Below are positions 1 through 64,000 of a stretch of DNA of 64,000 nucleotides, in pieces. The notes beneath the pieces were generated by a model. The model did not search any database. It worked only from the letters and a program-made list of their open reading frames with translations, and was not told the DNA's origin. The translations under genes were made by a program, and so were the position numbers. This stretch comes from Polyangia bacterium (GTDB lineage Bacteria; Myxococcota_A; Polyangia; Fen-1088). The stretch is taken from NCBI GenBank assembly GCA_035696125.1, contig DASRQZ010000213.1:59048-123047 (forward strand). The letters are read 5' to 3'. Within the stretch, counting starts at the first letter, position 1. The number at the start of each line of letters is the position of its first letter.

Positions 1-2525
1 TGCATCTCGCGCCCTTTGATGACGTTCTCCTTGCCGACGACCGGGATGTTGTTCTCGGACTGGCAGGCGATCACGCAGGCGTTGCAGCCCGTGCACTTGT
101 TGAGGTCGATCGCCATCGCCCACTTGTACGCTTCCTTGCTGTAGTCCCAGGGCTTGTGCAGGGTCGGCGGCATCCCGCGCCGCTCCTCGAGCTCCTCGTT
201 GAACTCGGAGTGCTCGTTCTCGACGTTCGCCAGCGTGGTGCCCACCGCGGGCTCGAGCGTGGTGCGCCCGTCGGGCGACATGCTCCAGTGGTCCTGGGTG
301 ATACCGAACTTGTAACCGCCACCGGTCCTGACCAGCGTCGCGCCGCCGTCGAACCAGGGCGCCTCGCCGGTGCGGATCGATCCGGCCTTGAACCCCAGCC
401 CGCGCGCCACGCGCTCCGCGCCGGCGCGGCCGTAACCGAGCGGCAAGGTCAGCGCGTCGTCGACATGACCGGGCTGGATCATCACTGGCCCTTCCAGCAG
501 GCGCTGGCGGTAGCTGATCTCGACCAGATCGCCGGTGACCAGACCCAGCTTGCCCGCGGTCGCCGGCGAGATCAGCACGGCGTTCTCCCAGGTCAACTTG
601 GTGATGGGATGCGGCAGCTCCTGCAGCCAGGCGTTGTTGGCGAAGCGGCCGTCGTACACCTTGGGGTCGACCGAGAAGGCGATCTCGAGGCCGCCGGCGC
701 CCTCGGCCTTGCGCGCCGCGGTCAGCAGGGGCGAGATCGCCTTGGCCAGCGCAGCGCCGTCGACGGCCAGCTCGGTGACCGCCTCGGGCTTGGTGGCGGT
801 GTCCGGGACGATGCCGTCGGCTAGCCACTTTTCCCAGGCGTGCTCGAAGAAGTCCAGCCCGGATCCGAAGCGCCCGGCCTGCCCTTGCCAGTAGCGCCGA
901 ACCACCTCGTGCGCGCCCAGATCGCCCTCACCCAGGAAGGCGGCCAGCACCTCGACCTCGGTCACGCCGCTCCACAACGGAGCGATCAGCGGCTGCTGGA
1001 TCGAGACCGTGCCGTCGACAGCCCGGGCATCGCCCCAGGACTCGAGCGGATGCGCGGCCGGGATGAGCGTGTTGCACAGGGTCGCGGTCTCGTCCTCGTA
1101 CAGCGTGTGATAGATGGTGTTGGGGACGCGCGGCAGCAGCTGTTCGATCTTGAAATCGACGGGCGCCGTGTAGACCGGGTTGCGCGCGGTGATCACCAGC
1201 GTGTCGACCAGGCCGCCGGTGATCTCGGTCATCAGCTCCCACAGCGCCGGCGGACCGCTGGCGATGTCGACGTCGGCCAGCACGGGCGGGCCCCAGGCGA
1301 CGGTCACGCCCAGGTTGCCGAGCGCGACGTTGAGCGCGTTGGCCAGCGCGTGCACCGCGGCCGGCTGACGCCGTCCCGCGATGACCAGGCTCTTGCCGCG
1401 GTTCTTCTCCAGATCGCGCGCGACCGCCGACAGCCAGCGCGCGTCCCAGGGCGCTGTGGCCGGCGGCCTGACCGCGGCGGCCAGCGGCGCCAGCAGCTCG
1501 AAGCCGGGGCGGGCGCCAAGCTCGTGGGCCAGCGCGGCCGCGAACGCCGCCACCTCGCTGCCGCGCAGCCGCAGCCGATGGTCGGCCACGCCGCCGGTCA
1601 CCGTCAGCGACGGCTCGACGACATAGAGGCGGTTCATGCCGGGACCGGGCGTGCGGCCCCGGGCGAAGTCTCGCGCCAGCGCCAGCTGCTCGGGCCCGTC
1701 GGCCAGGAAGTCGGCGTCCAGCGACAGGATCAAAGAAGCGCGCGCGACATTGTGACGGGGTTCCAGCGGGCGCCCGAAGCTGAGCTTGGCCCCCTGCCCC
1801 GCCTCGCTGGCCGTCGACGAATAGCTGAAGAACTTGGCCCTGGGGAACCGGGCCTGGATGCGGCGGCGCAGATCCGCCACCACCGGCGACGCCGTCGGCT
1901 CGCCCAGGAAACGCAGCGCCGCGCCCTCGTTGGCGCGCAGGCGGTCACCCAGCCCGCCGATCTCGCCCAGCATCGACCGCCAGGCGATCGGCTGACCCTT
2001 GCGCGTGAAGGCGCGCGCGCGGTCATCATCATACAGGCCCAGGATCATCCCCTGGTCGAACGCGGTGGCCGTGCCCAGGCTGCCGGGATGGGCCGGGTTG
2101 CCCTCGATCTTGGTCGGGCGGCCCTCGTGGCTCTCGACGATGAGGCCGGTGGCGTAGCCGTCCAGCGACACCGCGGTGGCAAAGTGCAGCGGGTTTCCGG
2201 GCGTGGTCTCCTCGGGGCGGCGCACGAACGGAATGATCTTCTCGTTGGGCTTCTGGCAAGCGGCCAGGCCGGCCAGCGCCGCCGACGAGCCCACCAGTTG
2301 CATGAAGCTGCGCCGGCTGACCGAGTCGGTGAGCTCGGAGGCGCCCGCCGGGAACTCGCGCCGCGCGGCCGCCGACAGCTCGGCGGAGCCGGCCCGCTCT
2401 TCCAGGCTGCGCCAGGAGCGCGGCTTCGGGACCTGCGCGCCCGCATGCACCCCCGCAGGGTCGCCCTGAACGATCGCCAGCGATCGCGAGCGGCGTGCGG
2501 CCTTCTTGTTCTCCTCGCAGCTCAT
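1..2525 (-). CDS. actB: Alternative complex III subunit ActB (molybdopterin-oxidoreductase-like + 4Fe-4S ferredoxin fusion); 3' end beyond window start
   Basis: Minus-strand translation from ATG at 2525 gives a twin-arginine signal (SRRSFMQLVGSSAALAGLAA), an ActB-like N-terminus (IIPFVRRPEETTPGNPLHFATA...ESHEGRPTKIEGNPAHP), and near position 1 a ferredoxin motif (AIDLNKCTGCNACVIACQSENNIPVVGKE). Not in ORF track because the stop lies outside the window; plus-strand ORFs 156-824 and 840-2729 are antisense artefacts. Confidence 0.85.
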   Translation of the reverse strand, partial: MSCEENKKAARRSRSLAIVQGDPAGVHAGAQVPKPRSWRSLEERAGSAELSAAARREFPAGASELTDSVSRRSFMQLVGSSAALAGLAACQKPNEKIIPFVRRPEETTPGNPLHFATAVSLDGYATGLIVESHEGRPTKIEGNPAHPGSLGTATAFDQGMILGLYDDDRARAFTRKGQPIAWRSMLGEIGGLGDRLRANEGAALRFLGEPTASPVVADLRRRIQARFPRAKFFSYSSTASEAGQGAKLSFGRPLEPRHNVARASLILSLDADFLADGPEQLALARDFARGRTPGPGMNRLYVVEPSLTVTGGVADHRLRLRGSEVAAFAAALAHELGARPGFELLAPLAAAVRPPATAPWDARWLSAVARDLEKNRGKSLVIAGRRQPAAVHALANALNVALGNLGVTVAWGPPVLADVDIASGPPALWELMTEITGGLVDTLVITARNPVYTAPVDFKIEQLLPRVPNTIYHTLYEDETATLCNTLIPAAHPLESWGDARAVDGTVSIQQPLIAPLWSGVTEVEVLAAFLGEGDLGAHEVVRRYWQGQAGRFGSGLDFFEHAWEKWLADGIVPDTATKPEAVTELAVDGAALAKAISPLLTAARKAEGAGGLEIAFSVDPKVYDGRFANNAWLQELPHPITKLTWENAVLISPATAGKLGLVTGDLVEISYRQRLLEGPVMIQPGHVDDALTLPLGYGRAGAERVARGLGFKAGSIRTGEAPWFDGGATLVRTGGGYKFGITQDHWSMSPDGRTTLEPAVGTTLANVENEHSEFNEELEERRGMPPTLHKPWDYSKEAYKWAMAIDLNKCTGCNACVIACQSENNIPVVGKENVIKGREM

Positions 2526-3172
2526 CGGTGGCACGTCGTGCAGCTGATCCTCGTGTGCACATCGTGCTGCTCGGCGAGCAGCCGCCCCGCGACCTCGGGA
2601 TCGCCTTCAGGCTTCCAGGTCATGTTGGTGATCTCCTCGAGCGGGCGCAGATTCTTTTCCGGATTCCGGTGGCAATCGAGGCACCAGCCCATGGTGAGGG
2701 GGGTCGCCTTCTCGACCGCCGCCATCTGATCGACGCGGCCGTGGCAGCTCACGCAACCGACGCCCTTGTTGACGTGAATCGAGTGGTTGAAATAGACGAA
2801 GTCGGGCACGCGGTAGACCCGCCGCCACACCATCGGTTTGTTCTCGAAGAAGCTCTGGCGAATCGGTTCCAGCAGCGGGCTCTTGTTCCAGACCTGGGAG
2901 TGGCAGTTGAGGCACAACGACGTGGGCGGGATGCTGGCGTGCGGGGAACGATCGACGGTGTTGTGGCAATAGCGACAGTCGATCCCTTCGTCGCGGGTGT
3001 GGTGCCGGTGATCGAACTGCAGCGGCTGCTCGATCGGATCCTGCATCCCGCGCGCGTACGGCGTGCGCGCGTAGACCATCAGTCCGCCCAGCGTGCCCAC
3101 GGCTCCCGCCGCCAGAACAAAAAGGGAGATCTGGGCTAGCGTGTTGTGCCTGGGTCTGAAGAGTAGACTCAT
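2522..3172 (-). CDS. actA: Alternative complex III subunit ActA, pentaheme cytochrome c
   Basis: Five CxxCH motifs (CRYCH, CLNCH, CVSCH, CLDCH, CTTCH), N-terminal TM anchor; stop overlaps actB start (actA-actB order). Confidence 0.85.
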   Translation of the reverse strand: MSLLFRPRHNTLAQISLFVLAAGAVGTLGGLMVYARTPYARGMQDPIEQPLQFDHRHHTRDEGIDCRYCHNTVDRSPHASIPPTSLCLNCHSQVWNKSPLLEPIRQSFFENKPMVWRRVYRVPDFVYFNHSIHVNKGVGCVSCHGRVDQMAAVEKATPLTMGWCLDCHRNPEKNLRPLEEITNMTWKPEGDPEVAGRLLAEQHDVHTRISCTTCHR

Positions 3173-3337
3173 GCCGTGGCTGGCGCAGCATATAGGCGCA
3201 GCTTGGCGCCGTCGTCAAGAGGACTGTTGGCCGTTCCAAGAATTCCTGACACGTAAGAAACCTACCGACATGCCTGAGAAATGCGCGCGTTACGATCGAG
3301 CGTGCGCGCGATGAGAACGCGCCCGGCGCGCGCGTCG

Positions 3338-4984
3338 TCAGCGCAGCAGACCGTGCTTGATCAGCCAGGTGACCAGCAGCGACGCACGCCAGGAAGGCGC
3401 CCAGGAAAAGCGTCCTTCCAGCGCGCGCGCCAGATCGGCCACCGCGATCGGCGCTTCGGACGCGGCCGCGAGAGCTGCCATGACGTCATCGCCCGAAAAG
3501 ACGTTCTTGAGCTCGGGATAGATCACGTAGCCATTGTGAGTGTCGCAAAGAGCGCGCGCGATTTCGGAACGGACCACCCGGCGGGTGGGCGCCATCGGCT
3601 CGCTGGGGTAGTGCGCGAAGATCTCGCCGAAGCTCATCGCCAGTGGGTGGCGGGTCGCCACCGGTCGCGCGGGCGGCTGCGGCTGCGCCGCCAGCCGGCG
3701 CCACACCGCCTCGTAGGCGCTGATGACCACCCGCCAGTCGTAGTGGGTGCGGGCATGGTCAGCGGCCCGGCGCGACATCTCGGCGCGCCGCCGATCGTCG
3801 GACGCCAGGGTCACGATGGCCTCCTCGAGCTCGCCCAGGTCGACCTCTACGCTCTGGCCGAGCAGGAGGTGCAGCGGGCGCTCGTAAAGCAAGGGGCCGA
3901 TCTCGGACAGAAACTCCTGATCCGGGTTCCAGCGTGTGGTCAGCCGGATGCCGACCTCGAAGGTGACCGTATCCTTGTAGCCGTCGAAGTCCGCCACGAT
4001 GGGCGGCAGCCCGGCCGCCATGGCCTCGACCACCGAGATCCCGAAGGTCTCTTGAAGGTTGTCGGTCGGCGACACGAAGAGATCGGCGGCGGCCAGCAGC
4101 TGGCGCTTGTCGTCCTCCGCAAAATCGATGCAGAAGGTGATGGCCTCCGAGACGCTGAACACCTTGGCCCAGAGCGCGAGCATCTCGGGCGTCTTGGTGC
4201 CCTGGCGCGCGCCCGCCAGCAGGAGGTGCAACGGCGGCGCGCCGGCCGGGCGGCGCGCCCGCGCGCGCGCGAAGGCCTGCACCAGCGGGAACAGGTCCAT
4301 CTTGTCGTATTCGGTGAAGCGTCCGAGCGCCAGCAACACGATGGCGTCGGCCGGGATGCCGAGACGGGAGCGCGTGCCGGCACGGTCACCTCCCCGCAGG
4401 GCCGCGACGTCGACGCCCAGCGGGATGACCGGCAGCTCGCAGTTGAGCCCGCGCGCGGGGCCGCCCGCCCCGGTCACCGCGGCCGAGGCGGCGGCGAACG
4501 ATCGCTCGAGCACCGTGCGGCCGGCGCTGCTGGAGCAGAAGATCGCGTCGCCCGGCCCGGGCGGGTGCAGGGCGCCGCGCGCGTAAGACTGCATGCTGCG
4601 CGGATAGCTGAGCGAGTGGATCTGCCCGGTCACCGGCACCGCGCCGCGCGCGTACCGATCGCGAAGCCAGACCAGATCGTAGAGCTGCTCGATGTGGGCC
4701 GCGTGGTGCAGGACCGACACCGCCCCGGCCGCCAGCCCCGCGGGCATCTCGATGAGGTTGGGCGTGATCATCCGATCGGGGGTCAGGTGCCCCGGCTCGA
4801 TGAACAGCTGGTGCAGCATCTCCTTGTCGGCCGCCTCGCCGACAAAGAAGCAGTAGCGGGCAAAAGAGCCGTGCCGGAACAGGGCCTTCAGGAACTCGGT
4901 GTTGGCCACCATCCGCCCCACCAGCGGCTGGCCGGCTGGACCGACGTAGGTACCGGGGAGCGCGAGAGTTGCGAAGGTCTCCAT
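3338..4984 (-). CDS. Glycosyltransferase, GT4/group-1 family
   Basis: C-terminal GT-B motif ETFGISVVEAMAAGLPPIV; likely start at second Met (METFATL, ATG 4984) rather than the track start 5014. Confidence 0.75.
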   Translation of the reverse strand: METFATLALPGTYVGPAGQPLVGRMVANTEFLKALFRHGSFARYCFFVGEAADKEMLHQLFIEPGHLTPDRMITPNLIEMPAGLAAGAVSVLHHAAHIEQLYDLVWLRDRYARGAVPVTGQIHSLSYPRSMQSYARGALHPPGPGDAIFCSSSAGRTVLERSFAAASAAVTGAGGPARGLNCELPVIPLGVDVAALRGGDRAGTRSRLGIPADAIVLLALGRFTEYDKMDLFPLVQAFARARARRPAGAPPLHLLLAGARQGTKTPEMLALWAKVFSVSEAITFCIDFAEDDKRQLLAAADLFVSPTDNLQETFGISVVEAMAAGLPPIVADFDGYKDTVTFEVGIRLTTRWNPDQEFLSEIGPLLYERPLHLLLGQSVEVDLGELEEAIVTLASDDRRRAEMSRRAADHARTHYDWRVVISAYEAVWRRLAAQPQPPARPVATRHPLAMSFGEIFAHYPSEPMAPTRRVVRSEIARALCDTHNGYVIYPELKNVFSGDDVMAALAAASEAPIAVADLARALEGRFSWAPSWRASLLVTWLIKHGLLR

Positions 4985-5065
4985 GGGGCGTCCAGCGGGA
5001 GGAGGGGCGCACAATAGCGCGAATGGGACGCAGGGGAAGGGAGAACAGCCAAGGCTTCCTGCCGC

Positions 5066-5620
5066 TCAGAAGGACGCGACCCGGCAGCTCTCGACCGTCG
5101 CCGCGGGCAGGCGCGAGCGTTCGTCCCAGTCGTTCTGGGCGCCGAACCGGAAGCGCACCGGCCCCAGGGAGCTCAGCATCTTTCCCTGGCAGGCCAGCCG
5201 CACCCGATCGTCGGAGCCACGGCTGCGGGCTTCGACCAACCAGCTGGCGACGTGCGGCTCCTCGAACACTCCGGCCAGCAGCACCAGGGCGCCCTCGCGG
5301 GTGACGTAGGGGCGCAGCAGGCGTCCACCGGTATCGCCTGCGATCGGCTGTCCTTGCAGATCGAACCCGCAGCGCACGCCGGCCGTCCCCTGCTCCAGCC
5401 CGCAATCCAGCGCCTCGACGTCCCCCGGGACCACCGTCACTTCCAGCGCCACCGAGCTGCCGGCCCCCGGCACCTGCTCGCGCCCGAAGAACGCGACCGC
5501 GGCCAGCACCATGCCGGCGAGCGCGATCGCCCAGGCGCGGCGCGCGGCGCGTGGAGCGTCGGGCGGCGGCGACGCCGCGGGCGCGCGAACCGGCGAGGCA
5601 GGGGCGTCGGGCTCGATCAT
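5066..5620 (-). CDS. Hypothetical membrane-anchored protein
   Basis: C-terminal part of track ORF 5066-6523. A Met at 5620 gives ATGA overlap with the upstream mannosyltransferase stop. One TM (AWAIALAGMVLAAVAFF). The N-terminal 300 aa of the track ORF are R/G-rich antisense noise. Confidence 0.45.
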   Translation of the reverse strand: MIEPDAPASPVRAPAASPPPDAPRAARRAWAIALAGMVLAAVAFFGREQVPGAGSSVALEVTVVPGDVEALDCGLEQGTAGVRCGFDLQGQPIAGDTGGRLLRPYVTREGALVLLAGVFEEPHVASWLVEARSRGSDDRVRLACQGKMLSSLGPVRFRFGAQNDWDERSRLPAATVESCRVASF

Positions 5621-6966
5621 CCCCGCCAGCCGGGAAGGAAGAGCCGGTGGCTCGCCGCGCGCTCGCTGATCGGTAGCAGGGACCACACTGGCGCGTAGAA
5701 CGCGGCCACGATCGACACCACCGCCACGAACGCGACCGTCACCAGAGGCCAGCGCCGGCCGACGAACGCAGCGAACCCGGCCAACAGCACCACGTCGGCC
5801 ACGTAGGCCGGCAGGAAGTGATATATGTACGAGTCGCGGTGAGTCATCACCCACGGCGCCAGGAAGGCGATCGCCGCCGACAGCACCAGCACCACGCTGG
5901 GTCCGTTGGCCGCGACGAATCCGACCAGGCCCAGGCCGCGCCACCCGAGCGGCAACGTTCCGAGCGCTGCCTCTGGCGCTGACGCCGTCGTCGGCTCGAG
6001 CGCCAGGGTGGCGCCAAGGCCCCGCCAGATCACCGCCACCGTGGCCGACAGGGCGACCGCCATCGCCGGCCACCAGACAGCCAGGTTGCCCAGGCTGCTC
6101 ACCAGCCGGACCTGCAGACCGCCGTCCAGACTGGCGAGCGGCAGCACCCGCGCCGGCAGTACCCAGGTCGGCCACCCCGACACCCACGAGTTTTTCATAT
6201 CCGTCGCGCCGCTGTGCGCGCGCAGGAGGCGCAGCGTCTCGGCCACCACCGCGGCCGGCCCCGCTCCGTGGTGGCCGGCGATGCGCAGCCCGATGCTGAA
6301 CAGGATCACGTAGAACGCCGCTGCCACCGCCAGCAGCAGCGCCGCCAGCGCCAGCCGGCGCCGCGCCGGCTGCCGCGCCATGGCCAGCGCCAGCAGCAGC
6401 GGCACCGCGACCGCCCCGCCGCTGAACTTGATGTTGGCTGCCGCGCCGGTCAGCATGCCCGCCCCCACCGCCGTCGCAGCGCCAGCACGCGCCGTCGCCA
6501 GTAGCAGCGCCCCGGCCGCGCACGCCGCCAGCTGACCGTCGAGCAGCGCCACCCGCGAATAGCTTGCCAGGAACCCGTCGCCGGCTATCAACGCCGCCGC
6601 CAGCCAGCCGGCGCGCGCGTCGCGGAACAGCCGGCTGGCGGCCAGGCTGCCCAGCAGCAAGGTCAGCGCGCCCGCCACCTGCGCCGGCATCCGCCAGGCG
6701 ATGGGCCCGTCGCCCAGCGCCAGGATCGACACCGCAATGAACAGCTTGCCCAGCGGCGGGTGGTCATTCAGGTCGGATTGTCCGGACACGTAGCGGCGCG
6801 CGTTGTCGACGAAGTGATGCTCATCGAACAGGTAGGTCGACGGCGTGGCGAAGTGGTGGATGCGGATCGCGGCCCCCGCGACCACCAGCACCAGCACCAG
6901 CAGCCCGAGCGGCGTCACCGGCGACGCCAGTGCCGTGCGCCAGCCGGGCCCGGTTCTCTCGGTCAT
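5617..6966 (-). CDS. Membrane glycosyltransferase, PMT/ArnT-like (GT39/GT83 fold)
   Basis: Multi-TM protein with DEHHFVDNARRY...GQSDLNDHPPLGKL motif region typical of dolichyl/undecaprenyl-phosphate-sugar-dependent mannosyltransferases. Confidence 0.7.
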   Translation of the reverse strand: MTERTGPGWRTALASPVTPLGLLVLVLVVAGAAIRIHHFATPSTYLFDEHHFVDNARRYVSGQSDLNDHPPLGKLFIAVSILALGDGPIAWRMPAQVAGALTLLLGSLAASRLFRDARAGWLAAALIAGDGFLASYSRVALLDGQLAACAAGALLLATARAGAATAVGAGMLTGAAANIKFSGGAVAVPLLLALAMARQPARRRLALAALLLAVAAAFYVILFSIGLRIAGHHGAGPAAVVAETLRLLRAHSGATDMKNSWVSGWPTWVLPARVLPLASLDGGLQVRLVSSLGNLAVWWPAMAVALSATVAVIWRGLGATLALEPTTASAPEAALGTLPLGWRGLGLVGFVAANGPSVVLVLSAAIAFLAPWVMTHRDSYIYHFLPAYVADVVLLAGFAAFVGRRWPLVTVAFVAVVSIVAAFYAPVWSLLPISERAASHRLFLPGWRG

Positions 6967-7033
6967 GGGGCCACATTAGCGCAAACCCCTGCGAGTCCGA
7001 CAAGGGGGCGGTCGGCGATTGCCAGCTCCCCGA

Positions 7034-7069
<36 letters not shown>

Positions 7070-7079
7070 TTACCCGCCC

Positions 7080-8705
7080 CTATCGCCCGGCTCCCGCCGG
7101 TCCGGTTTCCTGCGCTGGTACTCCGACGTACTTCACCAGCCACGGAAAATATTCAGCCACCGCCGGCGCCGCTCGTCTCAGGTTCTCCAGCAGCGCCGGG
7201 GGCGTCGCCGAGCCGCGCAGGAGGTCGGCCCAGGCGCGCAGCTCGCGGTGGGCGCTTTGATCGTCCAGGTCCAGGGTCAGCTCGCTGTCGCGACCGGTGA
7301 TGAGGTCACATACCAGCACGCCCAGCGCCGCCTCGGGCAACCCCGGGGCGAGGTCGCTGCACAGGCGGCGCGATCCCTCGATGTCGCCGGTGGCCAGCAG
7401 GGCTTGCGCCAGGCGGATGGCGGTTCGGCCTGCGGGCGGCTCACCGGCGGCGCAGGCCAGCTCGGCGACCGCCACCGCCGGACGGCCGCCGGCCAGCGCG
7501 GCCTCGCCCAGCGCCTCGTGCAGCTCGACGCAGTCCCCGTGCGTGGCCCGGTGCGACTCGGCGAAATCGCGCGCGGCCAGCTCGCCGCCGCGCGCCCGGC
7601 ACAGCAACACCGCCAGCAACAACGCCTCGGGGTCGCGCGGGACGTAGGCCAGCGCCTCCTCCACCCGCCGCCAGGCCTCGCGGGTGTCTCCGACCGACAG
7701 CGCCAGCCGCGCCAGCCCCATCAGCGGGCGCACCGTCGCCAGCTGCTGGTCGGCGGTGACGGCGGCCAGCTCGCGGCAGCGAGCGAAGTCGGCCGCCGCG
7801 GTGATCGACGCGCCGGTCACCTCGCGCAGCTCCCCGCGCCGCAGGAAGAGCGCCGCCGAGGGATCGCACAGGTCGGCCCAGTTGTCGATCAGGCGCAGCG
7901 CTCCCGCGGGGTCACCGGGGTAAAAACCGTCGGCGCACAACACCACGAGATCGCCGCCATAGGGCTTGCCGGCCAGCGCCAGCGGCCCGGCCATCTCCAG
8001 CACGCGCCGGAGCGACCCGGCCGCCTCGCCCCACAGCGCACGGTCATTCCAGAAGCGCGCCAGCTCCAGCAGCTTGAACCACGAGTAAAGGTCGCCCCGG
8101 TCGCGCTCCAGGCACGCCAGCAGGAGCTCGGTGTCGCGCGTCTTCTTGCTGCGCGACTCCGCGCGCTCGCGCACGTAGCCGAGATGCTCGACCAGGCCGG
8201 GCAGGTGGCGCAGGGCGCGCCCATCGGCGTGCAGGCGGGCCTGCACCGCGACGCTGACGTCTTCGTGGATGGGAAAGGTGAAACGCACCGACGGATGGTT
8301 GCGGAACAGCCGCAGCACCGGCGTGTCGCGCCGATGGCCGTGCGGCAGCAGATTGCGCATCACCACCGTGGCCGCGCCCGCACCGGCGTCGTGCAAGAGC
8401 TCCCTCATCTGCTCGAGGAGCTCGGGGCTGACCATCTCGTCGGCGTCGAGGTAAAGGATCCAGTCGCCGGTCGCGCCTTCCAGCCCGGCGTTGCGCGCCG
8501 CCGAGAAGTCGTCGTCCCAGGGACGGTGAATGATCCGCGCGCCCTCGGCCTCGAGGATCGCCACCGTGCCGTCGCGCGAGCCGGTATCGACAACGCACAG
8601 CTCGGTCCACAAGCCGCGCACCTGAGCCAGGCAGCGTGGCAGCAAGGCCGCCTCGTCCCTCACGATCATGCACAGCGACAAGGTGGATGCCGGCGGGTTC
8701 GACAT
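7080..8705 (-). CDS. GT2 glycosyltransferase with C-terminal TPR-like repeats
   Basis: N-terminal GT-A signature LCMIVRDEAALLPRCL...VVDTGSRDGT...LDADE; paralog of 21129-22451; located immediately downstream of fliC-fliD-fliS-fliT-like. Confidence 0.8.
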   Translation of the reverse strand: MSNPPASTLSLCMIVRDEAALLPRCLAQVRGLWTELCVVDTGSRDGTVAILEAEGARIIHRPWDDDFSAARNAGLEGATGDWILYLDADEMVSPELLEQMRELLHDAGAGAATVVMRNLLPHGHRRDTPVLRLFRNHPSVRFTFPIHEDVSVAVQARLHADGRALRHLPGLVEHLGYVRERAESRSKKTRDTELLLACLERDRGDLYSWFKLLELARFWNDRALWGEAAGSLRRVLEMAGPLALAGKPYGGDLVVLCADGFYPGDPAGALRLIDNWADLCDPSAALFLRRGELREVTGASITAAADFARCRELAAVTADQQLATVRPLMGLARLALSVGDTREAWRRVEEALAYVPRDPEALLLAVLLCRARGGELAARDFAESHRATHGDCVELHEALGEAALAGGRPAVAVAELACAAGEPPAGRTAIRLAQALLATGDIEGSRRLCSDLAPGLPEAALGVLVCDLITGRDSELTLDLDDQSAHRELRAWADLLRGSATPPALLENLRRAAPAVAEYFPWLVKYVGVPAQETGPAGAGR

Positions 8706-8719
8706 GGCGGCCTGCGGAT

Positions 8720-9022
8720 CTAATCCGTGTTGTAGGCGCGGTGCGCCCGACTACCGGTGCCAAGTCGCGCCAGCGACGCCGTGAGGGCCGTGCTGGTCTC
8801 GCTCGCCAGCGCCGTGCAGCGCGCCACCAGCGGCTGCAGCCGGGCGCGGGTCACGTCGTCGAGTCCGACGCGCGCCGCCGCCGCGCAGGCCGCGCCCAGC
8901 CGCTCGACCGCGGTCGCCGCAGCCAGCGGATCGCGCGCCTCCAGGTGACGGGCCACCTCGTGCAGCGCCGCCTCGATCTCGGCGCCGGCCGCGGCCGTCT
9001 GGCCTGGGGCGGGCGCGCTCAC
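8720..9022 (-). CDS. Small helical protein, FliT-like by position (flagellar chaperone?)
   Basis: 100 aa Ala/Leu-rich helical ORF (GTG start) overlapping the fliS stop; assignment by synteny only. Confidence 0.35.
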   Translation of the reverse strand: MSAPAPGQTAAAGAEIEAALHEVARHLEARDPLAAATAVERLGAACAAAARVGLDDVTRARLQPLVARCTALASETSTALTASLARLGTGSRAHRAYNTD

Positions 9023-9402
9023 TACTTCGCCGGTCCCTGCAGCTGGTTGACCGCGATCGAGAACGCCTCGGCGATGGGGGCAAAGACCCGCTCGGCCTCG
9101 CGCACCGCGACCGGATTCTTCGACCCGCCCGCCTTGATCAACCGGTCGGCGACGAAGATGTAGAGATCGGACAGCTGGCTCGCCAGTTGCGGCACGCGGC
9201 TGTGGTCCAGGGTGGCCAGCAGCTCGGCTACGATGTCGCCGGCCTTGTTGAGCGCGGGCCCCGCCTCGGCGGCGCGGCCACCCTCCAGCGAGACCGCGGC
9301 GCGCCGCATGTGCCGCAGCGCCGCCTCGAACAGAAGCACCATGAGCCGCTCCTTGGAGGCGGTCTCGTTCTGGGTCTGGGCGTACTTGCGAATGGCGAGC
9401 AT
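9022..9402 (-). CDS. fliS: Flagellar export chaperone FliS
   Basis: 126 aa, FliS family helical-bundle sequence (LLFEAALRHMRRA...DIVAELLATL). Confidence 0.85.
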   Translation of the reverse strand: MLAIRKYAQTQNETASKERLMVLLFEAALRHMRRAAVSLEGGRAAEAGPALNKAGDIVAELLATLDHSRVPQLASQLSDLYIFVADRLIKAGGSKNPVAVREAERVFAPIAEAFSIAVNQLQGPAK

Positions 9403-9429
9403 GACGATCTATCTCCGCTGCGGGTGGGA

Positions 9430-10794
9430 CTAGCTGTTCGAGGACGCCGCCGCCATCTGCTGGCTGAGGAAGCTGCCCGACGCCTTGAGCCCGGCGACGA
9501 CCTTCTCCATGGCGGTGAACTGCGCGGTCAGGTTCTGCTTGAAGGCGTCGACGCGCAGCTGCAGCCGTTCCGCGTCGCGGTCCATCTGCTTGATGCGGCT
9601 GTTCAGATTCTTGGTGCGGCTGGTGAACATGCCGTCGACGATGTTGGTGTAGCGCTCGCCCAGGGACTTGGTGACGGCGCCCATGCCGGTCGTCGCCTGC
9701 GCGAACAGGTTGTTGACGCCCGCGGAGTTCGACTGCAGCGCCGCGCCCAGCTTGCCGCTGTCGAGGGTCAAGGTGCCGTCGAGGAAGTTGGTCTTGATGC
9801 CGACGTCGGCCAGCGAGCGAATCGATCCGTTGTTGACGGTCGTGGTCACCAGGCCCTGCACCGACGAGACCAGGCTGCGCAACGTCGAATCGCCGGCCAG
9901 GGTCGAGTTCCGGTCGGAGTTGCCCCCGCCCTTGCCCAGCTGGGTGGCGACGGTATTGATGATGTCGTTGTAGGCGTTGACGAAGTTCTGGAGATTGAGC
10001 GCGGTCTTGGCGCTGTCGACGTCGAGGGTCAGCTTCTCCTGGGTATTGGTCTTGGCCTTGAGGCTGAGCGTCGTGCCCGGCAGCGCGTCGGTGACGGTGT
10101 TGGTCTGGCGGGTGAACCCGAGCCCGTCGATGGTGAACGCCGAGTTGGTGGCGTCGTGGTTATAGGTGCCCAGCGCCAGCTGTTTCCCCTGGCTGCCGGT
10201 ATAGCTCTCGGTGATCTGCAACGCCGCGGTCGGGTCTGTACCTGTGTAGCCGGTGTTGAGGTTGGTGATCGACAGATAGGAGCTGGTGCCGTCGTTGAGC
10301 ACGACCGCGCTGATCGGCGCGCCCAGCCCGCGGATGGCGCCGGCGACGTCGGCCAGCGACATGCCGTCGGTGATCGTGATGGGGTCGTAGGTCGTGCCTT
10401 GCACCGTGAAGCTCAAGGTCCCGCCGGTCACGCCCGCGGTGTCGGAGAGGAAGGCGCCCGAGCGCTTGAGGGCTGCGCTGGCCAGCTCCTGGACCGCGAC
10501 CGTGTAAGTGCCGGCCTGCGACTTGGCCGATCCGGTGGCGGTGAAGTCGGTGTTGGTGCTGCTCGTCTTCATGCCGACCGTGCCCGAGTCGGACAGGGTC
10601 TGCGCCGCGGTCTGCAGCGTCTTGATCTTGCCGACCAGCTGGCCGATGAGCGAGATCTGGCTGCGGAAGCCCTCTTGCTGCGTGCGCAAGGAGTCCAGCG
10701 GTCGTTGCTCGAGCTTGGTGAGACCTTCGATGATCGAAGTCGTATCCAACCCCGAGGCCAGGCCACCTACGCTGAAAAAAGGACTGTCCGCCAT
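9430..10794 (-). CDS. fliD: Flagellar filament cap protein FliD (HAP2)
   Basis: 454 aa; N-terminus SVGGLASGLDTTSIIEGLTKLEQRPL and C-terminal FliD region. Confidence 0.85.
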   Translation of the reverse strand: MADSPFFSVGGLASGLDTTSIIEGLTKLEQRPLDSLRTQQEGFRSQISLIGQLVGKIKTLQTAAQTLSDSGTVGMKTSSTNTDFTATGSAKSQAGTYTVAVQELASAALKRSGAFLSDTAGVTGGTLSFTVQGTTYDPITITDGMSLADVAGAIRGLGAPISAVVLNDGTSSYLSITNLNTGYTGTDPTAALQITESYTGSQGKQLALGTYNHDATNSAFTIDGLGFTRQTNTVTDALPGTTLSLKAKTNTQEKLTLDVDSAKTALNLQNFVNAYNDIINTVATQLGKGGGNSDRNSTLAGDSTLRSLVSSVQGLVTTTVNNGSIRSLADVGIKTNFLDGTLTLDSGKLGAALQSNSAGVNNLFAQATTGMGAVTKSLGERYTNIVDGMFTSRTKNLNSRIKQMDRDAERLQLRVDAFKQNLTAQFTAMEKVVAGLKASGSFLSQQMAAASSNS

Positions 10795-10903
10795 GTTGCT
10801 TCCTGCCTTGCTGCGATCGTTTCGGCTGCCCAGACGACCGCCCCGCGGCTCGCAAGCCCGGGGCGGTTCGCCTCGCTTCTATTTTCATCGGCCGCGGCGG
10901 GCA

Positions 10904-10927
10904 CCGGCTTGAGCCACCTCAAGCCGG
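10904..10927 (-). terminator. Candidate stem-loop between fliC and fliD (terminator/attenuator)
   Basis: Perfect 10-bp stem ccggcttgag-NNNN-ctcaagccgg downstream of the fliC stop; no U-tract. Confidence 0.3.
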
Positions 10928-10949
10928 ATTCCGCCGCGGTTAAAGTGGG

Positions 10950-11774
10950 TTAGCCGAGCAGCTTCAGGGCGACCTGGGGCAGCTGGTTGGCCTGGCTCAA
11001 CACCGACACGCCGGCCTGCATCAGGATCTGGGTGCGGCTCATGTTGGAGGTCTCTTCGGCGACATCGACGTCGCGGATACGGCTCTGTGCGGCCGACAGC
11101 GACACCGAGGCTACGGTGGCCACGGTGATCACCTTCTCGAACCGGTTGGCCTGGGCGCCCAGAGTGGCGCGCGTCGAGGATATCGACTGCAGGGCCGCGT
11201 CGATCGTGCCCAGCGCCGCCTGCGCGCCCGTCAGGGTCGCCAGCGACAGCGCGTTGACGGCCAGAGACGTCGCGGTCGCGCTGGAGGTGGTGACGACGAT
11301 CTGGTCGTTGGCCGCCACGTTGCGGATGCCGACCTGGAAGGTCAGCGCCGCCGAGGTGTTGATCAGCGACACACCGTTGTACTCGGTCGCGTTGGCGATA
11401 CGGTCGATTTCCGAGATCAGGCCGGTGACCTCGTTCTGGATGTAGCCGCGCTCGGTGTTGCTCACACCCGAGGACGCCGACTGCGAGGATAGCTCGCGAA
11501 GGCGGGTCAGGATGTTCTGGGTCTCGTTGAGCGAGCTGTCGGCGGTCTGCACGACGTTCAGCGCGTCGTTGGCGTTGCGCACGGCCTGGTTGTAGCTCTT
11601 GATCTGCGCGCCCAGGTTGACGGCGATGGCCAGTCCGGCCGCGTCGTCCGCCGCCTTGGTGATGCGAAAGCCCGACGACAGCTTGGCGAGCGAGTTATTG
11701 AGGTCGAGCTCGGTGCCCATCAGGTTCTTCTGAGCATCCAGGGCGCTGACGTTGGTCTTGATCGACAATCCCAT
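10950..11774 (-). CDS. fliC: Flagellin
   Basis: 274 aa with conserved flagellin N-terminus (MGLSIKTNVSALDAQKNL...LSSGFRI) and C-terminus (SRTQILMQAGVSVLSQANQLPQVALKLLG). Confidence 0.9.
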   Translation of the reverse strand: MGLSIKTNVSALDAQKNLMGTELDLNNSLAKLSSGFRITKAADDAAGLAIAVNLGAQIKSYNQAVRNANDALNVVQTADSSLNETQNILTRLRELSSQSASSGVSNTERGYIQNEVTGLISEIDRIANATEYNGVSLINTSAALTFQVGIRNVAANDQIVVTTSSATATSLAVNALSLATLTGAQAALGTIDAALQSISSTRATLGAQANRFEKVITVATVASVSLSAAQSRIRDVDVAEETSNMSRTQILMQAGVSVLSQANQLPQVALKLLG

Positions 11775-11976
11775 GACAAATTCTCCTCAGTTACGGCCCC
11801 GCAGGGCTTTGAAATTCCGCCGTTTTTCTTCCGGCACCGCGACCTTCTCGGCCACGTTCACAGATTTTTTCGTCACGGGATCTCGATCCGTTAAGGGAGT
11901 TTCTTGCTGGGAAAATTTTTCCCATGCCAACTTTCGACTCTTAAGAAAAAAAGATCGATCGCGCGGTCGAATTTCT

Positions 11977-11984
11977 CTTATCGG
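11977..11984 (-). promoter_or_regulatory. Sigma28-like -10 element GCCGATAA upstream of fliC
   Basis: Minus-strand GCCGATAA about 200 nt upstream of the fliC ATG; no convincing TAAA -35. Confidence 0.3.
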
Positions 11985-12026
11985 CGAAATCACCGTCGCT
12001 GCTCGGGTCGCGTGACGCAGATCGAT

Positions 12027-12109
12027 CACGCCGACGCCGACGCCGACGCCGACGGGACAGACCCTTCCGGATCCAACCGTCGGCGTCGGCGTCGGCGTCA
12101 CCGTGGGCG
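12027..12109. repeat. Hairpin element: (GCCGAC)4 - loop ggacagacccttccggatccaa - (GTCGGC)3-ACCGTGGGCG
   Basis: Inverted hexamer arrays, directly read; lies just 3' of the flgL stop and 5' of the fliC promoter region. Confidence 0.9.
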
Positions 12110-12156
12110 GCTCCGAGATCAGCGCGCTGCGCTCCGGCGAGCGCCGACCGCGGCCT

Positions 12157-13038
12157 CTAGAGCTTGTCCATCAGACTGAAACGGAACGACTGCGCCGCCG
12201 CCGTCAGCGTGGCGTCCAGGGCATGGTTGGCCAGCGCGAGCTTGCTCGAGGCCGCGAAGATGTCGGCCTCGGCCTGGGTGGCGACGGTCTTGACCGTGGC
12301 GTCGCGGGTGGTGGTGGCCAGGGTCTGGGCGGTGGCGAAGGCGTCGCCCATCGAGCCGACCTTGGCCAGGGTGGAGGTGACCTGGGTGGTCGCGCTGTCA
12401 ATATCGGTGAGCGCGCCGCGGATGCCGTTGCCGTTGTTGGTGGTGAGCGCGGTCGACAGCGCCTGCAGGGTCGCGAAGAGATCGACGCCGCCGCCCACGC
12501 CCTTGATGGCGATGTCGGCGCGCACCGAGGCGTCCTCGAGGACGCCGGGGGCGACCTCGACCTGGCGCACCGCGGTGTCGCCGGTGTAGTTGCCGGCGAT
12601 GTCGAAGGGGGGCGTGCGGTCCTGATCGCCGCCGAAGATGAAGCGCCCGTTGACCTCACGGTTCATCAGGGTGACCGACTGGCGAACCAGCGCGTCGATC
12701 TCGGCGGCCCCGCCGGCGCGGTCGCTGGCCGAGTAGGTGTCGTTGCCCAGCTGCACGGCCAGCTCTCGTGCGCGCGAGAGCACGGTGGCCAGGCTCTGCA
12801 GGGCCTGGTCGGCCGCGTCCACCTCGTCGCCGGCGCGGCCGGCGTTCTGGTTGATGGCGTCCATGCGGTCGACCACCTGACGGCCGCGCACCATGGCGGC
12901 GGCGACCGCGGGATCGTCGCCCGGGTGCTGCACGCGCATGCCGGTCGTGACCTCTTCCATCGCGGCCTGCGCGCGGTCGCGGCTCTTGGCGGCGTTCAGG
13001 GTCGCCGTATCGAACATCATCCGGTCGGTGACGCGCAT
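12157..13038 (-). CDS. flgL: Flagellar hook-associated protein FlgL (HAP3)
   Basis: 293 aa, flagellin-like N/C termini (RVTDRMMFDTATLNAAKSRDRAQ...). Confidence 0.8.
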   Translation of the reverse strand: MRVTDRMMFDTATLNAAKSRDRAQAAMEEVTTGMRVQHPGDDPAVAAAMVRGRQVVDRMDAINQNAGRAGDEVDAADQALQSLATVLSRARELAVQLGNDTYSASDRAGGAAEIDALVRQSVTLMNREVNGRFIFGGDQDRTPPFDIAGNYTGDTAVRQVEVAPGVLEDASVRADIAIKGVGGGVDLFATLQALSTALTTNNGNGIRGALTDIDSATTQVTSTLAKVGSMGDAFATAQTLATTTRDATVKTVATQAEADIFAASSKLALANHALDATLTAAAQSFRFSLMDKL

Positions 13039-13051
13039 GCGATTTCCCCTC

Positions 13052-14458
13052 TCACTTCAGGCTCATCAAGGTGTCGAGCATGCTGTCGGCCGTGGTGATC
13101 ACCTTGCTCATGGCCTCGAAGGCGCGCTGAGCGGCGGTGAGCTTGACCATCTCCTCGTCGAGGGAGACGCCGGAGACCGACTCGCGCAGCTGGGTCAGGT
13201 GGTCCATCATGGCGCCATCCTGATCGGCCATCGCCCTGGCTCGCTGCGATGACGCGCCGAAGGACGACACGATGTTGGTGAAGCTGGTGGCCGGATCGAA
13301 GCCGCCCGCCAGCGCCGTGCGCTCGGTGGCGATCAGGGCCAGGATATTCTGGTTGTTGCCGGGCAGCCCCGCCGCCGACGACGCCGCCGCCAGCAGGGCC
13401 GGGTTGGCCAGCAGCGCCGGATCGATGTCGATCAGGCTGGCGGCGCTGGCCGAGGTCGCGCCCACCGAGAACATCGCGTGCCCGGTCGTGCCGTCCTGCG
13501 CGAACCCCGCGCCATGCACGGCGTTGGCCGAGGTGGCCAGATCGAACGCCAGGGTGTCGAGGGCGGCCGAGGCCGCGCCCATGGTACCGTCGCGCGCCGA
13601 CAGCGACCCGCCCAACACCCCCCCGGCCGCGCTGGTCGGCAGCGAGACCGGCCCGCTACCGTCAGCGCGAGTCATCCTCAACGTCAGGTGGCCCCGATTA
13701 CTGGAGTCGGGGATCGTCTGCAGCTGCGCCGCGCGGTCGTCGCTGACCAGCGCGGTGCCGCCGGGCAGCGCCATCGAGACGTCGCCCTGCTTGTTGCTGA
13801 CCGGCACGGCGCCGGTGAGCTCGGTCAGCTTGTCCTGCAGTCGCCGGCGCGCGTCGAGCAGGTCGTTGGGCTCGGCGCCACCCGCGCGCGCGGTGCGGAT
13901 CTGAGCGTTCAGGGACGCCATGTTGGTGGCCGCGGTGTTGACCTCGTCGACGACCCCGTTGATCTTGTCGTCGAGCCCGCTGCGCGCGTCCTCGATGGCC
14001 ATCGAGGTGCGGTTGAACGAGCGGGTCAGGGTCTGCGTCGCCGACACCGCCGCGCGCCGCAGGGCGGGGTCGGCCGGATTCTGCGAGACCGCGCGCAAGG
14101 ACGAGTAGAAGGCGGAAAGTGCGCTGCCGAGCCCGCCGGCCGCCTCGGGGTCGAGCGCCGACACGGCAGACAGGGCGTCGCTCTCGGTCGACGACCAGCC
14201 CTTCGACGACAGGGCGTGCGGCACCTGGCGCTCGAGGAAGGAGTCGCGCGCCTGGGTGATCGACTGGACGCCCACGCCGCGGCCGAGGAAACCGTTGGCC
14301 ACCAGCTCGGCGGGCGTCAGCGCCTCGAGGTTCGCGGTCTGGCGCGAGTACCCGGGCGTGTTGACGTTGGCGATGTTCTGGCTCGCCACCGCCGCCGACT
14401 CGCGATGGGCCGCGAGGCTGCCGCTGGCTTGCGAGAGGATGGAGATCAGATCGGGCAT
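13052..14458 (-). CDS. flgK: Flagellar hook-associated protein FlgK (HAP1)
   Basis: 468 aa; SQNIANVNTPGYSRQ motif and C-terminal FlgK region. Confidence 0.85.
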   Translation of the reverse strand: MPDLISILSQASGSLAAHRESAAVASQNIANVNTPGYSRQTANLEALTPAELVANGFLGRGVGVQSITQARDSFLERQVPHALSSKGWSSTESDALSAVSALDPEAAGGLGSALSAFYSSLRAVSQNPADPALRRAAVSATQTLTRSFNRTSMAIEDARSGLDDKINGVVDEVNTAATNMASLNAQIRTARAGGAEPNDLLDARRRLQDKLTELTGAVPVSNKQGDVSMALPGGTALVSDDRAAQLQTIPDSSNRGHLTLRMTRADGSGPVSLPTSAAGGVLGGSLSARDGTMGAASAALDTLAFDLATSANAVHGAGFAQDGTTGHAMFSVGATSASAASLIDIDPALLANPALLAAASSAAGLPGNNQNILALIATERTALAGGFDPATSFTNIVSSFGASSQRARAMADQDGAMMDHLTQLRESVSGVSLDEEMVKLTAAQRAFEAMSKVITTADSMLDTLMSLK

Positions 14459-14462
14459 CTGA

Positions 14463-14945
14463 TCAAACCACTCGGCTCAGGTTCGACGCGGCCGCCGGGG
14501 CGACCGTGGGCGCGAAGCCGCGGCGGTCGTAGGCGGTGGGGCGCGGATTGAGCGCGCCCAGGTAGGCGCGCACGAAGGACAGCGCGCGCTGCCCGAGAGC
14601 TCGGTTCAGATCGTCCAGCTCGGCCAGGGCCGCGGCCAGGGCACGGACCTCGGCGAAGGCTTGCGCCAGGCGGTCGGTGGCAGCCGGCGCGACGCCGCGC
14701 AGCCGATCGATGGTGACCTCGGAGATTCCGTGCGCGCGCGCGGCCTGCGCCAGCTCCACGGACAGCTGAGCCTGACGCTGGTTGCACAGCGTGTTCCATT
14801 CGCCGCGGGCGCTGGCTCGTCGCATGAGCCCGTCGACGTCCATGGCCCGGATGAGGGTCCGCTCAGCGCGCGCCCGGTCGACCTCGGCGCGGAGAGCGTC
14901 GCGGATCTGCTGGGTGATGACGATGGCGTTTTCGAGATGAGTCAT
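14463..14945 (-). CDS. flgN: FlgN-like chaperone for FlgK/FlgL
   Basis: 160 aa helical protein immediately upstream of flgK; weak family resemblance plus synteny. Confidence 0.5.
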   Translation of the reverse strand: MTHLENAIVITQQIRDALRAEVDRARAERTLIRAMDVDGLMRRASARGEWNTLCNQRQAQLSVELAQAARAHGISEVTIDRLRGVAPAATDRLAQAFAEVRALAAALAELDDLNRALGQRALSFVRAYLGALNPRPTAYDRRGFAPTVAPAAASNLSRVV

Positions 14946-14953
14946 GTCTTCAA

Positions 14954-15237
14954 TCAGTGTCGCAGGAGCGACTGCAGGCGCGCTTCGACCTCGGCGTCCT
15001 GCAGGATCTCCTCGGCGACGCGCGACGGATCGGGGTGGTACTCACCCGCGCGCACGCGCGCCTCCAGAGCCTTGAGGCGGCCGGGGCGCTCCGCGGCCTG
15101 CGTCGTCTTGGCTGTCGCCACGGCCGCATCGACCTCGCGCGAGTTGCTGACCGTCACGCGATCCTTGGGGGGCGCCGCTTGCGTCTCGGGGCTTGCGACC
15201 CGGCCGACTTCGGCAATTGCTTTGGTTTCGTTGATTT

Positions 15238-15241
<4 letters not shown>
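14954..15241 (-). CDS. flgM: Anti-sigma-28 factor FlgM
   Basis: 95 aa; C-terminal KALEARVRAGEYHPDPSRVAEEIL region typical of FlgM. Confidence 0.7.
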
Positions 15242-16196
<955 letters not shown>

Positions 16197-16197
<1 letters not shown>

Positions 16198-17306
16198 CAG
16201 ATCACGTCCAGGTCGGCGTCGATCGCGCCGGCGGCCTTCATGGCCTGCAGGATCGCGATGAGGTCGCGCGGCGTCGCGCCGATCAGGTTGAGCGCCTTGA
16301 CCAGCTCCTCGACGGTCGAGGTGGCGGGCAGCGCGACCACCGGCTCCTTCTTCTCCTTGGCGTCGACCGCCGACTGCGCGCCCTGCGCCGTGCGGCCCCC
16401 GCGCGACAGCGCGTTCGGCTGCGAGACGTAGGGGGTCGTGAAGATCGAGATCGACAGTCCGCCGTGGGCGACGGCGACCGGCTGGATGCGCACCCGCTCG
16501 CCGGCCACCACCGTACCGGTGCGCTCGCTGACCACGATGCGGGCGCGCTGGTCGGACTCGACCTCCAGCGCCTCGATCGCGGTCATCAGGGCCACCGCCC
16601 TGCCCTTGTAGGCGGCCGGGATCTTGATCTCGACCGCGGCCGGGTCGGTGGCGCGCGCGGCGGCGGTGTCCTTGAGCGCGGCGTTGATCGCCTCGGCGAT
16701 GCGGTTCGAGGTTGTGAAGTCGGGGCGCTTGAGGCCGAGCACCATCGGGTCCTTTTCGAGGTTGGCGGTCACGGCGCGCTCGATCGTGCCGCCCGCGGGG
16801 ACGCGCCCCGAAGTCGGCTGGTTCTTCTGCATGAAGGAGCCGTTCGCGGTGGCGTCGAAGCCACCCGCCTGCACCGGGCCCTGGGCCAGCGCGTAGACTT
16901 GCCCGTCGGGGCCGGTGAGCGGCGTGATCAGAAGGACGCCGCCCGCCAGCGAACGTGCGTTGCCCATCGAGGCCACGCTGACGTCGATGCGGGTGCCGGC
17001 GCGCGAGAACGATGGTAGCCGTGAGGTCACCATGACCGCGGCGACGTTGCGCACCTGCACGTCACGAGGATCGATGCGGATGCCGAGCCGGCCCAGCATG
17101 CCGGCGATCGACTGCGAGGTGAAGAAGACCCGCTCGGTGTCGCCGGTCCCGGCCAGCCCGACGACCAGGCCGTAGCCGTAGAGCAGGTTCTCGCGCACGC
17201 CCTGGACCTCGACCAGCTCCTTGACCCGCACCGGCGCGCCGGAGGCGGCGCGGACGCCGGCCAGAGTGAGGACCGAGACCACCAGCAGGGAACACAGCTT
17301 CTTCAA
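16197..17306 (-). CDS. flgI: Flagellar P-ring protein FlgI
   Basis: 369 aa with signal peptide; FlgI signature throughout. Confidence 0.9.
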
Positions 17307-17451
17307 CGAATCCTCCAGCCACCATCGGAGACCAAGAACACAGGGAGAAGCAGAGAAGCAGAGGAATAGGTGAAGGTCTCAGGCTGGCTGGCTAACTTAA
17401 CCTCCACGTTGAACCGTCCTCCGCGTCTCCCTGGATAAGCGTGTACGAGCA

Positions 17452-18200
17452 TCAGAAAGGCCATATCCACCCGAGGTAGCGAGAAAAGAACCCCTGGTGC
17501 TGGTTGTCGGTGAGCACGCCGCGGCCGACGAACTCGATCTCGGCGTCAGCGACCATGGAGCTCTTCACGCTGTTCTCCTGGTCGATGTCGATGGGGCGCA
17601 CGACGCCCGAGATGTAGAAATGCTGCTCCTCGCTGTTGACCAGGATCACCCGGTGGCCCTCGACGAAGAGGTTGCCGTTGGGCAACACCTTGCGCACGGT
17701 GGCCGGCACGGTCGCGGTCAGGAACTCGGTGCGTGCGGTCTTGCCCTCGCCCTTGAAATCGGTCTTCGAGCTGCCACCGATGCTGAGGTTGGGGTCGAGA
17801 TCGGGGTCGAGCTTCTTGAGCTTGCTGAGCAAGCCCAGGAATGCGCTGACCTGCGCCGACGAGGTCGACTCGCGGCTGAGGTCGGTGTCGGCCGACCGCT
17901 TGGCGTCGGCGACCTCCTCGACCTTGATCACCACCAGGTCGTTCACCCGCAGCGCGCGCGCGTCGGTGAACAACATCGAGGCCGGACGCCCCGGGTGCCA
18001 GAGGCTGCCCTCCGACTGCGGCTGGTCCTCCTTGGCCTGGGGGGAGTCGAGCGTGTACTCGCGCCGCTTGGGCTTGTAGGCATTGATGTGCGTCGCCGCG
18101 CACGACGAGGCCAGCAGGGCACACAGCGACAGCGCCAGCGCCAGCGCGGGGCGGATTGCCCATTGCCGACCTGCGCGGCCCGCGCCGAGAACGGCGGGCC

Positions 18201-18204
<4 letters not shown>
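17452..18204 (-). CDS. flgH: Flagellar L-ring lipoprotein FlgH
   Basis: Real start at the Met of MRPAVLG...LLASSC (lipobox) at 18204, ATGA-overlapping the flgA stop. The upstream 160 aa of track ORF 17452-18684 are R/G-rich noise. Confidence 0.85.
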
Positions 18205-18896
<692 letters not shown>

Positions 18897-18904
18897 TGTT
18901 AGCG

Positions 18905-19690
18905 TCAGCGCAGGGAGGTCAGCTTCTGCAGCATCTGGTCGGCGGTCTGGATGACCTTGGAGTTCATCTCGTAGGCGCGCTGCGTGCTGATCATGTCGAC
19001 CATCTCCTCGACCGCCTTGACGTTGGCGGTCTCGAGAAAGCCCTGGGTCAGCGTGCCCACGCCCTGTTCACCGGGCCGGGTCTGCAGCTCCTGGCCGCTG
19101 GCGGCGCTGGGTTGAAACATGTTGCCGCCGATCGCCTCCAGCGCGCCCGGGTTGGTGAAGACGGTCAGCTCCAGCCGGCCCAGCGTTGTCGGGTCCTGGC
19201 GGCCCGGCTGCTTGGCCAGCACGGTGCCGTCGGATTGGATGGTCAGCGCCAGGGTGTCGGGCGGGACGGTGATCGCCGGCTCGACCAGCTCGCCGCGCTG
19301 GGTGACCAGGCGACCGGTCTCGTCGACGCGGAAATTGCCGGCGCGGGTGAAGGCGACGTCGCCGTTGGGGCGCTGGATGCGGAAGTATCCGTTGCCCTCG
19401 ATGGCGATGTCGTAGGGGTTCTGGGTGCCGACCATGTCACCCTGGGCCATCGATCGGGTGGTGCTGCCGGTGCGTACGCCCAGGCCGACCTGCAGCGGCG
19501 CCGGCTGACCGCCGCCGCGCGGCCCGGCTGGCTGCGCCTGCACGATGGTCTCGGACAGCAGGTCCTGGAACTCGGCGCGCGTGCGCTTGAACCCGGTCGT
19601 GTTCACGTTCGCCAGGTTGTTGGCGATCGTATCCATCTTGAGCTGCTCCGCCTCCATTCCAGTGGCGGCGGTGTAGAGCGATCGCAACAT
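18905..19690 (-). CDS. flgG: Flagellar distal rod protein FlgG
   Basis: 261 aa; MLRSLYTAATGM...ANNLANVNTTGFK and conserved C-terminus. Confidence 0.9.
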   Translation of the reverse strand: MLRSLYTAATGMEAEQLKMDTIANNLANVNTTGFKRTRAEFQDLLSETIVQAQPAGPRGGGQPAPLQVGLGVRTGSTTRSMAQGDMVGTQNPYDIAIEGNGYFRIQRPNGDVAFTRAGNFRVDETGRLVTQRGELVEPAITVPPDTLALTIQSDGTVLAKQPGRQDPTTLGRLELTVFTNPGALEAIGGNMFQPSAASGQELQTRPGEQGVGTLTQGFLETANVKAVEEMVDMISTQRAYEMNSKVIQTADQMLQKLTSLR

Positions 19691-19703
19691 TGGTGATTCC
19701 TCC

Positions 19704-20432
19704 TCAGCGAACTTTCCCGACCTCGATCGCGCGATCGTCGAGGCGGCGGTAGGTCTGGATGGCCTGCATCGCGGTTTCGTACTGGCGTTGGGCGTTGATC
19801 ATCTGCACCGTCGACTCCAGCGGGGTCACGTTCCCCATCTCGAGCTGCCCGGTCGACACGCCACCTTCGGCCGGCGTGACCATGCCACCGGGACCGGCGG
19901 CGTAAAGCTGCGGGCCGACCCGCACGATGTTGCCCTGCAAGTTGAAGAGCGCCAGGGTGTCGACCACGTGCTGGTCGGCGCTGACCACGCCGGACTGGTT
20001 GATGGTCACCTGGGCGCCGGGCGGGATCAGGATCGGCTTGCCGGTCTCGCCCAGCACCGGGCGGCCGTCGGCGACCAGCATCCCGTCGGGCGTGAGGTTG
20101 AGCTTGCCGTTGCGGGTGTACGCGACCTGGCCGCTCTGGGTGCCGACCGACAGGAACGCTTGGCCCTCGGGGATGATGTCCAGCGGGTTGTCGGTCGTAC
20201 GCACCGGGCCCGGCGACAGATCGGTGCCGGTGGCGACCGCGGCGGCGAAGACCTTGTCTTGCGGAGCGCCGCGGGCACCGGCCAGCCCGCGCGACGGCAG
20301 GAACGATTGAAAGGCGGGTCGCGAGGCCTTGTAGCCTGGCGTCTCCGCGTTCGCCAGGTTATCGGCGATGGAGTCGAGCTGCTCGGATCGCGCCACCGCC
20401 GCTGCCATGCCTACATACATCCCGTCAGCCAT
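19704..20432 (-). CDS. flgF: Flagellar proximal rod protein FlgF
   Basis: Rod-protein N-terminal motif (DSIADNLANAETPGYK). Start chosen at MADGMYVG (ATG 20432) with GGAGA RBS 7 nt upstream; the track start 20501 is likely too long. Confidence 0.8.
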   Translation of the reverse strand: MADGMYVGMAAAVARSEQLDSIADNLANAETPGYKASRPAFQSFLPSRGLAGARGAPQDKVFAAAVATGTDLSPGPVRTTDNPLDIIPEGQAFLSVGTQSGQVAYTRNGKLNLTPDGMLVADGRPVLGETGKPILIPPGAQVTINQSGVVSADQHVVDTLALFNLQGNIVRVGPQLYAAGPGGMVTPAEGGVSTGQLEMGNVTPLESTVQMINAQRQYETAMQAIQTYRRLDDRAIEVGKVR

Positions 20433-20456
20433 TGATTTGTCTCCGCACTGGTACTC

Positions 20457-20472
20457 AGCAAGGTCGGGGCCA
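20457..20472 (-). promoter_or_regulatory. Candidate sigma54 (-24/-12) promoter for the flgF operon
   Basis: Minus-strand TGGCCC-cgacc-TTGCT (consensus TGGCAC-N5-TTGCW), GG-N10-GC spacing correct, about 25 nt upstream of the flgF ATG. Confidence 0.4.
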
Positions 20473-20645
20473 AACCCGACGTCGTGTTTCTGACTCGCCA
20501 ACCATGCCCACGGCGCCGGTGCACACGCTGGGCCCGATGTGGTTCAGGCAGTTTCGACCCGGCAGGATCTGCCGCGCGGAGGGGGGCGAGGATTTCTCTG
20601 CGGGCCGGCTCAAGTCGACTCGGCGGCGTGCCGAAGCATTGATCT

Positions 20646-21074
20646 ATGCGGCCGAAGACTCGCCTCGATTCGGTCATCAAGATCGAGGAAGAGAAGGAAG
20701 AGCGCAGGTTGCTGGAGATGGCGGCTGCCGGCCGACAGGTGAAGTCGGCCGAGGCCGCGCTGACCGGAGCGCGCGAAGCCGCCCGCACTGACCACCGGCG
20801 CTCGGCCTCGGCGACCGACTGGCTGGTGGCCGAGATCGCCCACACGCGCGCCCTGCTGGACGTGCGCTCGGCCGAGCACGCCGTGACGTCGGCGACCGCC
20901 GCCGAGGGCGAGTCGCGCAACGCCTACACCCAGGCCCACTCCAAGGCCGAGGCCCTGCGCCGGGCGGCGCAGGCGCGGGTCGACGAGATCCTGACCGCGC
21001 GCCAGAAAGCCGAGTCGAAGGAGCTGGACGACATCGGCCTGCAGACCTTCAACTCCGGCGCGCGGGCCGGCTGA
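20646..21074 (+). CDS. FliJ-like coiled-coil protein (flagellar export component?)
   Basis: 142 aa, charged heptad-rich sequence (RLDSVIKIEEEKEERRLLEMAAAGRQVKSAEAALT...) resembling FliJ; isolated from fliH/fliI. Confidence 0.4.
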   Translation: MRPKTRLDSVIKIEEEKEERRLLEMAAAGRQVKSAEAALTGAREAARTDHRRSASATDWLVAEIAHTRALLDVRSAEHAVTSATAAEGESRNAYTQAHSKAEALRRAAQARVDEILTARQKAESKELDDIGLQTFNSGARAG

Positions 21075-21128
21075 GCGTCAGGAACCGGACGCGGCGGCGA
21101 CCCGACCGGCACCGGAAGCCGACTGACC

Positions 21129-22451
21129 ATGGACTCCGACCGCAGCGCCGCGCCCGCGATTCGCCAGCGCCTGGGCCTGTGCATGATCGTGCGCAACGAG
21201 GAGAAGCGGCTCGCGCGCTGCCTGGCGTCGGCGCTTCCCTGGGTCGGCGAGGCGGTGGTGGTCGACACCGGCTCCACCGACGGCACCGCGGCGCTGGCCG
21301 AATCGATGGGCGCGCGCGTGCCCCGCTTCGCCTGGTGCGACGACTTCGCGAGGGCGCGCAATCATGCGCTGGCCGAGGCGACCGCCGAGTGGGTGCTGGT
21401 GCTCGACGCCGACGAGGTCTTGCGGGTCGACGACGCGGACGCCTGGGCGGCCGCGCTGGCCAGCGCCGCCATCGCGGCCTACTCCATCGACTGCCACGAC
21501 CGCATCGATGACGGCGGGGTCGCCGTGGGCCCGGTGTTGCGTCTGTTCCGGCGCGCGGCGCCCGACATGCTGTATCGGGGCGAGGTGCACGAGCAGATCG
21601 TCGCGGTGGCCGAGCGCCGATGCGCCACCGCCCACGCCCGCTTCATCCACATCGAGCACGACGGCCATACCAGCGCGGTGGTCGCCGAGCACCGGACGCT
21701 GGAACGAAATCTCAGGTTGGCGCGGGTCATGGTCGCCTCGCGGCCCGCCGATCCCTTCGCCTGGTTCTGCCTGGGCCAGGCGGTGCAGGCGGCGGTGCCC
21801 GAGAGCGCCGAGGCCATCTCCGCCTTCGAGCGCGCCCTGGAACGCATCGATGCCCTCGGGCCGGCTCACCGCGACGAGAGCTACCTGGCTGCGCTGTGGA
21901 TCAACCTGGTGCGCGCCCTGGCGCGCGGCGGGCGGGCGCGCGACGCGCTGGAGATCTCGGCGCGCGCGCTGTGCGACTTCCCGGATTCACCCGACCTGCG
22001 CTTTCTGCGCGGCAAGCTGCTGCTCGACGCCGGCCACGTCGCGGCCGCCACGCGCGAGCTGGAAGAGTGCTTGTCTCCGGGCGCGCGCCGGTTCTTCCTG
22101 CGCCAGGACCCGGGCGCGGTCGGGTACGCCGCCGAGACCCAGCTGGCCATCTGCTGCCTCAAGCTGGGTCAGGTGGATCGCGCGGCGCGCACGCTGCGCC
22201 AGGCCGCCGAGAGCGCGCCGCCGGGCTATCACCTGCCGCGCCTGCTGCTGGGCATCCTGTTGCTCTCGCGCCGCGCCCCCGCCGAGGCTGAACCGTTGCT
22301 GGGTTCCGTGGTCGCGCAGCGTCCGCAAGATCTGGACGCCAGGCTGCACTGGGCGCGCGCCCTGCTGGCCCTGGGCCGCAGAGCCGACGCGGAAGCGGCG
22401 CTGGCTCCGCTCGCGGGTGATCCGCGCGCGACCCAGCTGCTGGCGGCGTGA
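21129..22451 (+). CDS. GT2 glycosyltransferase with C-terminal TPR repeats (paralog of 7080-8705)
   Basis: LCMIVRNEEKRLARCL...VVDTGSTDGT...LDADE; C-terminal TPR-like helices. Confidence 0.8.
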   Translation: MDSDRSAAPAIRQRLGLCMIVRNEEKRLARCLASALPWVGEAVVVDTGSTDGTAALAESMGARVPRFAWCDDFARARNHALAEATAEWVLVLDADEVLRVDDADAWAAALASAAIAAYSIDCHDRIDDGGVAVGPVLRLFRRAAPDMLYRGEVHEQIVAVAERRCATAHARFIHIEHDGHTSAVVAEHRTLERNLRLARVMVASRPADPFAWFCLGQAVQAAVPESAEAISAFERALERIDALGPAHRDESYLAALWINLVRALARGGRARDALEISARALCDFPDSPDLRFLRGKLLLDAGHVAAATRELEECLSPGARRFFLRQDPGAVGYAAETQLAICCLKLGQVDRAARTLRQAAESAPPGYHLPRLLLGILLLSRRAPAEAEPLLGSVVAQRPQDLDARLHWARALLALGRRADAEAALAPLAGDPRATQLLAA

Positions 22452-22463
22452 GCACCCGTCCTT

Positions 22464-22563
<100 letters not shown>

Positions 22564-22596
22564 GACGGATCGGATCCGGACAGGCTGGTTCATGTC

Positions 22597-23592
22597 TTGG
22601 CGGTCGGGGCCACCTTGTGGTATTCGCCCTGGCCGATGAGCGCATCGACGGAAATCATCTCCTATGCCGGCTGGGCCCGTAACCTGCGCATCGCCAACGA
22701 TGACGTGGAGCTGGTGGTGACCCTGGACGTTGGACCCCGGGTCATCCGCTACGCCACGCGGGGCGGTGAGAACCAGTTCGGGGAGAGCCCCGACCAGCTC
22801 GGCAAGTCGGGCGAGACGCGCTGGATGCCGCGCGGGGGACATCGACTGTGGATCGCGCCCGAGGACAAGACCCGGACCTACGCGCCCGACAACCGGCCGA
22901 TCGAGCACCAGGTGATGACGGCCAGGCCCGGCCAGAGCGGCGCGCAGGTGCGGCTGGTGCAAGGCCCCGACCAGCCTTACGGCGTGCAGAAGGAGATCGA
23001 GATCGCGCTCGCCGGATCGGGCAGCCAGGTCACGGTCGTGCACCGGATCGGCAATGTCGGCGCGCGCCCGATCGAGGTCTCGCCCTGGGCGCTGACGGTG
23101 ATGCCGCCCGGTGGGACCGCGATCGTGCCGCTGCCCGAGAAGCGCCCGCACCCAGGGTCGATACCCGGCTCTGTTGACGCCGACTACTGGCCCAATCAGA
23201 CCATCGCCCTGTGGAGCTACCTCGATCTCAAGGACCCGCGCCTGATGCTGGGCACCCGCTTCATCACCGTGCGCCAGGACCCGCGCGCGACCACCCTGCT
23301 CAAATTCGGCCTCTCGCACGCCGCCGGCTGGCTCGGCTACTGGCGCGATGGCGGCCTGTTCGTGAAATCGATCGACTACCAGGCCGGCAAGCTCTACCCC
23401 GACCGCGGATGTAACTTCGAGCTTTACACCGATCCAAACATTCTGGAGGTCGAGACGCTGGGGCCGCTGGTCACGTTGGCGCCCGGCGAGAAGACCGAAC
23501 ACGTCGAGACGTGGCGGCTGTTCACAGGGGTGGCGGCGATCGGCGACGAGGCGAGCATCGCGCAGAACGTGGCGACGCTGGCCGGCGGGTAG
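22597..23592 (+). CDS. Hypothetical protein (beta-rich, no recognised motif)
   Basis: 331 aa ORF with genome-typical GC3; bracketed by two hexamer hairpin elements; real start may be the second Met (22636). Confidence 0.5.
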   Translation: MAVGATLWYSPWPMSASTEIISYAGWARNLRIANDDVELVVTLDVGPRVIRYATRGGENQFGESPDQLGKSGETRWMPRGGHRLWIAPEDKTRTYAPDNRPIEHQVMTARPGQSGAQVRLVQGPDQPYGVQKEIEIALAGSGSQVTVVHRIGNVGARPIEVSPWALTVMPPGGTAIVPLPEKRPHPGSIPGSVDADYWPNQTIALWSYLDLKDPRLMLGTRFITVRQDPRATTLLKFGLSHAAGWLGYWRDGGLFVKSIDYQAGKLYPDRGCNFELYTDPNILEVETLGPLVTLAPGEKTEHVETWRLFTGVAAIGDEASIAQNVATLAGG

Positions 23593-23633
23593 AGCGACGG
23601 CCGGACTCGCTCTGTAACGTCCTCTCAAGGTAT

Positions 23634-23714
23634 CGCCCACGGCGACGCTGACGCCGACGCGAACGGACAGATCCGGATCCGACCGTCGGCGTCGCCGTCG
23701 GCGTCGGCGTCGGC
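23634..23714. repeat. Hairpin element: CGCCCACGGCGACGCTGACGCCGACG - loop gaacggacagatccggatccga - (GTCGGC/GTCGCC)5
   Basis: Loop homologous to the 12027-12109 element (GGACAGAyCC..GGATCC.ACCGTCGG). Confidence 0.9.
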
Positions 23715-24093
23715 GATACCAATTCAACCCTCACGAGAGGGAAAGAGGCTTGCCGCGCGCGCGCCGCCCTACTTCGCCAGCGACGGATACACCGGACACC
23801 CGCACGGGAACGGGCGCGCGTGCTCGGTGCCCTGCCCTTCTCGCGCGGGGTCGCGGCACGAATCGGCCTCCTCGCAAGACACCAGCCGATCGATGGTCAG
23901 GTTGCGCGCCGCGGCCACCGGCCTCTGGAAATGCGGACAGAAGACCAGGACTTTGAGCAGCTCCGCGCGGCGCACCCAGCCAGTAAACCATGCTCGACCG
24001 TCAGCGCGCCAGCGCGCGCACGGCTGAGCCGAGCCCCTTGCCCAGCGAGCGACCGATTCCCATATTGGAGCCACACAAAGAAGGAGGAGCGCC

Positions 24094-24627
24094 ATGCGGA
24101 AGAGCTGCATGTTTCTGGTCGGCGCCTCGCTGTTGGGGTTGGGTTTGGCGGCACCCGCGCGCGCGGACCAGCTGCCCGGCGACAAGACGGCGCAAGCGCA
24201 GAGCGAGATCCAGACCCGCTGGATGCAGGACACGGATCTCAAGAACAATCGGCTGCAGGCCACCGTCGACAACGGGGTGGCGACCCTCAAAGGTACGGTC
24301 GACACGGAGTTCGAAAGGATCAAGGCCGCCAAGCTGGCGATGGTCAAGGGCGTGAACCAGGTCGACAACCAGCTCAAGGTCGGCAGCGAGGGGGCCAAGG
24401 CCACGGTCAGCGACGCGGCCATCACCGCCCGTCTCAAGACCGAGCTGGTCGCAGAGGAAAAGACGCGCGGCGTGCGCGTGCAGACCAACAACAGCGTGGT
24501 CAGCCTGACCGGCACGGTCCCGTCCGAATCGGCGCGCCAGCGCGCGCTGGAGCTGGCCCAGACCTTGACCGGCGTCGTGCGGGTCGAAGACAACATCAAG
24601 GTTCAGCCGCCGAGCGGGACCCAGTAG
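24094..24627 (+). CDS. Secreted BON-domain protein (OsmY-like, two BON domains)
   Basis: Signal peptide, two repeats of the VxNGVVTLxGxV BON pattern; AAGGAGGA RBS upstream. Confidence 0.8.
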   Translation: MRKSCMFLVGASLLGLGLAAPARADQLPGDKTAQAQSEIQTRWMQDTDLKNNRLQATVDNGVATLKGTVDTEFERIKAAKLAMVKGVNQVDNQLKVGSEGAKATVSDAAITARLKTELVAEEKTRGVRVQTNNSVVSLTGTVPSESARQRALELAQTLTGVVRVEDNIKVQPPSGTQ

Positions 24628-24691
24628 CCGCCGGCGCGCAGCCCACGGAGACGGTGTCGCGCGGTCGAGACCACCTCACCGCGCGCGGCGC

Positions 24692-25078
24692 TCAATACGC
24701 CGCGTAAGACTTCTCCTCGACGATGTCAGCGTGGAGGAGATCGTTGATGCGGCGTTTGAGCGCGGCCCGTTCATCATTGGTGCGGTAGACCGCTCGCGCC
24801 AGCGCCACGAAGCGCGGGCCGAAGTCGCCCGCCCGCTCGCAGTCGCGAATCTCATCCTCGACCCGCCACAGTGTCGCGTTGACCTGCTTGAGCGCAGCGC
24901 TCAGCTGGGTCAACGCGGGCGACGCGGGCAGGGTCACGTCGCGCGCCGACACCAGCGCCGCCAGCTCTGCGCGCACGTTGGCCAGCTTGTCCGGCGCGAC
25001 CAGATGCACGGCCTTGATCTCGAGGATGGTGATCTTGTCGATGAGCTCGCCCGGACCGATCGGCACCTCCAGCCTCAT
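24692..25078 (-). CDS. Conserved hypothetical protein, last gene of the fliL-fliA operon
   Basis: 128 aa; ATGA overlap with the upstream TPR-GT9 gene. Confidence 0.5.
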   Translation of the reverse strand: MRLEVPIGPGELIDKITILEIKAVHLVAPDKLANVRAELAALVSARDVTLPASPALTQLSAALKQVNATLWRVEDEIRDCERAGDFGPRFVALARAVYRTNDERAALKRRINDLLHADIVEEKSYAAY

Positions 25079-26691
25079 GGCGCCACTCCTCGCTGGCCGG
25101 CGGTGAGGCGCTCCGCCAGCGCGGCTCCGATGCGGGCGAACACCGCGGACCAGTCACCGGGTTCGGCCTGGCGAAAGAGGCGCATGGTCGGGTACCAGTC
25201 CGTGCTCTCACCGGCCGTGCCCCAGCGCCAGTCGGGCAAGTGGGCCAATGCCAACCAGACCGGCGCGCCCAGCGCACCCGCCAGGTGCGGGATCGCTGTG
25301 TCCGAAGTCACGATCAGGTCGAGCCCGGCGATCACCGCCGCGGTGTCCAGGAAGGCGCCTTCGGCATCCAGCGATGGGCCGAGGTCGATGACCCGGGGAT
25401 CGGCGGACAGCGTGCCCAGCTGTTCGCGGCCGTCCCCGTGCTGCAGGCTGACGACCGCCGCCCCCGCGGCGCGCGCCGCGCGCACCAGCGGCTGAAAGGA
25501 GGCCAGCGGGATCGATCGCCGTCCGTCGGCGCGGTAGCGGCGGTTTCCCTGCCAGGCGATGCCCACGCGGAAGCGCGCGCCACCGGTCAGCTCGTCCAGA
25601 CGCGCCCGCCACTGCCGGATGCGCGCCGGGTCGGCGTGAAGGTAGGGCGCGCCGCCCTCGCCGTTCGCGCCGGTGGCCGCCCGGCCGCCCAGCCAGGGCG
25701 GCACGCTGAACAGGCCGGCGCGCACATCGACGGCCGGCAAGCTGGCGCCGCGCGCCACGATCCGGTCGACCCCCGCGCAGCGGGTCAGCAGCGCGCTCAG
25801 GGCCGGCTGGCATTCCAGGATCACCTCACCCGCGCCGCCGAGCTGCTTGGCGGCACGCGCGTAGCGCGCCAGCTGCAAGGTATCGCCCAACCCCTGCTCG
25901 GCCTGCAGCAGCAGTCGGCGGCCGGCAAGCGCCTGGCCATTCCAGCGCGGAATCGCGGCGCTCTCCGCGGTGAGCGCGACGCGCAAGCCAGCGATCTGGT
26001 GCCGCCACTCCAGCTCAGCCCAGCCCTGCCGCTCCTCGTCGCCCGAGGCCGGCGCCGTCAACAACGTCAGGCCGAGGTTCCAGTGCGCGTCTGCGTTGGC
26101 GGGGTCGTGGGCGATGGCGCGCCGGAGGTGTTCCGCGCCGCCGGCCAGATCGCCCTGCTCCTTGCGCGCGTACCCGACGTTGGTCTCGAAACGCGCGTCG
26201 GCGGGGGCCAGCGCCACCGCCGCGCGCGCCGCCGCCTCCGCCTCCGCCGGCCGATCCGCGGCCAGCAGCAGGCCCGACAGGTTGCCGTGGAGATCGGCCA
26301 CCTCGGGCGCCCGCGCGACCGCCGACTGCAAGGTGGCGATCGCTTCGTCGAGGCGCCCGGCGGCGCGATAGGCCAGCGCGAGATTGGACAGCGCGCGGTG
26401 GTCACCGCCCAGCTCGACGGCGCGGCGATGGCTCGCGATCGCCTCGCCCAGTCGATCCAGCGCCTTCAGCGCCGTGCCGGCGCAGGTGTGGCCCACCCAA
26501 TCGTCGGGTCGCGCCTCGATCGCGCGCAGGTAGCAATCCAGTGCACCCTGCTGGTCGCTCCGCTGCTGCGCCGCCGCTCCCAGTTGCAACAGCTGCGCGG
26601 CGCGCGCGGCGGGGCTGCTGGCTTCGGCTGCCGACGAGGGCGGGCTCGAAGTCGAGGTCGAGGTCGGCGCGGGGCTGCGGCCGCCGCTCAC
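25075..26691 (-). CDS. TPR-repeat protein fused to GT9-like (heptosyltransferase-fold) glycosyltransferase
   Basis: N-terminal TPR repeats; C-terminal VTSDTAIPHLAGALGAPVWLAL matches the GT9 nucleotide-sugar-binding motif. Confidence 0.7.
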   Translation of the reverse strand: MSGGRSPAPTSTSTSSPPSSAAEASSPAARAAQLLQLGAAAQQRSDQQGALDCYLRAIEARPDDWVGHTCAGTALKALDRLGEAIASHRRAVELGGDHRALSNLALAYRAAGRLDEAIATLQSAVARAPEVADLHGNLSGLLLAADRPAEAEAAARAAVALAPADARFETNVGYARKEQGDLAGGAEHLRRAIAHDPANADAHWNLGLTLLTAPASGDEERQGWAELEWRHQIAGLRVALTAESAAIPRWNGQALAGRRLLLQAEQGLGDTLQLARYARAAKQLGGAGEVILECQPALSALLTRCAGVDRIVARGASLPAVDVRAGLFSVPPWLGGRAATGANGEGGAPYLHADPARIRQWRARLDELTGGARFRVGIAWQGNRRYRADGRRSIPLASFQPLVRAARAAGAAVVSLQHGDGREQLGTLSADPRVIDLGPSLDAEGAFLDTAAVIAGLDLIVTSDTAIPHLAGALGAPVWLALAHLPDWRWGTAGESTDWYPTMRLFRQAEPGDWSAVFARIGAALAERLTAGQRGVAP

Positions 26692-26694
26692 CGG

Positions 26695-27954
26695 TTATGT
26701 CTCCCCGACCAGCCCGGCCGCCATCACCCGCCAGGCGGGCAGCTTGCCGACCAGGCCGGCTGCGTCCAGGTAGGCGCCGTCGAAGACCGCGCGCTTGCCC
26801 GTGCCTTCGTTGGCCGGCGTGGTCATCTCGTGGGCCAGGACGTCGGCGATGTGAACCGCGCCGCTGACGTCGAACTTGCTGCGCCCGGCTGCCGACGGGT
26901 CGTGGTGGAAGGCCACCGCCTCGACCACCACGGTGGGCAAGCCCCAGATCCCGAACAGGTAGGCGCCCACCTCGGGGTGCGAGGTGCCGAACTCCGCGCT
27001 CTCCAGCAGCGTCAGCGGCAAGCCCTCACGCGATGCCTGCAGAGCGATGCGCCGGTAGGCCTCGGGGAAGCGGTTGGCCAGCACCAGCTTGCCGGCGTCG
27101 TGCAGCAGCGCCGAGACGAAGGCCTCGTCGCGGTCTTGCTTGACCGTCATCAGGCGCGCGGCGATGCGCGCGGCCAGCAGCGAGTGCTGCTGCAGCATCG
27201 CCAGGGACACACCGTAGAAGTCGTCGCGCACGTCGTAAGCCGAAAAGATCGCCGACGCCAGCGCCAGATGCTGGACGGTGTTCATGCCCAGCAGCATCAC
27301 GGCCTGCTCCACGCTGGCGATGGGCGCGCCGTTGCTGCTGCGCACGCCGAAGAAGGCCGAGTTCACCAGCTGCAGCAGCTTGGCCGACATACCGATGTCG
27401 CGCTCGACGACGCCCGCGATCTTCTTGAGGTCGGCGCGCGGGTCGCGCAGCGCGTTCTGCAGCTCCAGATACAGCGCGGGCACCACCGGTAGCGCCGAGA
27501 TGCTGCCGACCGCGTCGCGGATCGCTGGCCGTTCCAGCAGCTCGCGCACCGTGCAGGCGCGCGCCAGGGTGTCGCGCAAGCCCAGCACGTCGAAGGGCTT
27601 GGCCAGGAACTGGTGGGCGATGCCGGCCAGGCGGGTCGATGTGTCGCGGTCACCGGGCGCGGTGAAGACGATGCGGGTCACGCCCGGGTGGTCGCGCTTG
27701 ACCCTGTCGAGCAGCTCCACGCCCTGCCGTGGGTTGGCGCCCGTGAGCCGCACCTCGGTCACCAGCACGTCCACGGCCCGCTCGGCCAGCTTGTCGAGCG
27801 CGGCCGACATCGAGCCGGCGAAGATCATCTCCCAGCGGTGGCGCTCGGGGTGCAGCAGCCGCTCGAACGCCTTCAACATGCCCGGCTCATCGTCGACGAA
27901 CAGGATGCAGTGCCGGCGCTCCGAGGCCCTCTCGCTGCGCAGGCTGACATCCAT
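26695..27954 (-). CDS. Response regulator receiver + HDOD domain protein
   Basis: REC domain (ILFVDDEPGMLKAF...DVLVTEVRL...) followed by HDOD (SAKLLQLVNSAFFG...ALLHDAGKLVL); start at MDVSL (27954), 5 nt after the fliA stop. Confidence 0.8.
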   Translation of the reverse strand: MDVSLRSERASERRHCILFVDDEPGMLKAFERLLHPERHRWEMIFAGSMSAALDKLAERAVDVLVTEVRLTGANPRQGVELLDRVKRDHPGVTRIVFTAPGDRDTSTRLAGIAHQFLAKPFDVLGLRDTLARACTVRELLERPAIRDAVGSISALPVVPALYLELQNALRDPRADLKKIAGVVERDIGMSAKLLQLVNSAFFGVRSSNGAPIASVEQAVMLLGMNTVQHLALASAIFSAYDVRDDFYGVSLAMLQQHSLLAARIAARLMTVKQDRDEAFVSALLHDAGKLVLANRFPEAYRRIALQASREGLPLTLLESAEFGTSHPEVGAYLFGIWGLPTVVVEAVAFHHDPSAAGRSKFDVSGAVHIADVLAHEMTTPANEGTGKRAVFDGAYLDAAGLVGKLPAWRVMAAGLVGET

Positions 27955-27959
27955 CTGAT

Positions 27960-28691
27960 TCACCCCCCCGCGCTCCCGAGCGCGAAATCCGGCATGGTGG
28001 CGCGCAGCCGTTTCAGAGCATCGGCGTGCAGCTGGCACACGCGCGGCTCGCTGACGTCCAGCATCTTGGCGATCTCACGGTAGGTCAGCCCTTCGACGTA
28101 GTGCAGGCCCATGACGGTCTGCAGCCGCTCGGGCAACTTCTTGAAGCTCTCGGACAGCGCCTTGGCCATCTGCGCGCGCGCGATGTGGTCTTCGGCGGCG
28201 TTCGATGTCCCATCCTCACCGCCCGAGGCCAGCACGTGCGCCGCCTTGTCGAGCGGCACGTGCGGTTCGAGCAGGGTCTCGAGGCCGCTCAGCTCCTCCA
28301 TATCGATGTTCATGGCCTGCGCCACCTCCTCGGTGGTCGCGTCGCGGCCCAGCTGACCAGCCAGGCGCTGCTTGACCTTCTGTACGTCGTCGGTGCGCGA
28401 GCGCAGCCGGCGCGGCAGGTGGTCCATGCGGCGCAGCTCGTCCAGCATCGCGCCGCGGATGCGGTGCTCGACGAAGGTCTCGAAGCTGACCCCGCGCGTG
28501 GCGTCGTAGCGCGGCGCCGCCTCCAGCAGCCCGAGCGCGCCCGCCGACCACAGGTCGTCGAACGCGCTCTTGAGCCCGGTGCGCAGCGCGATCCGGCGCG
28601 CGGCCCGATCGATGATCGGCGCGTAGCGCTGAATCAACTCGTCGGCGTCGGCGGTCGCCGAAGTATATGTGGCCAGGGCGCGTCGAATCAT
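27960..28691 (-). CDS. fliA: Flagellar sigma factor FliA (sigma-28)
   Basis: Sigma70 r2-r4 regions (ELIQRYAPIIDRAARRIALRTG...LTYREIAKMLDVSEPRVCQLHADALKRLR); start at MIRRAL (28691). Confidence 0.85.
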   Translation of the reverse strand: MIRRALATYTSATADADELIQRYAPIIDRAARRIALRTGLKSAFDDLWSAGALGLLEAAPRYDATRGVSFETFVEHRIRGAMLDELRRMDHLPRRLRSRTDDVQKVKQRLAGQLGRDATTEEVAQAMNIDMEELSGLETLLEPHVPLDKAAHVLASGGEDGTSNAAEDHIARAQMAKALSESFKKLPERLQTVMGLHYVEGLTYREIAKMLDVSEPRVCQLHADALKRLRATMPDFALGSAGG

Positions 28692-28695
28692 GGCG

Positions 28696-29571
28696 TCAAC
28701 CGGCAGGCGGAGCCGACTCCCGCAGCAGGCGCTGCCACATGACCTTGAGACCGCCGTCGAGCTTGCTGGCGGGCGGACCGTCGAGCAGGCGCACCGCGAT
28801 GTCACCCAGCGCGCGGCTCGCCGGCGAGCTCGGGAACATGTCGACCAGCGGCCGCTGCGCCATGATGGCGCGGTGGAAGTTCTCGTCGCGCGGGATGTAG
28901 CCCAGGTGGCGCATGCGCGCGGTCAGAAAGCGGTTGGTGACCGTGGTCAGCTTGTTGAAGATCCCGCGCGCCGCCAGCTCGTCGACCACCGGGTTGACGA
29001 TGACGCTGAAACTCTGCACGCCAGCCTGCTGCGACAGCACCTTGACCACGGCGTAGGCGTCGATGAGCGCCGTCGGCTCCGGGTTGACGACCAGGATCGC
29101 CTCCTGCGCGGCGCCCACGAAGAACAGCACGTTGTCGCCGATGCCCGCGCCCGAGTCGATGAACACCACGTCGAAGAGATCCTCCAGCGGATCCAGGGCG
29201 GTGATGAACTGCCTCTTCTCGTTGTCGCTGAGCTGGGTCAAGCTCTGGATGCCCGAGCCCGCGGGTAAAAGGCAGATGCCATGCGGGCCCTGCACCAGGA
29301 CCTCGTTGATGGGCCGGCCGCCGCCGAGCACGTCGCCGAGGTGAAAGCGCGGCTTGAGTCCGAACAGGATCTCGATGTTGGCCAGGCCCAGATCGGCGTC
29401 GATGACCAGCACGCGCTTGCCGGTCTTGGCGATGTGGATCGCCAGGTTGGCCGCGACGTTGGACTTGCCCACCCCTCCCTTGCCACTGGTGACCGCGAAT
29501 ACCTTGAGCGCGGGGCGCGTCAACCGCCCATCCGCCGCCATGCTCCGTAGGCTGTCTGCCTGATCCGCCAC
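28696..29571 (-). CDS. flhG: Flagellar number regulator FlhG/FleN (MinD-like ATPase)
   Basis: Deviant Walker A VTSGKGGVGKS; MinD/ParA fold. Confidence 0.85.
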   Translation of the reverse strand: MADQADSLRSMAADGRLTRPALKVFAVTSGKGGVGKSNVAANLAIHIAKTGKRVLVIDADLGLANIEILFGLKPRFHLGDVLGGGRPINEVLVQGPHGICLLPAGSGIQSLTQLSDNEKRQFITALDPLEDLFDVVFIDSGAGIGDNVLFFVGAAQEAILVVNPEPTALIDAYAVVKVLSQQAGVQSFSVIVNPVVDELAARGIFNKLTTVTNRFLTARMRHLGYIPRDENFHRAIMAQRPLVDMFPSSPASRALGDIAVRLLDGPPASKLDGGLKVMWQRLLRESAPPAG

Positions 29572-29598
29572 GTTTCGAGCGCTCCTCTACCTTTACCT

Positions 29599-30771
29599 TC
29601 AGGGTCCGAAAACGATCCGCACCAGGTCGGGCCCGGTGACGGCGTGAATGTCCTCGGGCACGCGCTGGCCGTCGCTGATGCACGACACCGGGCGTGGCAG
29701 CGCCGACAGCGCCGAGTAGATCCCGGCCGACCCGTCGACCTCGTCGAGCTTGGTCAGGATCATCCGCTCGGGCGCGATGGCCCGGTAGCGGCGCGCGATG
29801 GCGCCCAGCTCGCGACCGCCGGCAGCCGCCGACAGCACCAGCTGCAGCTCGATCTGGGGCACCGAGCGCAGCAGCGAGGTCTGCTCCGCCAGCGATTGGT
29901 TGTCGGAGCGGCCCGCGGTGTCGATCAGCACCAGGTCGGCGTCCTGAAAGCGCTCGACGCCCGCGGCCAGCGCGGCGCGGTCGCGGGCGACGTGGGTCGG
30001 GATCCCCATGATGTTTCCGTAGCGGGCCAACTGGTCACTCGCTCCCACCCGGTACGTATCGACCGTAATCAGAGCCACCTTGAATCGGGTTTCCAGCAGT
30101 GCCCGCGCCGCGATCTTGGCGATCGCCGTGGTCTTGCCGACCCCGGTCGGGCCGATGAGGGCCAGGGTGCGCCGCCCTTCGGCCAGCCAGGGGGCGGCCG
30201 CGGGCGCCATCTGCTTGCGCATCGAGGTCTTGACCGCTTCTTCGATCTCATCGCCGCTGGACGCGCCCAGGCGGCGCGCCTCCTCGACCAGCCCGCGCGC
30301 CAGGAACTCCTCCATGCCGCGCCGGATGAGGTGCCTGTAGGTGCGCAGCTCCTCGCTGCTGAAGCGCGGCGCCTCGTCGTCGACCATGCCCCCGATCTCG
30401 CGCGGACCACCCGCGTTGCTCGCGGGCCGCGCGGCCGGCGGCATGCGCTGCCGCATGTCCTCGACCAGCCGGCGCAGCGCCGTGACCTCCGATTGCAGGT
30501 CTCCCCCGTTTCCGCCGGCGTAGGCCGCGGCGCGCTTGCCGCGCGTCCCGTGCAACGGGGCGTCCTCGAAGGCGGCCGCGCGCCGGGCGTCGGGCGCGCT
30601 GGCGGCGGGGCCGGCCGCCGTCACCTCGATCTGGGCGCGGCCGAACAGGCCGGCCGCGACTTCGCGGGTTTCCAGGATGACCGCTTCGCCGCCCAGGGCG
30701 GCGCGGACCGCGGACAGGGCGGCGCGCGCGTCGGGTGCGCGGAAGGTCCTCACGTTCGTGTGGGCGTTCAT
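29599..30771 (-). CDS. flhF: Flagellar biosynthesis GTPase FlhF (SRP-type)
   Basis: LIGPTGVGKTTAIAKIA...DTAGRS SRP-GTPase motifs. Confidence 0.85.
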   Translation of the reverse strand: MNAHTNVRTFRAPDARAALSAVRAALGGEAVILETREVAAGLFGRAQIEVTAAGPAASAPDARRAAAFEDAPLHGTRGKRAAAYAGGNGGDLQSEVTALRRLVEDMRQRMPPAARPASNAGGPREIGGMVDDEAPRFSSEELRTYRHLIRRGMEEFLARGLVEEARRLGASSGDEIEEAVKTSMRKQMAPAAAPWLAEGRRTLALIGPTGVGKTTAIAKIAARALLETRFKVALITVDTYRVGASDQLARYGNIMGIPTHVARDRAALAAGVERFQDADLVLIDTAGRSDNQSLAEQTSLLRSVPQIELQLVLSAAAGGRELGAIARRYRAIAPERMILTKLDEVDGSAGIYSALSALPRPVSCISDGQRVPEDIHAVTGPDLVRIVFGP

Positions 30772-30820
30772 GTTTTTCAGGCTCCTTGAGGGCTGCTCGG
30801 GGCGTGGAGGTCAGGTGAAG

Positions 30821-32908
30821 TCATGCGGCGCGTCCCAGCGCGGGGGCCGAGAGATCGATGGTCGCGACCGGCTCGACCGAGGTGCCGGGCACCAGCTCGC
30901 GCGCGGTGATCACCGAAAGGTCGGGCACGAAACGCGAGGCGAAGTCGAACAGGGGGCGGCGCAGGTCGGGCGGCGCGATGATCACCGTGGGCTGTCCCTC
31001 GGCCGCGAAGCGCGCCGCGCGGTCCTCGAGCGCGCCCACCAGGCGGCGCGCGGTCTCGATGTCGGGCGCCAGCGTGGCCTCGCCGTCACTTTGGCCCAGG
31101 CTGCGCCGCAGAGTGTCCTCGGCGACCCGGTCGAGGGTGACCGCGCGGACCACGCCCGCGCCGTCGGAGACGCGCGCCGTTATCTGCCGGAACAGCCGGC
31201 GGCGCACCTGCTCGACCAGGAAGGCGGTGTCCTTGCTGCGCGGGGCGGCGTCGGCGACCCCTTCCAGGATGGTGCGCAGATCGCGCACCGAGAGCCCTTC
31301 ACGCAGCAGGCCGCGGACCACCCGTACCAGCTCGCCCAGGGTGATGGTCCCGGGGATCGCGTCCTCGACCAGCTTGGGCGCCTCTTTACCGATCGCGCCC
31401 AAGAGCTCCTGCACTTCTTGCCGCCCCACCAGCTCGGCGACGTTGCGGCGGATGACCTCGGACAGGTGGGTGGTCATCACCGATGGTGGGTCGACCACGG
31501 TCAGGCCGGCGGACTCGGCGCGCGCGCGATCGGTGGGAACCACCCACAGCGCGGTGAGGCCGAAGGCCGGCTCCTTGGCAGAGATGCCGTCCAGGCCCGC
31601 GACCTGGGGCGTGCCGCCCGATGGGTCGAGCACCATCAAGCGATCGACGTAGGCGGTGCCCTTGCCCACCTCGACGCCGCGCAGGCGGATGCGGTACTCG
31701 TTGGGCTCGAGGCGCAGGTTGTCGCGCAGGTGCACGGGTGGCAGCACCACGCCGAGATCGGTCGCGATCTGCTTGCGCAGGGCGGTGACCCGGCCCGGCA
31801 GCTCGCCGCCCTTGTCGAGATCGATCAGGCGCAGCAACCCGTGGCCGACCTCGAGCTCGATGGCGTCGACCGTGATCAGGTCCTGCATGCGCTCGGGCTT
31901 GGGGCCGCCCGCCTCGGCGGCGGCCGCCTCGGCCGCGCGTCGCTCGCTCTCCGGCTTTTCGCGCCGGCGCGAAAGGAGATAGGCGCCCAGCGCCAGCAGG
32001 CCGAACGGGATGGTCGGCATGCCCGGAACCGCTGCCAGCGCGCCCAGCACGCCGGCCGTATAGGTGAGCGTGCGCGAGCGGCCAAAGATCTGGCCGCCGA
32101 TCTCCAGGCCGAGGTGCGCGCCCGCGCCCGCGCGGGTGACCACGATACCGGCGGCGGTCGAGATCAGCAGCGCCGGCATCTGCGACACCAGGCCGTCGCC
32201 GATGGTGAGGATGGTGAACGACTCGACGGCGGCGGCCAGTGACATGTGATCGCGGATCATGCCGGCGAGCAAGCCGCCCACGATGTTGATGGCGGTGATG
32301 ATCAGGCCGGCGACCGCGTCGCCGCGCACGAACTTGCTGGCGCCGTCCATGGCGCCGAAGAACTCGATCTCGCGTTCCAGGCTCGAGCGGCGAATCTTGG
32401 CCGCGCGCTCGTCAATCAGGCCAGCGGCCAGGTCGGCGTCGATCGACATCTGCTTGCCGGGCAAGGCGTCCAGGGTAAAGCGCGCCGCGACCTCGGCCAC
32501 GCGACCGGAGCCCTTGGTGATGACCGAGAAGTTGACCGCCAGCAGGATCAGGAAGACCACGGCGCCCACGATCAGGCTGCCGCCGACCGCGAAGCGGCCG
32601 AAGGTCTCGATCACGTCGCCGGCGGCGTGCGACCCCTCCCCGCCTTTGAGCAGGATGAGGCGCGTGGTGGCGACGTTCAGGCCCAGGCGGAACAGGGTGG
32701 TGATCAGCAACAGCGACGGGAAGACCGAGAAGTCGAGCGGCCGCTCCAGGCTGAGGGAGACCAGCAGGATCAGCACCGACACCGCGATGTTGAAAGACAG
32801 CAGGATGTCGAGCGCCAGCGGCGGCAGCGGCAGGATCAGGATCGCCAGGACGCCGAGGACGGCGATCGCGAGCAAGCCTTGACCGGTATTCTGCTTCGGG
32901 TTGTCCAC
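30821..32908 (-). CDS. flhA: Flagellar export apparatus protein FlhA
   Basis: 695 aa, 8 TM N-terminal domain plus cytoplasmic FlhA domain. Confidence 0.9.
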   Translation of the reverse strand: MDNPKQNTGQGLLAIAVLGVLAILILPLPPLALDILLSFNIAVSVLILLVSLSLERPLDFSVFPSLLLITTLFRLGLNVATTRLILLKGGEGSHAAGDVIETFGRFAVGGSLIVGAVVFLILLAVNFSVITKGSGRVAEVAARFTLDALPGKQMSIDADLAAGLIDERAAKIRRSSLEREIEFFGAMDGASKFVRGDAVAGLIITAINIVGGLLAGMIRDHMSLAAAVESFTILTIGDGLVSQMPALLISTAAGIVVTRAGAGAHLGLEIGGQIFGRSRTLTYTAGVLGALAAVPGMPTIPFGLLALGAYLLSRRREKPESERRAAEAAAAEAGGPKPERMQDLITVDAIELEVGHGLLRLIDLDKGGELPGRVTALRKQIATDLGVVLPPVHLRDNLRLEPNEYRIRLRGVEVGKGTAYVDRLMVLDPSGGTPQVAGLDGISAKEPAFGLTALWVVPTDRARAESAGLTVVDPPSVMTTHLSEVIRRNVAELVGRQEVQELLGAIGKEAPKLVEDAIPGTITLGELVRVVRGLLREGLSVRDLRTILEGVADAAPRSKDTAFLVEQVRRRLFRQITARVSDGAGVVRAVTLDRVAEDTLRRSLGQSDGEATLAPDIETARRLVGALEDRAARFAAEGQPTVIIAPPDLRRPLFDFASRFVPDLSVITARELVPGTSVEPVATIDLSAPALGRAA

Positions 32909-32911
32909 TGG

Positions 32912-33985
32912 TTACCGTCCGCCTCCGGCCGCGCTGCCGCGCTGGCCGGTGAGCCGATAGACGTACGCCAGCACCGCGGCCACCGCCTTGAATGTGTCGG
33001 ACGGCACCCCCTTGCCGACCTTGACCCGCTTCCACAGCAGGCGCGCCAGCTGGATGTTCTCCACGATGGGGATCCCGTTGTCGCGCGCGAGATCGCGCAT
33101 GGTCTCGGCCAGCACGCCCTTGCCCTTGGCGGTCACGCGCGGGGCGCTGTCCTCGCCGGCGCGATAGCGGATCGCGATCGCGATGTGGGTCGGGTTGACG
33201 ATCAGCGCGTCGGCGCGGGGCACCTCGACGGCGGCGCGTCCGCGCGACAGCTCGCGATGACGGCGTCGGCGCTTGGCCTTCATCATCGGGTTGCCCTCGT
33301 CCTCCTTTGCCTCGCGCCGCGCCTCTGCCTTGGTCATCTTCATCTTCTTGTTGAAGCGATAACGGGCTAGTGCAATGTCCACGCCGGCCCACAACCCCAT
33401 CACCGTCAGGACCTTGACCGCTCCTTTGCACAGCGGACCGAAGAGCATGCCGAATTGCACGTCGGTGCGCGCGTACAGCAGCGCCGGCAGCGTCATGAAC
33501 TCGTCGCGCATGCACGACCAGATGGTCGCGCCCACTGTCACGACCTTGACGAGCGCGAAGGCCAGGTCGACCCACACTTGCTTACTGAAGACCTGGCCCA
33601 GCTTGCCGCCGCTGAAGACCTTGCTGAGGTCGGGCAGCACCAGATGCGGCCAGATGCGGCCGCGGGTTTGCACCAGATAGGCGATCGCGCCCGCGGCACC
33701 GGCCGCCGCGCAAGCCGCCAGCGCCAGCGCCAGTGGGCGCGCGATCAGCGGCAGCAGGCGCACGAGATCGGGCGACGCCAGGCCGCCCGCGCTGGCGGCG
33801 AACAGGCGGATGAGTGAGTCGCGCAGCGGCACGCCCACCGTCATCAGGGCCGCGGTGCCGACGGCAAAGGCGGCGACGGCGTTGATCTCCCGTCCCAGAG
33901 GGATCTGCCCCTCTTCCATTGCCTCGGCGACGCGTTTGGCGCTGGCCGCTTCGGTCTTGTCATTTTCATCGGAGTCGTCCGCCAT
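32912..33985 (-). CDS. flhB: Flagellar export switch protein FlhB
   Basis: 357 aa; NPTH autocleavage motif (VNPTHIAIAIRY). Confidence 0.9.
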   Translation of the reverse strand: MADDSDENDKTEAASAKRVAEAMEEGQIPLGREINAVAAFAVGTAALMTVGVPLRDSLIRLFAASAGGLASPDLVRLLPLIARPLALALAACAAAGAAGAIAYLVQTRGRIWPHLVLPDLSKVFSGGKLGQVFSKQVWVDLAFALVKVVTVGATIWSCMRDEFMTLPALLYARTDVQFGMLFGPLCKGAVKVLTVMGLWAGVDIALARYRFNKKMKMTKAEARREAKEDEGNPMMKAKRRRRHRELSRGRAAVEVPRADALIVNPTHIAIAIRYRAGEDSAPRVTAKGKGVLAETMRDLARDNGIPIVENIQLARLLWKRVKVGKGVPSDTFKAVAAVLAYVYRLTGQRGSAAGGGR

Positions 33986-33994
33986 GGTCGGTCC

Positions 33995-34801
33995 CTACAC
34001 GCCCCCGCCGGTGAAAGCCGCGGTAGCAGTGCGGGCCGCCAGCTCGGCGATGGGCGGCGCCAGCACGTAAAGCGCCGCGCCGCCGGCGATGATGGTGATA
34101 CAGAAGCCGATGGTGTTGATGCTCAGCTGCGGCGCCGTGCGGCCCACGACGCCGAGGGCGACGTGGCCGAAGAGCACGGCGACCATGATCGGGAACGCCA
34201 TGCGGACCGCCAGCGCCGTGGCGCTGATCCCCTGGCTGATCACCGCGCCGGCCAGCGCGTTCGGGTCGACGCCGGCGGTGGCTCCCGGCGGGATGGCGAT
34301 GACCGAGCGGCACAGCCAGGCGATCGCCTCGCGGTGCATCCCGGAGGCCACCAGCGCCGCCACCGAGAACATCGAGAGCAGTTCGGCGATCGCGGTCGAA
34401 TCCGCGCCGTGCAGCGGATCGATGACCGAACCATACGAAAGTCCCATCGACGTCGCGGCGAGCTGCCCGCACGCGCTGGCAGCGTCGATGGCGAAGCTGG
34501 CCGCCAGCCCGGCGGTGAGGCCGATCAGCGTCTCCATCACGGCCGCGCCGAGCAGCGCCCCGATGCCCCCACCCGCGGGCGGCACGAACGTCGGGAAACC
34601 GGCGCCCGAGAACGCCGCGAACGCCAGGACGAAGGCCATCCCCATCCTCGCGCGCCGTGGCACCGCCTTCATCGCGAACAACGGCGCCACCGAGCAGAGC
34701 GCCGTACACCGGAACAACACGAGCAAGAACCCGAACAGGGTCGGTGTCAGAAAGCCGGCGTCGGAGGGCACGCGGGGAAGTACTTGCGATAACCGTTCCA
34801 C
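33995..34801 (-). CDS. fliR: Flagellar export protein FliR
   Basis: 268 aa polytopic membrane protein, FliR family. Confidence 0.85.
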   Translation of the reverse strand: MERLSQVLPRVPSDAGFLTPTLFGFLLVLFRCTALCSVAPLFAMKAVPRRARMGMAFVLAFAAFSGAGFPTFVPPAGGGIGALLGAAVMETLIGLTAGLAASFAIDAASACGQLAATSMGLSYGSVIDPLHGADSTAIAELLSMFSVAALVASGMHREAIAWLCRSVIAIPPGATAGVDPNALAGAVISQGISATALAVRMAFPIMVAVLFGHVALGVVGRTAPQLSINTIGFCITIIAGGAALYVLAPPIAELAARTATAAFTGGGV

Positions 34802-34892
34802 TTCATTCCCCCACCTGGCGAAAGTGGGATCGTCGACGTCACCGTCGACGATCCCATTTTCGACGGAAAACGAGGCCGGCCGGACCGGAATC

Positions 34893-35153
34893 CTACCGTG
34901 CCGACATCCTCTGCATCGCGTCCGCCAGGAAGTGCGCGTATCGCTCCAGCACCCAGCGCCCGAGGGCCCACGCCCCCAGCAGTGCGACGGCGAGCCGCGG
35001 CAGGAAGCCGACCGCGGGATCGTTGATCTGGGTGGCGGCCTGCAGGATGCCCACGATCAGCCCGACCAGCAGCAATCCGCCGATGAATGGGCCGGCGGTC
35101 GAGGCCAGCAGGGTGAAGCCCTCGCGCATCAGGGCGGCAGGTACGACCTCCAT
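34893..35153 (-). CDS. fliQ: Flagellar export protein FliQ
   Basis: 86 aa (MEVVPAALMREGF...GILQAATQINDPAVGFLPR...), the last part of track ORF 34893-35966; start overlaps the fliP stop (TGATG). Confidence 0.8.
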   Translation of the reverse strand: MEVVPAALMREGFTLLASTAGPFIGGLLLVGLIVGILQAATQINDPAVGFLPRLAVALLGAWALGRWVLERYAHFLADAMQRMSAR

Positions 35154-35863
35154 CAGCCGAAGCTCCGCACCAGCGACGAGACCACCAGATGCCAGCCGCC
35201 GGCCAGCAGGAAGATCCCGATCTTGAGAGGCAGCGCGATCATCTGTGGTGGCACCATCATCATGCCCAGGGACATCAACACCGACGCGATCAGGACGTCG
35301 ACCAGCAGCATCGGCACGAACAGATAGAGGCCCATGCGAAAAGCGGTGCTGAGCTCGGAGATCATGAAGGCCGGGATCACCACCGTCATCGGCATCGCGT
35401 CCCCGCGTGTGGGCCGCGCCTGACCGGAGATCTCGAAGAAGAGCCGCAGATCGTCGTCCCGCGTCTGCTTGAGCATCCAGTCGCGCAAGGGCCCCTGCCC
35501 GCGCTCCAGCGCCGTGCTGGCGTCGATCTTGTCGTCGAGATAGGGACCGAGCGCGTCGTGGTGCACGCGACTGGCGGTGGGCGCCATGATGAAGACGGTG
35601 AGGAACAGCGACAGCCCGGCCAGTATCTGGTTGGGTGGCAGCTGCGGCGTGCCCAGCGCCTGGCGCAGGAACGACAGCACGATGATGATGCGGGTGAAGC
35701 AGGTCAGCGACAGCACCAGCGCCGACGCGAAGGACAGCGCCGTCACCAGCAGGAAGATCTTGACCGCCGACGAGCCGCCGCCCGCGAGCGCCATCTCGGC
35801 GCCGCTGCGCGCGACCTGGGTCAAGGCGTCGGCGGCTCCGAGCGCGGGGTGGGCTGCGTTCAA
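35153..35863 (-). CDS. fliP: Flagellar export protein FliP
   Basis: 236 aa, FliP family TM helices and conserved periplasmic loop. Confidence 0.85.
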   Translation of the reverse strand: MNAAHPALGAADALTQVARSGAEMALAGGGSSAVKIFLLVTALSFASALVLSLTCFTRIIIVLSFLRQALGTPQLPPNQILAGLSLFLTVFIMAPTASRVHHDALGPYLDDKIDASTALERGQGPLRDWMLKQTRDDDLRLFFEISGQARPTRGDAMPMTVVIPAFMISELSTAFRMGLYLFVPMLLVDVLIASVLMSLGMMMVPPQMIALPLKIGIFLLAGGWHLVVSSLVRSFG

Positions 35864-37398
35864 CGAACCCTCCCGGACAGGCCCAGCGCCAGCTTGCGGC
35901 GCAGCTCCTGGTCCTCGAAGCTATCCTCGAGGTAGTCCTGGAAGCGCGGCAGCGAGACCCGCCCATCGTTGGCGGGCGTGCCCTTGCGGAACAGGCGCGC
36001 CAGCAACCCGGCCTGACCGACCGGGTGCGGCTCGCCCGGATCGAGGCTGATGGCGGAGGTCGGGTTGGGGGCCTCCTCGACCTCGATCTTCATGGTCGGC
36101 TCGAAGGTCATCGCCACCGGGACCGCCCTGCTGGCGGGTGGCGGCGCGACCGCCAGCGGCGGCGCGCTGACCAGATCCGGCCAGGGAGTGGGAGTGGGCG
36201 CCGGCGGCGAGGCGGTCACGGCCGGCGCCCCGGCGGGCGACGTCAGCGTCGCGGTCACCATGGCATCCCAGGCGGCGTCCTCGGCCGCAGGCATCGACTC
36301 GATGATCCGGGCGGCCAGGCTCTCGACCTTCAGCTCGCTGGTGTCGGGCAGCTCCTGGAGCAGGGTGATACCTGCCTCGCTGGAGCCCAGGATCAGGCGG
36401 GTCCGCCCCACACGCGCCACCACCAGCGCCCGCTTGGGGCCCAGGCTGGCGGTCTCGAGAATCTCGATGTGCCGGGTGACCGTGCGCCGCCGGCGCGAGA
36501 AGAAGAAGGCCGCGATCGCCACCGCGAGGAAGGCCAGGCCGGCGAGCACCACGCGACCACCGCCCGCGCTGCTGGAGGCGGGCGGGTTGTTCGGCATTGC
36601 CGTCGGCGTCCGCGGGAGCGCCGCAGCCGCGGGAACGAGGGGGTTCAGCTTGGGATCGATCACGCCGACGCCGACGCTGACGCCGACGCCGGCGCCGCCG
36701 ACGACGGGAGACTGGGGCGCGACCTGGGCGGGTGAAGGAGGCCCGAACCTCAGATCACTGGCGACCTCCTTGGCGGGCGGCGCGATCGGCTTCGGGTTGG
36801 ACCCGGCCATGGGGGCGCCGGCTGTCTTCTTGGGGCCTGTGGCCTGGGCGGGCAGGTCGTCGCCGGCGTTCTCGTCGGGACCCAGCGCCAGCTTGGCCTT
36901 GAGCGCGGCGGCGTCGCTCGCCGACAGCGCCGCGGGGACCACGGTCCTGGCGACAGCGTCGGCCCGGGGCGCCGGCTTGAGCATCGCAGGTTCCTTGGCG
37001 CGCGCGACGCTGGGCCGCGACCCGCCGTCACACGCGACCAGCGCGCGCAGGCCACCGGGTGATTTCTCGAACTCGACCGGACCCTGGCAGGCGCCGTCGC
37101 CAAGCGGTATCGCCAGCTCGACTCTCAGCCGGTGTCGGTGGGCGCGAATCTCCTCGGCGCCCTCGGCGACGTCGTTGTCCCAGGCTCGGTTGGCCTCGCG
37201 CACACGCGCGTCCCGCACGTACAGATAGAGGCGGCCCTCGCCCAGCGTGGCGCTCGCCGCCTCCGGGTCGATCATCGCGTCACCCTTGACGGTGATGGCG
37301 ATGCGTCCGCCCTCACGCTCGGCGCTGACCTCGGAGATGGTGACCTGGGTAACCAGCAGACCCACGGGAATCAGAAGCGCAGCACCGATCATGACCAC
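35860..37398 (-). CDS. fliO: FliO-domain protein with long N- and C-terminal extensions (512 aa)
   Basis: Starts 28 nt after the fliN stop. Central TM (LAGLAFLAVAIAAFFF) + FliO-like region (RHIEILETASLGPKRALVVARVGRTRLILGSSEAGITLLQEL). A 290-aa N-terminal region follows a signal/TM. A Pro-rich C-terminus. An internal GVGVSVGVGV stretch is encoded by a hexamer array. Confidence 0.55.
   Translation of the reverse strand: MVMIGAALLIPVGLLVTQVTISEVSAEREGGRIAITVKGDAMIDPEAASATLGEGRLYLYVRDARVREANRAWDNDVAEGAEEIRAHRHRLRVELAIPLGDGACQGPVEFEKSPGGLRALVACDGGSRPSVARAKEPAMLKPAPRADAVARTVVPAALSASDAAALKAKLALGPDENAGDDLPAQATGPKKTAGAPMAGSNPKPIAPPAKEVASDLRFGPPSPAQVAPQSPVVGGAGVGVSVGVGVIDPKLNPLVPAAAALPRTPTAMPNNPPASSSAGGGRVVLAGLAFLAVAIAAFFFSRRRRTVTRHIEILETASLGPKRALVVARVGRTRLILGSSEAGITLLQELPDTSELKVESLAARIIESMPAAEDAAWDAMVTATLTSPAGAPAVTASPPAPTPTPWPDLVSAPPLAVAPPPASRAVPVAMTFEPTMKIEVEEAPNPTSAISLDPGEPHPVGQAGLLARLFRKGTPANDGRVSLPRFQDYLEDSFEDQELRRKLALGLSGRVR
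36658..36707. repeat. In-frame hexamer array inside fliO-like CDS, encoding (GV)n
   Basis: gatCACGCCGACGCCGACGCTGACGCCGACGCC...; the same GATCACGCCGAC start as the copies at 12024 and 60121. Confidence 0.85.
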
Positions 37399-37426
37399 CC
37401 ATCCTTTCTGTTTTTTCCCAAGTGCT

Positions 37427-37720
37427 TCATCGCAACCGCGCGATGCGCTCGGCCTGGCTCACGATGTCGGTGATACGCACACCGAACTTGTCGTTGACCA
37501 CCACCGCTTCGCCGCGCGCGACCAGCCGGTCGTTGACCAGGATGTCCAGCGCCTCGCCGGCGACCTTGTCGAGCTCGATCACCGAGCCTGGGCCCAGCGT
37601 CAACAGATCCTGGATCGACATCCGGGCCCGACCGAGCTCGACGGCGATGTCGAGCGGCACGTCCAGCAGCAGGTCGAGGCGCCGCGGGTTTTCGCCGCTG
37701 TTGTTGTCATTGGATTCCAT
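37427..37720 (-). CDS. fliN: Flagellar motor switch protein FliN
   Basis: 97 aa SpoA domain. Confidence 0.85.
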   Translation of the reverse strand: MESNDNNSGENPRRLDLLLDVPLDIAVELGRARMSIQDLLTLGPGSVIELDKVAGEALDILVNDRLVARGEAVVVNDKFGVRITDIVSQAERIARLR

Positions 37721-37754
37721 GGATCTCCTTCTTCTTGCCTGACTGGTCTGACCT

Positions 37755-38780
37755 TCAGGTTCCCGGGGCGGCGTTGGCGCCGCCGGTTGGCTCCAGCCCC
37801 TGCAGCGGACGCAAACCCTGTTCCACCACCACCGCCATGCTGCCGCCCACCACCCGCGGCAAGCCGGTCATCTTGGGCCGGCCTTGCACGTAGATCGGCA
37901 GCGGCGACGACTCGCTGCCGTCGAGCATCATCAAATCGCCGACCTTGAGCTCGAGCAGCTTGGCAAAGGTCATCTTGGCGCGGCCGATCTCGACGCGCAT
38001 GTCGACCTTGACGTTGTGCAGGTCCCTGGCCCAGGCGTTCACGAAGCGCGCGTCGGTCTGCTTGCCCTGGCGAGGCGGCGAGATCAGCGACTTCTTGACC
38101 GGCTCGACCGTGGCGTAAGGGATCGCCAGCTGGATGCGCCCGTTGGCCACGCCGGTGATCTCATAGGCGCACAGGATGGTCAGGTCGTTGGGTCCGCAGA
38201 TCATCGCCATGCGCGGATCGGACTCGTTGCGCACGATCTCCGGGCGGAAGCGCAGCACCTCGGCCCAGCCCTGCCCCAGCGCATCGCAGAAGACGCCCAG
38301 CAAGCTCTTGAGCACGCGGCGCTCGACGTTGGTCAGGTCGGTGCGGCCGTCGTCGGAGGAAGGGTCGCTTCGTGCCGTGCGATCACCGAGCGCGCCGGCC
38401 AGCACCGTGCGGGCCAACGGCACCTCGACCATCAGCACCGCCTGGCCGTGCCCGGGTCCCATCGACATGATCCAGACCGAATTGCCCGCGCCGAACAGGC
38501 TGCTCACGTCGCCGAACTGCATCAGCGTCGACGCCGCCGGCGCCACTCGCAGATCCAGGCGGGTGCGTCCCGCCAGGTTGGTGCCGAAGATCGACGCGAC
38601 CTTCTCGTTGATCGAGTCCAGGGTCGGCATCTGACCCCGGATGATGCGATCCTGACTGGTGAGGTCGTAGGTCAGCGCGGGCGCGCTGCCCTCTTCTTCC
38701 CCCGGATCGGCGCCGACGCGGCCATCCTGGATGGCCGCCATCAATGCATCGACTTCACTTTGGTCCAGGGGCGATGTCAT
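37755..38780 (-). CDS. fliM: Flagellar motor switch protein FliM
   Basis: 341 aa, FliM middle domain plus C-terminal SpoA. Confidence 0.85.
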   Translation of the reverse strand: MTSPLDQSEVDALMAAIQDGRVGADPGEEEGSAPALTYDLTSQDRIIRGQMPTLDSINEKVASIFGTNLAGRTRLDLRVAPAASTLMQFGDVSSLFGAGNSVWIMSMGPGHGQAVLMVEVPLARTVLAGALGDRTARSDPSSDDGRTDLTNVERRVLKSLLGVFCDALGQGWAEVLRFRPEIVRNESDPRMAMICGPNDLTILCAYEITGVANGRIQLAIPYATVEPVKKSLISPPRQGKQTDARFVNAWARDLHNVKVDMRVEIGRAKMTFAKLLELKVGDLMMLDGSESSPLPIYVQGRPKMTGLPRVVGGSMAVVVEQGLRPLQGLEPTGGANAAPGT

Positions 38781-38791
38781 GGGCGTAGGTC

Positions 38792-39340
38792 CTACTGGAT
38801 GATGAAGTCGGTGATGTAGACGGCGCGGACGCGATGTCCGGGGATCAGCTCTTCCAGGTTCTTGATCATCGCCTCCTTCATCTGCTTGAGGCCATCGCTG
38901 CCGCGCAGCTCGTCGGGCGTTCGGTCGCTGAGGTAGCTCAGGATCAGGTCGCGGATGGGCGCGACCTTCTTTTCGACGCGGCCCTTGGTGGCCTCGTCGG
39001 AAACCTCGATCTCCAGCCCGAGGTGGGCATAGCGATCCACGTCCAGCGACTTGAGCTGAACGGTGAAGTTGTCGAAGCGGATGCTCGGCCCGGGGCCACC
39101 GCCTTCTTCGGGGGCGCCGTGCTCGCCGGCCGGCTTCTCCTCTTTTCCTTCGGCGTGGCCCTCGGCCGCCGGCTTTCCTTCCGCCCCGGCGCCAACGTGG
39201 GCCTGCGCTGCCGGGCGTTTCATCACGAAGATGAGCACACCGGTCAAGAGCAGCGTATTGATGACCAGCAGGATCGGCAGGACCTTGCTCTTACCGGCGG
39301 GCGGGGCAGCCGCTGCCCCGGTCTCTTCATCTTCACTCAT
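38792..39340 (-). CDS. fliL: Flagellar basal-body-associated protein FliL
   Basis: Single TM + FliL domain; start at MSEDEE (39340) with GGAGACGGAGG RBS. Confidence 0.8.
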   Translation of the reverse strand: MSEDEETGAAAAPPAGKSKVLPILLVINTLLLTGVLIFVMKRPAAQAHVGAGAEGKPAAEGHAEGKEEKPAGEHGAPEEGGGPGPSIRFDNFTVQLKSLDVDRYAHLGLEIEVSDEATKGRVEKKVAPIRDLILSYLSDRTPDELRGSDGLKQMKEAMIKNLEELIPGHRVRAVYITDFIIQ

Positions 39341-39367
39341 AAGGAAACGCCTCCGTCTCCACCGAGT

Positions 39368-39383
39368 AGCAAGGGGCGTACCC
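39368..39383 (-). promoter_or_regulatory. Candidate sigma54 (-24/-12) promoter for the fliL...fliA operon
   Basis: Minus-strand GGGTAC-gcccc-TTGCT, GG-N10-GC spacing correct, about 30 nt upstream of the fliL ATG. Confidence 0.35.
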
Positions 39384-39593
39384 TTCACGCCGCGACCCCG
39401 GCGGCCCGCCGGCCCGCGGAAACCGCGGCTCGCGGTTCCGTATCCCCGTCAGGAGGGTGACGCGGCAGGGGCGCGCGTCAGTTTGATGACGGCGCGCGCG
39501 ATCGTCGCGGACGATGATCGCGACCTGCGAATCTGTACGTCTTGCACTCCGCTAAGGTATTCGCCTTCATCTACCGAGTTGCGTCTTGTCGCC

Positions 39594-40685
39594 ATGGCAG
39601 GCAGCCCAAACGGTCGTTCCACGGTGACCATCGGCACCGTTCGCACAGGTGAGACGGCGGCTCCCGGCACCGTGCCTCCGGCGCGAGCCACCGGCGTCGT
39701 GCCGGCGATCCCCACGGCGCCGAACGCGACCCGCACCGGCCAGAGCACGACCGCGCCCGGCTCGGCGACAGCGACCCGCAGCGGAACCAGCGCGGCCTCC
39801 GCGCGCGCTACCAAGACGGTCGCCATCGGCGACATGGCGCTCATCCGCATCGACCACTATGCCGACTCGATCGTCACCGACACCAAGGCGCTGCGCCGCT
39901 CCCTGCCCGACGTCGCGGCCGAGGCGCTGGCGCTGTGCACGAGCTCGACCGCCGACGCCAACGCCATGGAGCGGACGCTGTCACGCGACCCTTTCATCAG
40001 CGCGCAGGTGATCTCGATCGCCAACTCGGCGATGTTTGCGCCCCGCATGCCGATCCTCGGCGTACGCGACGCCGTGGTGCGCATCGGGCTCGACGCCGTC
40101 CGCGACGTCGTGCTCATGGTGGTCACCAACTCCACCATGTACCGCGTGCGCGGGTTCGAGGCGCGCGTCGACCTGCTGCGACGACGCACCCTGGCCTCGG
40201 CCGCGGCCGCGCGGCTGCTGGCCAAGGTGCTGCGCGTGGAATCCGAATATGGTTTTCTCGCGGGCCTGCTGCACGACATCGGCGAGATGGTCCTGCTCGA
40301 GCGCTGCGTGCAGGAAGGCATGCTGGTCCCGGGCATGCTCGAGGACCCCAACGACGGTCCGATCATCCGCGACCGCCTCGACTATCACCACACGCGCGTG
40401 GGCGCGGCTCTGTGCCGCGCCTGGAAGCTGCCACCCGGCGTGATCGAGGCGGCCGAATTTCATCACGACTACAAGACCGCCGACGGCAAGACCCGCTTCG
40501 CCGCCCACCTGTGCGCCGCCGCCGACGCGATCGCGGCGCAGGTGATGCCGGGGGCGCACGGCATCTCCGCCGCCGACGCGCCCGCGATCGTCGAGCTGGG
40601 CCTGACCAGCGAGCAAGCCAACACCATCGTCCAGCACGTGACCGCCGCCCTGCCGCTCTTGATCTCGGCAGGGGGGGTCGGTTGA
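39594..40685 (+). CDS. HDOD domain protein with Thr/Ala-rich N-terminal region
   Basis: HDOD signature (FLAGLLHDIGEMVLLE...HHTRVGAALCRAWKLP); start at MAGSPNG (39594); stop codon lies inside the MITE target-site duplication. Confidence 0.7.
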   Translation: MAGSPNGRSTVTIGTVRTGETAAPGTVPPARATGVVPAIPTAPNATRTGQSTTAPGSATATRSGTSAASARATKTVAIGDMALIRIDHYADSIVTDTKALRRSLPDVAAEALALCTSSTADANAMERTLSRDPFISAQVISIANSAMFAPRMPILGVRDAVVRIGLDAVRDVVLMVVTNSTMYRVRGFEARVDLLRRRTLASAAAARLLAKVLRVESEYGFLAGLLHDIGEMVLLERCVQEGMLVPGMLEDPNDGPIIRDRLDYHHTRVGAALCRAWKLPPGVIEAAEFHHDYKTADGKTRFAAHLCAAADAIAAQVMPGAHGISAADAPAIVELGLTSEQANTIVQHVTAALPLLISAGGVG

Positions 40686-40689
40686 TAGC

Positions 40690-40859
40690 CTGACGAATCC
40701 CCGCGAATCTCGTTCGCGAGTCGGTCCGGCGCCGTCTTTCCCGTCGGCGTCGGCGTCGGCGTCACCGTGGGCGACCCGAACGGCGACAGAGCCCGAATCG
40801 CCGACGCCGACGCCGACGCTGACGCCGACGGATGAATCGTATTCGTGGGGATTCGTCAG
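40690..40859. mobile_element. MITE-like non-autonomous element (170 bp) with ~19-bp TIRs and 9-10 bp TSD
   Basis: TIRs CTGACGAATCCCCGCGAAT / ATTCGTGGGGATTCGTCAG (1 mismatch); flanking direct repeat (G)GTTGATAGC at 40680-40689 and 40859-40868; core is a hexamer hairpin (GTCGGC)3-ACCGTGGGCG-loop-(GCCGAC)n. Confidence 0.65.
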
Positions 40860-40902
40860 GTTGATAGCTCACGCCTGACTGGCGACTCGCTATAATCGGC
40901 CG

Positions 40903-41607
40903 GTGATCACAGATCCGCCGCCCCGCGGGGCGAAACGGCGCGCTGAGTTCGTGAAGAGTGAGGGCATCACCCGCCTCACCTTGCCGCCACCCGAAGCGAC
41001 GCGCGCGGCGACACGGCAGCTCGCGCTGGCCATGGCGGGCGGAGACAAGCCGCCGGTGCGATCGGCGTGCGTCGCGCTGCTCGGTGAGCTGGCCCGCTTT
41101 TACGAAGTGCCGACGCCCGAGGTGAAGGTGCTAGGCGTTCGGCCCCACGTGGTCACCGCCGGCGTCTGCACCTACCAGCTCTTCGGAGACTACACGCCGG
41201 CGTTGCAACGGATCCGGGTCTGGATGCGGACGGCGATGCGCGGGCAAGTATCCAGCCCGAAGGCGCTGCTCAACACCTTGCTGCACGAGTTCTGTCATCA
41301 CCTGGACGCCACTCGACTCGGCTGCCCCGACAGCCCGCACACCCGTGGCTTCTACACGCGCGTCGATCACCTCTACCATTTCGCGCTCGCGACCCCGGAA
41401 CCGGCGCGGCGCCCGTTGCACTGGGTCAAACGCGGCACGCGCTGGCAGATCGACTGGCAGCGCTCGCGCACCCGAGCCGGACTGGCTCCATCATCCATGG
41501 TCGCCACGATCGTGACGACATCAAACAGCGCTGGCGCGCGGATGGACGCAGGCGCGCAGGCAGCGGACGATTCGAACGATCAACCGAACACGCGACCGCT
41601 GGACTAA
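40903..41607 (+). CDS. YgjP/DUF45-like putative zinc metallohydrolase
   Basis: HEFCHHL...PHTRGFYTRVD (HExxHxxxxxH...FW-like) motif; GTG start; TATAAT hexamer 7 nt upstream. Confidence 0.5.
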   Translation: MITDPPPRGAKRRAEFVKSEGITRLTLPPPEATRAATRQLALAMAGGDKPPVRSACVALLGELARFYEVPTPEVKVLGVRPHVVTAGVCTYQLFGDYTPALQRIRVWMRTAMRGQVSSPKALLNTLLHEFCHHLDATRLGCPDSPHTRGFYTRVDHLYHFALATPEPARRPLHWVKRGTRWQIDWQRSRTRAGLAPSSMVATIVTTSNSAGARMDAGAQAADDSNDQPNTRPLD

Positions 41608-41736
41608 AGACCGGCGAAGGGCTTCAAACGAGCCGCATCGGCGCCAGGTCGCAACTCGGGTCGCGACAATCTCTAGCAATAAGCAGGCTATCGAAAGCCG
41701 GGCGGCTCGCGCGAGCGAACCGCACCGGCGTTACGC

Positions 41737-41895
41737 TCAGCTCTGGGTCGACGAATCGGCCGTGACGTGATCAACACCGGTGTCGGGCGAGCCCGAGTCA
41801 GGCGTGGTCGAATCACTGCTGCACGCCAGCGGTGCCAGAGCCACCGCAACGCCGAGAACCACCCAGATCGCCAAGCTCGAGAACTTTCGAATCAT
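41737..41895 (-). CDS. Small putative lipoprotein (52 aa)
   Basis: MIRKFSSLAIWVVLGVAVALAPLAC lipobox; strong AAGGAG RBS 8 nt upstream of the ATG at 41895; the longer track start is unlikely. Confidence 0.4.
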   Translation of the reverse strand: MIRKFSSLAIWVVLGVAVALAPLACSSDSTTPDSGSPDTGVDHVTADSSTQS

Positions 41896-42154
41896 TTGAG
41901 GTCGCTCCTTTTCAACTCTGGGGACGATGTGCGCCGCAGTATAGCGATCGTCTCCAGTGTGTCTAGACTTTCTGACATCCTCGCGTACTTTCCATGCGCC
42001 ATTTCGCTCATGTTTCCAAGGGGTCCGCACTCATGACCCGAGGGGCGCTAGGTCCATGCAGAACCTGACGCGGACCTGACGCACACCTATCCCCTGGGTG
42101 GTGGTACCCGGTGCGCGTCTCGATCAGGCTGCCGGGCGGAAAAAATTCCAGGAC

Positions 42155-43651
42155 CTAAGTGCCGGGGCGCGCCCAGCGCAGCCGCGCGCGTCCCGCCAGC
42201 CAGACCGGCAGCTCGGCCAGGCCGCCCAGCGCGCGCCACCGACGGACGTCGGTCGCCAGCGGATGGCGCGCCAGCGTGCGCGCGGCGCGCAGGGCGCGGC
42301 GCGTCCGGAATTCCGCGTGCACTGTACGCGACAGGGCGTGATAGAACGCACGCGAGAATTCGCCGGGGAAGAGAGGGTCCAGATCGTTGCTTTGCTCCCA
42401 GTTACGCTTCTCCCCGAGCTGGCCGCTGACCCGGTCGTGGAACTTGGTCCCGGGCAGCGGGTAGCTGACCGAGATCCCGATCTCGTCAGGAGCCAGGTCG
42501 CGCACCAGACGCCGGGTCATCTCGATCTCGGGCCACTTCTCGCCCGGGTAGCCAAATTGCAGGAAAAATCCGATGCGAATTTTCGCGGCGCGCAGCCGCG
42601 ACACCGCGCCCTGGACCTGAGCCAGGGTGATGCCCTTGTCCATGGCATCCAGGATAGCCTGCGATCCGGACTCGACGCCCAACCAGGCCTCGGCGCAGCC
42701 GGCGCGGCGCAGGGCATCGACGTTGTCCTCGGTCATCAGATCGGCGCGCGTCTGACAGAGAAAGGGCGTCACCAGTCCCTCGGCGGCGATCTGTTCCGCG
42801 AAAGGCATCAGCCAACGCTTCTTGAGCCCGAAGATGTCGTCACAGAACCAGAGGTGGTCGGGTGCGTAGCGCGCCCGCAAGAGGCGGATCTCCTCGACCA
42901 CCTGCGCGGCCGAACGGATGTGGTAGGTGTTGCCGTAGACCGGCTTCGCGCACCAGTTGCACAGATAGGGGCAGCCCCGGGTGGTGACGACGTTGAGCGA
43001 GAAGTAGCCGTGGTGGCTCAACCAGAACTCGCGGTAGCGCGGAATGTCGACCAGGTCCCAGGCGGCGATGGCCAGGCTGTCCAGCTCCTTGAGCAGCGCG
43101 CGAGGTCCCGTGCGCCGCTGCAGGCCGAGATCCGTGAAGACCAGTCCCGGGATGTCGTCGTAGCGGATGCGCGCCGCGGCGCTGCCGCCTGTCCCGGGCG
43201 CGGGCGCGGCGCCGCGCGACATGCGCGCCAGCAGCTCGCCCATGGTGATCTCCCCCTCGCCCACCACCACGAATTCGGCGCCCGCCGCCAGATACACCTG
43301 TGGCGCGTCGGCCGCGTCGTGTCCCGAGACCACGACCCGCACCCCGCGCGCGCGCGCCTGGCGGATCATCTCCAGCGCCGCCTCGCGCATCCGGGACAGG
43401 CACATCTTGGTGAACCAGTTGAAGACGTCGTCGTAAAGGACCAGAACTTGCGGCCGCGCCCGATCGAGCGCCGCGGCAAAGCCATGCGTGTCCTCGTCCA
43501 GGGTCGGATCGTAAAGCGCGACCTGGTGTCCCAGGGAACGAAGGTGAGCCGCAGCAGTGATGGTGGCCAGCGGCGGGTAGGGCTTGCCGATGGCGAACTG
43601 CTTGGCGTCGAAACGAAGGAGGTGCCCGTGGGCGAAAAGAACTGAGCTCAT
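42155..43651 (-). CDS. B12-binding domain radical SAM protein (class B rSAM)
   Basis: N-terminal cobalamin-binding Rossmann region; CPYLCNWC (CxxxCxxC) radical SAM cluster motif. Confidence 0.85.
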   Translation of the reverse strand: MSSVLFAHGHLLRFDAKQFAIGKPYPPLATITAAAHLRSLGHQVALYDPTLDEDTHGFAAALDRARPQVLVLYDDVFNWFTKMCLSRMREAALEMIRQARARGVRVVVSGHDAADAPQVYLAAGAEFVVVGEGEITMGELLARMSRGAAPAPGTGGSAAARIRYDDIPGLVFTDLGLQRRTGPRALLKELDSLAIAAWDLVDIPRYREFWLSHHGYFSLNVVTTRGCPYLCNWCAKPVYGNTYHIRSAAQVVEEIRLLRARYAPDHLWFCDDIFGLKKRWLMPFAEQIAAEGLVTPFLCQTRADLMTEDNVDALRRAGCAEAWLGVESGSQAILDAMDKGITLAQVQGAVSRLRAAKIRIGFFLQFGYPGEKWPEIEMTRRLVRDLAPDEIGISVSYPLPGTKFHDRVSGQLGEKRNWEQSNDLDPLFPGEFSRAFYHALSRTVHAEFRTRRALRAARTLARHPLATDVRRWRALGGLAELPVWLAGRARLRWARPGT

Positions 43652-43742
43652 TTCAGGTCGACCGGTCTGGCGCGCGAAAGTCTACCTGAAGCGACTTTGG
43701 CATAGGGCCGCTTTTCACACCTGGGATAGACTGCCGCCGCCT

Positions 43743-45566
43743 GTGAACAGAGAAAGTCCCTTCGTTGCGCTGCTGCCCGCGCTGCGCTGGATCAGTCAAG
43801 CAGCCCTACTCGCGCTCTCCGTCGCCCTGCCCTTCGAGCTGGTCAGACCGGTCGCGCCGCTCGGCCCGCTGAAGCTTTCCAGCGTCGAGGTGTTCTTGTA
43901 CCTGACGGTGGGGGCCTGGTTGGCTGCGCGCTGCGTCGCCTGGTGGGCCGGACGCGGCCGGGCCGGCGCGCTCCGCCAGCCGGCGACCTGGCGCGGATTG
44001 TCGGAGGTGCACCGCGCCGCCGGACTGTGGTCGCTGGCCCTGCTGCTGTCGGCGGCGCTGGCGCCGTTCGAACGCGCGGCGGCGGTGAAGTTCGCGCTGC
44101 GCAGCGTGGGCGGCGTGATCTTCTTCGTGGCGGCGGCCGACCTGCTGGATTCGCGGCGCGCGATCGGGCGCGCGCTGGCCGCTCTGGGCGCGGGCGCGGT
44201 GCTGGCGTCACTGCTCATGGTGCTCGAGCTGGTGATCGGCGCCGGCTTCGCCCTGCTGCTGCGTCCCTTCCACGCCCAGACCTTCGGCGTCCTCGGCCTG
44301 GCACGCGCGAGCGGTCCGTTCCAGTATCCCAACATCGCCACCATGTACCTGGAGGCGGTGCTGCCGGCGCTGGTGGCCACCGGCGTGGTCGCCGCCGGCG
44401 AGTGGGAGTCGCGGCTCGGCTGGCGCGTGCTGGCCGTGACCGCGCTGGCCGCGCTGTCGCTCGTGACCGCGATCGTGCTCGCCGCCAGCCGTGCGGGTCT
44501 GATCACCGCGATGGTGGTCCTGCTCGGCCTGGCGGTGATGGCGCGCGACCTGCGGGTGCTGCGCCGGCTCTCGATCGGCCTGGCGGCGGCGCTGGTGATC
44601 GTGGTGTTGATCGCGCAAGGGGTGAGTCCCCTGCTGGCCCTGCGCCTGCGCTTCTGGCACCAGGGCGGCTGGTACAGCTCGGGCATCGATCCAGTGCCCG
44701 ACGCCGAGCCTTTGCCGTCGGAGCTGCCGGTCGGGGGCCGGACCCAGGTCCGGCTCTCGATCCACAACACCGGGGTCCTGCCCTGGCCAGCGGCGGGGGA
44801 CAAGCCGGTCAAGCTCAGCTATCACTGGATGAGCGAAGACGCCGAGCAACTGATCGTCCTCGACGGCGAGCGTACCGAGCTGCCACGTGACCTGCCCCCG
44901 GGAGACCGGGCCGAGGTGGTGGCGACGGTGACGGCGCCGGCGCGCGCCGGGCGCTACCTTTTATGGTGGGACCTGGTCCACGAGAACGTGACCTGGTTCA
45001 GCGACACCGGCGATCCCGGGCAGTGGCAGGCGGTGACCGTCGGCGCGCCCACGGCGGCGCGCAAGGGCAAGGGCCGCTCCGCGCGCAGAATGCTGAACGA
45101 CAACTCGTTCAACGAGTTCTCGCGTATCGCGCTGTGGAGCGCCGCCGCGCGCGCCTTCCGCGATCACCCGATCCTCGGGCTCGGCCCCGACAATTTCCGG
45201 CATGTCTACGGACGATACCTGGGCCGGGTGGGCACCGACGAGCGGCTGCACGCCAACAACTTTTACGTCGAGATCATGGCGACCATGGGCATGCTCGGCG
45301 TGCTGGCGCTGGTCACGCTCATGGTGGCGCTGGCGCGCACCGCGCGTCGCGCGGTGGAAGGGCGCGGCGGCCGCACGCTGAGCCTCGGGGTCACCGCGGG
45401 CCTGGCCGCCTACTTCATCCACGGCACCCTCGACTACTTTCTGGAGTTCACGCCCACCTACGTTCTGTTCTGGTTGCTGTGCGGCGCGCTGGCCGCGCTC
45501 GCGCGTCAAGCGGCGCGCGAACCCGGCGCCCAGCGGGGCGTGCGCGGCGGCGGGGCCTTCCGGTGA
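43743..45566 (+). CDS. O-antigen ligase/Wzy-like polymerase family membrane protein with large inserted beta-rich periplasmic domain
   Basis: Multiple TM helices and a Wzy_C-like loop (ANNFYVEIMATMG). Likely GTG start at 43743. The insert is ~150 aa (VRLSIHNTGVLPW...RYLLWWDL). Confidence 0.65.
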   Translation: MNRESPFVALLPALRWISQAALLALSVALPFELVRPVAPLGPLKLSSVEVFLYLTVGAWLAARCVAWWAGRGRAGALRQPATWRGLSEVHRAAGLWSLALLLSAALAPFERAAAVKFALRSVGGVIFFVAAADLLDSRRAIGRALAALGAGAVLASLLMVLELVIGAGFALLLRPFHAQTFGVLGLARASGPFQYPNIATMYLEAVLPALVATGVVAAGEWESRLGWRVLAVTALAALSLVTAIVLAASRAGLITAMVVLLGLAVMARDLRVLRRLSIGLAAALVIVVLIAQGVSPLLALRLRFWHQGGWYSSGIDPVPDAEPLPSELPVGGRTQVRLSIHNTGVLPWPAAGDKPVKLSYHWMSEDAEQLIVLDGERTELPRDLPPGDRAEVVATVTAPARAGRYLLWWDLVHENVTWFSDTGDPGQWQAVTVGAPTAARKGKGRSARRMLNDNSFNEFSRIALWSAAARAFRDHPILGLGPDNFRHVYGRYLGRVGTDERLHANNFYVEIMATMGMLGVLALVTLMVALARTARRAVEGRGGRTLSLGVTAGLAAYFIHGTLDYFLEFTPTYVLFWLLCGALAALARQAAREPGAQRGVRGGGAFR

Positions 45567-46915
45567 CCCGCGATCGATCGATCGAGCAGGTGATCCTGAT
45601 CGAGGATGTGCTCCTGATGATCGCGGCGCTGCCGCTGGCGCACCTGGTGCACGCTCGGCTGGTGGGCGCCGTCCCTGGCCTCAAGCCCCCGGTCGAGGCG
45701 CGCGAGTATGCTTATCTCTTGCTGCTGTTCCTGCCCACCTGGGTGATCGCGGCGGAGCGCATCGGCATCCATCTGCACCAGAACCTGACCGGGCCGCGCA
45801 CCGAAACCATCCGGCTGGTGCTGAAGACCCAGATGTGGGGCGTGGCGGTGATAGCGGTCATCCTGGTGGCGGCGCAGACCGCGCTCAACCGATCGTTGAT
45901 CGCCATCTTCATGGTGCTGTCGACGGTGATTCTGCTGATCGCCAAGGCGGTGCAGCGCCGGTGGGTGATCCGCCACCTGGGCGGGTCGCGCGCCCTGCTG
46001 GTCGGCGAAGCCTCCGACGATCTGGCGTCCGAGATGCAGCGCCTGCGCGGGCGCCGTATCGACCGCTGTCAGAGCCTGGACCTGGCCGAGCTGGGCGCGC
46101 GCTTTCGCGCCGGTCCCATCGACGAGGTGGTGCTGGCGCCGACCTTGCCCGCCGAGCGGATCGGCGAGCTGGTCGAGCTGTGCGCCGAGGCCGGCCTGCC
46201 GGCGTTCATACCCATCGACCACGGCGGGCGCGGCGATCTCGACCTGCCGCCGCCCGCGGTCGAGGCGGTCGGACACACTCACTTCCTGGTCTACTACGGC
46301 CGCCGCACCAACTCCGCGGCGCTGCTGATCAAGGCCATGCTCGACCGCGTGCTGGCGGCGGTCTTGATCGTGGCGCTGGCGCCGCTGATCCTGGCGGTCG
46401 CCGTGCTGGTGCGCATCTTCCTCGGCCGGCCGGTGCTGTACGTCCAGCGCCGCGGCGGCCTTTACGGCCGGCCCTTCTCGATGCTCAAGTTCCGCACCAT
46501 GCGCCTGGGCGCCGAGCAGGAACGCGCCGACCTGGAGGCGCACAACGAGATGGACGGGCCGGTCTTCAAGATGGCCAACGATCCGCGGGTGACCCGGCTC
46601 GGCCGCGTCCTGCGCCGAACCAGCCTCGACGAGCTGCCCCAGCTCTTCAATGTCCTGCGCGGCCACATGAGCCTGGTCGGACCGCGGCCCCTGGTGCTGC
46701 CCGAGACCCAGGCGCTGCACGGCGGCCACCGGCGCCGGCTGGCGATGCGCCCCGGTCTGACCTGCCTGTGGCAGGTGAGCGGCCGCAACGATCTGACCTT
46801 CGACGAGTGGATGAAGCTGGACCTCGAGTACATCGACACCTGGTCGCTGGCGCTCGACTTCGCGATCCTGCTGCGCACGCTGCCGGCCATCGTCACCGGG
46901 CGCGGGGCGCGCTGA
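45563..46915 (+). CDS. Polyprenyl-phosphate sugar (glycosyl-1-phosphate) transferase, WbaP/EpsZ-like
   Basis: C-terminal bacterial sugar transferase domain (PVLYVQRRGGLYGRPFSMLKFRTM...LPQLFNVLRGHMSLVGPRP). GTG start overlaps the upstream stop (GTGA). The upstream 200 aa of the track ORF are noise. Confidence 0.8.
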   Translation: MTRDRSIEQVILIEDVLLMIAALPLAHLVHARLVGAVPGLKPPVEAREYAYLLLLFLPTWVIAAERIGIHLHQNLTGPRTETIRLVLKTQMWGVAVIAVILVAAQTALNRSLIAIFMVLSTVILLIAKAVQRRWVIRHLGGSRALLVGEASDDLASEMQRLRGRRIDRCQSLDLAELGARFRAGPIDEVVLAPTLPAERIGELVELCAEAGLPAFIPIDHGGRGDLDLPPPAVEAVGHTHFLVYYGRRTNSAALLIKAMLDRVLAAVLIVALAPLILAVAVLVRIFLGRPVLYVQRRGGLYGRPFSMLKFRTMRLGAEQERADLEAHNEMDGPVFKMANDPRVTRLGRVLRRTSLDELPQLFNVLRGHMSLVGPRPLVLPETQALHGGHRRRLAMRPGLTCLWQVSGRNDLTFDEWMKLDLEYIDTWSLALDFAILLRTLPAIVTGRGAR

Positions 46916-47759
46916 TTCCGGCTTCGCTCTCTCCGTCGTGGGGCGGGCGGGTCGGGGGAGGTGGGGTGTTCCTCTTGCGGGGACGCGGCCCTTACGCCGC
47001 CGGGCGGGCGGTGAACTCTCGATGACTACTTTTGGTGTCTCCGAGCTCTTCCCCTCCTTCACCTTGAACGCCGGCGGCACGGGGGCCGCTCCGATCGTCG
47101 GCTGGCAACCGGCCTGCGGACAGGCCGGTGCGCCTCCTCAGGCCCCGCAAGAGGAACACCCCACCTCCCCCACCCCGCCCTCAACCCCACCACTACGTTC
47201 ACTGCGCCTGAACGCTGCAAACGTCGGACCGGATCGGATCGATCGGATCGGATCGGATCAGATCGGATCGGATCGGATCGGATCGGATCAGATCAGATCT
47301 GAGTCCGATTTGATCCAGTCCGATTTGATCCAGTCCGATTGATCCAGTCCGATTTGATCCAGTCCGATCTGATCCGGTCCGATCTGATCTGATCCGGTCC
47401 GATCTGATCCGGTCCGATCTGATCTGATCCGGTCTGGATCCGATCCGACGTCTGCGGCGTGCAGGCGCAGTGAACGTAGTGGTGGGGTTGAGGGGGGCTT
47501 GGGGGAGGTGGGGTGTTGTGCCCGAGGGGGCTAAGCGGGCGCTCCTGCCTGTCCGCAGGCAGGATGCCAGCCCGCCGTCGCAGGCGCCCCCGTGCCGCCG
47601 GCGTTCATGGTCAAGGAAGGGGAAGAGCTCGGAGACACCAAAAGCAGTCATCGAGAGTTCACCCCCCGCCCGGCGGCGTAAGGGCGCCGACCCGCGGGCG
47701 CAATACCCCACCTCCCCCAAGCCCCCCGCCCCACAACGGAGAGAGTGGAGCCGCAATCA
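46913..47759. repeat. ~850-bp imperfect palindrome: two ~315-bp inverted arms flanking a ~215-bp GATC-based microsatellite core
   Basis: Left arm 46913-47228 and right arm 47446-47759 are reverse complements at roughly 90% identity by eye over the compared stretches (e.g. ggtgaactctcgatgactacttttggtgtctccgagctcttcccc vs its mirror). The core is (GGATC/GATCG)n, then 15-mer repeats gatccagtccgattt / gatccggtccgatct. Confidence 0.85.
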
Positions 47760-47791
47760 GGAGCCATCGCCGCGCCCCCCGCGCGGCTCTC

Positions 47792-50278
<2,487 letters not shown>

Positions 50279-50418
50279 GGGCGGAGATCTCCAGGTTCAG
50301 AGGTTGGCGCGGCCCTGTATACCGGTAAGGATCCGCGATGTAAAGGCGACGCAGCTCGGCGCGGGCCGCCCGCCGCCGGGTTGCCCCGGCTCCGCGGCCG
50401 GAGTGGCCGAAGCCGGGT

Positions 50419-50976
50419 TCAGTCCTTGGACTTGAGGACCAGGAGGCGGTAGTTCGCGTAGCCGGCCTGCCCGCAGGAGTACAGCACCTCGGTCAGGAGG
50501 CGGTAGGGCGTGGTCTGGTCGGCGACCAGCATGAGCTGGGCCTCGAACTTCTGGCCGGTCAGCTCGGCGACCCGCTTTTCCTTGCGCGCGTGCTTCTCCA
50601 GCACGTCGACCAGCGGCGTGATGTAGTAGCCGTTCTCGCCGTCGCGCTTGACCGCGGGGTCGACCTTGCCGTTGTTGATGGGGGCGATGGCCTCACCCTC
50701 GATCAGCACGATCTTCTTGGTGATGGTCACCGAGACCGCCTCTTTGGGCTTGAGCTGGGTGATCGACTTTGGCACCTGGAGGTTCTGATCGAAGGTGATC
50801 GTCGAGGTGGTCGACGAGAACGTCTTGAGCAGGAAGACCAGGATGATGGTCATCATGTCCATCATCGGGGTGATGTTCAGGCCCGAGATGACATCGGGCT
50901 CGGCCAGCTTGCGCGCGAAACCCCGGATGGCCCGCTTGCCGGCCAGGCGCGACATCTCCTCCGGCAGAGGCGGCAT
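50419..50976 (-). CDS. exbD: ExbD/TolR family biopolymer transport protein
   Basis: Single TM with conserved LNITPMMDMMTIILVFLL. Confidence 0.8.
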   Translation of the reverse strand: MPPLPEEMSRLAGKRAIRGFARKLAEPDVISGLNITPMMDMMTIILVFLLKTFSSTTSTITFDQNLQVPKSITQLKPKEAVSVTITKKIVLIEGEAIAPINNGKVDPAVKRDGENGYYITPLVDVLEKHARKEKRVAELTGQKFEAQLMLVADQTTPYRLLTEVLYSCGQAGYANYRLLVLKSKD

Positions 50977-51503
50977 CAGAGAATCCCCGCCGCGAACGCC
51001 ACGTCGGGGAACAAGACCTTACCGTCGGCCGCCTGGCGCATGGCATCCAGGGTCGCGACCACGACATCGTAGGCGATCGTCCCGTCGGCGTTGAAGTTGG
51101 CCTTGGTCTCGTCGGCGTTGTCGGGCGCTGACTTGATCTCCAGCAGCTTGGACGTCAGCGAGATGTAGTCGTACTGGCCGTTCGGCAGCTTGGGAATCAT
51201 CGGCAGCACGCCGCCCGAGGCAGCGACGGTGAAGCCCGAGGCGCCCACCGACACAGTGAGGTTGAGCGGCGGCTTGTCCGGCTTCTCGTCATCGGTCGCC
51301 CCGGCCCCGCTGGACAGGGTGGGGACGCTGACGTTGACATTACCGAGGGCCACCTGATTCACCACCGACGCGAGCAGGAAGATGATGATGTTGGTGACGA
51401 TGTCCATGTACGGCACGAGGTTGATCTCGCCCGTGTCTTCCTCGAGCTCGTCATGGTGATCTCGCATCCGGCGCATCGCGGCCCGGACTTGGCTTCTGGT
51501 CAT
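50976..51503 (-). CDS. exbD: ExbD/TolR family protein (second copy)
   Basis: INLVPYMDIVTNIIIFLL TM motif. Confidence 0.75.
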   Translation of the reverse strand: MTRSQVRAAMRRMRDHHDELEEDTGEINLVPYMDIVTNIIIFLLASVVNQVALGNVNVSVPTLSSGAGATDDEKPDKPPLNLTVSVGASGFTVAASGGVLPMIPKLPNGQYDYISLTSKLLEIKSAPDNADETKANFNADGTIAYDVVVATLDAMRQAADGKVLFPDVAFAAGIL

Positions 51504-51567
51504 GAGGACCTTTGAACCTTGGGCTCTGGGATCTGGTTCCTACGTGAGGTGCAGATGGCCTTACGCC

Positions 51568-52212
51568 TTACGCCTTGCCCGTCGCGCCACCCTGGGCCGA
51601 CTCGGCCAGTAGGTTCTCGAGCTTGAGCGAGAACGCCTCCAGGTCGCTGACCTGCTTCTTGGAGGCCGACGAGAGGAAGGCGTGGGCGATGATGCAGGTG
51701 ACGGCGATGCCGAGACCCATGGCGGTGTTATTGAGTGCCTCGGAGATGCCCCGGGCCAGCAGCGCGGAGCGCTCCTCCGGCTTGGCGGCCGAGACGGCGC
51801 CGAATGCGCGGATGAGGCCGACGACCGTGCCGAGGAGTCCGACCAGGGTCGCGATGTTGGCGATCGACCAGAGGATCTGCACCCGCTTCTTGAGTAGCGG
51901 GGTCACGTCGACCAGGGTCTCCTCGATCGACTGCGCCATCGCGATCTCGCCGCGGTGGATCCGTTGCAAGCCGGCGCGCGCGACCTGGGCCACCGGTGCC
52001 TCGGTCGCGGAGCACAGCTTGACGGCGCGGTCGATGTTGTTGGCGAGCACGAGTTTCCGGATCTGCTCCAGGAAGGCGCGCGCGTTCACCGAGCCCTTGC
52101 CGAGGAAGAAGATCGCGCGGTCGACGATGATCGCCAACGTGATGATCGAAACCACCAGGTTGACGTACATGAGCGTGCCGCCTTGTTCTAAGAACTGTGC
52201 CAGTCCTTGCAT
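51568..52212 (-). CDS. exbB: ExbB/TolQ/MotA-family proton channel
   Basis: 3-TM MotA_ExbB domain (LWSIANIATLVGLLGTVVGLIRAF). Confidence 0.8.
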   Translation of the reverse strand: MQGLAQFLEQGGTLMYVNLVVSIITLAIIVDRAIFFLGKGSVNARAFLEQIRKLVLANNIDRAVKLCSATEAPVAQVARAGLQRIHRGEIAMAQSIEETLVDVTPLLKKRVQILWSIANIATLVGLLGTVVGLIRAFGAVSAAKPEERSALLARGISEALNNTAMGLGIAVTCIIAHAFLSSASKKQVSDLEAFSLKLENLLAESAQGGATGKA

Positions 52213-52412
52213 CTCTTCCTCTACCTTTCGCGCGCGCCCAGCGCCGCCAATCGACTCTCAGGGTTGAAAAGTAATCTTCCGGAACTCTCTTCGGCCGTTT
52301 TCGAAAGTCTCTGAACTGTTTTTGACCGTCTCACGGCCTACTTGGCTGCTTCAGGGTATGCCGTGAGGCCGCTATCTTATCGGCGCGGCCCAGGGTGTCA
52401 AGCTATGCGCTT

Positions 52413-53375
52413 TCAGGATCTGGGCTTGATGTATGGTGTTGGTTCGATGTGGATTACCACGTCGGATAGCTCGGGAAACTTTAGCTTGAGGTCGTTTTCG
52501 ATCTGGCTTGCCAGGCGGTGGGCGTCCATGACGCTCATGCCGGCCGCGACCTGCATGTGCAGGTCCAGCTCGACGGCGTTGCGCATGCCGCGCGAACGGA
52601 CGCGGTGGACGTTCTCGACCCCCCTGACCCGGCCGGCGAGATCGATGATGCGCGCCGGATCCAGGATGGCTGCGTCGAGCAAGACCGGGACGTTGTCCTT
52701 GAAGACCATCCAGGCGGCGCGCCCGACCAGGACCACCAGGATGAGCGCGCCCGCCCCGTCGGCCCAGGCCCACCCATTTCGGACCGCCAGAAATGAGAGC
52801 AGCACGGCCCCCGAGGCGTAAAGGTCGGACTGGGTATGCTTGGCGTCGGCGCAAAGCAGGTGACTGCTGAGCTCGTGGCCGCGATGATGCTCGTAACGGG
52901 TCACGAAGAAGTTGATGACCATGGTCCCGATGACCACCGCGAACGCCGACCAGCCAACGCGGGGCGCGGCGCGGTGGCCGCGCAGCGACTCGACCGCGGC
53001 GCCAGCCAGCTCGAACAGACCGATCACGATCAACACGCCGATGCCCAGCGCGGCCAGGATCTCGATCTTGCGGTGGCCGTAGGGGTGCCGGGGGTTGGCG
53101 GGCGCTGTCGACCAATGCAAGCCCAGCAACGCCAGCACGTTGGAGGCACCGTCCAGCATCGAGTGGACCGCGTCGGTACCCAGGGCGACCGATCCGGTGA
53201 GGTAGCCGTAGCCGGCCTTGCTGATCGCCACCACCGCGTTGAGGGCGAGCGTGATCCAGAACACCCGGCGCACCGCGCGCATCCGGTCGTCGGCCGAGCT
53301 CACGTTGAGGCGCGCCGCCGCGTGCCCGTGGGCATCGTCATGATCGTGCGCGCACGGATCAGAACTGCTGCTCAT
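52413..53375 (-). CDS. Cation diffusion facilitator (CDF) family metal efflux transporter
   Basis: His-rich N-terminus, 6 TM, conserved HSMLDGASN and C-terminal cytoplasmic domain. Confidence 0.85.
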   Translation of the reverse strand: MSSSSDPCAHDHDDAHGHAAARLNVSSADDRMRAVRRVFWITLALNAVVAISKAGYGYLTGSVALGTDAVHSMLDGASNVLALLGLHWSTAPANPRHPYGHRKIEILAALGIGVLIVIGLFELAGAAVESLRGHRAAPRVGWSAFAVVIGTMVINFFVTRYEHHRGHELSSHLLCADAKHTQSDLYASGAVLLSFLAVRNGWAWADGAGALILVVLVGRAAWMVFKDNVPVLLDAAILDPARIIDLAGRVRGVENVHRVRSRGMRNAVELDLHMQVAAGMSVMDAHRLASQIENDLKLKFPELSDVVIHIEPTPYIKPRS

Positions 53376-53444
53376 CGGAGATCGGGGTCCATGGGCGGCG
53401 CTCCTGAAGGATGAGGGAAGCGTACCGCGTTTGAGGGGGAATTC

Positions 53445-53570
53445 CCGTCGGCGTCGGCGTCGGCGTCAGCGTGGGCGACCGGAAGCGGGAACGGAGCCGG
53501 AATCGCCGACGCCGACGCCGACGCCGACGCTGACGCCGACGGATCGATCGCATTCGTGGGATTCATCGGC
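53445..53570. repeat. Degenerate copy of the MITE-like hexamer hairpin element
   Basis: (GTCGGC)3-GTCAGCGTGGGCG-loop-(GCCGAC)5. Right end GGATCGATCGCATTCGTGGGATTCATC is homologous to the 40690-40859 right TIR. No clear TSD. Confidence 0.7.
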
Positions 53571-53636
53571 GCAGGGAGGGAGGAGGCAGACCTTGCGAGC
53601 GTCAAGCCTCTCGCTCGGGCATCGGCAGGGGCGACG

Positions 53637-55292
53637 TCAGTCTTCGGTCTTGCTCGCGCCTGTGCCCTTCTTGGCGCTGGCCGCGTCGTTGGCCACCGGC
53701 GCTGCGGGCAGGGCGTTACCCTCCAGGTCGCGCAGCTCCACGGGGGCGAGCTTGGCCAGCGCGTCGCGGTTCGACTTCTCGTCGCCGACCACCACCACGG
53801 CCAGCCTTTCGGGGACCAGGTACTTGCGAGCCACGCGGTGCACGTCCTGCTTGCTGACCGCCGCGACCTTGCGCGTGTACTCGATCAGGTACTTGTCGGG
53901 CAACCCATAGATCGCCAGGTCGGCGAGCTGTCCGGCGGTGCTGGCGCGGGTCGCGAAGCGGGCCGGGAAGGACTTGATGATCTGGTCCTTGGCGCGTGAC
54001 AGCTCGGCGTCGGTCACCTCGGTGTCGCGGATGGCGTTCACCTCTTTCAGGATCTCGGCCACCGAGTCGGCGGTGTGGGTGGCGACGAACTCACCGCCTG
54101 CAGAGAACGGTCCGGGGCTCCGGCGGCTGTCGAAGGTCGAGCGGGCGCCGTAGGTCCACCCCTTGCCCTCGCGCAGGTTCAGGTCCAACCGGTAGAAGCC
54201 GCCGCCCAGGATCAAGTTCATCACCGTGACCGGGATGTAGTCCGGGTTGGTGCGCTCGATGCCCACCAGGCCGACCCGGATCGACGACTGTGGCGCGTCG
54301 GCCTTGTCGATGAGATAGATCTTGGTCTTGCTGGGAACCGGCGGCGCGGCCAGCTTGCGCCTCGGCACGCCGCGCGCCTGCCAGCCCTTGAGCGCCGTCT
54401 CCAGCTTGGCCTTGAGCTCTTTTTCGGTGATGTCGCCGGCGACGATCACCACCGCGTTGTTGGGACGATAGTGATTGTCGTAGAACTTGCGCAGGTCGGC
54501 GAGGGTCAGCTTCTTCAACGACGCCTCGACCCCGGTCATCGGCCACCCGAAGGGGTGCTTGTCGCCATAAAGGACCCGGCCCAGGGCCAGCGCCGAGGTG
54601 ACGGGCGGGCTGTCCTTGCGGCGCACGATCGCGGTCAACAAGTTATCTCGTACCCGGGTGAATTCCTGCTCGGCGAAGGCCGGGTGAAGGATGACGTCGG
54701 CCCAGATTGCCAGCGCCGCGTCCAGGTTCTTGGTCAGCGTCGAGAGCACGGCGCTCGAGGCGTCCCAGGAGCCGGACGTGCCCAGCCCGGCCCCCAGCTG
54801 GGCGATCTCGTCGGCGATCTGGATCGCGCTGCGGCTCTTGGTCCCCTCGTCCAGCATGTTGGCGGTCATCTCCGCCAGGCCCGCCAGCTCGGGAGGGTTG
54901 TCGCCGCCGCCCGACCTGATGAACAGGCTGACGTCGACCAGCGGCAGCTCGTGGAACTCGGACAGCATCACCTCGAGGCCGTTCTTCAACTTGAAGCGCC
55001 GGTAGGCAGGCACCTTGAACTGCGGCTCGGGCCCGGGCGCCGGCGCATTGGCGCGGAAGGGGGCGTCGGGCGTCTTTCGGTCGGGCGGCGCAGGTGCCAC
55101 CGGCGCCACGGGGGCACGCGGCGGCGGCGGCGTCGGCGCATAGACCGTCCGGGGCGGAAGCGCCCCCGGCGCGACCGCGACGACCGGGGAGGGCGGGGGC
55201 GCCTGGTGAGCTGCGCAAGCGCCGAGCCCGCTGGTCGCGCCCAGCAGCGCGCCGGCCAGAACGTAGCCACCCGCCTGGGAACGGCGGCTCAT
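53637..55292 (-). CDS. M16 family peptidase-like protein (likely non-catalytic partner), secreted
   Basis: Pitrilysin-fold domains without the HxxEH motif; Pro-rich N-terminal region after the signal peptide. Confidence 0.75.
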   Translation of the reverse strand: MSRRSQAGGYVLAGALLGATSGLGACAAHQAPPPSPVVAVAPGALPPRTVYAPTPPPPRAPVAPVAPAPPDRKTPDAPFRANAPAPGPEPQFKVPAYRRFKLKNGLEVMLSEFHELPLVDVSLFIRSGGGDNPPELAGLAEMTANMLDEGTKSRSAIQIADEIAQLGAGLGTSGSWDASSAVLSTLTKNLDAALAIWADVILHPAFAEQEFTRVRDNLLTAIVRRKDSPPVTSALALGRVLYGDKHPFGWPMTGVEASLKKLTLADLRKFYDNHYRPNNAVVIVAGDITEKELKAKLETALKGWQARGVPRRKLAAPPVPSKTKIYLIDKADAPQSSIRVGLVGIERTNPDYIPVTVMNLILGGGFYRLDLNLREGKGWTYGARSTFDSRRSPGPFSAGGEFVATHTADSVAEILKEVNAIRDTEVTDAELSRAKDQIIKSFPARFATRASTAGQLADLAIYGLPDKYLIEYTRKVAAVSKQDVHRVARKYLVPERLAVVVVGDEKSNRDALAKLAPVELRDLEGNALPAAPVANDAASAKKGTGASKTED

Positions 55293-56692
55293 TTCTTCAC
55301 CCGTCCCATGATAGGGGCCTCGGAGTTGGGATCGACGGTCACGATCACGCGCGTCTCCTTCTTCAAGTATTGCCCGGCCACCCGCTGTAGGGCGGCGCCG
55401 TCGACCGCGCGGTAAAGGCGCAGGTCCTCGCCCAGGAATCCTGGGTCGCCGAGCAGGTAGTTGTAGCCCTGCAGGCGCTCGGCACGCGCCTGTAGCGGCT
55501 CCAGGTTGCGGATGGTGTCCGACTCGAGCTGGTTCTTGGCCCGATCCAGCTCGGCGGGCGAGGGCGGCTCGCGGCGCAGTCTGTCGAGCTCCTCGTCGAT
55601 CACGCCCAGCAACTCGTCCAGGGTGTGGCCGGGCATGGGCGAGGCGTTGATCTCGAAGTAGCTGGCCAGCTTCTGGCTGTCCTGCGACGCCGATACGCTC
55701 TGCGCGATCTTCATGTCGTAGACCAGGCGCCGGTACAGGCGCGACGCCTTGCCGTTGGCGAGCAGGTTGGCGATCAGATCCAGCTCGCGGTCCCCGGAGG
55801 CGAAGCTGGGCGGGGAAGGAAAGGCCAGCGACAGGAACGGCTGCTGCACCTTGGCCTCCATGGCGATGCGCCTGGGCGCCGTCAGCACCGGGAGGGGCGG
55901 CGTCACCTGCGCCGGCGCCGCTTCGGCCGGCGGGATCGGCGCGAAGTACTTCTCGACCAGCTCCTTGATCTGGGTGCGCTCGAAGTCGCCGGCGATGGTC
56001 AGGGTGGCGTTGCCGGGGGCGTAGTAGGTGCGAAAGAAGGCCTTGACGTCGTCGACCGAGGCGACCGACAGGTCCTCCATCGACCCGATGACCTCGTGGT
56101 GGTAGGGGTGCTGCGGCGGGTAGAGCGCCTCGAGGATCAAGCGTGACATGAGGCCCATGGGCCGGTTCTCGACGCGCTGGCGGCGCTCGTTCTTGACCAC
56201 GTCGCGCTGGTTATCGAGCGTTTCGCGGAACCCGGGACGGTCGAGCAGGAACCCCATGCGGTCGCTCTCCAGCCACAGCGCCAGCTCGACCTGGTTCGAG
56301 GGAACGACCTCGAAGTAGTTGGTGCGGTCGGGCGAGGTCGACCCGTTGACGTTGGAGGCGCCCGCCTTCTGCAGATACTCGAAGTGCTTGTCCTCGGCGA
56401 CGTGCTTGGTGCCCTGGAACATCACGTGCTCGAACAGGTGCGCGAAGCCGGTGCGGCCGGCGACCTCGTCTTTGGATCCGACCTTGTACCAGACGTCGAC
56501 CACCACCTCGGGCACGCGATGGTCCTCGTGCAGGATCACCTCGAGGCCATTGGGGAGGGCGTACTTCTCGAAGGGAAGTTGGGGAACGTTGGGGACGACA
56601 GTGGGCGGGATCTCGGCGGTGGTCGACTCCACGCCGTGCGCGTGCAAGCCGAGGACGAGAGCGGCTGGAAGCAGAGCGGCGGCCGTCAGCAT
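55289..56692 (-). CDS. M16 family zinc peptidase (catalytic subunit)
   Basis: HLFEH (HxxEH) zinc-binding motif plus downstream conserved Glu region. Confidence 0.85.
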   Translation of the reverse strand: MLTAAALLPAALVLGLHAHGVESTTAEIPPTVVPNVPQLPFEKYALPNGLEVILHEDHRVPEVVVDVWYKVGSKDEVAGRTGFAHLFEHVMFQGTKHVAEDKHFEYLQKAGASNVNGSTSPDRTNYFEVVPSNQVELALWLESDRMGFLLDRPGFRETLDNQRDVVKNERRQRVENRPMGLMSRLILEALYPPQHPYHHEVIGSMEDLSVASVDDVKAFFRTYYAPGNATLTIAGDFERTQIKELVEKYFAPIPPAEAAPAQVTPPLPVLTAPRRIAMEAKVQQPFLSLAFPSPPSFASGDRELDLIANLLANGKASRLYRRLVYDMKIAQSVSASQDSQKLASYFEINASPMPGHTLDELLGVIDEELDRLRREPPSPAELDRAKNQLESDTIRNLEPLQARAERLQGYNYLLGDPGFLGEDLRLYRAVDGAALQRVAGQYLKKETRVIVTVDPNSEAPIMGRVKK

Positions 56693-56868
56693 GGGCGCTT
56701 TCTTACCACGTCGCGGCGCGTGTCGGCGGTCACTCGGTAGGGATCAGCGAGAGATCAGCGAGGGATCAAGAAGACAGATGATCCCGGCGTGAAATCGACA
56801 CTCACAGATCGTGACGCGGCTAGGGTTCGGGGTAATTATCTGGGACAATCGGACCCCAGCGACGAACG

Positions 56869-57528
56869 ATGACCGCCCAGGATAGTCTCAGCCCGGTGCC
56901 GCCGGACCTGTCGTCGCTGACCGACGATGAGCTGATCGCGCGCGCGAAGCAGAAGGACTTCTCCGCCTTCGAGGCGCTGCTGGAGCGCTACGAGGATAAG
57001 GTCTTTCGTCTGGCGTACCGCTTTGTGCGCAACGAGTCCGACGCCAAGGAGATCCTGCAGGACACCTTCCTCTCGGTGTGGCGCAAGCTGGACACCTTCA
57101 AGGGGGACTCGCAGTTTTCCAGCTGGGTGTACCGCGTGGCCGCCAACACCGCGCTCATGCGCCTGCGCACGCAGCGGCGCCACCCCCAGATCTCCACCGA
57201 GGATCTGCCACCTGGTTTCCTCGACGGGTTTCGACCGGCCACCGGCGGCGGCGAGGGGCTGGCGCACCTGCCCTCGCCGGGCGAGAACTGGGCCAAGCGC
57301 CCGGACGAGCAGCTGCAGTCCGACGAGCTGCGCCGCCACATCCAGACCGCCGTCGACGCCCTGCCGGAGCTGTATCGGACCGTGTTTCTGATCCGCGACG
57401 TCGAAGGTCTGTCGACCGAGGAGACCGCCGAAGTGCTGGGCATCTCGGTGCCGACGGTGAAGACCAGACTCCACCGCGCGCGGATCGCCTTGCGCGAAGC
57501 GATCGCAAAGTACTTCAACCAGACCTGA
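56869..57528 (+). CDS. ECF (RpoE-like) sigma-70 family sigma factor
   Basis: Region 2 (FEALLERYEDKVFRLAYRFVRNESDAKEILQDTFLSVWRKL) and region 4 HTH. Confidence 0.85.
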   Translation: MTAQDSLSPVPPDLSSLTDDELIARAKQKDFSAFEALLERYEDKVFRLAYRFVRNESDAKEILQDTFLSVWRKLDTFKGDSQFSSWVYRVAANTALMRLRTQRRHPQISTEDLPPGFLDGFRPATGGGEGLAHLPSPGENWAKRPDEQLQSDELRRHIQTAVDALPELYRTVFLIRDVEGLSTEETAEVLGISVPTVKTRLHRARIALREAIAKYFNQT

Positions 57529-57600
57529 CGGATCTCACTTCAGCTGACCGGGCGGAACTTGATCCCGCAGCCCAGGCTCCTGGTCTGGGGCTGCGCGAAC

Positions 57601-57759
57601 CTGGCACCGAACGGTTTGAAAGCTGCGCCGCGGCACCCTGGTGGGCCTCTGGCTTCGGGCCTCGGACCTCCCGTGAAGAGTCCTCCAGAGGTCGGAGGCC
57701 CGGGGCCCGAGGCCCCTGACCGGGTGATGACGGCTCATTCAAACCGTTCGGTGTTCCAG
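57601..57759 (+). promoter_or_regulatory. Long-range 20-nt inverted repeat enclosing a GC-rich structured segment between the ECF sigma gene and the kinase gene
   Basis: ctggcaccgaacggtttgaa (57601-57620) pairs with ttcaaaccgttcggtg(t)tccag (57738-57759). Confidence 0.35.
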
Positions 57760-57862
57760 CCCGCCGGCCCTGTGCCTGCCAACGCCAGGGGTGGGTGGTT
57801 TGGGCACGCCCCCGCTCGCGCCGCCTCAAGCTTCGCAAGCGGCAAGCCGAATTGACTACAGA

Positions 57863-60046
57863 ATGTCCATGCCAGATACCGACGCCAAGACCGATTCACT
57901 GGTTGGCCAGCTCATCGACGGTCGGTATCGAATCTCCCGGGAGATCGCGGTCGGCGGCATGGGCGTGGTGTACGAAGCGAAGCACGCCAAGATAGGACGT
58001 TCGGTCGCGGTCAAGGTGCTGCACCGCGAGATGGCGGGCGACACCGAGGTCGTGGGTCGCTTCCTCAATGAAGCCCGTGCCATGGGGACCATCGGCCATC
58101 CCAACATCGTCGCTTGCACCGATTTCGGCGAGCTGCCCGGCCACCTGCCATACCTTGTTCTGGAGTACCTGGAGGGAAAGACGCTGGGCGAGGCCATCGC
58201 GGCATCGGGCCCCTTCCCGGTCGTGCGCACCCTGCGCATCGCCGCCCAGGTCGCGTCGGCGCTGGAGGCCGCTCATTCGCGCGGCGTGATCCACCGCGAT
58301 CTGACGTCGGGAAACGTGTTCCTCACCAGGACCGACGGCGACTGGGACCACGCCAAGGTCCTCGATTTCGGCATCTCGAAGTTCCTGACCGCGACCGAGG
58401 CCAGCCCCAAGACCCGCCGCGGCTTCACCATGGGAACGCCGGAGTTCATGTCGCCCGAGCAGATCACCCACCCGGATGTCGTGGACGCCCGCGTCGACGT
58501 GTACGCGCTGGGCGTCATCATCTATCACATGCTGTCCGGCAGGACCCCCTTCGGCGGCGTCGCCGTGCAGACCCTGTTCCTGCAAGTGGTCAACGAGCTT
58601 CCTCCACACATCGAGCGGACCGATATCCCGCCCGAGGTGCTGGCCCTGCTCGACAAGGCGCTGTCCAAGAACCCCGACGACCGCTTCGCCAACATGAGAG
58701 AGATGGGGCAGGAGCTGGAGATGCTGGCCCCGGCTCCAGCGCAGATGCTGAGCGGCGCCTACTCGGGTCGCGTCGAAGCGCTCCCGGGCGGCCGCGTCGG
58801 CACCGGCCCGATTCCGGTGCGCTGGAACACCGCCTCGCAAAGGGTGAGGGCCAAGTCTGGCGGGTACCCGGCCGCGAGCCGCACCTCGCTGGTCGAGATG
58901 GCGGCCGCGAAGGCAACCTCCGGCGAACGAACTGGTTCCAGGTCGTCCTCCAAGCTGCTCGCGGGTGCGCTGGGCCTGGCGATCTTTGCCGCCGCCGGCT
59001 GGTTCTTCCTGGGCAGGGGTGACCCGGCGACCACGCGCTCGGGTGTCGCGAGCCAGGCCGGGGGCGCGCCCGTCGCTGCGGTGCCCTCGGGCCCTGTGCT
59101 GTTCCAGGTCTTCTCATCCGCTCCATCGGCGCGGGTCCTGTTCCGCGGGCGCGCCCACCAGATCCCCTTCGCCGAGACGGTGGTGGCCGACGTCAAGCTC
59201 GAGCTGGTTGAGATCACCGCCCCCGGTCGGGAGGGCCGTCGCTTCTGGTTGACCATGGACCATCCCATGCAGCTCACCGTCGACCTTCTGCCCGGCCGCG
59301 GCGTCATCGACGCCACCACCGAGGAGGCCCAGATCGCCCTCGGCGAGCGCACCGCGGCGCCTGCCGCGCCCTCACTCTCCGCGCCACCCGCGACCGCGGC
59401 CGAGGCCGGGACTTTCGCCGGCGCGTCCTCCACCGGTGCCTCTTCACACCGGAGCAGCTCGCGCGGCAAGGTCGTGGTCGCTGCCCTCGCCGCCGCGCCC
59501 AAGGGGGGCAAGGGCACGACCAGCAATTCGGCCCCCGGCCCCACGACCGCACCATCGATCGAGCCGCCCACGCCGCCGCCCCCCGCGCCGTCCGTCCCCG
59601 CCAGGGCCACCGCGCCGGCGCCCGAGCCGGTCGTCGCAGCGCCGCCCTCCGAGGTGGTCCCGCCGCCCGCGCCGCCCAAGGCCGTGGTGCCCGCCCACCC
59701 CGCGCCGGCCGCGGCCTTGGTCCCGAGCAGCGCGTTGGCCGCGTCGCACGTGCCGGTCGGTGGCAGCATCGATTCCGCCAGGGTGCAGCAGGTGTTCAGC
59801 CAGCACCAGGTCGATGTCCAGCGTTGCCACCAGCGCGCCAAGATCGACAACTCCGACGTCCGCGGCAAGCTCAACATGAAGATCGCCGTCTCCCCGTCGG
59901 GACAGGTCACCGCCGCCACCATCGAGTCGTCCAATCTGCACAACCGCGCCCTCGAGGAGTGCGTCGCCGCCGCGGTGCAGAGCTGGTCCTTCCCCGCCCC
60001 CACCGGCGGCCCGGTGACGTTGAGCCACCAGTTCGTGCTGCGCTAG
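57863..60046 (+). CDS. Ser/Thr protein kinase with TM segment and C-terminal Pro/Ala-rich + beta domain
   Basis: Hanks kinase motifs (GGMGVVYEAKH, VAVK, HRDLTSGNVFL, DFGIS, TPEFMSPEQ); start at MSMPD (57863). Confidence 0.85.
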   Translation: MSMPDTDAKTDSLVGQLIDGRYRISREIAVGGMGVVYEAKHAKIGRSVAVKVLHREMAGDTEVVGRFLNEARAMGTIGHPNIVACTDFGELPGHLPYLVLEYLEGKTLGEAIAASGPFPVVRTLRIAAQVASALEAAHSRGVIHRDLTSGNVFLTRTDGDWDHAKVLDFGISKFLTATEASPKTRRGFTMGTPEFMSPEQITHPDVVDARVDVYALGVIIYHMLSGRTPFGGVAVQTLFLQVVNELPPHIERTDIPPEVLALLDKALSKNPDDRFANMREMGQELEMLAPAPAQMLSGAYSGRVEALPGGRVGTGPIPVRWNTASQRVRAKSGGYPAASRTSLVEMAAAKATSGERTGSRSSSKLLAGALGLAIFAAAGWFFLGRGDPATTRSGVASQAGGAPVAAVPSGPVLFQVFSSAPSARVLFRGRAHQIPFAETVVADVKLELVEITAPGREGRRFWLTMDHPMQLTVDLLPGRGVIDATTEEAQIALGERTAAPAAPSLSAPPATAAEAGTFAGASSTGASSHRSSSRGKVVVAALAAAPKGGKGTTSNSAPGPTTAPSIEPPTPPPPAPSVPARATAPAPEPVVAAPPSEVVPPPAPPKAVVPAHPAPAAALVPSSALAASHVPVGGSIDSARVQQVFSQHQVDVQRCHQRAKIDNSDVRGKLNMKIAVSPSGQVTAATIESSNLHNRALEECVAAAVQSWSFPAPTGGPVTLSHQFVLR

Positions 60047-60093
60047 GCGCCGCGGCGTAGCCGCTCGCGGGGGGCTGAGGACAGCCGCCCCAG

Positions 60094-60150
60094 GTGCGCC
60101 CCACGTGCGCCCCACGTGCTCCGATCACGCCGACGCTGACGCCGACGGGG
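60094..60150. repeat. Tandem 11-mer (GTGCGCCCCAC x2) abutting a GATCACGCCGACGCTGACGCCGACGG hexamer module
   Basis: Directly read, intergenic between the kinase stop and the next gene. Confidence 0.85.
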
Positions 60151-60227
60151 TCGCTGACGGGGATAGTGCGCCCGAGCGTAGTCCGGCGGCTCCTCGGGAG
60201 AAACCCGGATATAATCCACGCTCCTCA

Positions 60228-63200
60228 TGGTTTGGCCAAGCGCGAGACTGGCCCTCGGCGTCTCCGCCGTCGCGATGTTCGGGGTAGTCGGGTGGGACCG
60301 GGCGTCGCCGGCCGCGCTGCCGTCTGCGAACACTCTCGTGCGGCAGCGCGCGACCTTCTTCGACGGCGAGCTGGCCGAAGAGGCCGAGCGTCTGTCGGCC
60401 AGTCGCCGGCGGCCGGCGGCGGTCGCGCCGTTGCTCGCGGTCGCCGCCCTCTACGACGCGGTCCCGCCTGGCGACATCGACCGCATCCTGGCCGAGGTCG
60501 TCGAGGCCAAGGAGACGGATCCGCTGGTGGCTGCGCAGGCAGCCTTTCTGTTGTCGCGCATCGAAGATGATCGCGGACCTGACGGGATCGGGGATCGGCG
60601 CCGCGCTGGTCTGGGCCTGCTCACCAGCTTCTGGGTCGTGGGCCCGTTCGGCGACGGCCGGGCCAGCTTCGGCGAGGCGTTCGGTCCCGAGCGCGATCAC
60701 GGCGCCCCCGATCCGACCCGGCGCTACGCCGGCAAGGAGCGCGAGGTGTCGTGGCGCTCGGGCGCCGAGGTCATGCGGCAAGGTGCGCTGTACCTCGACG
60801 GGCTGCTGCGCCCCGAAGCCCAGACCGCCGGCTATGCCATGACGTTCGTGCGCAGCGAGCGGGCGGCGTCGGCGGCGCTCCGGCTGGGCTCGCCGGGGCC
60901 GGTCAAGGTGTGGGTCAACGGCGCGCTGGCGCACGCGCGCGATCTGATCCGCAGCGCCGCCTTCGACCAGGACGCCATCGGGATCAAGCTGCGTCCAGGG
61001 TGGAACCGGATCCTCATCAAGACGGTGGTGATCGACGGGTCGTGGCGCCTGTTCGCCCGCCTCACCGATCCGTCGGGACGGGTGCTGCCCTTCACCCAGG
61101 CCGATCACCTGCCGCCGGGCGTGGATCCGGGACCGGCCGCGACCGGGGCCAAGGCGCCGCCGGTGACGGTGCGGTCGCTCGAAGAGGCGCTGCTGCGTCG
61201 GGCGCAGGCTGCGGGCGCTGGCCCGTCGGCCGCCGACGCCTGGTTCGATCTGGGCCGATTCCGCGCCTGGAACCAGGCCGGCGATCGAGAGGCGCGTCAG
61301 GACGCCGCCGCGTTCGAGTCCTCGGTGGCCCGGCGGCCGTCGGCGCGCGCACTGCTGCGACTGGCCGAGGCGGCGCGCGATGAGGACGAGCGCCGGCGTA
61401 CGCTGGAGCGGGCGCGCGCGGCCGCCATCGCCGAGAACGACGTCCGACTGCGCGCGCTGGCGACGGCGCGGCTCGGCGACGTGGCGCGTGACCAGCGCCG
61501 CGACCTGGTCGCGCTGTCATACTGGAAGGACGCGCTGGCCGCCGACGCCACCTGCTGGCCGGCGGCGCTGGCCCTGGCCGAGGAGGAGCAGTCGGCAGGC
61601 CTGCCGTACCAGGCGCTGTCGAGCCTGCAGAACCTGCCGCCCGATACGCGCGCGATTCCCCAGGTCAAGCGGCAGCTGGCCCGCTTGCTGGACAGCATCG
61701 ACCGTCACCCCGAGGCCAATCGCCTGATCGCCGAGCTGGCGGCGGTGCGCCAGCGCGACGTCGACCTCACCCAGGATCTGGCGCGTCGCGCGCGCGCTCG
61801 TTATGACGCCGGCGCGGCGATCGATCTGCTGCACGCGGCCGCGCTGGTGCGGCCCGAGCTACCGAGCCTGACCATCGACTGGACGCGCGCGCTCGAGGGC
61901 GCCGGGCGGATCGCCGAGGCGCGCGCCGCGCTGGAGGCGCTGGCGGCGCGGCTGCCGGACGAGGCGTCGGTGCAGGCGCAGCTGGGCAAGCTGCTGCACC
62001 GGCAGGGCGAACGCGAGCCGGCGCTGGCGCACCTGCGCCGCGCGCTGGTCCTGCGCCCGCAGGATCCCGAGCTGCGCCGCTACACCGACCGGGTCGCGAT
62101 CGATCGCGATTCGGCCGACGCCGCGCCCGGCGAGGACCTGGCGCGCCGCTTCGCCGAGGATGTCGCCGCGCTGGTGGCGACGCTGCCGCCGGCGTCGGAG
62201 GCGTCGCTGCGCGCGGCCGCGGCCGACCCGGCGGAGGTCCTGCTGGATCGGCGCGTGGTGCGCGTCCACCACAACGGGTTGGCCCAGACCTTCGTGCAGC
62301 GGGTGGTGCTGGTGAAGACCGACCGCGGCGCCGAGGACAGCAAGCAGATCTACGTGCGCTACACGCCGGGTGTCGAGGAGGTCGAGATCCGACAGGCCCG
62401 CATCCTGCGCCGAGGCCCCGACGGGCAGCTGCAGATCCTGGACGCCGCCGAGCGAGACGACGAGGACCTGTCCGAGCCCTGGTACGGGCTCTACTACGAC
62501 AACCGCGCCGAGGTGGTGCGCTTCGAGGGGCTGCGCGCCGGCGACGTGCTGGAAGTCCAGTACCTGGTCGACGACGTATCGGCCAAGAACCAGATGGCCG
62601 ACTACTTCGGAGATCTGCAGTACATCGCCGAGGAGATCCCCAAGCGGCGCTGGGACTACACCTTGATCGGTCCCGCCGACCGGACGTTCTACACCAACAC
62701 GCCGCGGGTCGCGGCGCTGGACCAGACCGTCACGCTGGAGGGCGGCGAGCAGACGCGGCGCTTCGCGGCGCGCGACATCGCCAAGACCAGCGCCGAGCCG
62801 GCCATGCCGGGCTACACCGAGATCGCGCCCTACCTGCACGTCAGCACCTACGCCAGCTGGCGCGACGTGGGCGCCTGGTACTGGCGCCTGATCGAGGAGC
62901 AGATGGTCCCGGATGACTCCATCCGCAAGGCGGCGCGTGCGGTGCTGGAAAAGGGCATGAGCGACGTCGAGAAGATGCGCGCCATCCACGGTCTGGTGGT
63001 GACCGGCACCCGCTACGTCGGCCTGGAGTTCGGCATCCATGGCTTTCAGCCCTACAAGGTGACGCAGGTGCTGGCGCGCAAGTTCGGCGACTGCAAGGAC
63101 AAGGCGACGCTGCTGATCGCGCTTCTGCGCGAGGCCGGCCTCGACGCCGAGCTGGTCTTGCTGCGCACACGGCGCGGCGGCCGTCTGGAGCCGTCGCCCG

Positions 63201-64000
63201 CGTCCCTGGCCGTCTTCGATCACGCCATCGCTTACGTGCCGAAGCTGGACGTCTACCTCGACGGCACGGCGGAGTTCGCCGGCACCGCCGAGCTGCCCAA
63301 CCAGGACCAGGGCGTGACCGTGCTGCGCGTCGGTCCGCGCGGCGCGACGCTGACCGAGACGCCGGTGCTGCCGTCGTCGCAGAACCGCGCGGTGCGGCGC
63401 TGGTCGGCGACGCTGCAGGCCAGCGGCGAGGCGCGCGTCAGCGAGGCGCTGACCATCACCGGCCAGGCGGCGCCCGAGTGGCGCGAGCACTACCAGACGC
63501 CCGGCGAGCGGCTCGAGCGCTACGCCAAGGTGTGGACCGGACGTTACCCGGGCTCGACGCTGCTGTCGGTGGACATGCCCGGCATCGAGGATCGCAACCA
63601 GCCGGTCACCGTCGACGCGGTCGCCACGGTGCCGCGCATCGGTCAGGTGGTCGCGCGCGGCGCCGACGGCACACCGGCCGAGATCGACCTCGCGGTCACC
63701 GTGCGCGACGCCGACTTTTCGCGCACCTATGCGCGCCTCTCGGAGCGCAAGGAGGACCTGGTCATTGCTTACCCCTGGCAGCACGACGAGGAGCTGGTCT
63801 TCCGGCTGCCACCCGGTTGGCAGGTCGCCAGTCTGCCACCGGCGCGCGCGACGGAGTCTCCATTCGGGCGCTTCGAGCTGTCGACGGCCGTCGAGCGCGC
63901 GGGCGAGGTGCGGGTGCGCTCGCTGCTCGACGTGACCCGACACCGGATCGCGCCCGCGGACTACGCGCGCTTTCGCGCCTTCCTGAGCGAGATCGACGCC
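60228..64000 (+). CDS. Large secreted TPR + transglutaminase-like (DUF3857/DUF3858-type) protein; 3' end beyond window
   Basis: Continuous plus-strand frame from ATG 60228 to the window end (>1250 aa). Signal peptide; TPR-like helices; transglutaminase-core Cys motif FGDCKDKATLLIALLREAG. Absent from the track because no stop lies in the window. The minus-strand track ORFs here are antisense. Confidence 0.75.

Follow-up and report, generated by a model that had tools for sequence, protein, structure and literature searches.

The window, i.e., the whole stretch of 64,000 nucleotides that was analysed, carries 15 co-directional minus-strand genes from fliL (39340) to position 24692, as delineated by GC-frame analysis together with Pfam and NCBIfam (Table 1). 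Their order is fliLMNOPQR-flhBAFG-fliA, followed by a tail of three genes encoding a REC-HDOD protein, a TPR-GT9 glycosyltransferase and a DUF6165 protein. A gene for a stand-alone HDOD protein (HDOD2) is divergent from fliL across an intergenic region of 253 nt. The junctions from fliL to the DUF6165 gene measure, in order, 11, 34, 28, -4, -1, 91, 9, 3, 49, 27, 4, 5, 3, and -4 nt. The first-pass annotation had counted seventeen minus-strand genes where fifteen were found. Its 5-nt gap after fliA, ATGA/TGATG overlaps and 91-nt maximum gap match the measured junctions (-4 to +91 nt), and its operon structure and domain calls, including the divergent HDOD gene on the plus strand, agree with the Pfam/NCBIfam annotation. 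No terminator-like site was found between fliA and the tail genes, and we infer that the whole unit is transcribed as one 15-gene operon. A hairpin with a T-run in the fliQ-fliR gap (34888-34876), together with a further sigma-54-like match inside fliM, makes internal starts or attenuation possible.

The FliO domain of the long FliO is limited to aa 302-355 and the N- and C-terminal extensions gave no Pfam match, and a long form (432-457 aa) is kept in the relatives L001, L008, and L009. FliA scored 204.7 bits against the FliA/WhiG subfamily TIGR02479 of NCBIfam, which exceeds the cut-off of 189.6. FlgM is also encoded in the window (14954-15241). The host is an uncultured Polyangia-like bacterium of the Myxococcota, whose cultured representatives move by gliding.

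Table 1. Position and annotation of the genes and regulatory elements of the operon and its divergent neighbour.
Feature	Position	Strand	Annotation
Stand-alone HDOD protein (HDOD2), 363 aa	39594..40685	+	Pfam HDOD 134 bits; divergent from fliL
CGTCA-N6-TGACG palindromes (two)	39447-39462, 39476-39491	.	Between divergent fliL and HDOD2
Sigma-54-type -24/-12 element GGGTACGCCCCTTGCT	39368..39383	-	5' of fliL
fliL, first gene of the operon	38792..39340	-	Pfam FliL 68 bits; GGAGACGGAGG 5' of ATG at 39340
fliM	37755..38780	-	Pfam FliM and FliMN_C; 11 nt downstream of fliL
fliN	37427..37720	-	Pfam FliMN_C 95 bits
fliO, long form, 512 aa	35860..37398	-	Pfam and NCBIfam FliO
fliP, TTG start	35153..35863	-	Pfam FliP 245 bits; overlaps fliO by 4 nt
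fliQ	34893..35153	-	Pfam Bac_export_3; overlap with fliP is TGATG
fliR	33995..34801	-	Pfam Bac_export_1; 91 nt downstream of fliQ
flhB	32912..33985	-	Pfam Bac_export_2 289 bits
flhA	30821..32908	-	Pfam FHIPEP 820 bits
flhF, SRP-type GTPase	29599..30771	-	Pfam SRP54 113 bits
flhG, MinD/ParA-type ATPase	28696..29571	-	Pfam ParA/CbiA/AAA_31; frame chosen from GC3 pattern
fliA (sigma-28), 243 aa	27960..28691	-	NCBIfam FliA_WhiG; 4 nt downstream of flhG
REC-HDOD protein with altered receiver, 419 aa	26695..27954	-	Pfam Response_reg and HDOD; 5 nt downstream of fliA
TPR-GT9 glycosyltransferase, 538 aa	25075..26691	-	TPR 27-232; GT-B catalytic domain 259-533
DUF6165 four-helix-bundle protein, 128 aa	24692..25078	-	Pfam DUF6165; ATGA overlap with TPR-GT9 gene

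The fliL promoter region and the divergent HDOD gene

The sigma-54-type element upstream of fliL ends 28 nt from the ATG, and its GG-N10-GC core is kept in four of four lineages (the window, L006, L008, and L009), with the L009 element, GGCACGTGGCTTGCT, matching the sigma-54 consensus. As the sigma-54 pattern occurs in the window at chance frequency (52 matches against 68 expected), only the position and the conservation of the fliL element count. A second conserved element of this type lies upstream of flgF, and neither rpoN nor an AAA+ activator gene was found in the window. The two palindromes between fliL and the HDOD2 gene are the sole perfect CGTCA-N6-TGACG matches in 64 kb, and the first is kept in L006, L008, and L009. 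They are candidate enhancer-binding-protein sites common to the divergent genes.

HDOD2 matches the Pfam HDOD model far above the cut-off of 22.9 bits, and its N-terminal ~95 aa are of low complexity. Its divergent position is kept in L006/L007, L008, and L009 (four lineages with the window) at 66, 59, and 47% identity, and its other neighbours vary among those lineages; it is the most deeply conserved of the accessory genes. An invariant Arg stands where the first metal-ligand His would be expected, and the ligand Asp is Asn in some relatives. By sequence HDOD2 matches structures of the Cj0248 and SadB types, and by analogy it probably acts as an adaptor-type motility modulator.

The three genes downstream of fliA

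The order of fliA and the three tail genes is identical in L001, L002/L011, L010, L012, and L037. The tail is also carried by L013 and L014, both of whose contigs begin inside the REC-HDOD gene, and in L093-L096 fliA adjoins the REC-HDOD gene. All three genes are kept in every fliA-linked relative sampled, at 64-93% identity, and the genes past them (BON, mutarotase-like) are variable among the loci of this clade. Compared with L001, the tail genes diverge at rates resembling those of core genes (REC-HDOD 66%, DUF6165 68%, FliA 70%, and FlhF 59% identity). The conservation of the tail in all sampled fliA-linked relatives and of the divergent HDOD gene in four lineages indicates that the arrangement is not due to chance, and the retained gene order speaks for a relation of all four accessory genes to the flagellum. 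The tail is best explained as a lineage-specific set of genes translationally coupled to the 3' end of the operon.

The receiver of the REC-HDOD protein scores 49 bits with Pfam Response_reg (cut-off 30.2) and retains the acidic residues D21 and D22 as well as T/S98 and K119, with Glu67 replacing Asp at the phospho-acceptor position at the end of strand beta-3. Glu is present in 10 of 10 fliA-linked DNA copies (the window and nine clade loci) and likewise in the 10 aligned clade proteins, as opposed to Asp in the 152 other REC-HDOD homologues scored, which come from many phyla. The motif DMRMPGMDG is found in nearly all of the 77 Asp-type sequences inspected, and the MPGMDG loop is lost in the fliA-linked clade. 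By a crude motif test, 96 of 131 Asp-type genes (~73%) have an H-box ORF directly upstream, vs. none of eight Glu-type genes. L004 and L005 carry triads of histidine kinase, REC-HDOD and REC-HD_5, and L003 the latter pair without a called kinase. The scanned ORFs of the window contain no kinase domain; a distant orphan kinase is conceivable. Because Glu occupies the acceptor site in the whole clade, no kinase lies nearby and Asp-type homologues are usually kinase-linked, a conventional two-component input is unlikely and the protein is probably phosphorylation-independent. By sequence, Glu may either mimic phospho-Asp or simply inactivate the receiver. Among Glu-type relatives from outside the clade the closest, P0024 (58% identity), does not adjoin fliA, so the REC-HDOD protein is not intrinsically flagellar.

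Its HDOD domain (PF08668) scores 167 bits, and the best PDB matches of both the REC-HDOD and the HDOD-only protein are the HDOD structures 3hc1 and 3m1t. In an alignment with 3HC1, five His and one Asp (H257, H285, D286, H326, H350, and H351) pair with identical residues, which have been described as di-iron ligands (PMC12075610). The domain thus carries a complete predicted binuclear metal-ligand set of the 3HC1 type.

The glycosyltransferase matches Pfam GT9 (PF01075) weakly, at 21.5 bits (cut-off 22) and over residues 447-478 only; several homologues carry a recorded PF01075 match. The assignment as a GT9 fold is supported by the fold itself, which is GT-B and closest to GT9 (heptosyltransferase) structures, and GD and SDT..HLAGALG motifs are invariant in the domain. 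Neither a signal peptide nor a membrane helix was evident by eye in the sequence and AF2 model, and the enzyme appears cytoplasmic. The DUF6165 protein (PF19662, 38.6 bits, cut-off 27) has four helices in its AF2 model. DUF6165 is mostly the C-terminal domain of longer TPR-containing proteins, and in P0301/13/16/22/25/29/30 it follows the GT domain within a single polypeptide, matching the order of the two window ORFs; GT9 was Pfam-significant in two of ten DUF6165 proteins scanned. As DUF6165 is usually fused to this family, the two ORFs would make up one split enzyme, with DUF6165 as its predicted detached C-terminal module. A model of the GT domain with DUF6165 gave a pTM of 0.68, with low-confidence inter-domain packing.

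The TPR-GT9-DUF6165 family is large and widespread (>6,900 GT-domain matches, 4,737 DUF6165 clusters) and its contexts are mostly non-flagellar, so that a flagellar substrate is suggested here by context only. The coupling of glycosylation to late flagellar gene expression, proposed at first pass, was not supported. Flagellin glycosylation by the enzyme is plausible given its place in the fliA operon, its TPR domain and an apparently cytoplasmic location. The region also encodes two GT2-TPR enzymes that are equal or better candidates for this task. Genes for ADP-heptose or nonulosonic-acid synthesis were not seen in the window.

Interpretation and relation to known systems

It is conceivable that the REC-HDOD protein is a working response regulator that, together with HDOD2, passes a c-di-GMP or chemosensory signal on to class III gene expression or the motor. 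The remaining conserved receiver residues would fit, and in other bacteria cheY often follows fliA in flhF-flhG-fliA operons. GsmR of Xanthomonas campestris is moreover reported to be a REC-HDOD response regulator that controls flagellum synthesis and flagellar gene expression (Liu et al., 2013). The clade-wide Glu, the lost loop and the missing neighbouring kinase, which most Asp-type homologues possess, argue against this. Scanning of the window ORFs revealed neither a GGDEF, EAL, PilZ, or HD-GYP gene nor a riboswitch, contrary to the c-di-GMP link first suggested for the two HDOD proteins. HDOD proteins that have been tested neither needed nor hydrolysed c-di-GMP: the role of SadB was shown not to require it, and DVU0330, a REC-HDOD protein with intact HD residues, was inactive on it and on the other substrates tried. 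Nor do the tail genes look like class III genes, as they lie in an export-apparatus/fliA operon behind a sigma-54-type promoter, which is early or middle and not of the sigma-28 type. The relay is for these reasons quite improbable. A signalling reading as such is plausible, and HDOD proteins with motility phenotypes are already known (GsmR, Cj0248, SadB, PSPTO_4229, and PFL_0554/5871).

The intact metal site raises the possibility that the REC-HDOD protein is a metal-dependent phosphohydrolase, kept on by the Glu receiver and clearing a nucleotide signal while the flagellum is built. Its His5Asp pattern is identical to that of the 3HC1 di-iron site, DVU0330 has weak phosphodiesterase activity on bis-pNPP, and the first NCBIfam match of the receiver, covering the receiver part only, is a family of response-regulator-type c-di-GMP phosphodiesterases. 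We nevertheless hold this to be improbable, as a physiological substrate is known for no HDOD domain, the substrate range of DVU0330 offers none, and both SadB and GsmR function without catalysis. An alternative that we consider unlikely is that the tail genes are passengers, i.e., a general protein-glycosylation module and a regulator that happen to follow fliA in one lineage and whose targets, e.g., envelope or surface glycans, lie outside the flagellum. This would agree with the unrelated contexts of other family members, with P0024 having no flagellar linkage, and with the O-antigen-ligase-like, sugar-transferase, GT4, and PMT-like genes that the window also carries. Passengers would not be expected to show the tight coupling seen here (3-5 nt gaps and an ATGA overlap) or the strict retention of the tail where the genes beyond it vary, and an apparently cytoplasmic enzyme suits substrates of flagellar export.

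The reading to which we give somewhat better than even chances is that of an export-apparatus/sigma-28 operon which forms one unit with a pseudo-receiver-HDOD protein and a split TPR-GT9/DUF6165 enzyme and is faced by a divergent motility HDOD. The unit would start at the sigma-54-type promoter upstream of fliL, with the two palindromes probably binding an enhancer-binding protein encoded elsewhere. The REC-HDOD protein would descend from ordinary kinase-partnered REC-HDOD regulators by loss of the kinase and exchange of the acceptor Asp for Glu, and would most likely act without phosphorylation, its amount being set by expression of the operon. Its full two-metal site would let it bind a metal-dependent ligand or be a weak phosphohydrolase, and it may contact a regulator or assembly factor of the flagellum that is encoded on the same mRNA (FliA, FlhF, or FlhG). 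TPR-GT9 and the detached DUF6165 would form one cytoplasmic glycosyltransferase, in which a protein substrate may be recognised by the TPR domain, by the helical module or by the two together, and may receive a sugar, possibly heptose, from the GT9 domain. The likeliest substrates would be flagellin or another protein that leaves the cell through the flagellar apparatus, and their modification would precede export. The HDOD-only gene would share its regulatory region with the fliL operon and, like other HDOD proteins, probably encodes an adaptor-type modulator of motility. The conserved linkage thereby gives four uncharacterised proteins, the REC-HDOD, TPR-GT9, DUF6165, and divergent HDOD proteins, a likely tie to the flagellum.

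The flhF-flhG-fliA operons of Vibrio, Pseudomonas, and Campylobacter are sigma-54 controlled. The order fliLMNOPQR-flhBAFG-fliA and a sigma-54-type promoter are common to such operons of polar flagellates and the one described here, but the former continue with cheY-cheZ-cheA, whereas here a pseudo-receiver-HDOD gene and a glycosyltransferase pair follow fliA. The canonical kinase-paired REC-HDOD regulators (L003-L005 and the 152 loci, including the Desulfovibrio DVU0330 type) are 35-45% identical to the window protein over the full length and have the same AHQFLAKP linker motif and HDOD metal ligands. They differ in having Asp and the motif DMRMPGMDG; their genes usually adjoin a kinase gene and in some loci also that of a REC-HD_5 (HD-GYP-like) partner. 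In the flagellar clade, by contrast, Glu is present, the loop is altered, the kinase is missing and the gene follows fliA. GsmR shares the REC and HDOD architecture and the link to flagellar genes; it has been reported as an orphan regulator without the conserved active-site His and without phosphatase activity, as opposed to the full metal-ligand set, Glu acceptor and translational coupling to fliA of the window protein. SadB, PSPTO_4229, PFL_0554/5871, and Cj0248 share the HDOD domain with HDOD2, and the metal site of SadB is likewise partly degenerate, but SadB has an extra YbaK-like domain where HDOD2 has only its low-complexity N-terminus. To our knowledge none of them has been described from a constant divergent position next to a fliL operon.

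For the glycosyltransferase the closest parallels in organisation are FlmG of Caulobacterales (TPR and GT-B) and Maf-1, which are also cytoplasmic TPR enzymes encoded in flagellar gene clusters and whose TPR domain binds flagellin. The catalytic domain is of GT9 fold here and GT-A in Maf, and, unlike in the Maf/FlmG systems, no pseudaminic or legionaminic acid genes lie near TPR-GT9. GlfM is a small cis-encoded four-helix-bundle partner (specificity factor) of Maf-2, much as DUF6165 stands beside TPR-GT9; at 128 aa vs. 89 aa the likeness is one of size class and four-helix bundle, and does not imply kinship. The GT9 heptosyltransferases WaaC/WaaF and the protein heptosyltransferase TibC are 12-17% identical to the window enzyme, which differs from them by a TPR array added at its N-terminus and by DUF6165 as a C-terminal partner.

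Gene map of the flagellar region and conservation of the operon tail

Since the high G+C content of the window (~70%) gives many spurious open reading frames, gene frames were chosen by the GC1>GC2<GC3 pattern with confirmation by Pfam and NCBIfam, and start codons were placed using upstream purine-rich motifs and homologue lengths. The flagellar region takes up most of the first 40 kb of the window (see table). Its main operon comprises 15 minus-strand genes, i.e., fliL, M, N, O, P, Q, R, flhB, A, F, G, fliA, and a tail encoding a REC-HDOD response regulator, a TPR-GT9 protein and a DUF6165 protein, and not the seventeen counted in the first-pass annotation, whose description of the operon and of the HDOD gene facing it agrees otherwise with the map. 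From fliL onward the junctions are 11, 34, 28, -4, -1, 91, 9, 3, 49, 27, 4, 5, 3, and -4 nt, and with this tight coupling all 15 genes may be expressed as a single transcript. No terminator-like site was found between fliA and the tail, and the only one in any intergenic gap of the operon is a short hairpin with a T-run right after fliQ. The operon ends facing a convergent BON gene, and at its other end the stand-alone HDOD gene (HDOD2) starts 253 nt from fliL on the opposite strand.

Coordinates of flagellar genes, promoter-like elements and neighbouring features in the window
Feature	Position	Strand	Remarks
fliL to DUF6165 operon	39340-24692	minus	15 genes
REC-HDOD gene	26695-27954	minus	
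TPR-GT9 gene	25075-26691	minus	538 aa
DUF6165 gene	24692-25078	minus	
fliO	35860-37398	minus	FliO match confined to aa 302-355
fliQ-fliR gap	34802-34892		91 nt
Short GC hairpin, then T-run	34888-34876	minus	directly past fliQ stop
HDOD2 gene	39594-40685	plus	divergent from fliL
Sigma-54-type element GGGTACGCCCCTTGCT	39383-39368	fliL strand	GG-N10-GC spacing
Palindrome CGTCA-N6-TGACG, two perfect copies	39447-39462, 39476-39491		29 nt apart; no other perfect match in 64 kb
Near-perfect inverted repeat CGCGATCGTCG-N4-CGATGATCGCG	39497-39522		between the palindromes and the HDOD2 start
Second sigma-54-type element TTGGCCCCGACCTTGCTGA	20458-20472	minus	upstream of flgF; kept in related loci L001, L010, L037
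flgM	14954-15241	minus	95 aa; Pfam FlgM 27 bits; between flgJ-like gene and flgN
Candidate sigma-28 promoter TTAA-N16-GCCGAAGC	~15291		precedes flgM
Candidate sigma-28 promoter GCCGATAA	~11984		~210 nt upstream of flagellin start
fliS, fliD, flagellin (274 aa; 10950-11774), flgL, flgK, flgN, flgM, M23/FlgJ-like, flgI, flgH, flgG, flgF	lower coordinates than operon	minus	
FliJ-like, GT2-TPR, mutarotase-like, BON genes	between flgF group and operon	plus	
GT4 enzyme	3338-5014	minus	
PMT/ArnT-like membrane glycosyltransferase	5617-6966	minus	
GT2-TPR gene	7080-8705	minus	
GT2-TPR gene	21129-22451	plus	after FliJ-like gene
Mutarotase-like gene (TTE1925 family)	22597-23592	plus	between operon end and GT2-TPR gene
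BON-domain gene	24094-24627	plus	between operon end and GT2-TPR gene
Envelope-glycan cluster	42155-46915		just past HDOD2

Some features of the region stand apart from the tail. The fliQ-fliR gap is the one sizeable gap of the operon, measures ~100-340 nt in relatives, and could hold an attenuator, an internal promoter or a missed small ORF. FliO is normally ~120-150 aa long; here it has 512 aa, with an N-terminal extension of ~280 aa (a hydrophobic start, an unknown domain and a Pro/Ala-rich linker) and a C-terminal one of ~150 aa, neither of which has a Pfam match even at E = 1, and a long form (432-457 aa) is kept in relatives. The envelope-glycan cluster (a B12-binding radical SAM gene, an O-antigen-ligase-like (Wzy_C) gene and a Bac_transf sugar transferase) is not common to relatives at that position.

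The window TPR-GT9 protein is 100% identical to P0241, a protein of a "Polyangia bacterium" MAG, and the best named homologues of other window proteins also come from Polyangia or Myxococcales MAGs. Homologues of the REC-HDOD protein form two groups, a small clade whose members (58-93% identity) were all found on Polyangia-like metagenomic contigs, as opposed to a very large group at 35-45% from Planctomycetota, Acidobacteriota, Nitrospirota, Chloroflexota and others. The order fliA, REC-HDOD, TPR-GT9, DUF6165 holds throughout the clade loci that have at least 64% identity and sufficient flanking sequence (L001, L002/L011, L010, L012, and L037; L013, L014, and L093-L096 support it in part); the single clade member at 58% identity, the protein P0024, does not adjoin fliA. 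The conserved unit stops at DUF6165, as genes beyond the tail vary between loci. The mutarotase-like and BON genes occur only in the closest relatives and are missing in the 66%-identity lineage L001, so that they look like recent additions to the flagellar region. Amino acid identities of the tail to L001 (RR 66%, DUF6165 68%, TPR-GT9 45%) fall within the spread seen for core genes (FliA 70%, FlhF 59%, FliO 36%), which argues for purifying selection on the tail. HDOD2 is more deeply conserved than the tail, being divergent from fliL at a distance of ~200-240 nt in L006/L007 (66%), L008 (59%), and L009 (47%), where its other neighbours are wholly different. The general idea of the first-pass annotation that accessory signalling and glycosylation functions are attached to the operon stands; its two-component, c-di-GMP and class III specifics did not hold (see below).

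The Glu-type receiver and the HDOD domains

Alignment with distant homologues places a Glu at the end of beta-3 of the receiver in every clade member (E67 in the window, within VDVLVTEVRL); the distant homologues have an Asp there, and MRMPGMDG comes next in nearly all of the sequences displayed. On DNA loci the phospho-acceptor residue is Asp in 152 cases, Glu in nine, all clade members, and Gly in one. The acidic pair, the Thr/Ser and the Lys are still present in Glu-type receivers. By a crude motif test, which makes the count a rough one, an ORF with a histidine-kinase H-box directly precedes 96 of the 131 Asp-type genes with enough upstream sequence and none of the Glu-type genes at eight loci, and no kinase domain was found among the window ORFs scanned. 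An Asp-to-Glu change has thus occurred in this lineage with loss of the kinase partner, and the two-component input proposed earlier does not fit. This is most simply read as descent of the protein from an ordinary two-component REC-HDOD regulator that lost both its kinase and the site of phosphorylation. Glu-type regulators in the clade at 64% identity or more are additionally linked to fliA, and P0024 demonstrates that the Glu form occurs away from fliA as well.

In receivers, replacing the Asp by Glu often confers partial constitutive activity, as in NtrC D54E, and some natural atypical response regulators have a Glu at the acceptor site. The REC-HDOD protein would be independent of phosphorylation, with a receiver that is presumably phosphorylation-dead by nature and possibly phosphomimetic. 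Glu67 may be activating or may merely silence the receiver, and sequence alone is compatible with either.

Among ordinary REC-HDOD regulators, L004 and L005 have kinase-REC_HDOD-REC_HD_5 triads; in L003 the REC_HDOD-REC_HD_5 pair was found but no kinase was called. The REC-HD_5 partner is degenerate in L003 and L004, both of which were translated, HFDGAG replacing the HD-GYP motif. Triads of kinase, REC-HDOD and REC-pseudo-HD-GYP are widespread and appear uncharacterised; the one in L004 (Chloroflexota) adjoins flbD-motAB-fliL.

Many bacterial signalling proteins contain HDOD domains, for which, to our knowledge, neither a ligand nor a general mechanism has been established. The best PDB match of the HDOD domain of the REC-HDOD protein is 3HC1 (E = 6e-19), and H257, H285, D286, H326, H350, and H351 align with identical residues of this structure, which holds two iron ions via five His and one Asp (PMC12075610). 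Because the ligand residues are kept in both the Glu and the Asp groups, the predicted metal site is ancestral and maintained. HDOD2 is only 30% identical to the REC-HDOD protein and is therefore not a recent duplicate of it; it has an invariant Arg at the position of the first His, an Asn for the Asp in some relatives, and ~95 low-complexity, poorly conserved residues at its start. Its invariant LRRSLP was considered as the counterpart of the essential Arg pair of PSPTO_4229 and was ruled out, as the positions within the domain differ.

A link of HDOD proteins to motility recurs in the literature, with an unclear mechanism. PSPTO_4229 and PFL_0554/5871 alter swimming; the REC-HDOD protein GsmR influences flagellar gene expression and is reported to have no enzymatic activity; DVU0330 is reported to have weak activity, with bis-pNPP alone. 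In AmrZ proteolysis SadB serves as an adaptor, and it does not require c-di-GMP (PMC12075610). In the present window Rfam at the gathering threshold found no c-di-GMP or other riboswitch, and the c-di-GMP link suggested in the first-pass annotation was not retained. Both HDOD proteins may well act on flagellar regulators by protein-protein contact.

Promoter-like elements and timing of expression

Alignment of the fliL-HDOD2 intergenic region from four lineages gave two conserved blocks amid divergent sequence. One is a sigma-54-type element ending 28 nt ahead of the fliL start codon, whose version in L009, GGCACGTGGCTTGCT, matches the sigma-54 consensus. The other is a CGTCA palindrome, whose two copies in the window precede the -12 element by ~85 and ~115 nt, a distance typical of enhancer-binding-protein sites. 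The further inverted repeat on the HDOD2 side is not conserved in other lineages. As matches to the sigma-54 pattern are not enriched across the window, the argument is made from position and conservation. A conserved GGTCAGAAACACGAC block lies immediately upstream of the flgF element, and the true flgF start is probably a GTG ~40 nt downstream rather than the TTG at 20501.

A sigma-70 promoter scan of 24000-41000 gave no sites, and the sigma-28 consensus TAAA-N14-16-CCGAT has no match in the window. Looser sigma-28-like elements were found near the flagellin gene and flgM; the flagellin leader region is unusually long (380 nt) and A+T-richer. A FliA/FlgM checkpoint probably operates downstream, since flgM is present and loose sigma-28-like -10 elements lie upstream of it and of the flagellin gene. 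Because the operon sits behind the conserved sigma-54-type element, the tail genes are probably expressed along with the export apparatus and FliA, and not late as the earlier class III assignment had it.

The TPR-GT9/DUF6165 pair and comparison with known systems

The catalytic domain of the TPR-GT9 protein has a GT9 fold. By sequence this C-terminal domain has no match in the PDB, where only the TPR half of the protein was matched, namely to the TPR domain of OGT. The catalytic-domain family is large, with >6,900 matches at E<1e-5 and ~50% identity across phyla, and three members inspected lie in unrelated genomic contexts. In several homologues DUF6165 (~60% identical to that of the window) is attached C-terminally to the GT domain. 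This order is also that of the two overlapping ORFs of the window, which are therefore one split enzyme. A full-library search gave 4,737 DUF6165 clusters, and in more than half of the best 150 the domain is a C-terminal (rarely N-terminal or internal) part of longer proteins. Seven of ten DUF6165 proteins scanned have TPR arrays, two of these also with a significant GT9 match; two others have an FkbM methyltransferase domain and one has DUF6165 alone in tandem. In a model of one GT fusion DUF6165 is a four-helix bundle, with uncertain packing on the GT domain (pTM 0.68). A literature search on DUF6165/DUF4254 gave nothing useful.

Read by eye, neither a signal peptide nor a membrane helix is evident in TPR-GT9; cytoplasmic substrates are therefore expected, and they may be flagellar. 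The two GT2-TPR genes are alternative or additional candidates for flagellin modification, and with the GT4 and PMT/ArnT-like enzymes several flagellar glycosylation activities are possible in the region. Both GT2-TPR enzymes have weak SunS-family similarity, and the one at 21129-22451, which follows the FliJ-like gene, keeps its synteny in all relatives.

It is tempting to speculate, although we consider it rather unlikely, that flagellated Polyangia-like bacteria have built two devices into their core flagellar operon, i.e., a kinase-independent pseudo-receiver-HDOD protein whose intact di-metal site would sense a small molecule or redox state and adjust FliA, FlhF or FlhG activity, and a new class of flagellar protein glycosyltransferase, in which a GT9 heptosyltransferase-type enzyme with a TPR array would have DUF6165 as a detachable four-helix module for specificity. 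If true, the family, with several thousand members and none characterised, would thereby gain its first function. The fusion data assign the small DUF6165 protein to the enzyme, and the placement after fliA offers the first testable substrate hypothesis, flagellar proteins. Two HDOD proteins are tied to the export/sigma-28 operon in this lineage, and a regulator combining a presumably phosphorylation-dead receiver with an intact predicted metal site is a convenient case for studying HDOD function. In addition, a complete flagellar system of the sigma-54 type is recorded here for Myxococcota, a phylum otherwise noted for gliding. The organism is uncultured, and all functional statements made here are inferred from sequence.

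There is precedent for a link between HDOD and motility, for REC-HDOD regulators, for TPR-dependent flagellin glycosyltransferases and for flagellar operons under sigma-54. New are a Glu-receiver variant that lacks a kinase and is fixed behind fliA, an HDOD gene fixed as the divergent partner of fliL, the GT9-type TPR enzyme and DUF6165 module within a flagellar operon, and the Myxococcota setting. SadB has lost most of the metal ligands (PMC12075610), all six of which align in the REC-HDOD protein. FlmG (TPR and GT-B) and Maf-1 bind flagellin through TPR domains, a likeness to TPR-GT9 in function only, and Maf-2 needs GlfM, a cis-encoded four-helix protein that DUF6165 resembles functionally, with no homology implied.

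Follow-up and report, generated by a model that had tools for sequence, protein, structure and literature searches.

MITEs described in bacteria include Nezha in cyanobacteria, where it is paired with ISNpu3, Chunjie in Geobacter, and QMITE2 in Coxiella (PMC3184786, PMC10969869). Truncated copies of QMITE2 lose their ends and come to resemble REPs (PMC3184786, PMC10969869). BrickBuilt of Porphyromonas gingivalis carries a minisatellite inside the MITE (PMC4596501). The IS10 subgroup of the IS4 family comprises insertion sequences of 1200–1350 bp with 5'-CT ends and a 9-bp direct repeat (PMC2266710, Table 1). The subgroup criterion also includes a DDE transposase with a YREK motif. In E. coli, the ends of IS10 read CTGATGAATCCCC... 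and CTGAGAGATCCCC..., and the 9-bp duplication is GGCCAAGCT. The classical IS10 hot-spot consensus is NGCTNAGCN, which is a preference, not a requirement. REPINs are mobilised by a different kind of enzyme, the RAYT, an HUH tyrosine transposase.

Here, we analyze a 170-bp element found in a 64-kb stretch of DNA from a Polyangia bacterium (the whole stretch is referred to as the window). With a probability of about 0.88, we consider it an IS10-type non-autonomous MITE that moved into its present site with a 9-bp target duplication.

Structure of the 170-bp element

The element (Table 1) is bounded by 19-nt inverted repeats that are complementary at 18 positions, both beginning with CTGACG. At up to three mismatches, the terminal repeat matches two sites in 64 kb, against 0.04 expected by chance, and no third site appears in the window even at up to five mismatches. 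Perfect copies of GTTGATAGC, a 9-mer that occurs three times in the window (0.11 expected), directly abut both ends of the element. The repeat search reported the direct repeat as a 10-nt sequence, GGTTGATAGC; its extra G on the right-hand side belongs to the terminal repeat as the final base, which leaves a true duplication of 9 bp. An earlier note on this DNA had outlined a 170-bp element with 19-bp terminal repeats and a flanking direct repeat, whose left copy contains the TGA of an HDOD gene, and each of these features was recovered in place.

The interior is dominated by a core hairpin, whose two arms are 34 nt each and 88% complementary. As single-stranded DNA, the entire element is predicted to fold with an energy of -69.5 kcal/mol (z = -8.2 relative to shuffled sequences). 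Positions 1–48 of the element are unique within the window. A length of 170 bp leaves no room for a transposase gene, and tblastn of the window yielded no IS4-family transposase (best E = 0.028), in agreement with the description of the element as non-autonomous; an autonomous partner is likewise absent from the 64-kb window.

Table 1. Coordinates of the element, its parts and neighbouring features in the window
Feature	Position	Strand	Remarks
HDOD-domain gene, 363 aa	39594–40685	+	Pfam HDOD, E = 1.7e-38
Target-site duplication (9 bp), left copy	40681–40689		GTTGATAGC
Element	40690–40859		170 bp; 19-bp terminal inverted repeats with one mismatch
Left terminal inverted repeat	40690–40708	+	CTGACGAATCCCCGCGAAT; matches IS10-subgroup ends
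Left subterminal segment	40709–40740	+	Holds stem-loop CTCG-TTCG-CGAG (40709–40720) and motif CCGTCTTTC
Left arm of core hairpin	40741–40774	+	(GTCGGC)3, then GTCACCGTGGGCGA
Loop of core hairpin, 23 nt	40775–40797	+	Homologous to the loop of the 53k copy
Right arm of core hairpin	40798–40831	+	(GCCGAC)n array
Right subterminal spacer	40832–40840	+	ATGAATCGT; kept in the 53k copy as ATCGATCGC
Right terminal inverted repeat	40841–40859	+	ATTCGTGGGGATTCGTCAG; 19/19 identical to a terminus of full-length IS10-subgroup elements
Target-site duplication (9 bp), right copy	40860–40868		GTTGATAGC; repeats GTTGA of the conserved HDOD gene end
Downstream gene, 234 aa	40903–41607	+	No Pfam match; ortholog of a 209/220-aa gene of relatives
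Truncated second copy (53k copy)	53441–53569	+	Hairpin, loop, right spacer and decayed right end ATTCGTGGGATTCATCGG (53552–53569)

Insertion site and empty sites in relatives

The start of the HDOD gene at 39594 was set by alignment to a 92%-identical ortholog (P0001). The last codon and the stop of this gene, GGT TGA (40680–40685), overlap the left copy of the duplication, with the TGA at 40683–40685. The insertion had been placed exactly at the stop codon; the stop does fall inside the duplicated 9 bp, but the element itself starts 4 nt past it, and the HDOD open reading frame is unchanged. As the left repeat copy still supplies the stop codon, the insertion has no consequence for the HDOD protein. 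On the other side, the downstream gene starts 43 nt after the element. The insertion puts a hairpin of high predicted stability into the gap separating the HDOD gene from the gene that follows it on the same strand; whether read-through or the stability of the mRNA changes as a result is a matter of conjecture. We also considered whether the element had a part in the loss of a 136/170-aa gene nearby and set this idea aside, since an intact duplication speaks against this copy having promoted a deletion.

Six orthologous loci in relatives (L001–L006), at 80–93% nucleotide identity, lack the element. When the element and one repeat copy are removed, the window reads GGTTGA followed, after a three-position gap, by TAGCTCACGCCTGAC, and the closest relative (L002) reads GGTTGACCGTCGCTCACCGCTGAC at this place. 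Across the insertion point, L002 and the reconstructed empty site are therefore colinear; the relatives compared for the empty site, about 87–93% identical, have one more gene just downstream and do not amount to a strictly isogenic allele. The conserved GTTGA that ends the gene is present again in the right copy, which identifies the pair as a true target duplication. The earlier note's reading of the element as a MITE inserted with target duplication is supported by IS10-subgroup ends, by the 9-bp length and by the empty, colinear sites. A search with the HDOD protein, using three alternative starts, returned no exact record and hence neither a second assembly of the left junction nor an empty-site allele. 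Reads from such an allele would join GGTCGGTTGATAGCTCACGCC directly.

Relationship to the IS10 subgroup

The parent family of the element emerged from a scan of species genomes (185,579 genomes, 596 Gb) with the degenerate pattern ATTCGYGGGN{0,1}ATTCRTCRG, which yields mostly chance matches. Among the roughly 120 pattern matches listed, at least 26 contain the exact right-end 19-mer, compared with about two expected by chance according to our estimate. At the 19-mer loci examined, conservation extends through the 19-mer and stops right after ...GTCAG, the pattern expected where a mobile element ends. An IS10-like transposase gene adjoins the 19-mer at no fewer than 18 of the loci fetched. It became clear that the end CTGACGAATCCCCACGAAT is identical, at 19 of 19 positions, to one terminus of insertion sequences of 1.32–1.36 kb present in several bacterial lineages, with an outlier of 1,551 bp. 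Full elements, which carry IS10-like transposase genes, were delimited at no fewer than nine loci, eight measuring 1,321–1,360 bp and one 1,551 bp, and their other end is CTGAGGGATCCCC-like. Perfect 9-bp duplications flank three of the full elements with the same 19-mer (L045, L108, L114), and a fourth has a duplication matching at 8 of 9 positions.

Two of the full-element transposases were examined. Both match the IS4 family transposase model NF033591 of NCBIfam (E ~1e-97) and Pfam DDE_Tnp_1, and they are 34–39% identical to the IS10/ISVsa5 transposase over 365–380 aa. Insertion sequences with transposases that, in the two compared, are only 34–39% identical to that of IS10 thus keep these ends unchanged to the base, so the ends alone cannot identify the partner of the element. 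A protein search with a truncated IS10-like open reading frame from a Myxococcota MAG (L083) returned only the query itself, and no partner within Myxococcota. The target sequence GTTGATAGC agrees with NGCTNAGCN at 0 of its 6 specified positions, compared with five of six for GGCCAAGCT of E. coli IS10, and the 9-bp duplications of the full-element relatives likewise misfit this consensus. An 18-mer variant, ATTCGTGGGATTCGTCAG, found at Planctomycetota and Verrucomicrobiota loci, was rejected as an insertion sequence end, as it is part of an unrelated ATTCGT-periodic motif. For further copies of the element ends, a suitable query is CTGACGAATCCCCRCGAAT.

Truncated copy and hexamer arrays

The window contains one further copy of the element, at 53k, which is about 90% identical over 94–118 bp and has neither a left end nor a target duplication. 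The sequence TTGAGGGGGAATTCCC was tried as its degenerate left end (compare CTGAGGAATCCCC) and discarded, since the match requires two indels and a flanking duplication is missing. As this copy has the same hairpin/right-end junction, the hairpin must have been in the element before the last moves. As the only further copy is truncated, the term 'family' rests on two members. Relative to a JGI contig (Ga0376046_0007353, L142), the 53k copy differs in length by one hexamer (53504–53509). A metagenome scan with a pattern for the hairpin/right-end junction returned 16 chance matches in coding sequence without arrays, and did not return L142, which bears the pattern, so that its negative outcome is uninformative about this population.

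The core of the element belongs to a broader population of repeats. As the earlier note had stated, the hexamer core recurs at about nine other loci: (GTCGGC)3-like arrays lie at nine other places in the window, with 43 matches against 0.15 expected. The unit, a slippage-prone hexamer, is present as 13 arms at 10 loci, with five inverted pairs, at a density of about one locus per 6 kb; 53 kb of sequence from relatives contains no such arm, against 13 in 64 kb here. It is mostly intergenic, in both head-to-head and tail-to-tail arrangements, and the motif CCGTCTTTC is also found 5' of the hexamer arrays at 15.7k, 18.8k and 22.5k. None of the nine other loci carries the terminal repeats, and, except for the partial copy at 53k, they have in common with the element only the arm, at most 35 bp. 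Two arrays sit in coding sequence, one of them FlgA-like; at the corresponding position, a relative has a degenerate precursor of the FlgA-like array, which therefore looks like a local microsatellite expansion. The proposal that the module seeded a MITE family is not supported by these observations, namely the missing terminal repeats, the short common arm and the two coding locations. The reverse idea is improbable, namely that IS10-type mobilisation contributed to the spread of the (GTCGGC)n modules, with the MITE as the mobile form and hairpins without terminal repeats, such as the 53k copy and perhaps others, as its decayed products. If it were true, a cut-and-paste DDE transposase would seed REP-like repeats that later expand by slippage, including inside flagellar genes.

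Alternative origins of the element

The ends and the duplication would look identical if a full-length IS10-type insertion sequence had landed at this site, lost its interior and gained the hairpin in situ, so that the 170-bp form never transposed; a second complete copy, which would set the two histories apart, is not known. This sequence of events is nevertheless unlikely. The 53k copy has its hairpin, loop, 9-nt spacer and right end in common with the element, and this architecture places the miniature form before the separation of the two copies. Furthermore, the ends of the element are of one type (18/19); in the full-length elements, one end departs from the other at 3–4 of 19 positions. 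A REP/BIME-like extragenic palindrome, with outer repeats due to chance or local duplication, would account for a core that belongs to a dispersed palindromic family of 13 arms at 10 loci. It would also agree with the lack of an Rfam match in the window at the gathering threshold (40500–41000 has only sub-threshold chance scores) and with scans for promoters and, over 40300–41300, intrinsic terminators that gave no signal, the hairpin being followed by ATGAATCG... without a T-run. Against it, the outer repeat agrees at 19 of 19 positions with the ends of elements that carry a transposase in unrelated bacteria, the direct repeat abuts both ends and has the exact length of the subgroup, and the other modules are devoid of these ends. 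On the sequence comparison, this explanation is very improbable and appears effectively refuted.

Since the window is part of a MAG and hexamer arrays interrupt short-read contigs, misjoined repeats could in principle mimic an insertion; indeed, the separate assembly L141 (run SRR11742809) begins at 40832. From that position on, L141 is 100% identical to the window, from which it follows that the right end and the right repeat copy are not artefacts of this record's assembly. The structure is also internally consistent and its flanks are colinear with relatives, leaving a misassembly with hardly any probability. The interpretation as an IS10-type MITE is therefore retained. The earlier suggestion that the element is active or recently active draws on the perfect duplication, the 18/19 repeats and the absence from relatives; the window holds no autonomous partner.

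Proposed mechanism and significance

By analogy with IS10/Tn10, an IS10-type DDE transposase encoded elsewhere would act in trans and bind both CTGACGAATCCCC(A/G)CGAAT ends. The enzyme would then excise the element by cut-and-paste and insert it into a target opened by cuts staggered by 9 bp, the repair of which would give the two copies of GTTGATAGC. As cargo, the element carries an inverted pair of (GTCGGC)n arrays, which belong to a repeat common in this lineage. The element marks a recent transposition in an uncultured soil lineage of Polyangia and predicts an active IS10-subgroup transposase with CTGACGAATCCCC ends in the genome or the community. It offers a worked example of a MITE carrying a host-specific microsatellite hairpin as cargo. 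The tendency of hexamer arrays to break short-read assemblies is relevant to the annotation of such MAGs. For the host gene, the consequence is plain at the protein level, as the HDOD protein is unaltered, and any regulatory effect would be conjecture.

Comparison with known systems

Much as in REP, BIME and REPIN sequences, a short, GC-rich dispersed unit seems to be doubled in inverted orientation in the core. The unit here, in contrast, is a hexamer microsatellite that expands also inside coding sequence, and REPINs have neither the terminal inverted repeats of DDE insertion sequences nor a 9-bp duplication. BrickBuilt provides the precedent of a tandem array inside a MITE (PMC4596501); in our case, the number of units varies between samples by one hexamer, at the 53k copy. 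Unlike in BrickBuilt, the two inverted arrays of the element form a hairpin stem, and the same arrays also exist free of MITE ends elsewhere in the window.

The likeness to Nezha, Chunjie and QMITE2 is broader and includes terminal repeats common to intact insertion sequences, direct repeats, a stable predicted hairpin, and filled and empty sites. Like them, the element lies in an intergenic or 3' region of an open reading frame and leaves genes unbroken. It differs in sequence, in host phylum (Myxococcota, class Polyangia) and in the copies at hand, one complete and one truncated in 64 kb. With respect to IS10 itself, the element is 170 bp rather than 1.2–1.35 kb, lacks a transposase gene and has both ends of one type; its interior is a host-specific hexamer-array hairpin and its target 9-mer departs from the hot-spot consensus. 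What it has in common with IS10/Tn10 are the 5'-CT ends, a first 13 bp matching the IS10 end CTGATGAATCCCC at 12 of 13 positions, and the 9-bp duplication (PMC2266710). Over the full 19 bp, the match is to the ends of IS10-subgroup relatives; ISVsa5 and ISEc29-like elements are also among the relatives of IS10. In sum, the element represents a clear-cut, though ordinary, case of an element type already known.

Structure of the inserted element

The insertion site downstream of the HDOD gene is laid out as GGTTGATAGC / CTGACGAATCCCCGCGAAT ... ATTCGTGGGGATTCGTCAG / GTTGATAGC, in which the two 19-nt element ends form inverted repeats with one mismatch (18/19), and the 9-mer GTTGATAGC directly adjoins both of them. 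The terminal inverted repeats claimed in an earlier note are therefore present, and as a unique pair: in the 64-kb window the ends give just two matches at up to three mismatches, against 0.04 expected, and a mismatch scan found no further site resembling them at up to five. The flanking direct repeat, put at 9–10 bp in that note, is indeed perfect, but on the right side the tenth base, a G, already belongs to the terminal repeat, whose last base it is; the true duplication measures 9 bp. Placing the insertion exactly at the stop codon was right insofar as the TGA lies inside the left repeat copy, but the element itself begins 4 nt past the stop. The HDOD protein is untouched by the insertion, and 43 nt separate the element from the next gene.

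The element has zero coding capacity, and its interior consists mostly of two 34-nt arms, (GTCGGC)n and (GCCGAC)n, which are 88% complementary. The predicted DNA fold of the 170 nt has an energy of -69.5 kcal/mol (z = -8.2), and the RNA fold with flanks -137 kcal/mol (z = -9.7), in a window with a G+C content of 69.5%. The insertion has put a very stable predicted hairpin into the 3' part of the HDOD transcript, ahead of the next gene. The element has no match in Rfam, no consensus promoter or intrinsic terminator was found at it, and tblastn found no IS4-family transposase anywhere in the window.

Coordinates of features in the window and in compared loci
Feature	Sequence	Position	Strand	Remark
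Insertion site	window	40680-40868
HDOD ORF	window	39594-40685		start from alignment to 92%-identical ortholog
HDOD stop codon (TGA)	window	40683-40685
Left repeat copy	window	40681-40689
Element	window	40690-40859
Right repeat copy	window	40860-40868
Next gene	window	40903-41607		same strand as HDOD gene
Truncated copy	window	53441-53569		hairpin and right end
One-hexamer difference from L142	window	53504-53509		right arm of truncated copy
Hexamer array	window	7036-7065
Hexamer array	window	12030-12102
Hexamer array	window	15731-15772
Hexamer array	window	18795-18824		coding; in minus-strand ORF 18201-18896
Hexamer array	window	22468-22561
Hexamer array	window	23641-23714
Hexamer array	window	36664-36699		coding; in minus-strand ORF 35860-37398
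Hexamer array	window	53447-53540
Hexamer array	window	60129-60146
7-mer array (TCCGAGG)n	L139	5923-5974		orthologous to window 22453-22608
136/170-aa gene region	L001	1688-2405		compared with window 40869-40902
136/170-aa gene region	L004	11054-11771		compared with window 40869-40902
IS10-like relic and adjoining 399-aa ORF	L083	3810-4283, 4513-5712		relic truncated
AG-rich stretch (~78 bp)	window	17330-17407		AGACCAAGAACACAGGGAGAAGCAGAGAAGCAGAGGAATAGG...
Flagellar gene cluster	window	~16000-39400

The right junction is reproduced in a separate assembly. One window protein is 100% identical to HET6150520.1 (locus tag VFH68_23475, Polyangia bacterium MAG), and same-population contigs are held by JGI sample 3300036853 (L138, 99.88%; L142, 99.84%) and by the Logan assembly of SRR11742809 (L141 and L143, 100%). 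L141 starts at window position 40832, immediately after the right hairpin arm, and contains the right terminal repeat together with the right repeat copy and the flank, all without change.

Empty orthologous sites

The closest HDOD orthologs available (L001–L006, 80–93% nucleotide identity inside the gene) have the same neighbourhood as the window: flagellar genes lie to one side of them, a B12-binding radical SAM gene to the other. All six loci lack the element. Taking out the element and one of the repeat copies leaves GGTTGA followed by TAGCTCACGCCTGAC in the window; across that point L002 has GGTTGACCGTCGCTCACCGCTGAC. What lies on either side of the element is thus contiguous in a relative; this is the empty-site comparison proposed in the earlier note, made at a site that is not strictly isogenic. 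Since GGTTGA (last codon and stop) is conserved in L002 and L004 and GTTGA is seen again beyond the element, the right repeat is the copy of the left. A recent event is indicated by the perfection of the duplication, by terminal repeats that agree at 18/19 positions and by the lack of the element in relatives.

In all relatives, a 136/170-aa gene of unknown function separates the HDOD gene from a 209/220-aa gene. It is missing from the window, where the junction lies near 40880–40885, some 15 bp beyond the right end of the element. The intact target duplication argues against this loss being caused by the present MITE copy.

The large flagellar gene cluster is also found in L004–L006 and in the orthologous locus L139, and comprises FlgA/F/G/H/I-like genes, FliJ, FliL, FliM, FliN, FliO, FliP, FliQ, FliR, FlhB, FlhA and an FlhF-like gene. 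Its host genome is assigned to Polyangia (Myxococcota), a group whose cultured members are known for gliding rather than for flagella. The AG-rich stretch is absent from the orthologous intergenic region of L139.

Ends of the IS10 subgroup

The species-genome collection was scanned with a loose end pattern, and about 120 matches were listed and fetched. Among these, the exact right-end 19-mer ATTCGTGGGGATTCGTCAG occurs at least 26 times, against about 2 expected by chance for one specific variant by our own estimate. Its inner side is conserved within locus groups, divergence sets in right after ...GTCAG in every case, and several matches are found ~100 nt short of a contig end, as is typical where a repeated mobile element terminates. 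Hosts among the matches listed include Rheinheimera, Arsukibacterium, Pseudidiomarina, Halomonas, Marinobacter, Modicisalibacter, Psychrobium, Psychromonas, Thioalkalispiraceae and a Verrucomicrobiae MAG. Complete elements with a CTGAGGGATCCCC-like opposite end were found at no fewer than nine loci listed (1,321–1,360 bp in eight of nine, 1,551 bp in the other), and an IS10-like transposase gene adjoins the match at 18 or more. NCBIfam NF033591 'IS4 family transposase' (E ~1e-97) and Pfam DDE_Tnp_1 both recognise two such transposases (409 and 403 aa), which are 34–39% identical to the IS10/ISVsa5 transposase over 365–380 residues.

IS10 in an E. coli chromosome has the ends CTGATGAATCCCCTAATGA and CTGAGAGATCCCCTCATAA, with the 9-bp duplication GGCCAAGCT on either side; the ends of the element in the window match CTGATGAATCCCCTAATGA at 12 of the first 13 positions. 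Perfect 9-bp duplications flank three full-length elements with the identical 19-mer, and 8 of 9 positions agree in a fourth. A survey of the IS4 family characterises the IS10 subgroup by a length of 1200–1350 bp, 5'-CT ends and direct repeats of 9 bp (PMC2266710, Table 1). In its ends and duplication length, the element accordingly conforms to that subgroup.

In full-length IS10-subgroup elements (L008, L074, L114, L091 and others), one end differs from the other at 3–4 of 19 positions, the first being CTGAGGGATCCCC... (with GATC) and the second CTGACGAATCCCC..., which is conserved base for base though the two compared transposases are only 34–39% identical to that of IS10; both MITE termini are of the CTGACGAATCCCC type. 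In L083 (Myxococcota MAG RA.bin128), the relic retains the end CTGATGAATCCCCACGAAT and the first ~100 transposase residues, beside a 399-aa ORF that contains an HUH-like SNHAHLL motif and is without a Pfam match; the relic shows only that IS10-like elements reach the phylum. The motif ATTCGTGGGATTCGTCAGATTCGTGG (L027, L033, L049, L065, L072, L089, L092), despite matching the loose pattern, is unrelated to IS10 ends: it has a 9-nt ATTCGT periodicity and lies in intergenic-looking, AT-rich contexts of Schlesneria and other Planctomycetota or Verrucomicrobiota. A metagenome pattern scan gave only chance matches, and the pattern-holding contig L142 was absent from its output.

Origin of the element and of its hexamer arms

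We consider the element a MITE with a probability of about 0.88. The evidence best fits a non-autonomous IS10-subgroup element that is mobilised in trans: by analogy with IS10/Tn10, a DDE transposase, probably supplied by such an insertion sequence elsewhere, would bind both ends and move the element by cut-and-paste, and a target cut with a 9-bp stagger would yield the duplication. The alternative that a full-length insertion sequence at the HDOD locus was reduced by in-situ deletion is argued against by the truncated copy. The alignment of this copy with the MITE (~90% identity) begins a little to the left of the hairpin and extends over the loop, right arm and 9-nt spacer up to and including a decayed right end, ATTCGTGGGATTCATCGG; a left end and a target duplication are both missing from the copy. 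The hairpin/right-end junction is common to both loci, so the hairpin was in the element before the copies separated.

The earlier note had the MITE family seeded by the hexamer module. Array loci occur about once per 6 kb, with 13 arms in total (those of the MITE included), inverted pairs at five loci, head-to-head as well as tail-to-tail, and common flanks such as CCGTCTTTCC, GTCA(C/G)CGTGGGCG and GATCGATC. In a BLAST search of the element against the window, positions 1–48 were unique and all loci but the truncated copy shared only an arm (≤35 bp); these other modules are not MITE copies. No hexamer array was found in 53 kb of relatives' sequence (80–93% identity), and the modules at 22.5k and 23.6k are missing in relatives at 86–87%. 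In the right arm of the truncated copy, the window and L142 (same population, 99.84% identity over 6.3 kb) differ in length by exactly one hexamer, so the arrays change length by slippage. We read the modules as a lineage-specific, REP/BIME-like family of microsatellite palindromes that the MITE carries as cargo; the reverse relation, with the MITE seeding the modules, has a low probability.

The hexamer hairpin at the 22.5k site stands just after a stop codon, where L139 (87%) has a 7-mer array instead; GC-rich short arrays after stop codons may be a recurrent clade feature with lineage-specific units. Of the coding arrays, one specifies ADADADADAD directly after the signal peptide of a FlgA-like protein, and L139 has a degenerate precursor of it at the corresponding position. 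The other specifies GVGVSVGVG and lies in a lineage-specific linker insert, absent in relatives, within a FliO-like protein.

Comparison with known systems

In the literature searched, we came across no account of a MITE derived from IS10 in Myxococcota; elements of this general kind are well known. As a bacterial MITE, the element is a textbook case of the same kind as Nezha, Chunjie and QMITE2 (PMC3184786, PMC10969869), in this instance with an IS10-subgroup derivation and a Polyangia host. Tandem repeats are likewise carried by BrickBuilt (PMC4596501). In arrangement the hexamer arrays look similar to REP/BIME sequences, but their unit is a hexamer microsatellite.

Follow-up and report, generated by a model that had tools for sequence, protein, structure and literature searches.

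The palindrome at positions 46914-47758 of the window (the whole stretch of 64,000 nucleotides that was analysed, whose host is a Polyangia metagenome-assembled genome [MAG]) is probably one copy of a rare family of foldback/MITE-like palindromic repeats, non-coding and non-autonomous, of high-GC soil bacteria. Because this rare, hairpin-forming repeat family is also found beside unrelated genes in soil metagenomes, we consider the element most likely to be DNA of a selfish, mobile type, and neither a gene nor the product of a local duplication. What looked like a strange, unique palindrome becomes a previously undescribed repeat family.

Results

Extent and ends of the palindrome

The locus consists of the following parts:

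44963-46915 (+): left flank, bacterial sugar transferase; PF02397 (Bac_transf) at 3.9e-63, the domain complete to residue 644 of 650
46914-47758 (no strand assigned): whole palindromic element, 845 bp; left arm, GATC-microsatellite core and right arm
46914-47223 (+): left arm, from outer end to core; outer terminus GATTCCGGCTTCGCTCTCTCCGT
47224-47448 (no strand assigned): microsatellite core, called by Tandem Repeats Finder (TRF); ~200-225 bp
47449-47758 (-): right arm, reverse complement of the left arm, 84-85% identical
47792-50278 (-): right flank, membrane pyrophosphatase (PPase); PF03030 (H_PPase) at 7.4e-185, 100% identical to a Polyangia MAG protein

A preliminary description, made from the sequence alone, had placed a near-perfect palindrome with arms of ~90% identity between convergent sugar-transferase and H+-PPase genes. 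The Pfam matches listed above bear out both flanks, and the palindrome is present between them: when 46913-47235 is compared with the window (blastn), its reverse complement is returned at 47759-47437 (84.9% identity over 324 nt, E = 9e-101), and a global alignment of the two arms gives 277 identities in 326 positions (85%). The inverted arrangement therefore holds, whereas the identity is 84-85% and 'near-perfect' is too strong a term; the measured value lies above the ~80% that had been set as the lowest acceptable identity. An arm profile (nhmmer) matches the window at 46914-47234 (+) and 47758-47438 (-), and neither blastn nor the profile finds a further arm copy in the 64 kb. Arm size is quoted here as ~325 bp each, and arms and core together make up 100% of the element.

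The outer termini were set where homology to the copies on four metagenome contigs described below (L004, L005, L006 and L013) begins. The family has a sharp outer terminus, (Y)GATTSCGGCT, beyond which the sequence is unrelated between copies; the terminus of the left window arm (W_L) is common to the right window arm (W_R), L004, L005 and L006, and to the right arm of L013 (L013_R) minus 1-2 nt. On the left, the first two bases of the element are the GA of the sugar-transferase stop codon (TGA, 46913-46915), and the right end lies 33 bp from the PPase stop codon (47792-47794), the spacer carrying a small GC hairpin (GCCGCGC-CCCCC-GCGCGGC, 47769-47787). Neither complete copy (window and L013) shows a target-site duplication, with the boundary placed to within 2 nt on either side: the window flanks (...GGGGCGCGCT / AGGAGCCATC..., the bases abutting the element being ...GCGCGCT on the left and AGGAGCC... 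on the right) share no direct repeat, and the same is true of the flanks of L013.

Folding of the arms and conservation of pairing

Each arm has inverted repeats of its own, 37-38 nt long, which the preliminary description had missed, so that the locus is a palindrome built from hairpins. The parts of the arms are as follows:

46945-46982 (+): left arm, long outer stem, 5' half; 38 nt, 95% complementary to 47143-47180, with compensatory changes across copies
46988-47086 (+): left arm, first internal hairpin; near-invariant stem (46988-47003/47071-47086) around a variable loop module
47010-47055 (+): conserved loop block GGTGAACTCTCGATGACTNCTTTTGGTGTCTCCGAGC..., which holds the ATG of the spurious open reading frames (ORFs)
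47110-47129 (+): left arm, second internal hairpin CCGGCCTG-CGGA-CAGGCCGG, with compensatory variants between copies
47143-47180 (+): left arm, long outer stem, 3' half; pairs with 46945-46982
47178-47210 (+): inner conserved block CCCTCAACCCCACCACTACGTTCACTGCGCCTG, between arm hairpin and core; 33 nt identical in both arms
47462-47494 (-): right arm, inner conserved block
47492-47528 (-): right arm, outer stem, core-proximal half; 37 nt, 92% complementary to 47691-47727
47691-47727 (-): right arm, outer stem, outer half; pairs with 47492-47528

An arm is thus a three-way hairpin, in which a long outer stem encloses two internal hairpins; between this hairpin and the core lies a conserved block that is unpaired. 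The pairing is kept through compensatory changes across nine arm copies. Pairing statistics come from a seven-arm alignment (A1) that predates L013. In this alignment 93% of cells are paired, against 47-53% when the partners are slid, and 14 pairs are changed on both sides, against 3-5 when slid and 8.5 ± 1.7 when shuffled (a value reached by none of 500 shuffles). The stem of the first internal hairpin (helix 5) comprises 14 pairs with 99% of cells paired, and its loop module occurs in variants A, B and C. The loop block at 47010-47055 is near-identical in both window arms, L004, L005 and both arms of L013, more diverged in L008p and replaced by other sequence in the variant-B arms of L006 and L007; L006 also has an 85-nt insertion within a hairpin loop. 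The second internal hairpin takes the form CCTGCCTG/CAGGCAGG in W_R and L008 and CCGGGCTG/CAGCCCGG in L004, L005 and L013_L. The inner conserved block is near-invariant in all nine arms, and the unpaired blocks as a whole are nearly invariant although the copies are otherwise 67-91% identical. The strong potential for hairpin or cruciform formation proposed earlier is supported by the predicted folds, of -411 kcal/mol (z = -39) for the whole element as single-stranded DNA and of about -192 kcal/mol (z about -10) for each arm as RNA.

The GATC-microsatellite core

The GATC core reported in the preliminary description is real (TRF), its palindromy being only rough, with the right half diverged into 15-mers. 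It begins as (GGATC)n at 47224-47299, called (TCGGA)15.4 by TRF, has its centre (AGATCT) near 47296-47301 and continues in 15-mer units of the type (GATCY GATCC RGTCC), with higher-order units of 15, 29 and 50 nt at 47302-47424 (TRF); the overall GATC-type array extends over 47232-47448. The core has 30 GATC sites and 57% GC, against ~70% around it, the lowest GC content of the region. The core had also been put forward as a site of length variation, and between loci it does vary: in four copies the inner conserved blocks stand 277, 225, 135 and 128 nt apart, and the repeat unit switches between copies from GGATC (5 nt) to GGATCY (6 nt). The core of L013 includes ~110 nt of unrelated sequence, and a GATC-containing array is kept in every copy. 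Judged by the differences of length and unit between copies, the core is a fast microsatellite.

Other copies of the element

The search of an arm beyond the locus, suggested earlier as a way to tell a dispersed from a unique sequence, finds it dispersed, on six other metagenome contigs. A 21-nt probe from the inner conserved block (47178-47210) recovered five of these (L004-L008), and the sixth (L013) was found through a protein, P0122, whose ORF was called across a whole copy. The arm homology in L004-L008 extends over 200-470 nt at 78-93% identity, and these contigs have no homology to the flanking genes of the window. With the window there are seven loci in all, and their flanks are unrelated: L004 lies next to an unannotated ORF, L006 next to an HTH gene, L007 next to an IS4 transposase and L008 next to a thioredoxin-like gene of the AhpC/TSA family; in L005 an IS66 operon has inserted into the core; and in L013 the neighbours are Pyr_redox and cydA, with the element between the 3' end of a gene and the 5' end of cydA. 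The arm-core-arm layout is seen in the window, L013 (complete with both flanks) and L004, and complete copies measure about 0.75-0.85 kb (845 bp in the window, about 780 bp in L013). L004 and L013 have the same pairing of arm subtypes at unrelated loci. In the arm matrix, identity between copies is 67-91% (93% for the stretch in common with L007); W_L and W_R are 84% identical to each other and each 86% identical to L005, and the two arms of L013 are 83% identical to each other, L013_R being 91% identical to L005.

These values bear on two readings that would confine the palindrome to this locus or to its assembly. The first is a unique local inverted duplication, formed by fold-back replication at the self-complementary microsatellite and decayed to 85% identity. 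Self-complementary GGATC arrays would be plausible priming sites for fold-back, and the arms always face each other across an array; yet the same arms occur at six or more other loci, whose different and unrelated flanks exclude fragments of a single locus, both ends of the palindrome are the conserved outer termini of the family and do not run into the flanking genes, and the window's own arms are not each other's nearest relatives (84% against 86% elsewhere). This origin, which the preliminary description had raised, is very improbable, and for the window copy it is already contradicted by these comparisons. The second reading is an artefact of MAG assembly, a chimeric fold-back or a collapsed inverted duplication, which we regard as extremely improbable. 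The source is indeed a metagenome-assembled genome, and the short-read contigs of other copies and of relatives often end within the element or shortly past the PPase gene; fold-backs, however, give identical arms, whereas here 15% of positions differ, with indels, and the core is asymmetric, and the architecture recurs in independent JGI and ENA assemblies, one of which contains the complete element and both flanks. Because its own two arms are no closer to each other than to arms elsewhere, the window copy is neither a recent in situ duplication nor an assembly fold-back.

The IS66 of L005 and the IS4 of L007 look, from their sequences, like secondary insertions into copies of the element; their ends are GTATCCGTTCGGCGAAC-type and AATGCCGWTCGGTTAAGC repeats, unrelated to GATTSCGGCT. 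The IS4 was considered as an autonomous parent, but its 18-bp ends bear no relation to the arm termini, and it was rejected for that reason. On either side of it lies an arm interior, the two being inverted, and no direct repeat accompanies it. Neither an autonomous partner nor a linked transposase with the same ends was found in the recovered copies or in plasmid and phage collections. Among 185,579 species-representative genomes, an exact arm 20-mer, TTGGTGTCTCCGAGCTCTTC, taken from another part of the arm than the metagenome probe, had only two matches, both by chance and without extended similarity, one of them in a Paenibacillus and the other in an Acidobacteriota MAG; three motif scans of viral contigs, including one for a paired terminal-repeat pattern, returned nothing, and plasmid and phage collections returned nothing meaningful. 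By the measure of these searches, the family is rare in public data.

The same locus in relatives

We compared the locus in six relatives (L003, L009, L010/L011 [the same sequence from two sources], L012, L014 and L015). Relatives with an 89-94% identical PPase keep the order ExbB-ExbD-ExbD-PPase, and the genes or sequence downstream differ, the window locus being a synteny breakpoint relative to them. No arm homology is present at the PPase locus of the relatives, where convergent gaps measure 11-83 bp, and an empty site with the same two neighbours was not found among the six. On sequence grounds, this comparison shows the element as a lineage-specific gain at the junction of the conserved ExbBD-PPase block and a polysaccharide gene cluster. 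The position between convergent genes is not a property of the family, because L013 adjoins the 5' end of cydA.

The absence of the element from close relatives weighs on the idea of a host cis-acting DNA site, in which a protein-bound or cruciform-extruding GATC array with its hairpins would serve chromosome organisation or the management of replication forks or transcription collisions between convergent genes. GATC is over-represented in the window (621 sites against 355 ± 14 in shuffled sequences), every copy keeps its array, the symmetric conservation of pairing fits a structure at the DNA level, and a self-complementary core with the lowest GC of the region would favour nucleation of extrusion. 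The array period, however, is 5 or 6 nt and part of the L013 core is unrelated sequence, so that there is no fixed phasing for protein binding; L013 is not between convergent genes; and full cruciform extrusion in duplex DNA would be energetically unlikely, because the arms are 15% mismatched. We therefore hold such a host site to be improbable.

Small ORFs

The two mirrored ORFs described earlier, and the peptide common to them (RRRAGGELSMT(T/A)FGVSELFP), exist:

46938-47342 (+): spurious 134-aa ORF across left arm and core; no Pfam match
47199-47756 (-): spurious 185-aa ORF across right arm and core; no Pfam match

Their proposed standing as candidate genes is not upheld. A 1-nt indel shifts the arms into different frames ~11 residues after the Met, the arm translations have one homolog each (P0121 and P0122), both of them ORFs over other copies, and one database protein reads one arm forward and the other backward. 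Because they are frame-shifted between the arms and have homologs only in other copies, the mirrored ORFs are not genes. There is next to no chance that they encode real small proteins, such as a duplicated peptide gene: GGTGA precedes the ATG, and most copies keep the first ~8 codons (MT(T/A)FGVSE), but the frames are split by indels, the ORF tails translate the microsatellite, and the block with the ATG is replaced in the variant-B arms.

Transcription signals

If each arm were transcribed, as the 3' UTR of the converging gene or as a small RNA of its own, the family would be one of structured RNAs, acting as terminator, exonuclease block or regulator, and the palindrome would be two RNA genes face to face. 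The strong folds with covariation and the near-invariance of the unpaired blocks are in keeping with this, as are the positions of several copies: the outer end follows the stop of a gene that reads into the arm by 0-39 bp in the window and L004, the diverged left end of L013 likewise starts no more than about 30 bp from a stop, and about 330 bp separate the gene in L008 from the start of the array downstream of it. We nevertheless judge an RNA family to be unlikely. Rfam 15 has no match at gathering score in the whole window (permissive matches are to plant miRNA hairpin models at about half their thresholds), and a tRNA/tmRNA scan found none. With regard to the bidirectional terminator suggested in the preliminary description, a consensus scan detected no rho-independent terminator (hairpin plus T-tract) inside 46914-47758, its two matches in the scanned region both falling inside the PPase gene, and no sigma-70-like promoter was found inside the element. 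The strand signal is mixed: counted by cells, G.U outnumbers A.C at paired positions (37 against 17), an excess that is due to two inherited U.G pairs, whereas counted by pair positions the two are level (13 against 13), and the opposite strand folds slightly better in all seven arms, with both strands about equal. Furthermore, the loop module is swapped wholesale in L006 and L007, a hairpin loop accepts the insertion in L006, insertion sequences are tolerated within copies, and relatives lack the element at this locus.

Discussion

Nature, spread and significance of the element

Under the reading that we prefer, selfish mobile-type DNA, the element would have spread as a unit by means of a trans-acting enzyme that recognises the conserved unpaired blocks, the folded arms or both, probably in single-stranded or extruded DNA. 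The core would arise, and its length would change, through slippage during replication of the self-complementary GGATC motif found at the end of each arm, and for the host the element would be mostly passenger DNA. A read-through transcript from either convergent gene would be expected to end in an extremely stable hairpin, and the element may therefore incidentally block or stabilise transcripts. The contigs are short, and dispersal may have come about by recombination or horizontal transfer of flanks; the conserved unpaired blocks could mark an RNA or host function instead of a transposase site.

A more specific proposal, argued by analogy and in our view improbable, is a mobile element of foldback type in bacteria, whose movement or replication passes through hairpin DNA and leaves no footprint of a classical transposase. 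Recognition and nicking would take place at the T/Y-shaped arms with their invariant unpaired blocks, much as at parvoviral ITRs or the ends of single-strand hairpin transposons, and the self-complementary GATC array would serve as the point of fold-back or resolution from which the arm-core-arm dimer is made. If true, this would add a new class of mechanism for prokaryotic non-autonomous elements and a natural case of the persistence of a long palindrome in a bacterial chromosome.

The design is an unusual nested one, in which three-way hairpins form a palindrome around a self-complementary microsatellite. Palindromes of several hundred base pairs are normally unstable in bacteria, as known from work on SbcCD in E. 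coli. The family offers a natural test case for research on mobile DNA and genome stability: the layout persists at several loci while the arms diverge and the stems co-vary. It also explains breaks in metagenome contigs and spurious hypothetical proteins, and the window copy lies at a synteny breakpoint by a polysaccharide cluster, in agreement with the view that repeats of this kind mark rearrangements or promote them. The element is not evidence for a new gene or regulatory system.

Comparison with known systems

The inverted terminal repeats of parvoviruses and AAV and the telomeres of Streptomyces linear replicons are T/Y-shaped terminal hairpins, and replication primed by a hairpin would produce a head-to-head dimer junction. 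The arms resemble them in having a long stem around two small hairpins, followed by a conserved unpaired block by the end or centre. The element differs in being chromosomal, both complete copies being flanked by ordinary genes; no Rep or terminal protein and no telomere resolvase is encoded among the ORFs immediately around it, and the symmetry at the centre of the palindrome is imperfect. We treat this resemblance as one of shape only.

Correia/NEMIS, ERIC and RUP elements are ~100-250 bp long, with terminal inverted repeats of 20-30 bp and defined target duplications (TA for Correia); they form hairpins in read-through RNA near gene ends, where they can act as terminators, processing sites or stabilisers. 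Terminal inverted repeats that fold in read-through RNA and insertion near gene ends are features in common, whereas a single window arm exceeds a whole Correia element, and the functional unit here is the arm pair.

With MITEs in general the family has in common terminal inverted repeats, dispersed copies with unrelated flanks and no coding capacity; no target-site duplication was seen at the two complete copies and no parent insertion sequence with the same ends in the recovered copies or the plasmid and phage collections, and the element is larger than MITEs, which are roughly under 600 bp. The BrickBuilt MITE of Porphyromonas gingivalis has small inverted-repeat ends and a 23-nt minisatellite and occurs 19 times in one genome (PMC4596501). 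It is likewise non-coding, intergenic and dispersed, with inverted-repeat ends around a copy-variable tandem-repeat centre, a restricted host range and neighbouring genes tens to hundreds of base pairs away; by comparison, the window element has ~325-bp structured arms, a self-complementary centre of 5-6-nt GATC repeats and no promoter-like sites that we found (PMC4596501).

REP/BIME/REPIN sequences are high-copy repeats of 20-40 bp with GTAG or CGTC tags, and some REP-type classes have no known dedicated transposase (PMC3733652). They too are GC-rich hairpin repeats, found mostly downstream of genes and between convergent or co-directional ORFs, with units often paired in opposite orientation and foldable into larger structures; unlike REPs, the window element is 20-40 times larger and rare and has a three-way-junction arm and a microsatellite core (PMC3733652). 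Arms of ~325 bp, a single locus in 64 kb and rarity in public data set the family apart from this class, and no RAYT was seen in the part of the genome that was covered.

Foldback (FB) elements are eukaryotic and make target duplications, of which none is seen at the window element. Foldback transposons (Drosophila FB and 'Tetris') are mostly non-autonomous and have very long inverted arms and tandem repeats (PMC4079207). The likeness is that long arms make up most of the element and that the whole can snap back into one hairpin; the difference is that tandem repeats build the arms of FB, whereas the arms of the window element are unique sequence and its repeats are central (PMC4079207). Drawn as an analogy, the foldback resemblance would be one of form only, and it lies in the combination of long arms with associated tandem repeats.

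The palindrome and its flanks

As the preliminary description had it, a long palindrome separates the convergent genes of a sugar transferase and a membrane pyrophosphatase (PPase), and the similarity of its arms is well above chance: the stretch 46913-47235 aligns with 47437-47759, read in reverse complement, at 84.9% identity over 324 nt (E = 9e-101). The arms had been called near-perfect; they are instead imperfect (85% identity in a global alignment, with few 1-2-nt indels), and the arm has no other match anywhere in the 64-kb window. A second level of symmetry had been missed: the arms contain inverted repeats of their own, 37-38 nt long, which are 95% complementary in one arm and 92% in the other.

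Features of the locus
42098-46915, Wzy_C-like and Bac_transf (sugar transferase) genes; the element starts at the GA of the Bac_transf stop codon
46914-47223, left arm (W_L)
47224-47299, start of the core: GGATC array, 15 copies (TRF unit TCGGA)
AGATCT, centre of the core
After the centre to about 47448, higher-order 15-nt units, GATCY GATCC RGTCC
47449-47758, right arm (W_R); the element ends 33 bp before the PPase stop, and these 33 bp hold a small GC hairpin
46938-47342 (plus strand, 134 aa) and 47199-47756 (minus strand, 185 aa), mirrored ORFs

The two mirrored ORFs do have a peptide in common, as first noted. They do not hold up as genes: a 1-nt indel puts them out of frame with each other some 11 residues past the Met, the tails are translated microsatellite, and Pfam has no match for either. 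Rfam gave no match at gathering score, and the sole matches in permissive mode were plant-miRNA hairpin models that scored about half of what their thresholds require; neither a sigma-70-like promoter nor a hairpin plus T-tract terminator was found inside the element, and a tRNA scan of the window found no tRNA genes. On its sequence, we regard the element as non-coding.

Copies at other loci

The element belongs to a palindromic family that is rare, dispersed and non-coding. Its ends are defined and its pairing is conserved, its microsatellite centre varies, it tolerates insertion sequences, and its presence is lineage-specific. In 185,579 species-representative genomes, exact matching of a 20-mer of the arm loop gave just two chance matches, and a motif scan of viral contigs found nothing. 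Five JGI metagenome contigs (L004 to L008) were found with a 21-mer of the invariant inner block; in all five, arm homology extends over 200-470 nt (78-93%), and the window's flanking genes have no match in any of them. Translated in all frames and compared with 5.8 billion proteins, the arm matched only two ORFs (P0121 and P0122), both called across other copies; P0122 led to an ENA contig (L013) holding a complete second palindrome. With an nhmmer arm profile, no further copies were found in the window or in the PPase loci of the relatives L003 and L009-L012.

Copies of the element in other metagenome contigs
L004: two inverted arms and a short hexamer core, 39 bp past the stop of an unannotated ORF reading toward it
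L005 (1-2415): complete IS66 operon, TnpA (HTH)/TnpB_IS66/TnpC (DDE_Tnp_IS66), within the core
L006: arm with an additional 85-nt double hairpin in a loop, adjoining an HTH gene
L007 (1-1667): two inverted arm interiors on either side of an IS4 transposase
L008: downstream of an AhpC/TSA-family thioredoxin-like gene; comprises one arm, a core, part of the inner block of the opposite arm and a further array
L013: complete palindrome, flanked by a pyridine-nucleotide-disulphide oxidoreductase gene (3' end) and by cydA (5' end)

All readable outer ends share the terminus (Y)GATTSCGGCTYCRCTCTCTCCGT, minus 1-2 nt in one arm of L013 (L013_R), and the sequence beyond is unrelated. In L005 the end of the IS66 unit, ...GTTCGCCGAACGGATAC, abuts the (GATCG)n array directly, indicating insertion into the microsatellite core of that copy. 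The IS4-family transposase of L007 has 18-bp ends AATGCCGWTCGGTTAAGC and the junctions ...GGCGGCGTAAGGGC / IS / GCCCTTACGCCGCC..., with no direct target repeat where it meets the arm interiors, which are 76% identical and both without the outer stem half. The insertion of about 85 nt in L006 (124-208) consists of two perfect small hairpins and lies in one arm, where it interrupts the second internal hairpin in its loop; this suggests that a further small palindromic element has inserted into that copy.

Arm identity within and between palindromes
W_L and W_R (same palindrome): 84%
W_L or W_R and L005: 86%
L013_L and L013_R (same palindrome): 83%
L013_R and L005: 91%
L013_L and L004_L (an arm of L004): 85%

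These identities contradict the proposal of a local inverted duplication as a young event in situ, because the arms of one palindrome are no closer to each other than to arms elsewhere (84% versus 86% for the window, 83% versus 91% for L013); for the same reason, the arms are not kept alike by gene conversion. The same two subtypes, an L004_L/L013_L type and an L005-like type, are paired at the unrelated loci L004 and L013, suggesting that the spreading unit is the whole arm-core-arm. The arms are mosaic, W_L having its outer stem and second hairpin as in L006 and L007 and its loop module as in the other group.

Microsatellite core and other repeats

In all copies the arm finishes ...CGGACCGGATC and has a GATC-containing array at this inner end. 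Slipped-strand length variation, proposed for the core from the window alone, is supported between copies: the inner blocks are 277 (window), 225 (L013), 135 (L004) and 128 nt (L008) apart, and the array unit is GGATC in the window, L005, L007 and L008 and GGATCY in L004 and L013. The L013 core includes about 110 nt of unrelated, more AT-rich sequence, and in the window GC content is 55-57% within the core versus about 70% outside it. GGATC(C) arrays are self-complementary, and we infer that they are prone to slippage and able to nucleate hairpins at many registers.

GATC is overrepresented across the whole window (1-64000): dinucleotide-preserving shuffles give 355 +/- 14 sites, whereas the window has 621, and just 30 of these lie in the palindrome core. 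The window also holds a separate family of approximately 90-bp hairpins of hexamer microsatellites, (CGTCGG)n - loop - (CCGACG)n, several of them bordered by GATCGATC or GGATCGGATCC; they look REP-type, possibly of the CGTC-tagged kind outlined in PMC3733652.

Hexamer-repeat family in the window
Hairpins: 12027-12105, 22460-22580, 23632-23715, 40741-40831, 53445-53542
Simple arrays: 7035-7066, 15731-15773, 36662-36706

Conserved pairing of the arms

The same very stable three-way junction is predicted for each arm, on either strand.

Parts of the arm fold
Long outer stem
First internal hairpin: near-invariant 16-bp stem and large loop module
Second, small hairpin: CCGGCCTG-CGGA-CAGGCCGG
33-nt unpaired block adjoining the core

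Folding predictions give about -192 kcal/mol (z about -10) for each arm as RNA, and one giant hairpin (-411 kcal/mol, z = -39) for the whole 845 nt as a single DNA strand. RNAalifold predicts 90 pairs on a seven-arm alignment, in which 93.1% of cells are paired (47-53% with partners slid by 1-3 columns) and 14 pairs have changed on both sides (3-5 when slid and 8.5 +/- 1.7 when column-shuffled, with 0 of 500 shuffles reaching 14). The outer stem occurs in the compensatory versions GAGGTGGGG/CCCCACCTC, GAGCGGGGG/CCCCCGCTC and GAGGGCGGG/CCCGCCCTC, and the small hairpin in three compensated versions among the copies. With 7-9 related sequences only, this is supportive, not proof, of arm pairing kept by compensatory change. 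Pairing has no strand preference (G.U at 13 pair positions of the aligned strand and A.C at 13) and both strands fold well, so that a hairpin acting at the DNA level or on either strand would fit better than a one-strand RNA gene, a possible alternative.

History of the locus

The window's PPase is 100% identical to a protein of a Polyangia MAG. Relatives with 89-94% identical PPase all retain ExbB-ExbD-ExbD-PPase upstream.

Sequence downstream of PPase in relatives
L003, L010/L011 (one sequence from two sources), L012: 263-267-aa membrane protein
L009: GH11 gene
L015: another convergent gene, 83 bp away
L014: unrelated sequence

The Wzy_C-like and Bac_transf genes are missing downstream of PPase in every one of these relatives, none has arm homology by blastn, and the arm profile was also negative on the tails of the two closest, L014 and L015. 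Because the relatives differ downstream of PPase and lack arm homology, the palindrome sits exactly at a synteny breakpoint, between the conserved block and the polysaccharide cluster, and is a gain in the window's lineage.

Three further observations concern the same site. In the closest relative (P0002, JGI 3300050046), whose PPase is 95% identical, the contig breaks off 91 bp past the stop of that gene, a point that in window coordinates would lie within the outer stem of the arm. This fits an assembly broken by the repeats of a related element, and does not prove it. About 60 nt past the PPase stop of L015 (5063-5100), GGGGAGGCGGGTATTGTGCTGCCCCCGCGGGGACG is similar to the outer stem's 5' half (73% over 34 nt, E = 0.04); the similarity may be fortuitous, the DNA being GC-rich, or may be what is left of an element at this site. 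L012 (92% identical PPase) has a different hairpin-type element after the stop (6536-6925), with terminal inverted repeats of about 45 nt, GGTCCCCTCCTCCCCCGGCTGTGCGCTCAGGATTGGTCACATCTG..., and no sequence similarity to the window arms.

Proposed mechanism and comparison with known elements

We propose a selfish, non-autonomous element, foldback/MITE-like in design, which a trans-acting enzyme would move as a unit. The enzyme would recognise the folded arms, the invariant unpaired blocks (47010-47055 and 47178-47210, with the mirror copies of both), or arms and blocks together. Since no target duplication is seen at the window copy or at L013, we speculate that enzymes acting on hairpin or single-stranded DNA would be favoured over DDE-type cut-and-paste. 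Because the arms mismatch at 15%, duplex DNA is unlikely to form a full cruciform, but the core or the arm stems could plausibly extrude locally. Transcripts that read through from either convergent gene would form a stem of about -190 kcal/mol, and an incidental effect on host transcripts, as barrier or stabiliser, is possible and not needed, because relatives have convergent gaps of 11-83 bp. The element implies no function.

Dispersed palindromic non-autonomous repeats are a familiar phenomenon; the architecture of this one is unusual, and literature searches for foldback-like repeats of myxobacteria or other bacteria turned up no description of it. It departs from MITEs in that no target duplication is seen, no parent IS was found and its size is too large, and from REPs in size, tags and copy number. 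Among the kinds that it would work most like are BrickBuilt, a MITE with an internal tandem repeat, as outlined in PMC4596501, and REP doublets, as outlined in PMC3733652; in shape it is like the eukaryotic Foldback elements.
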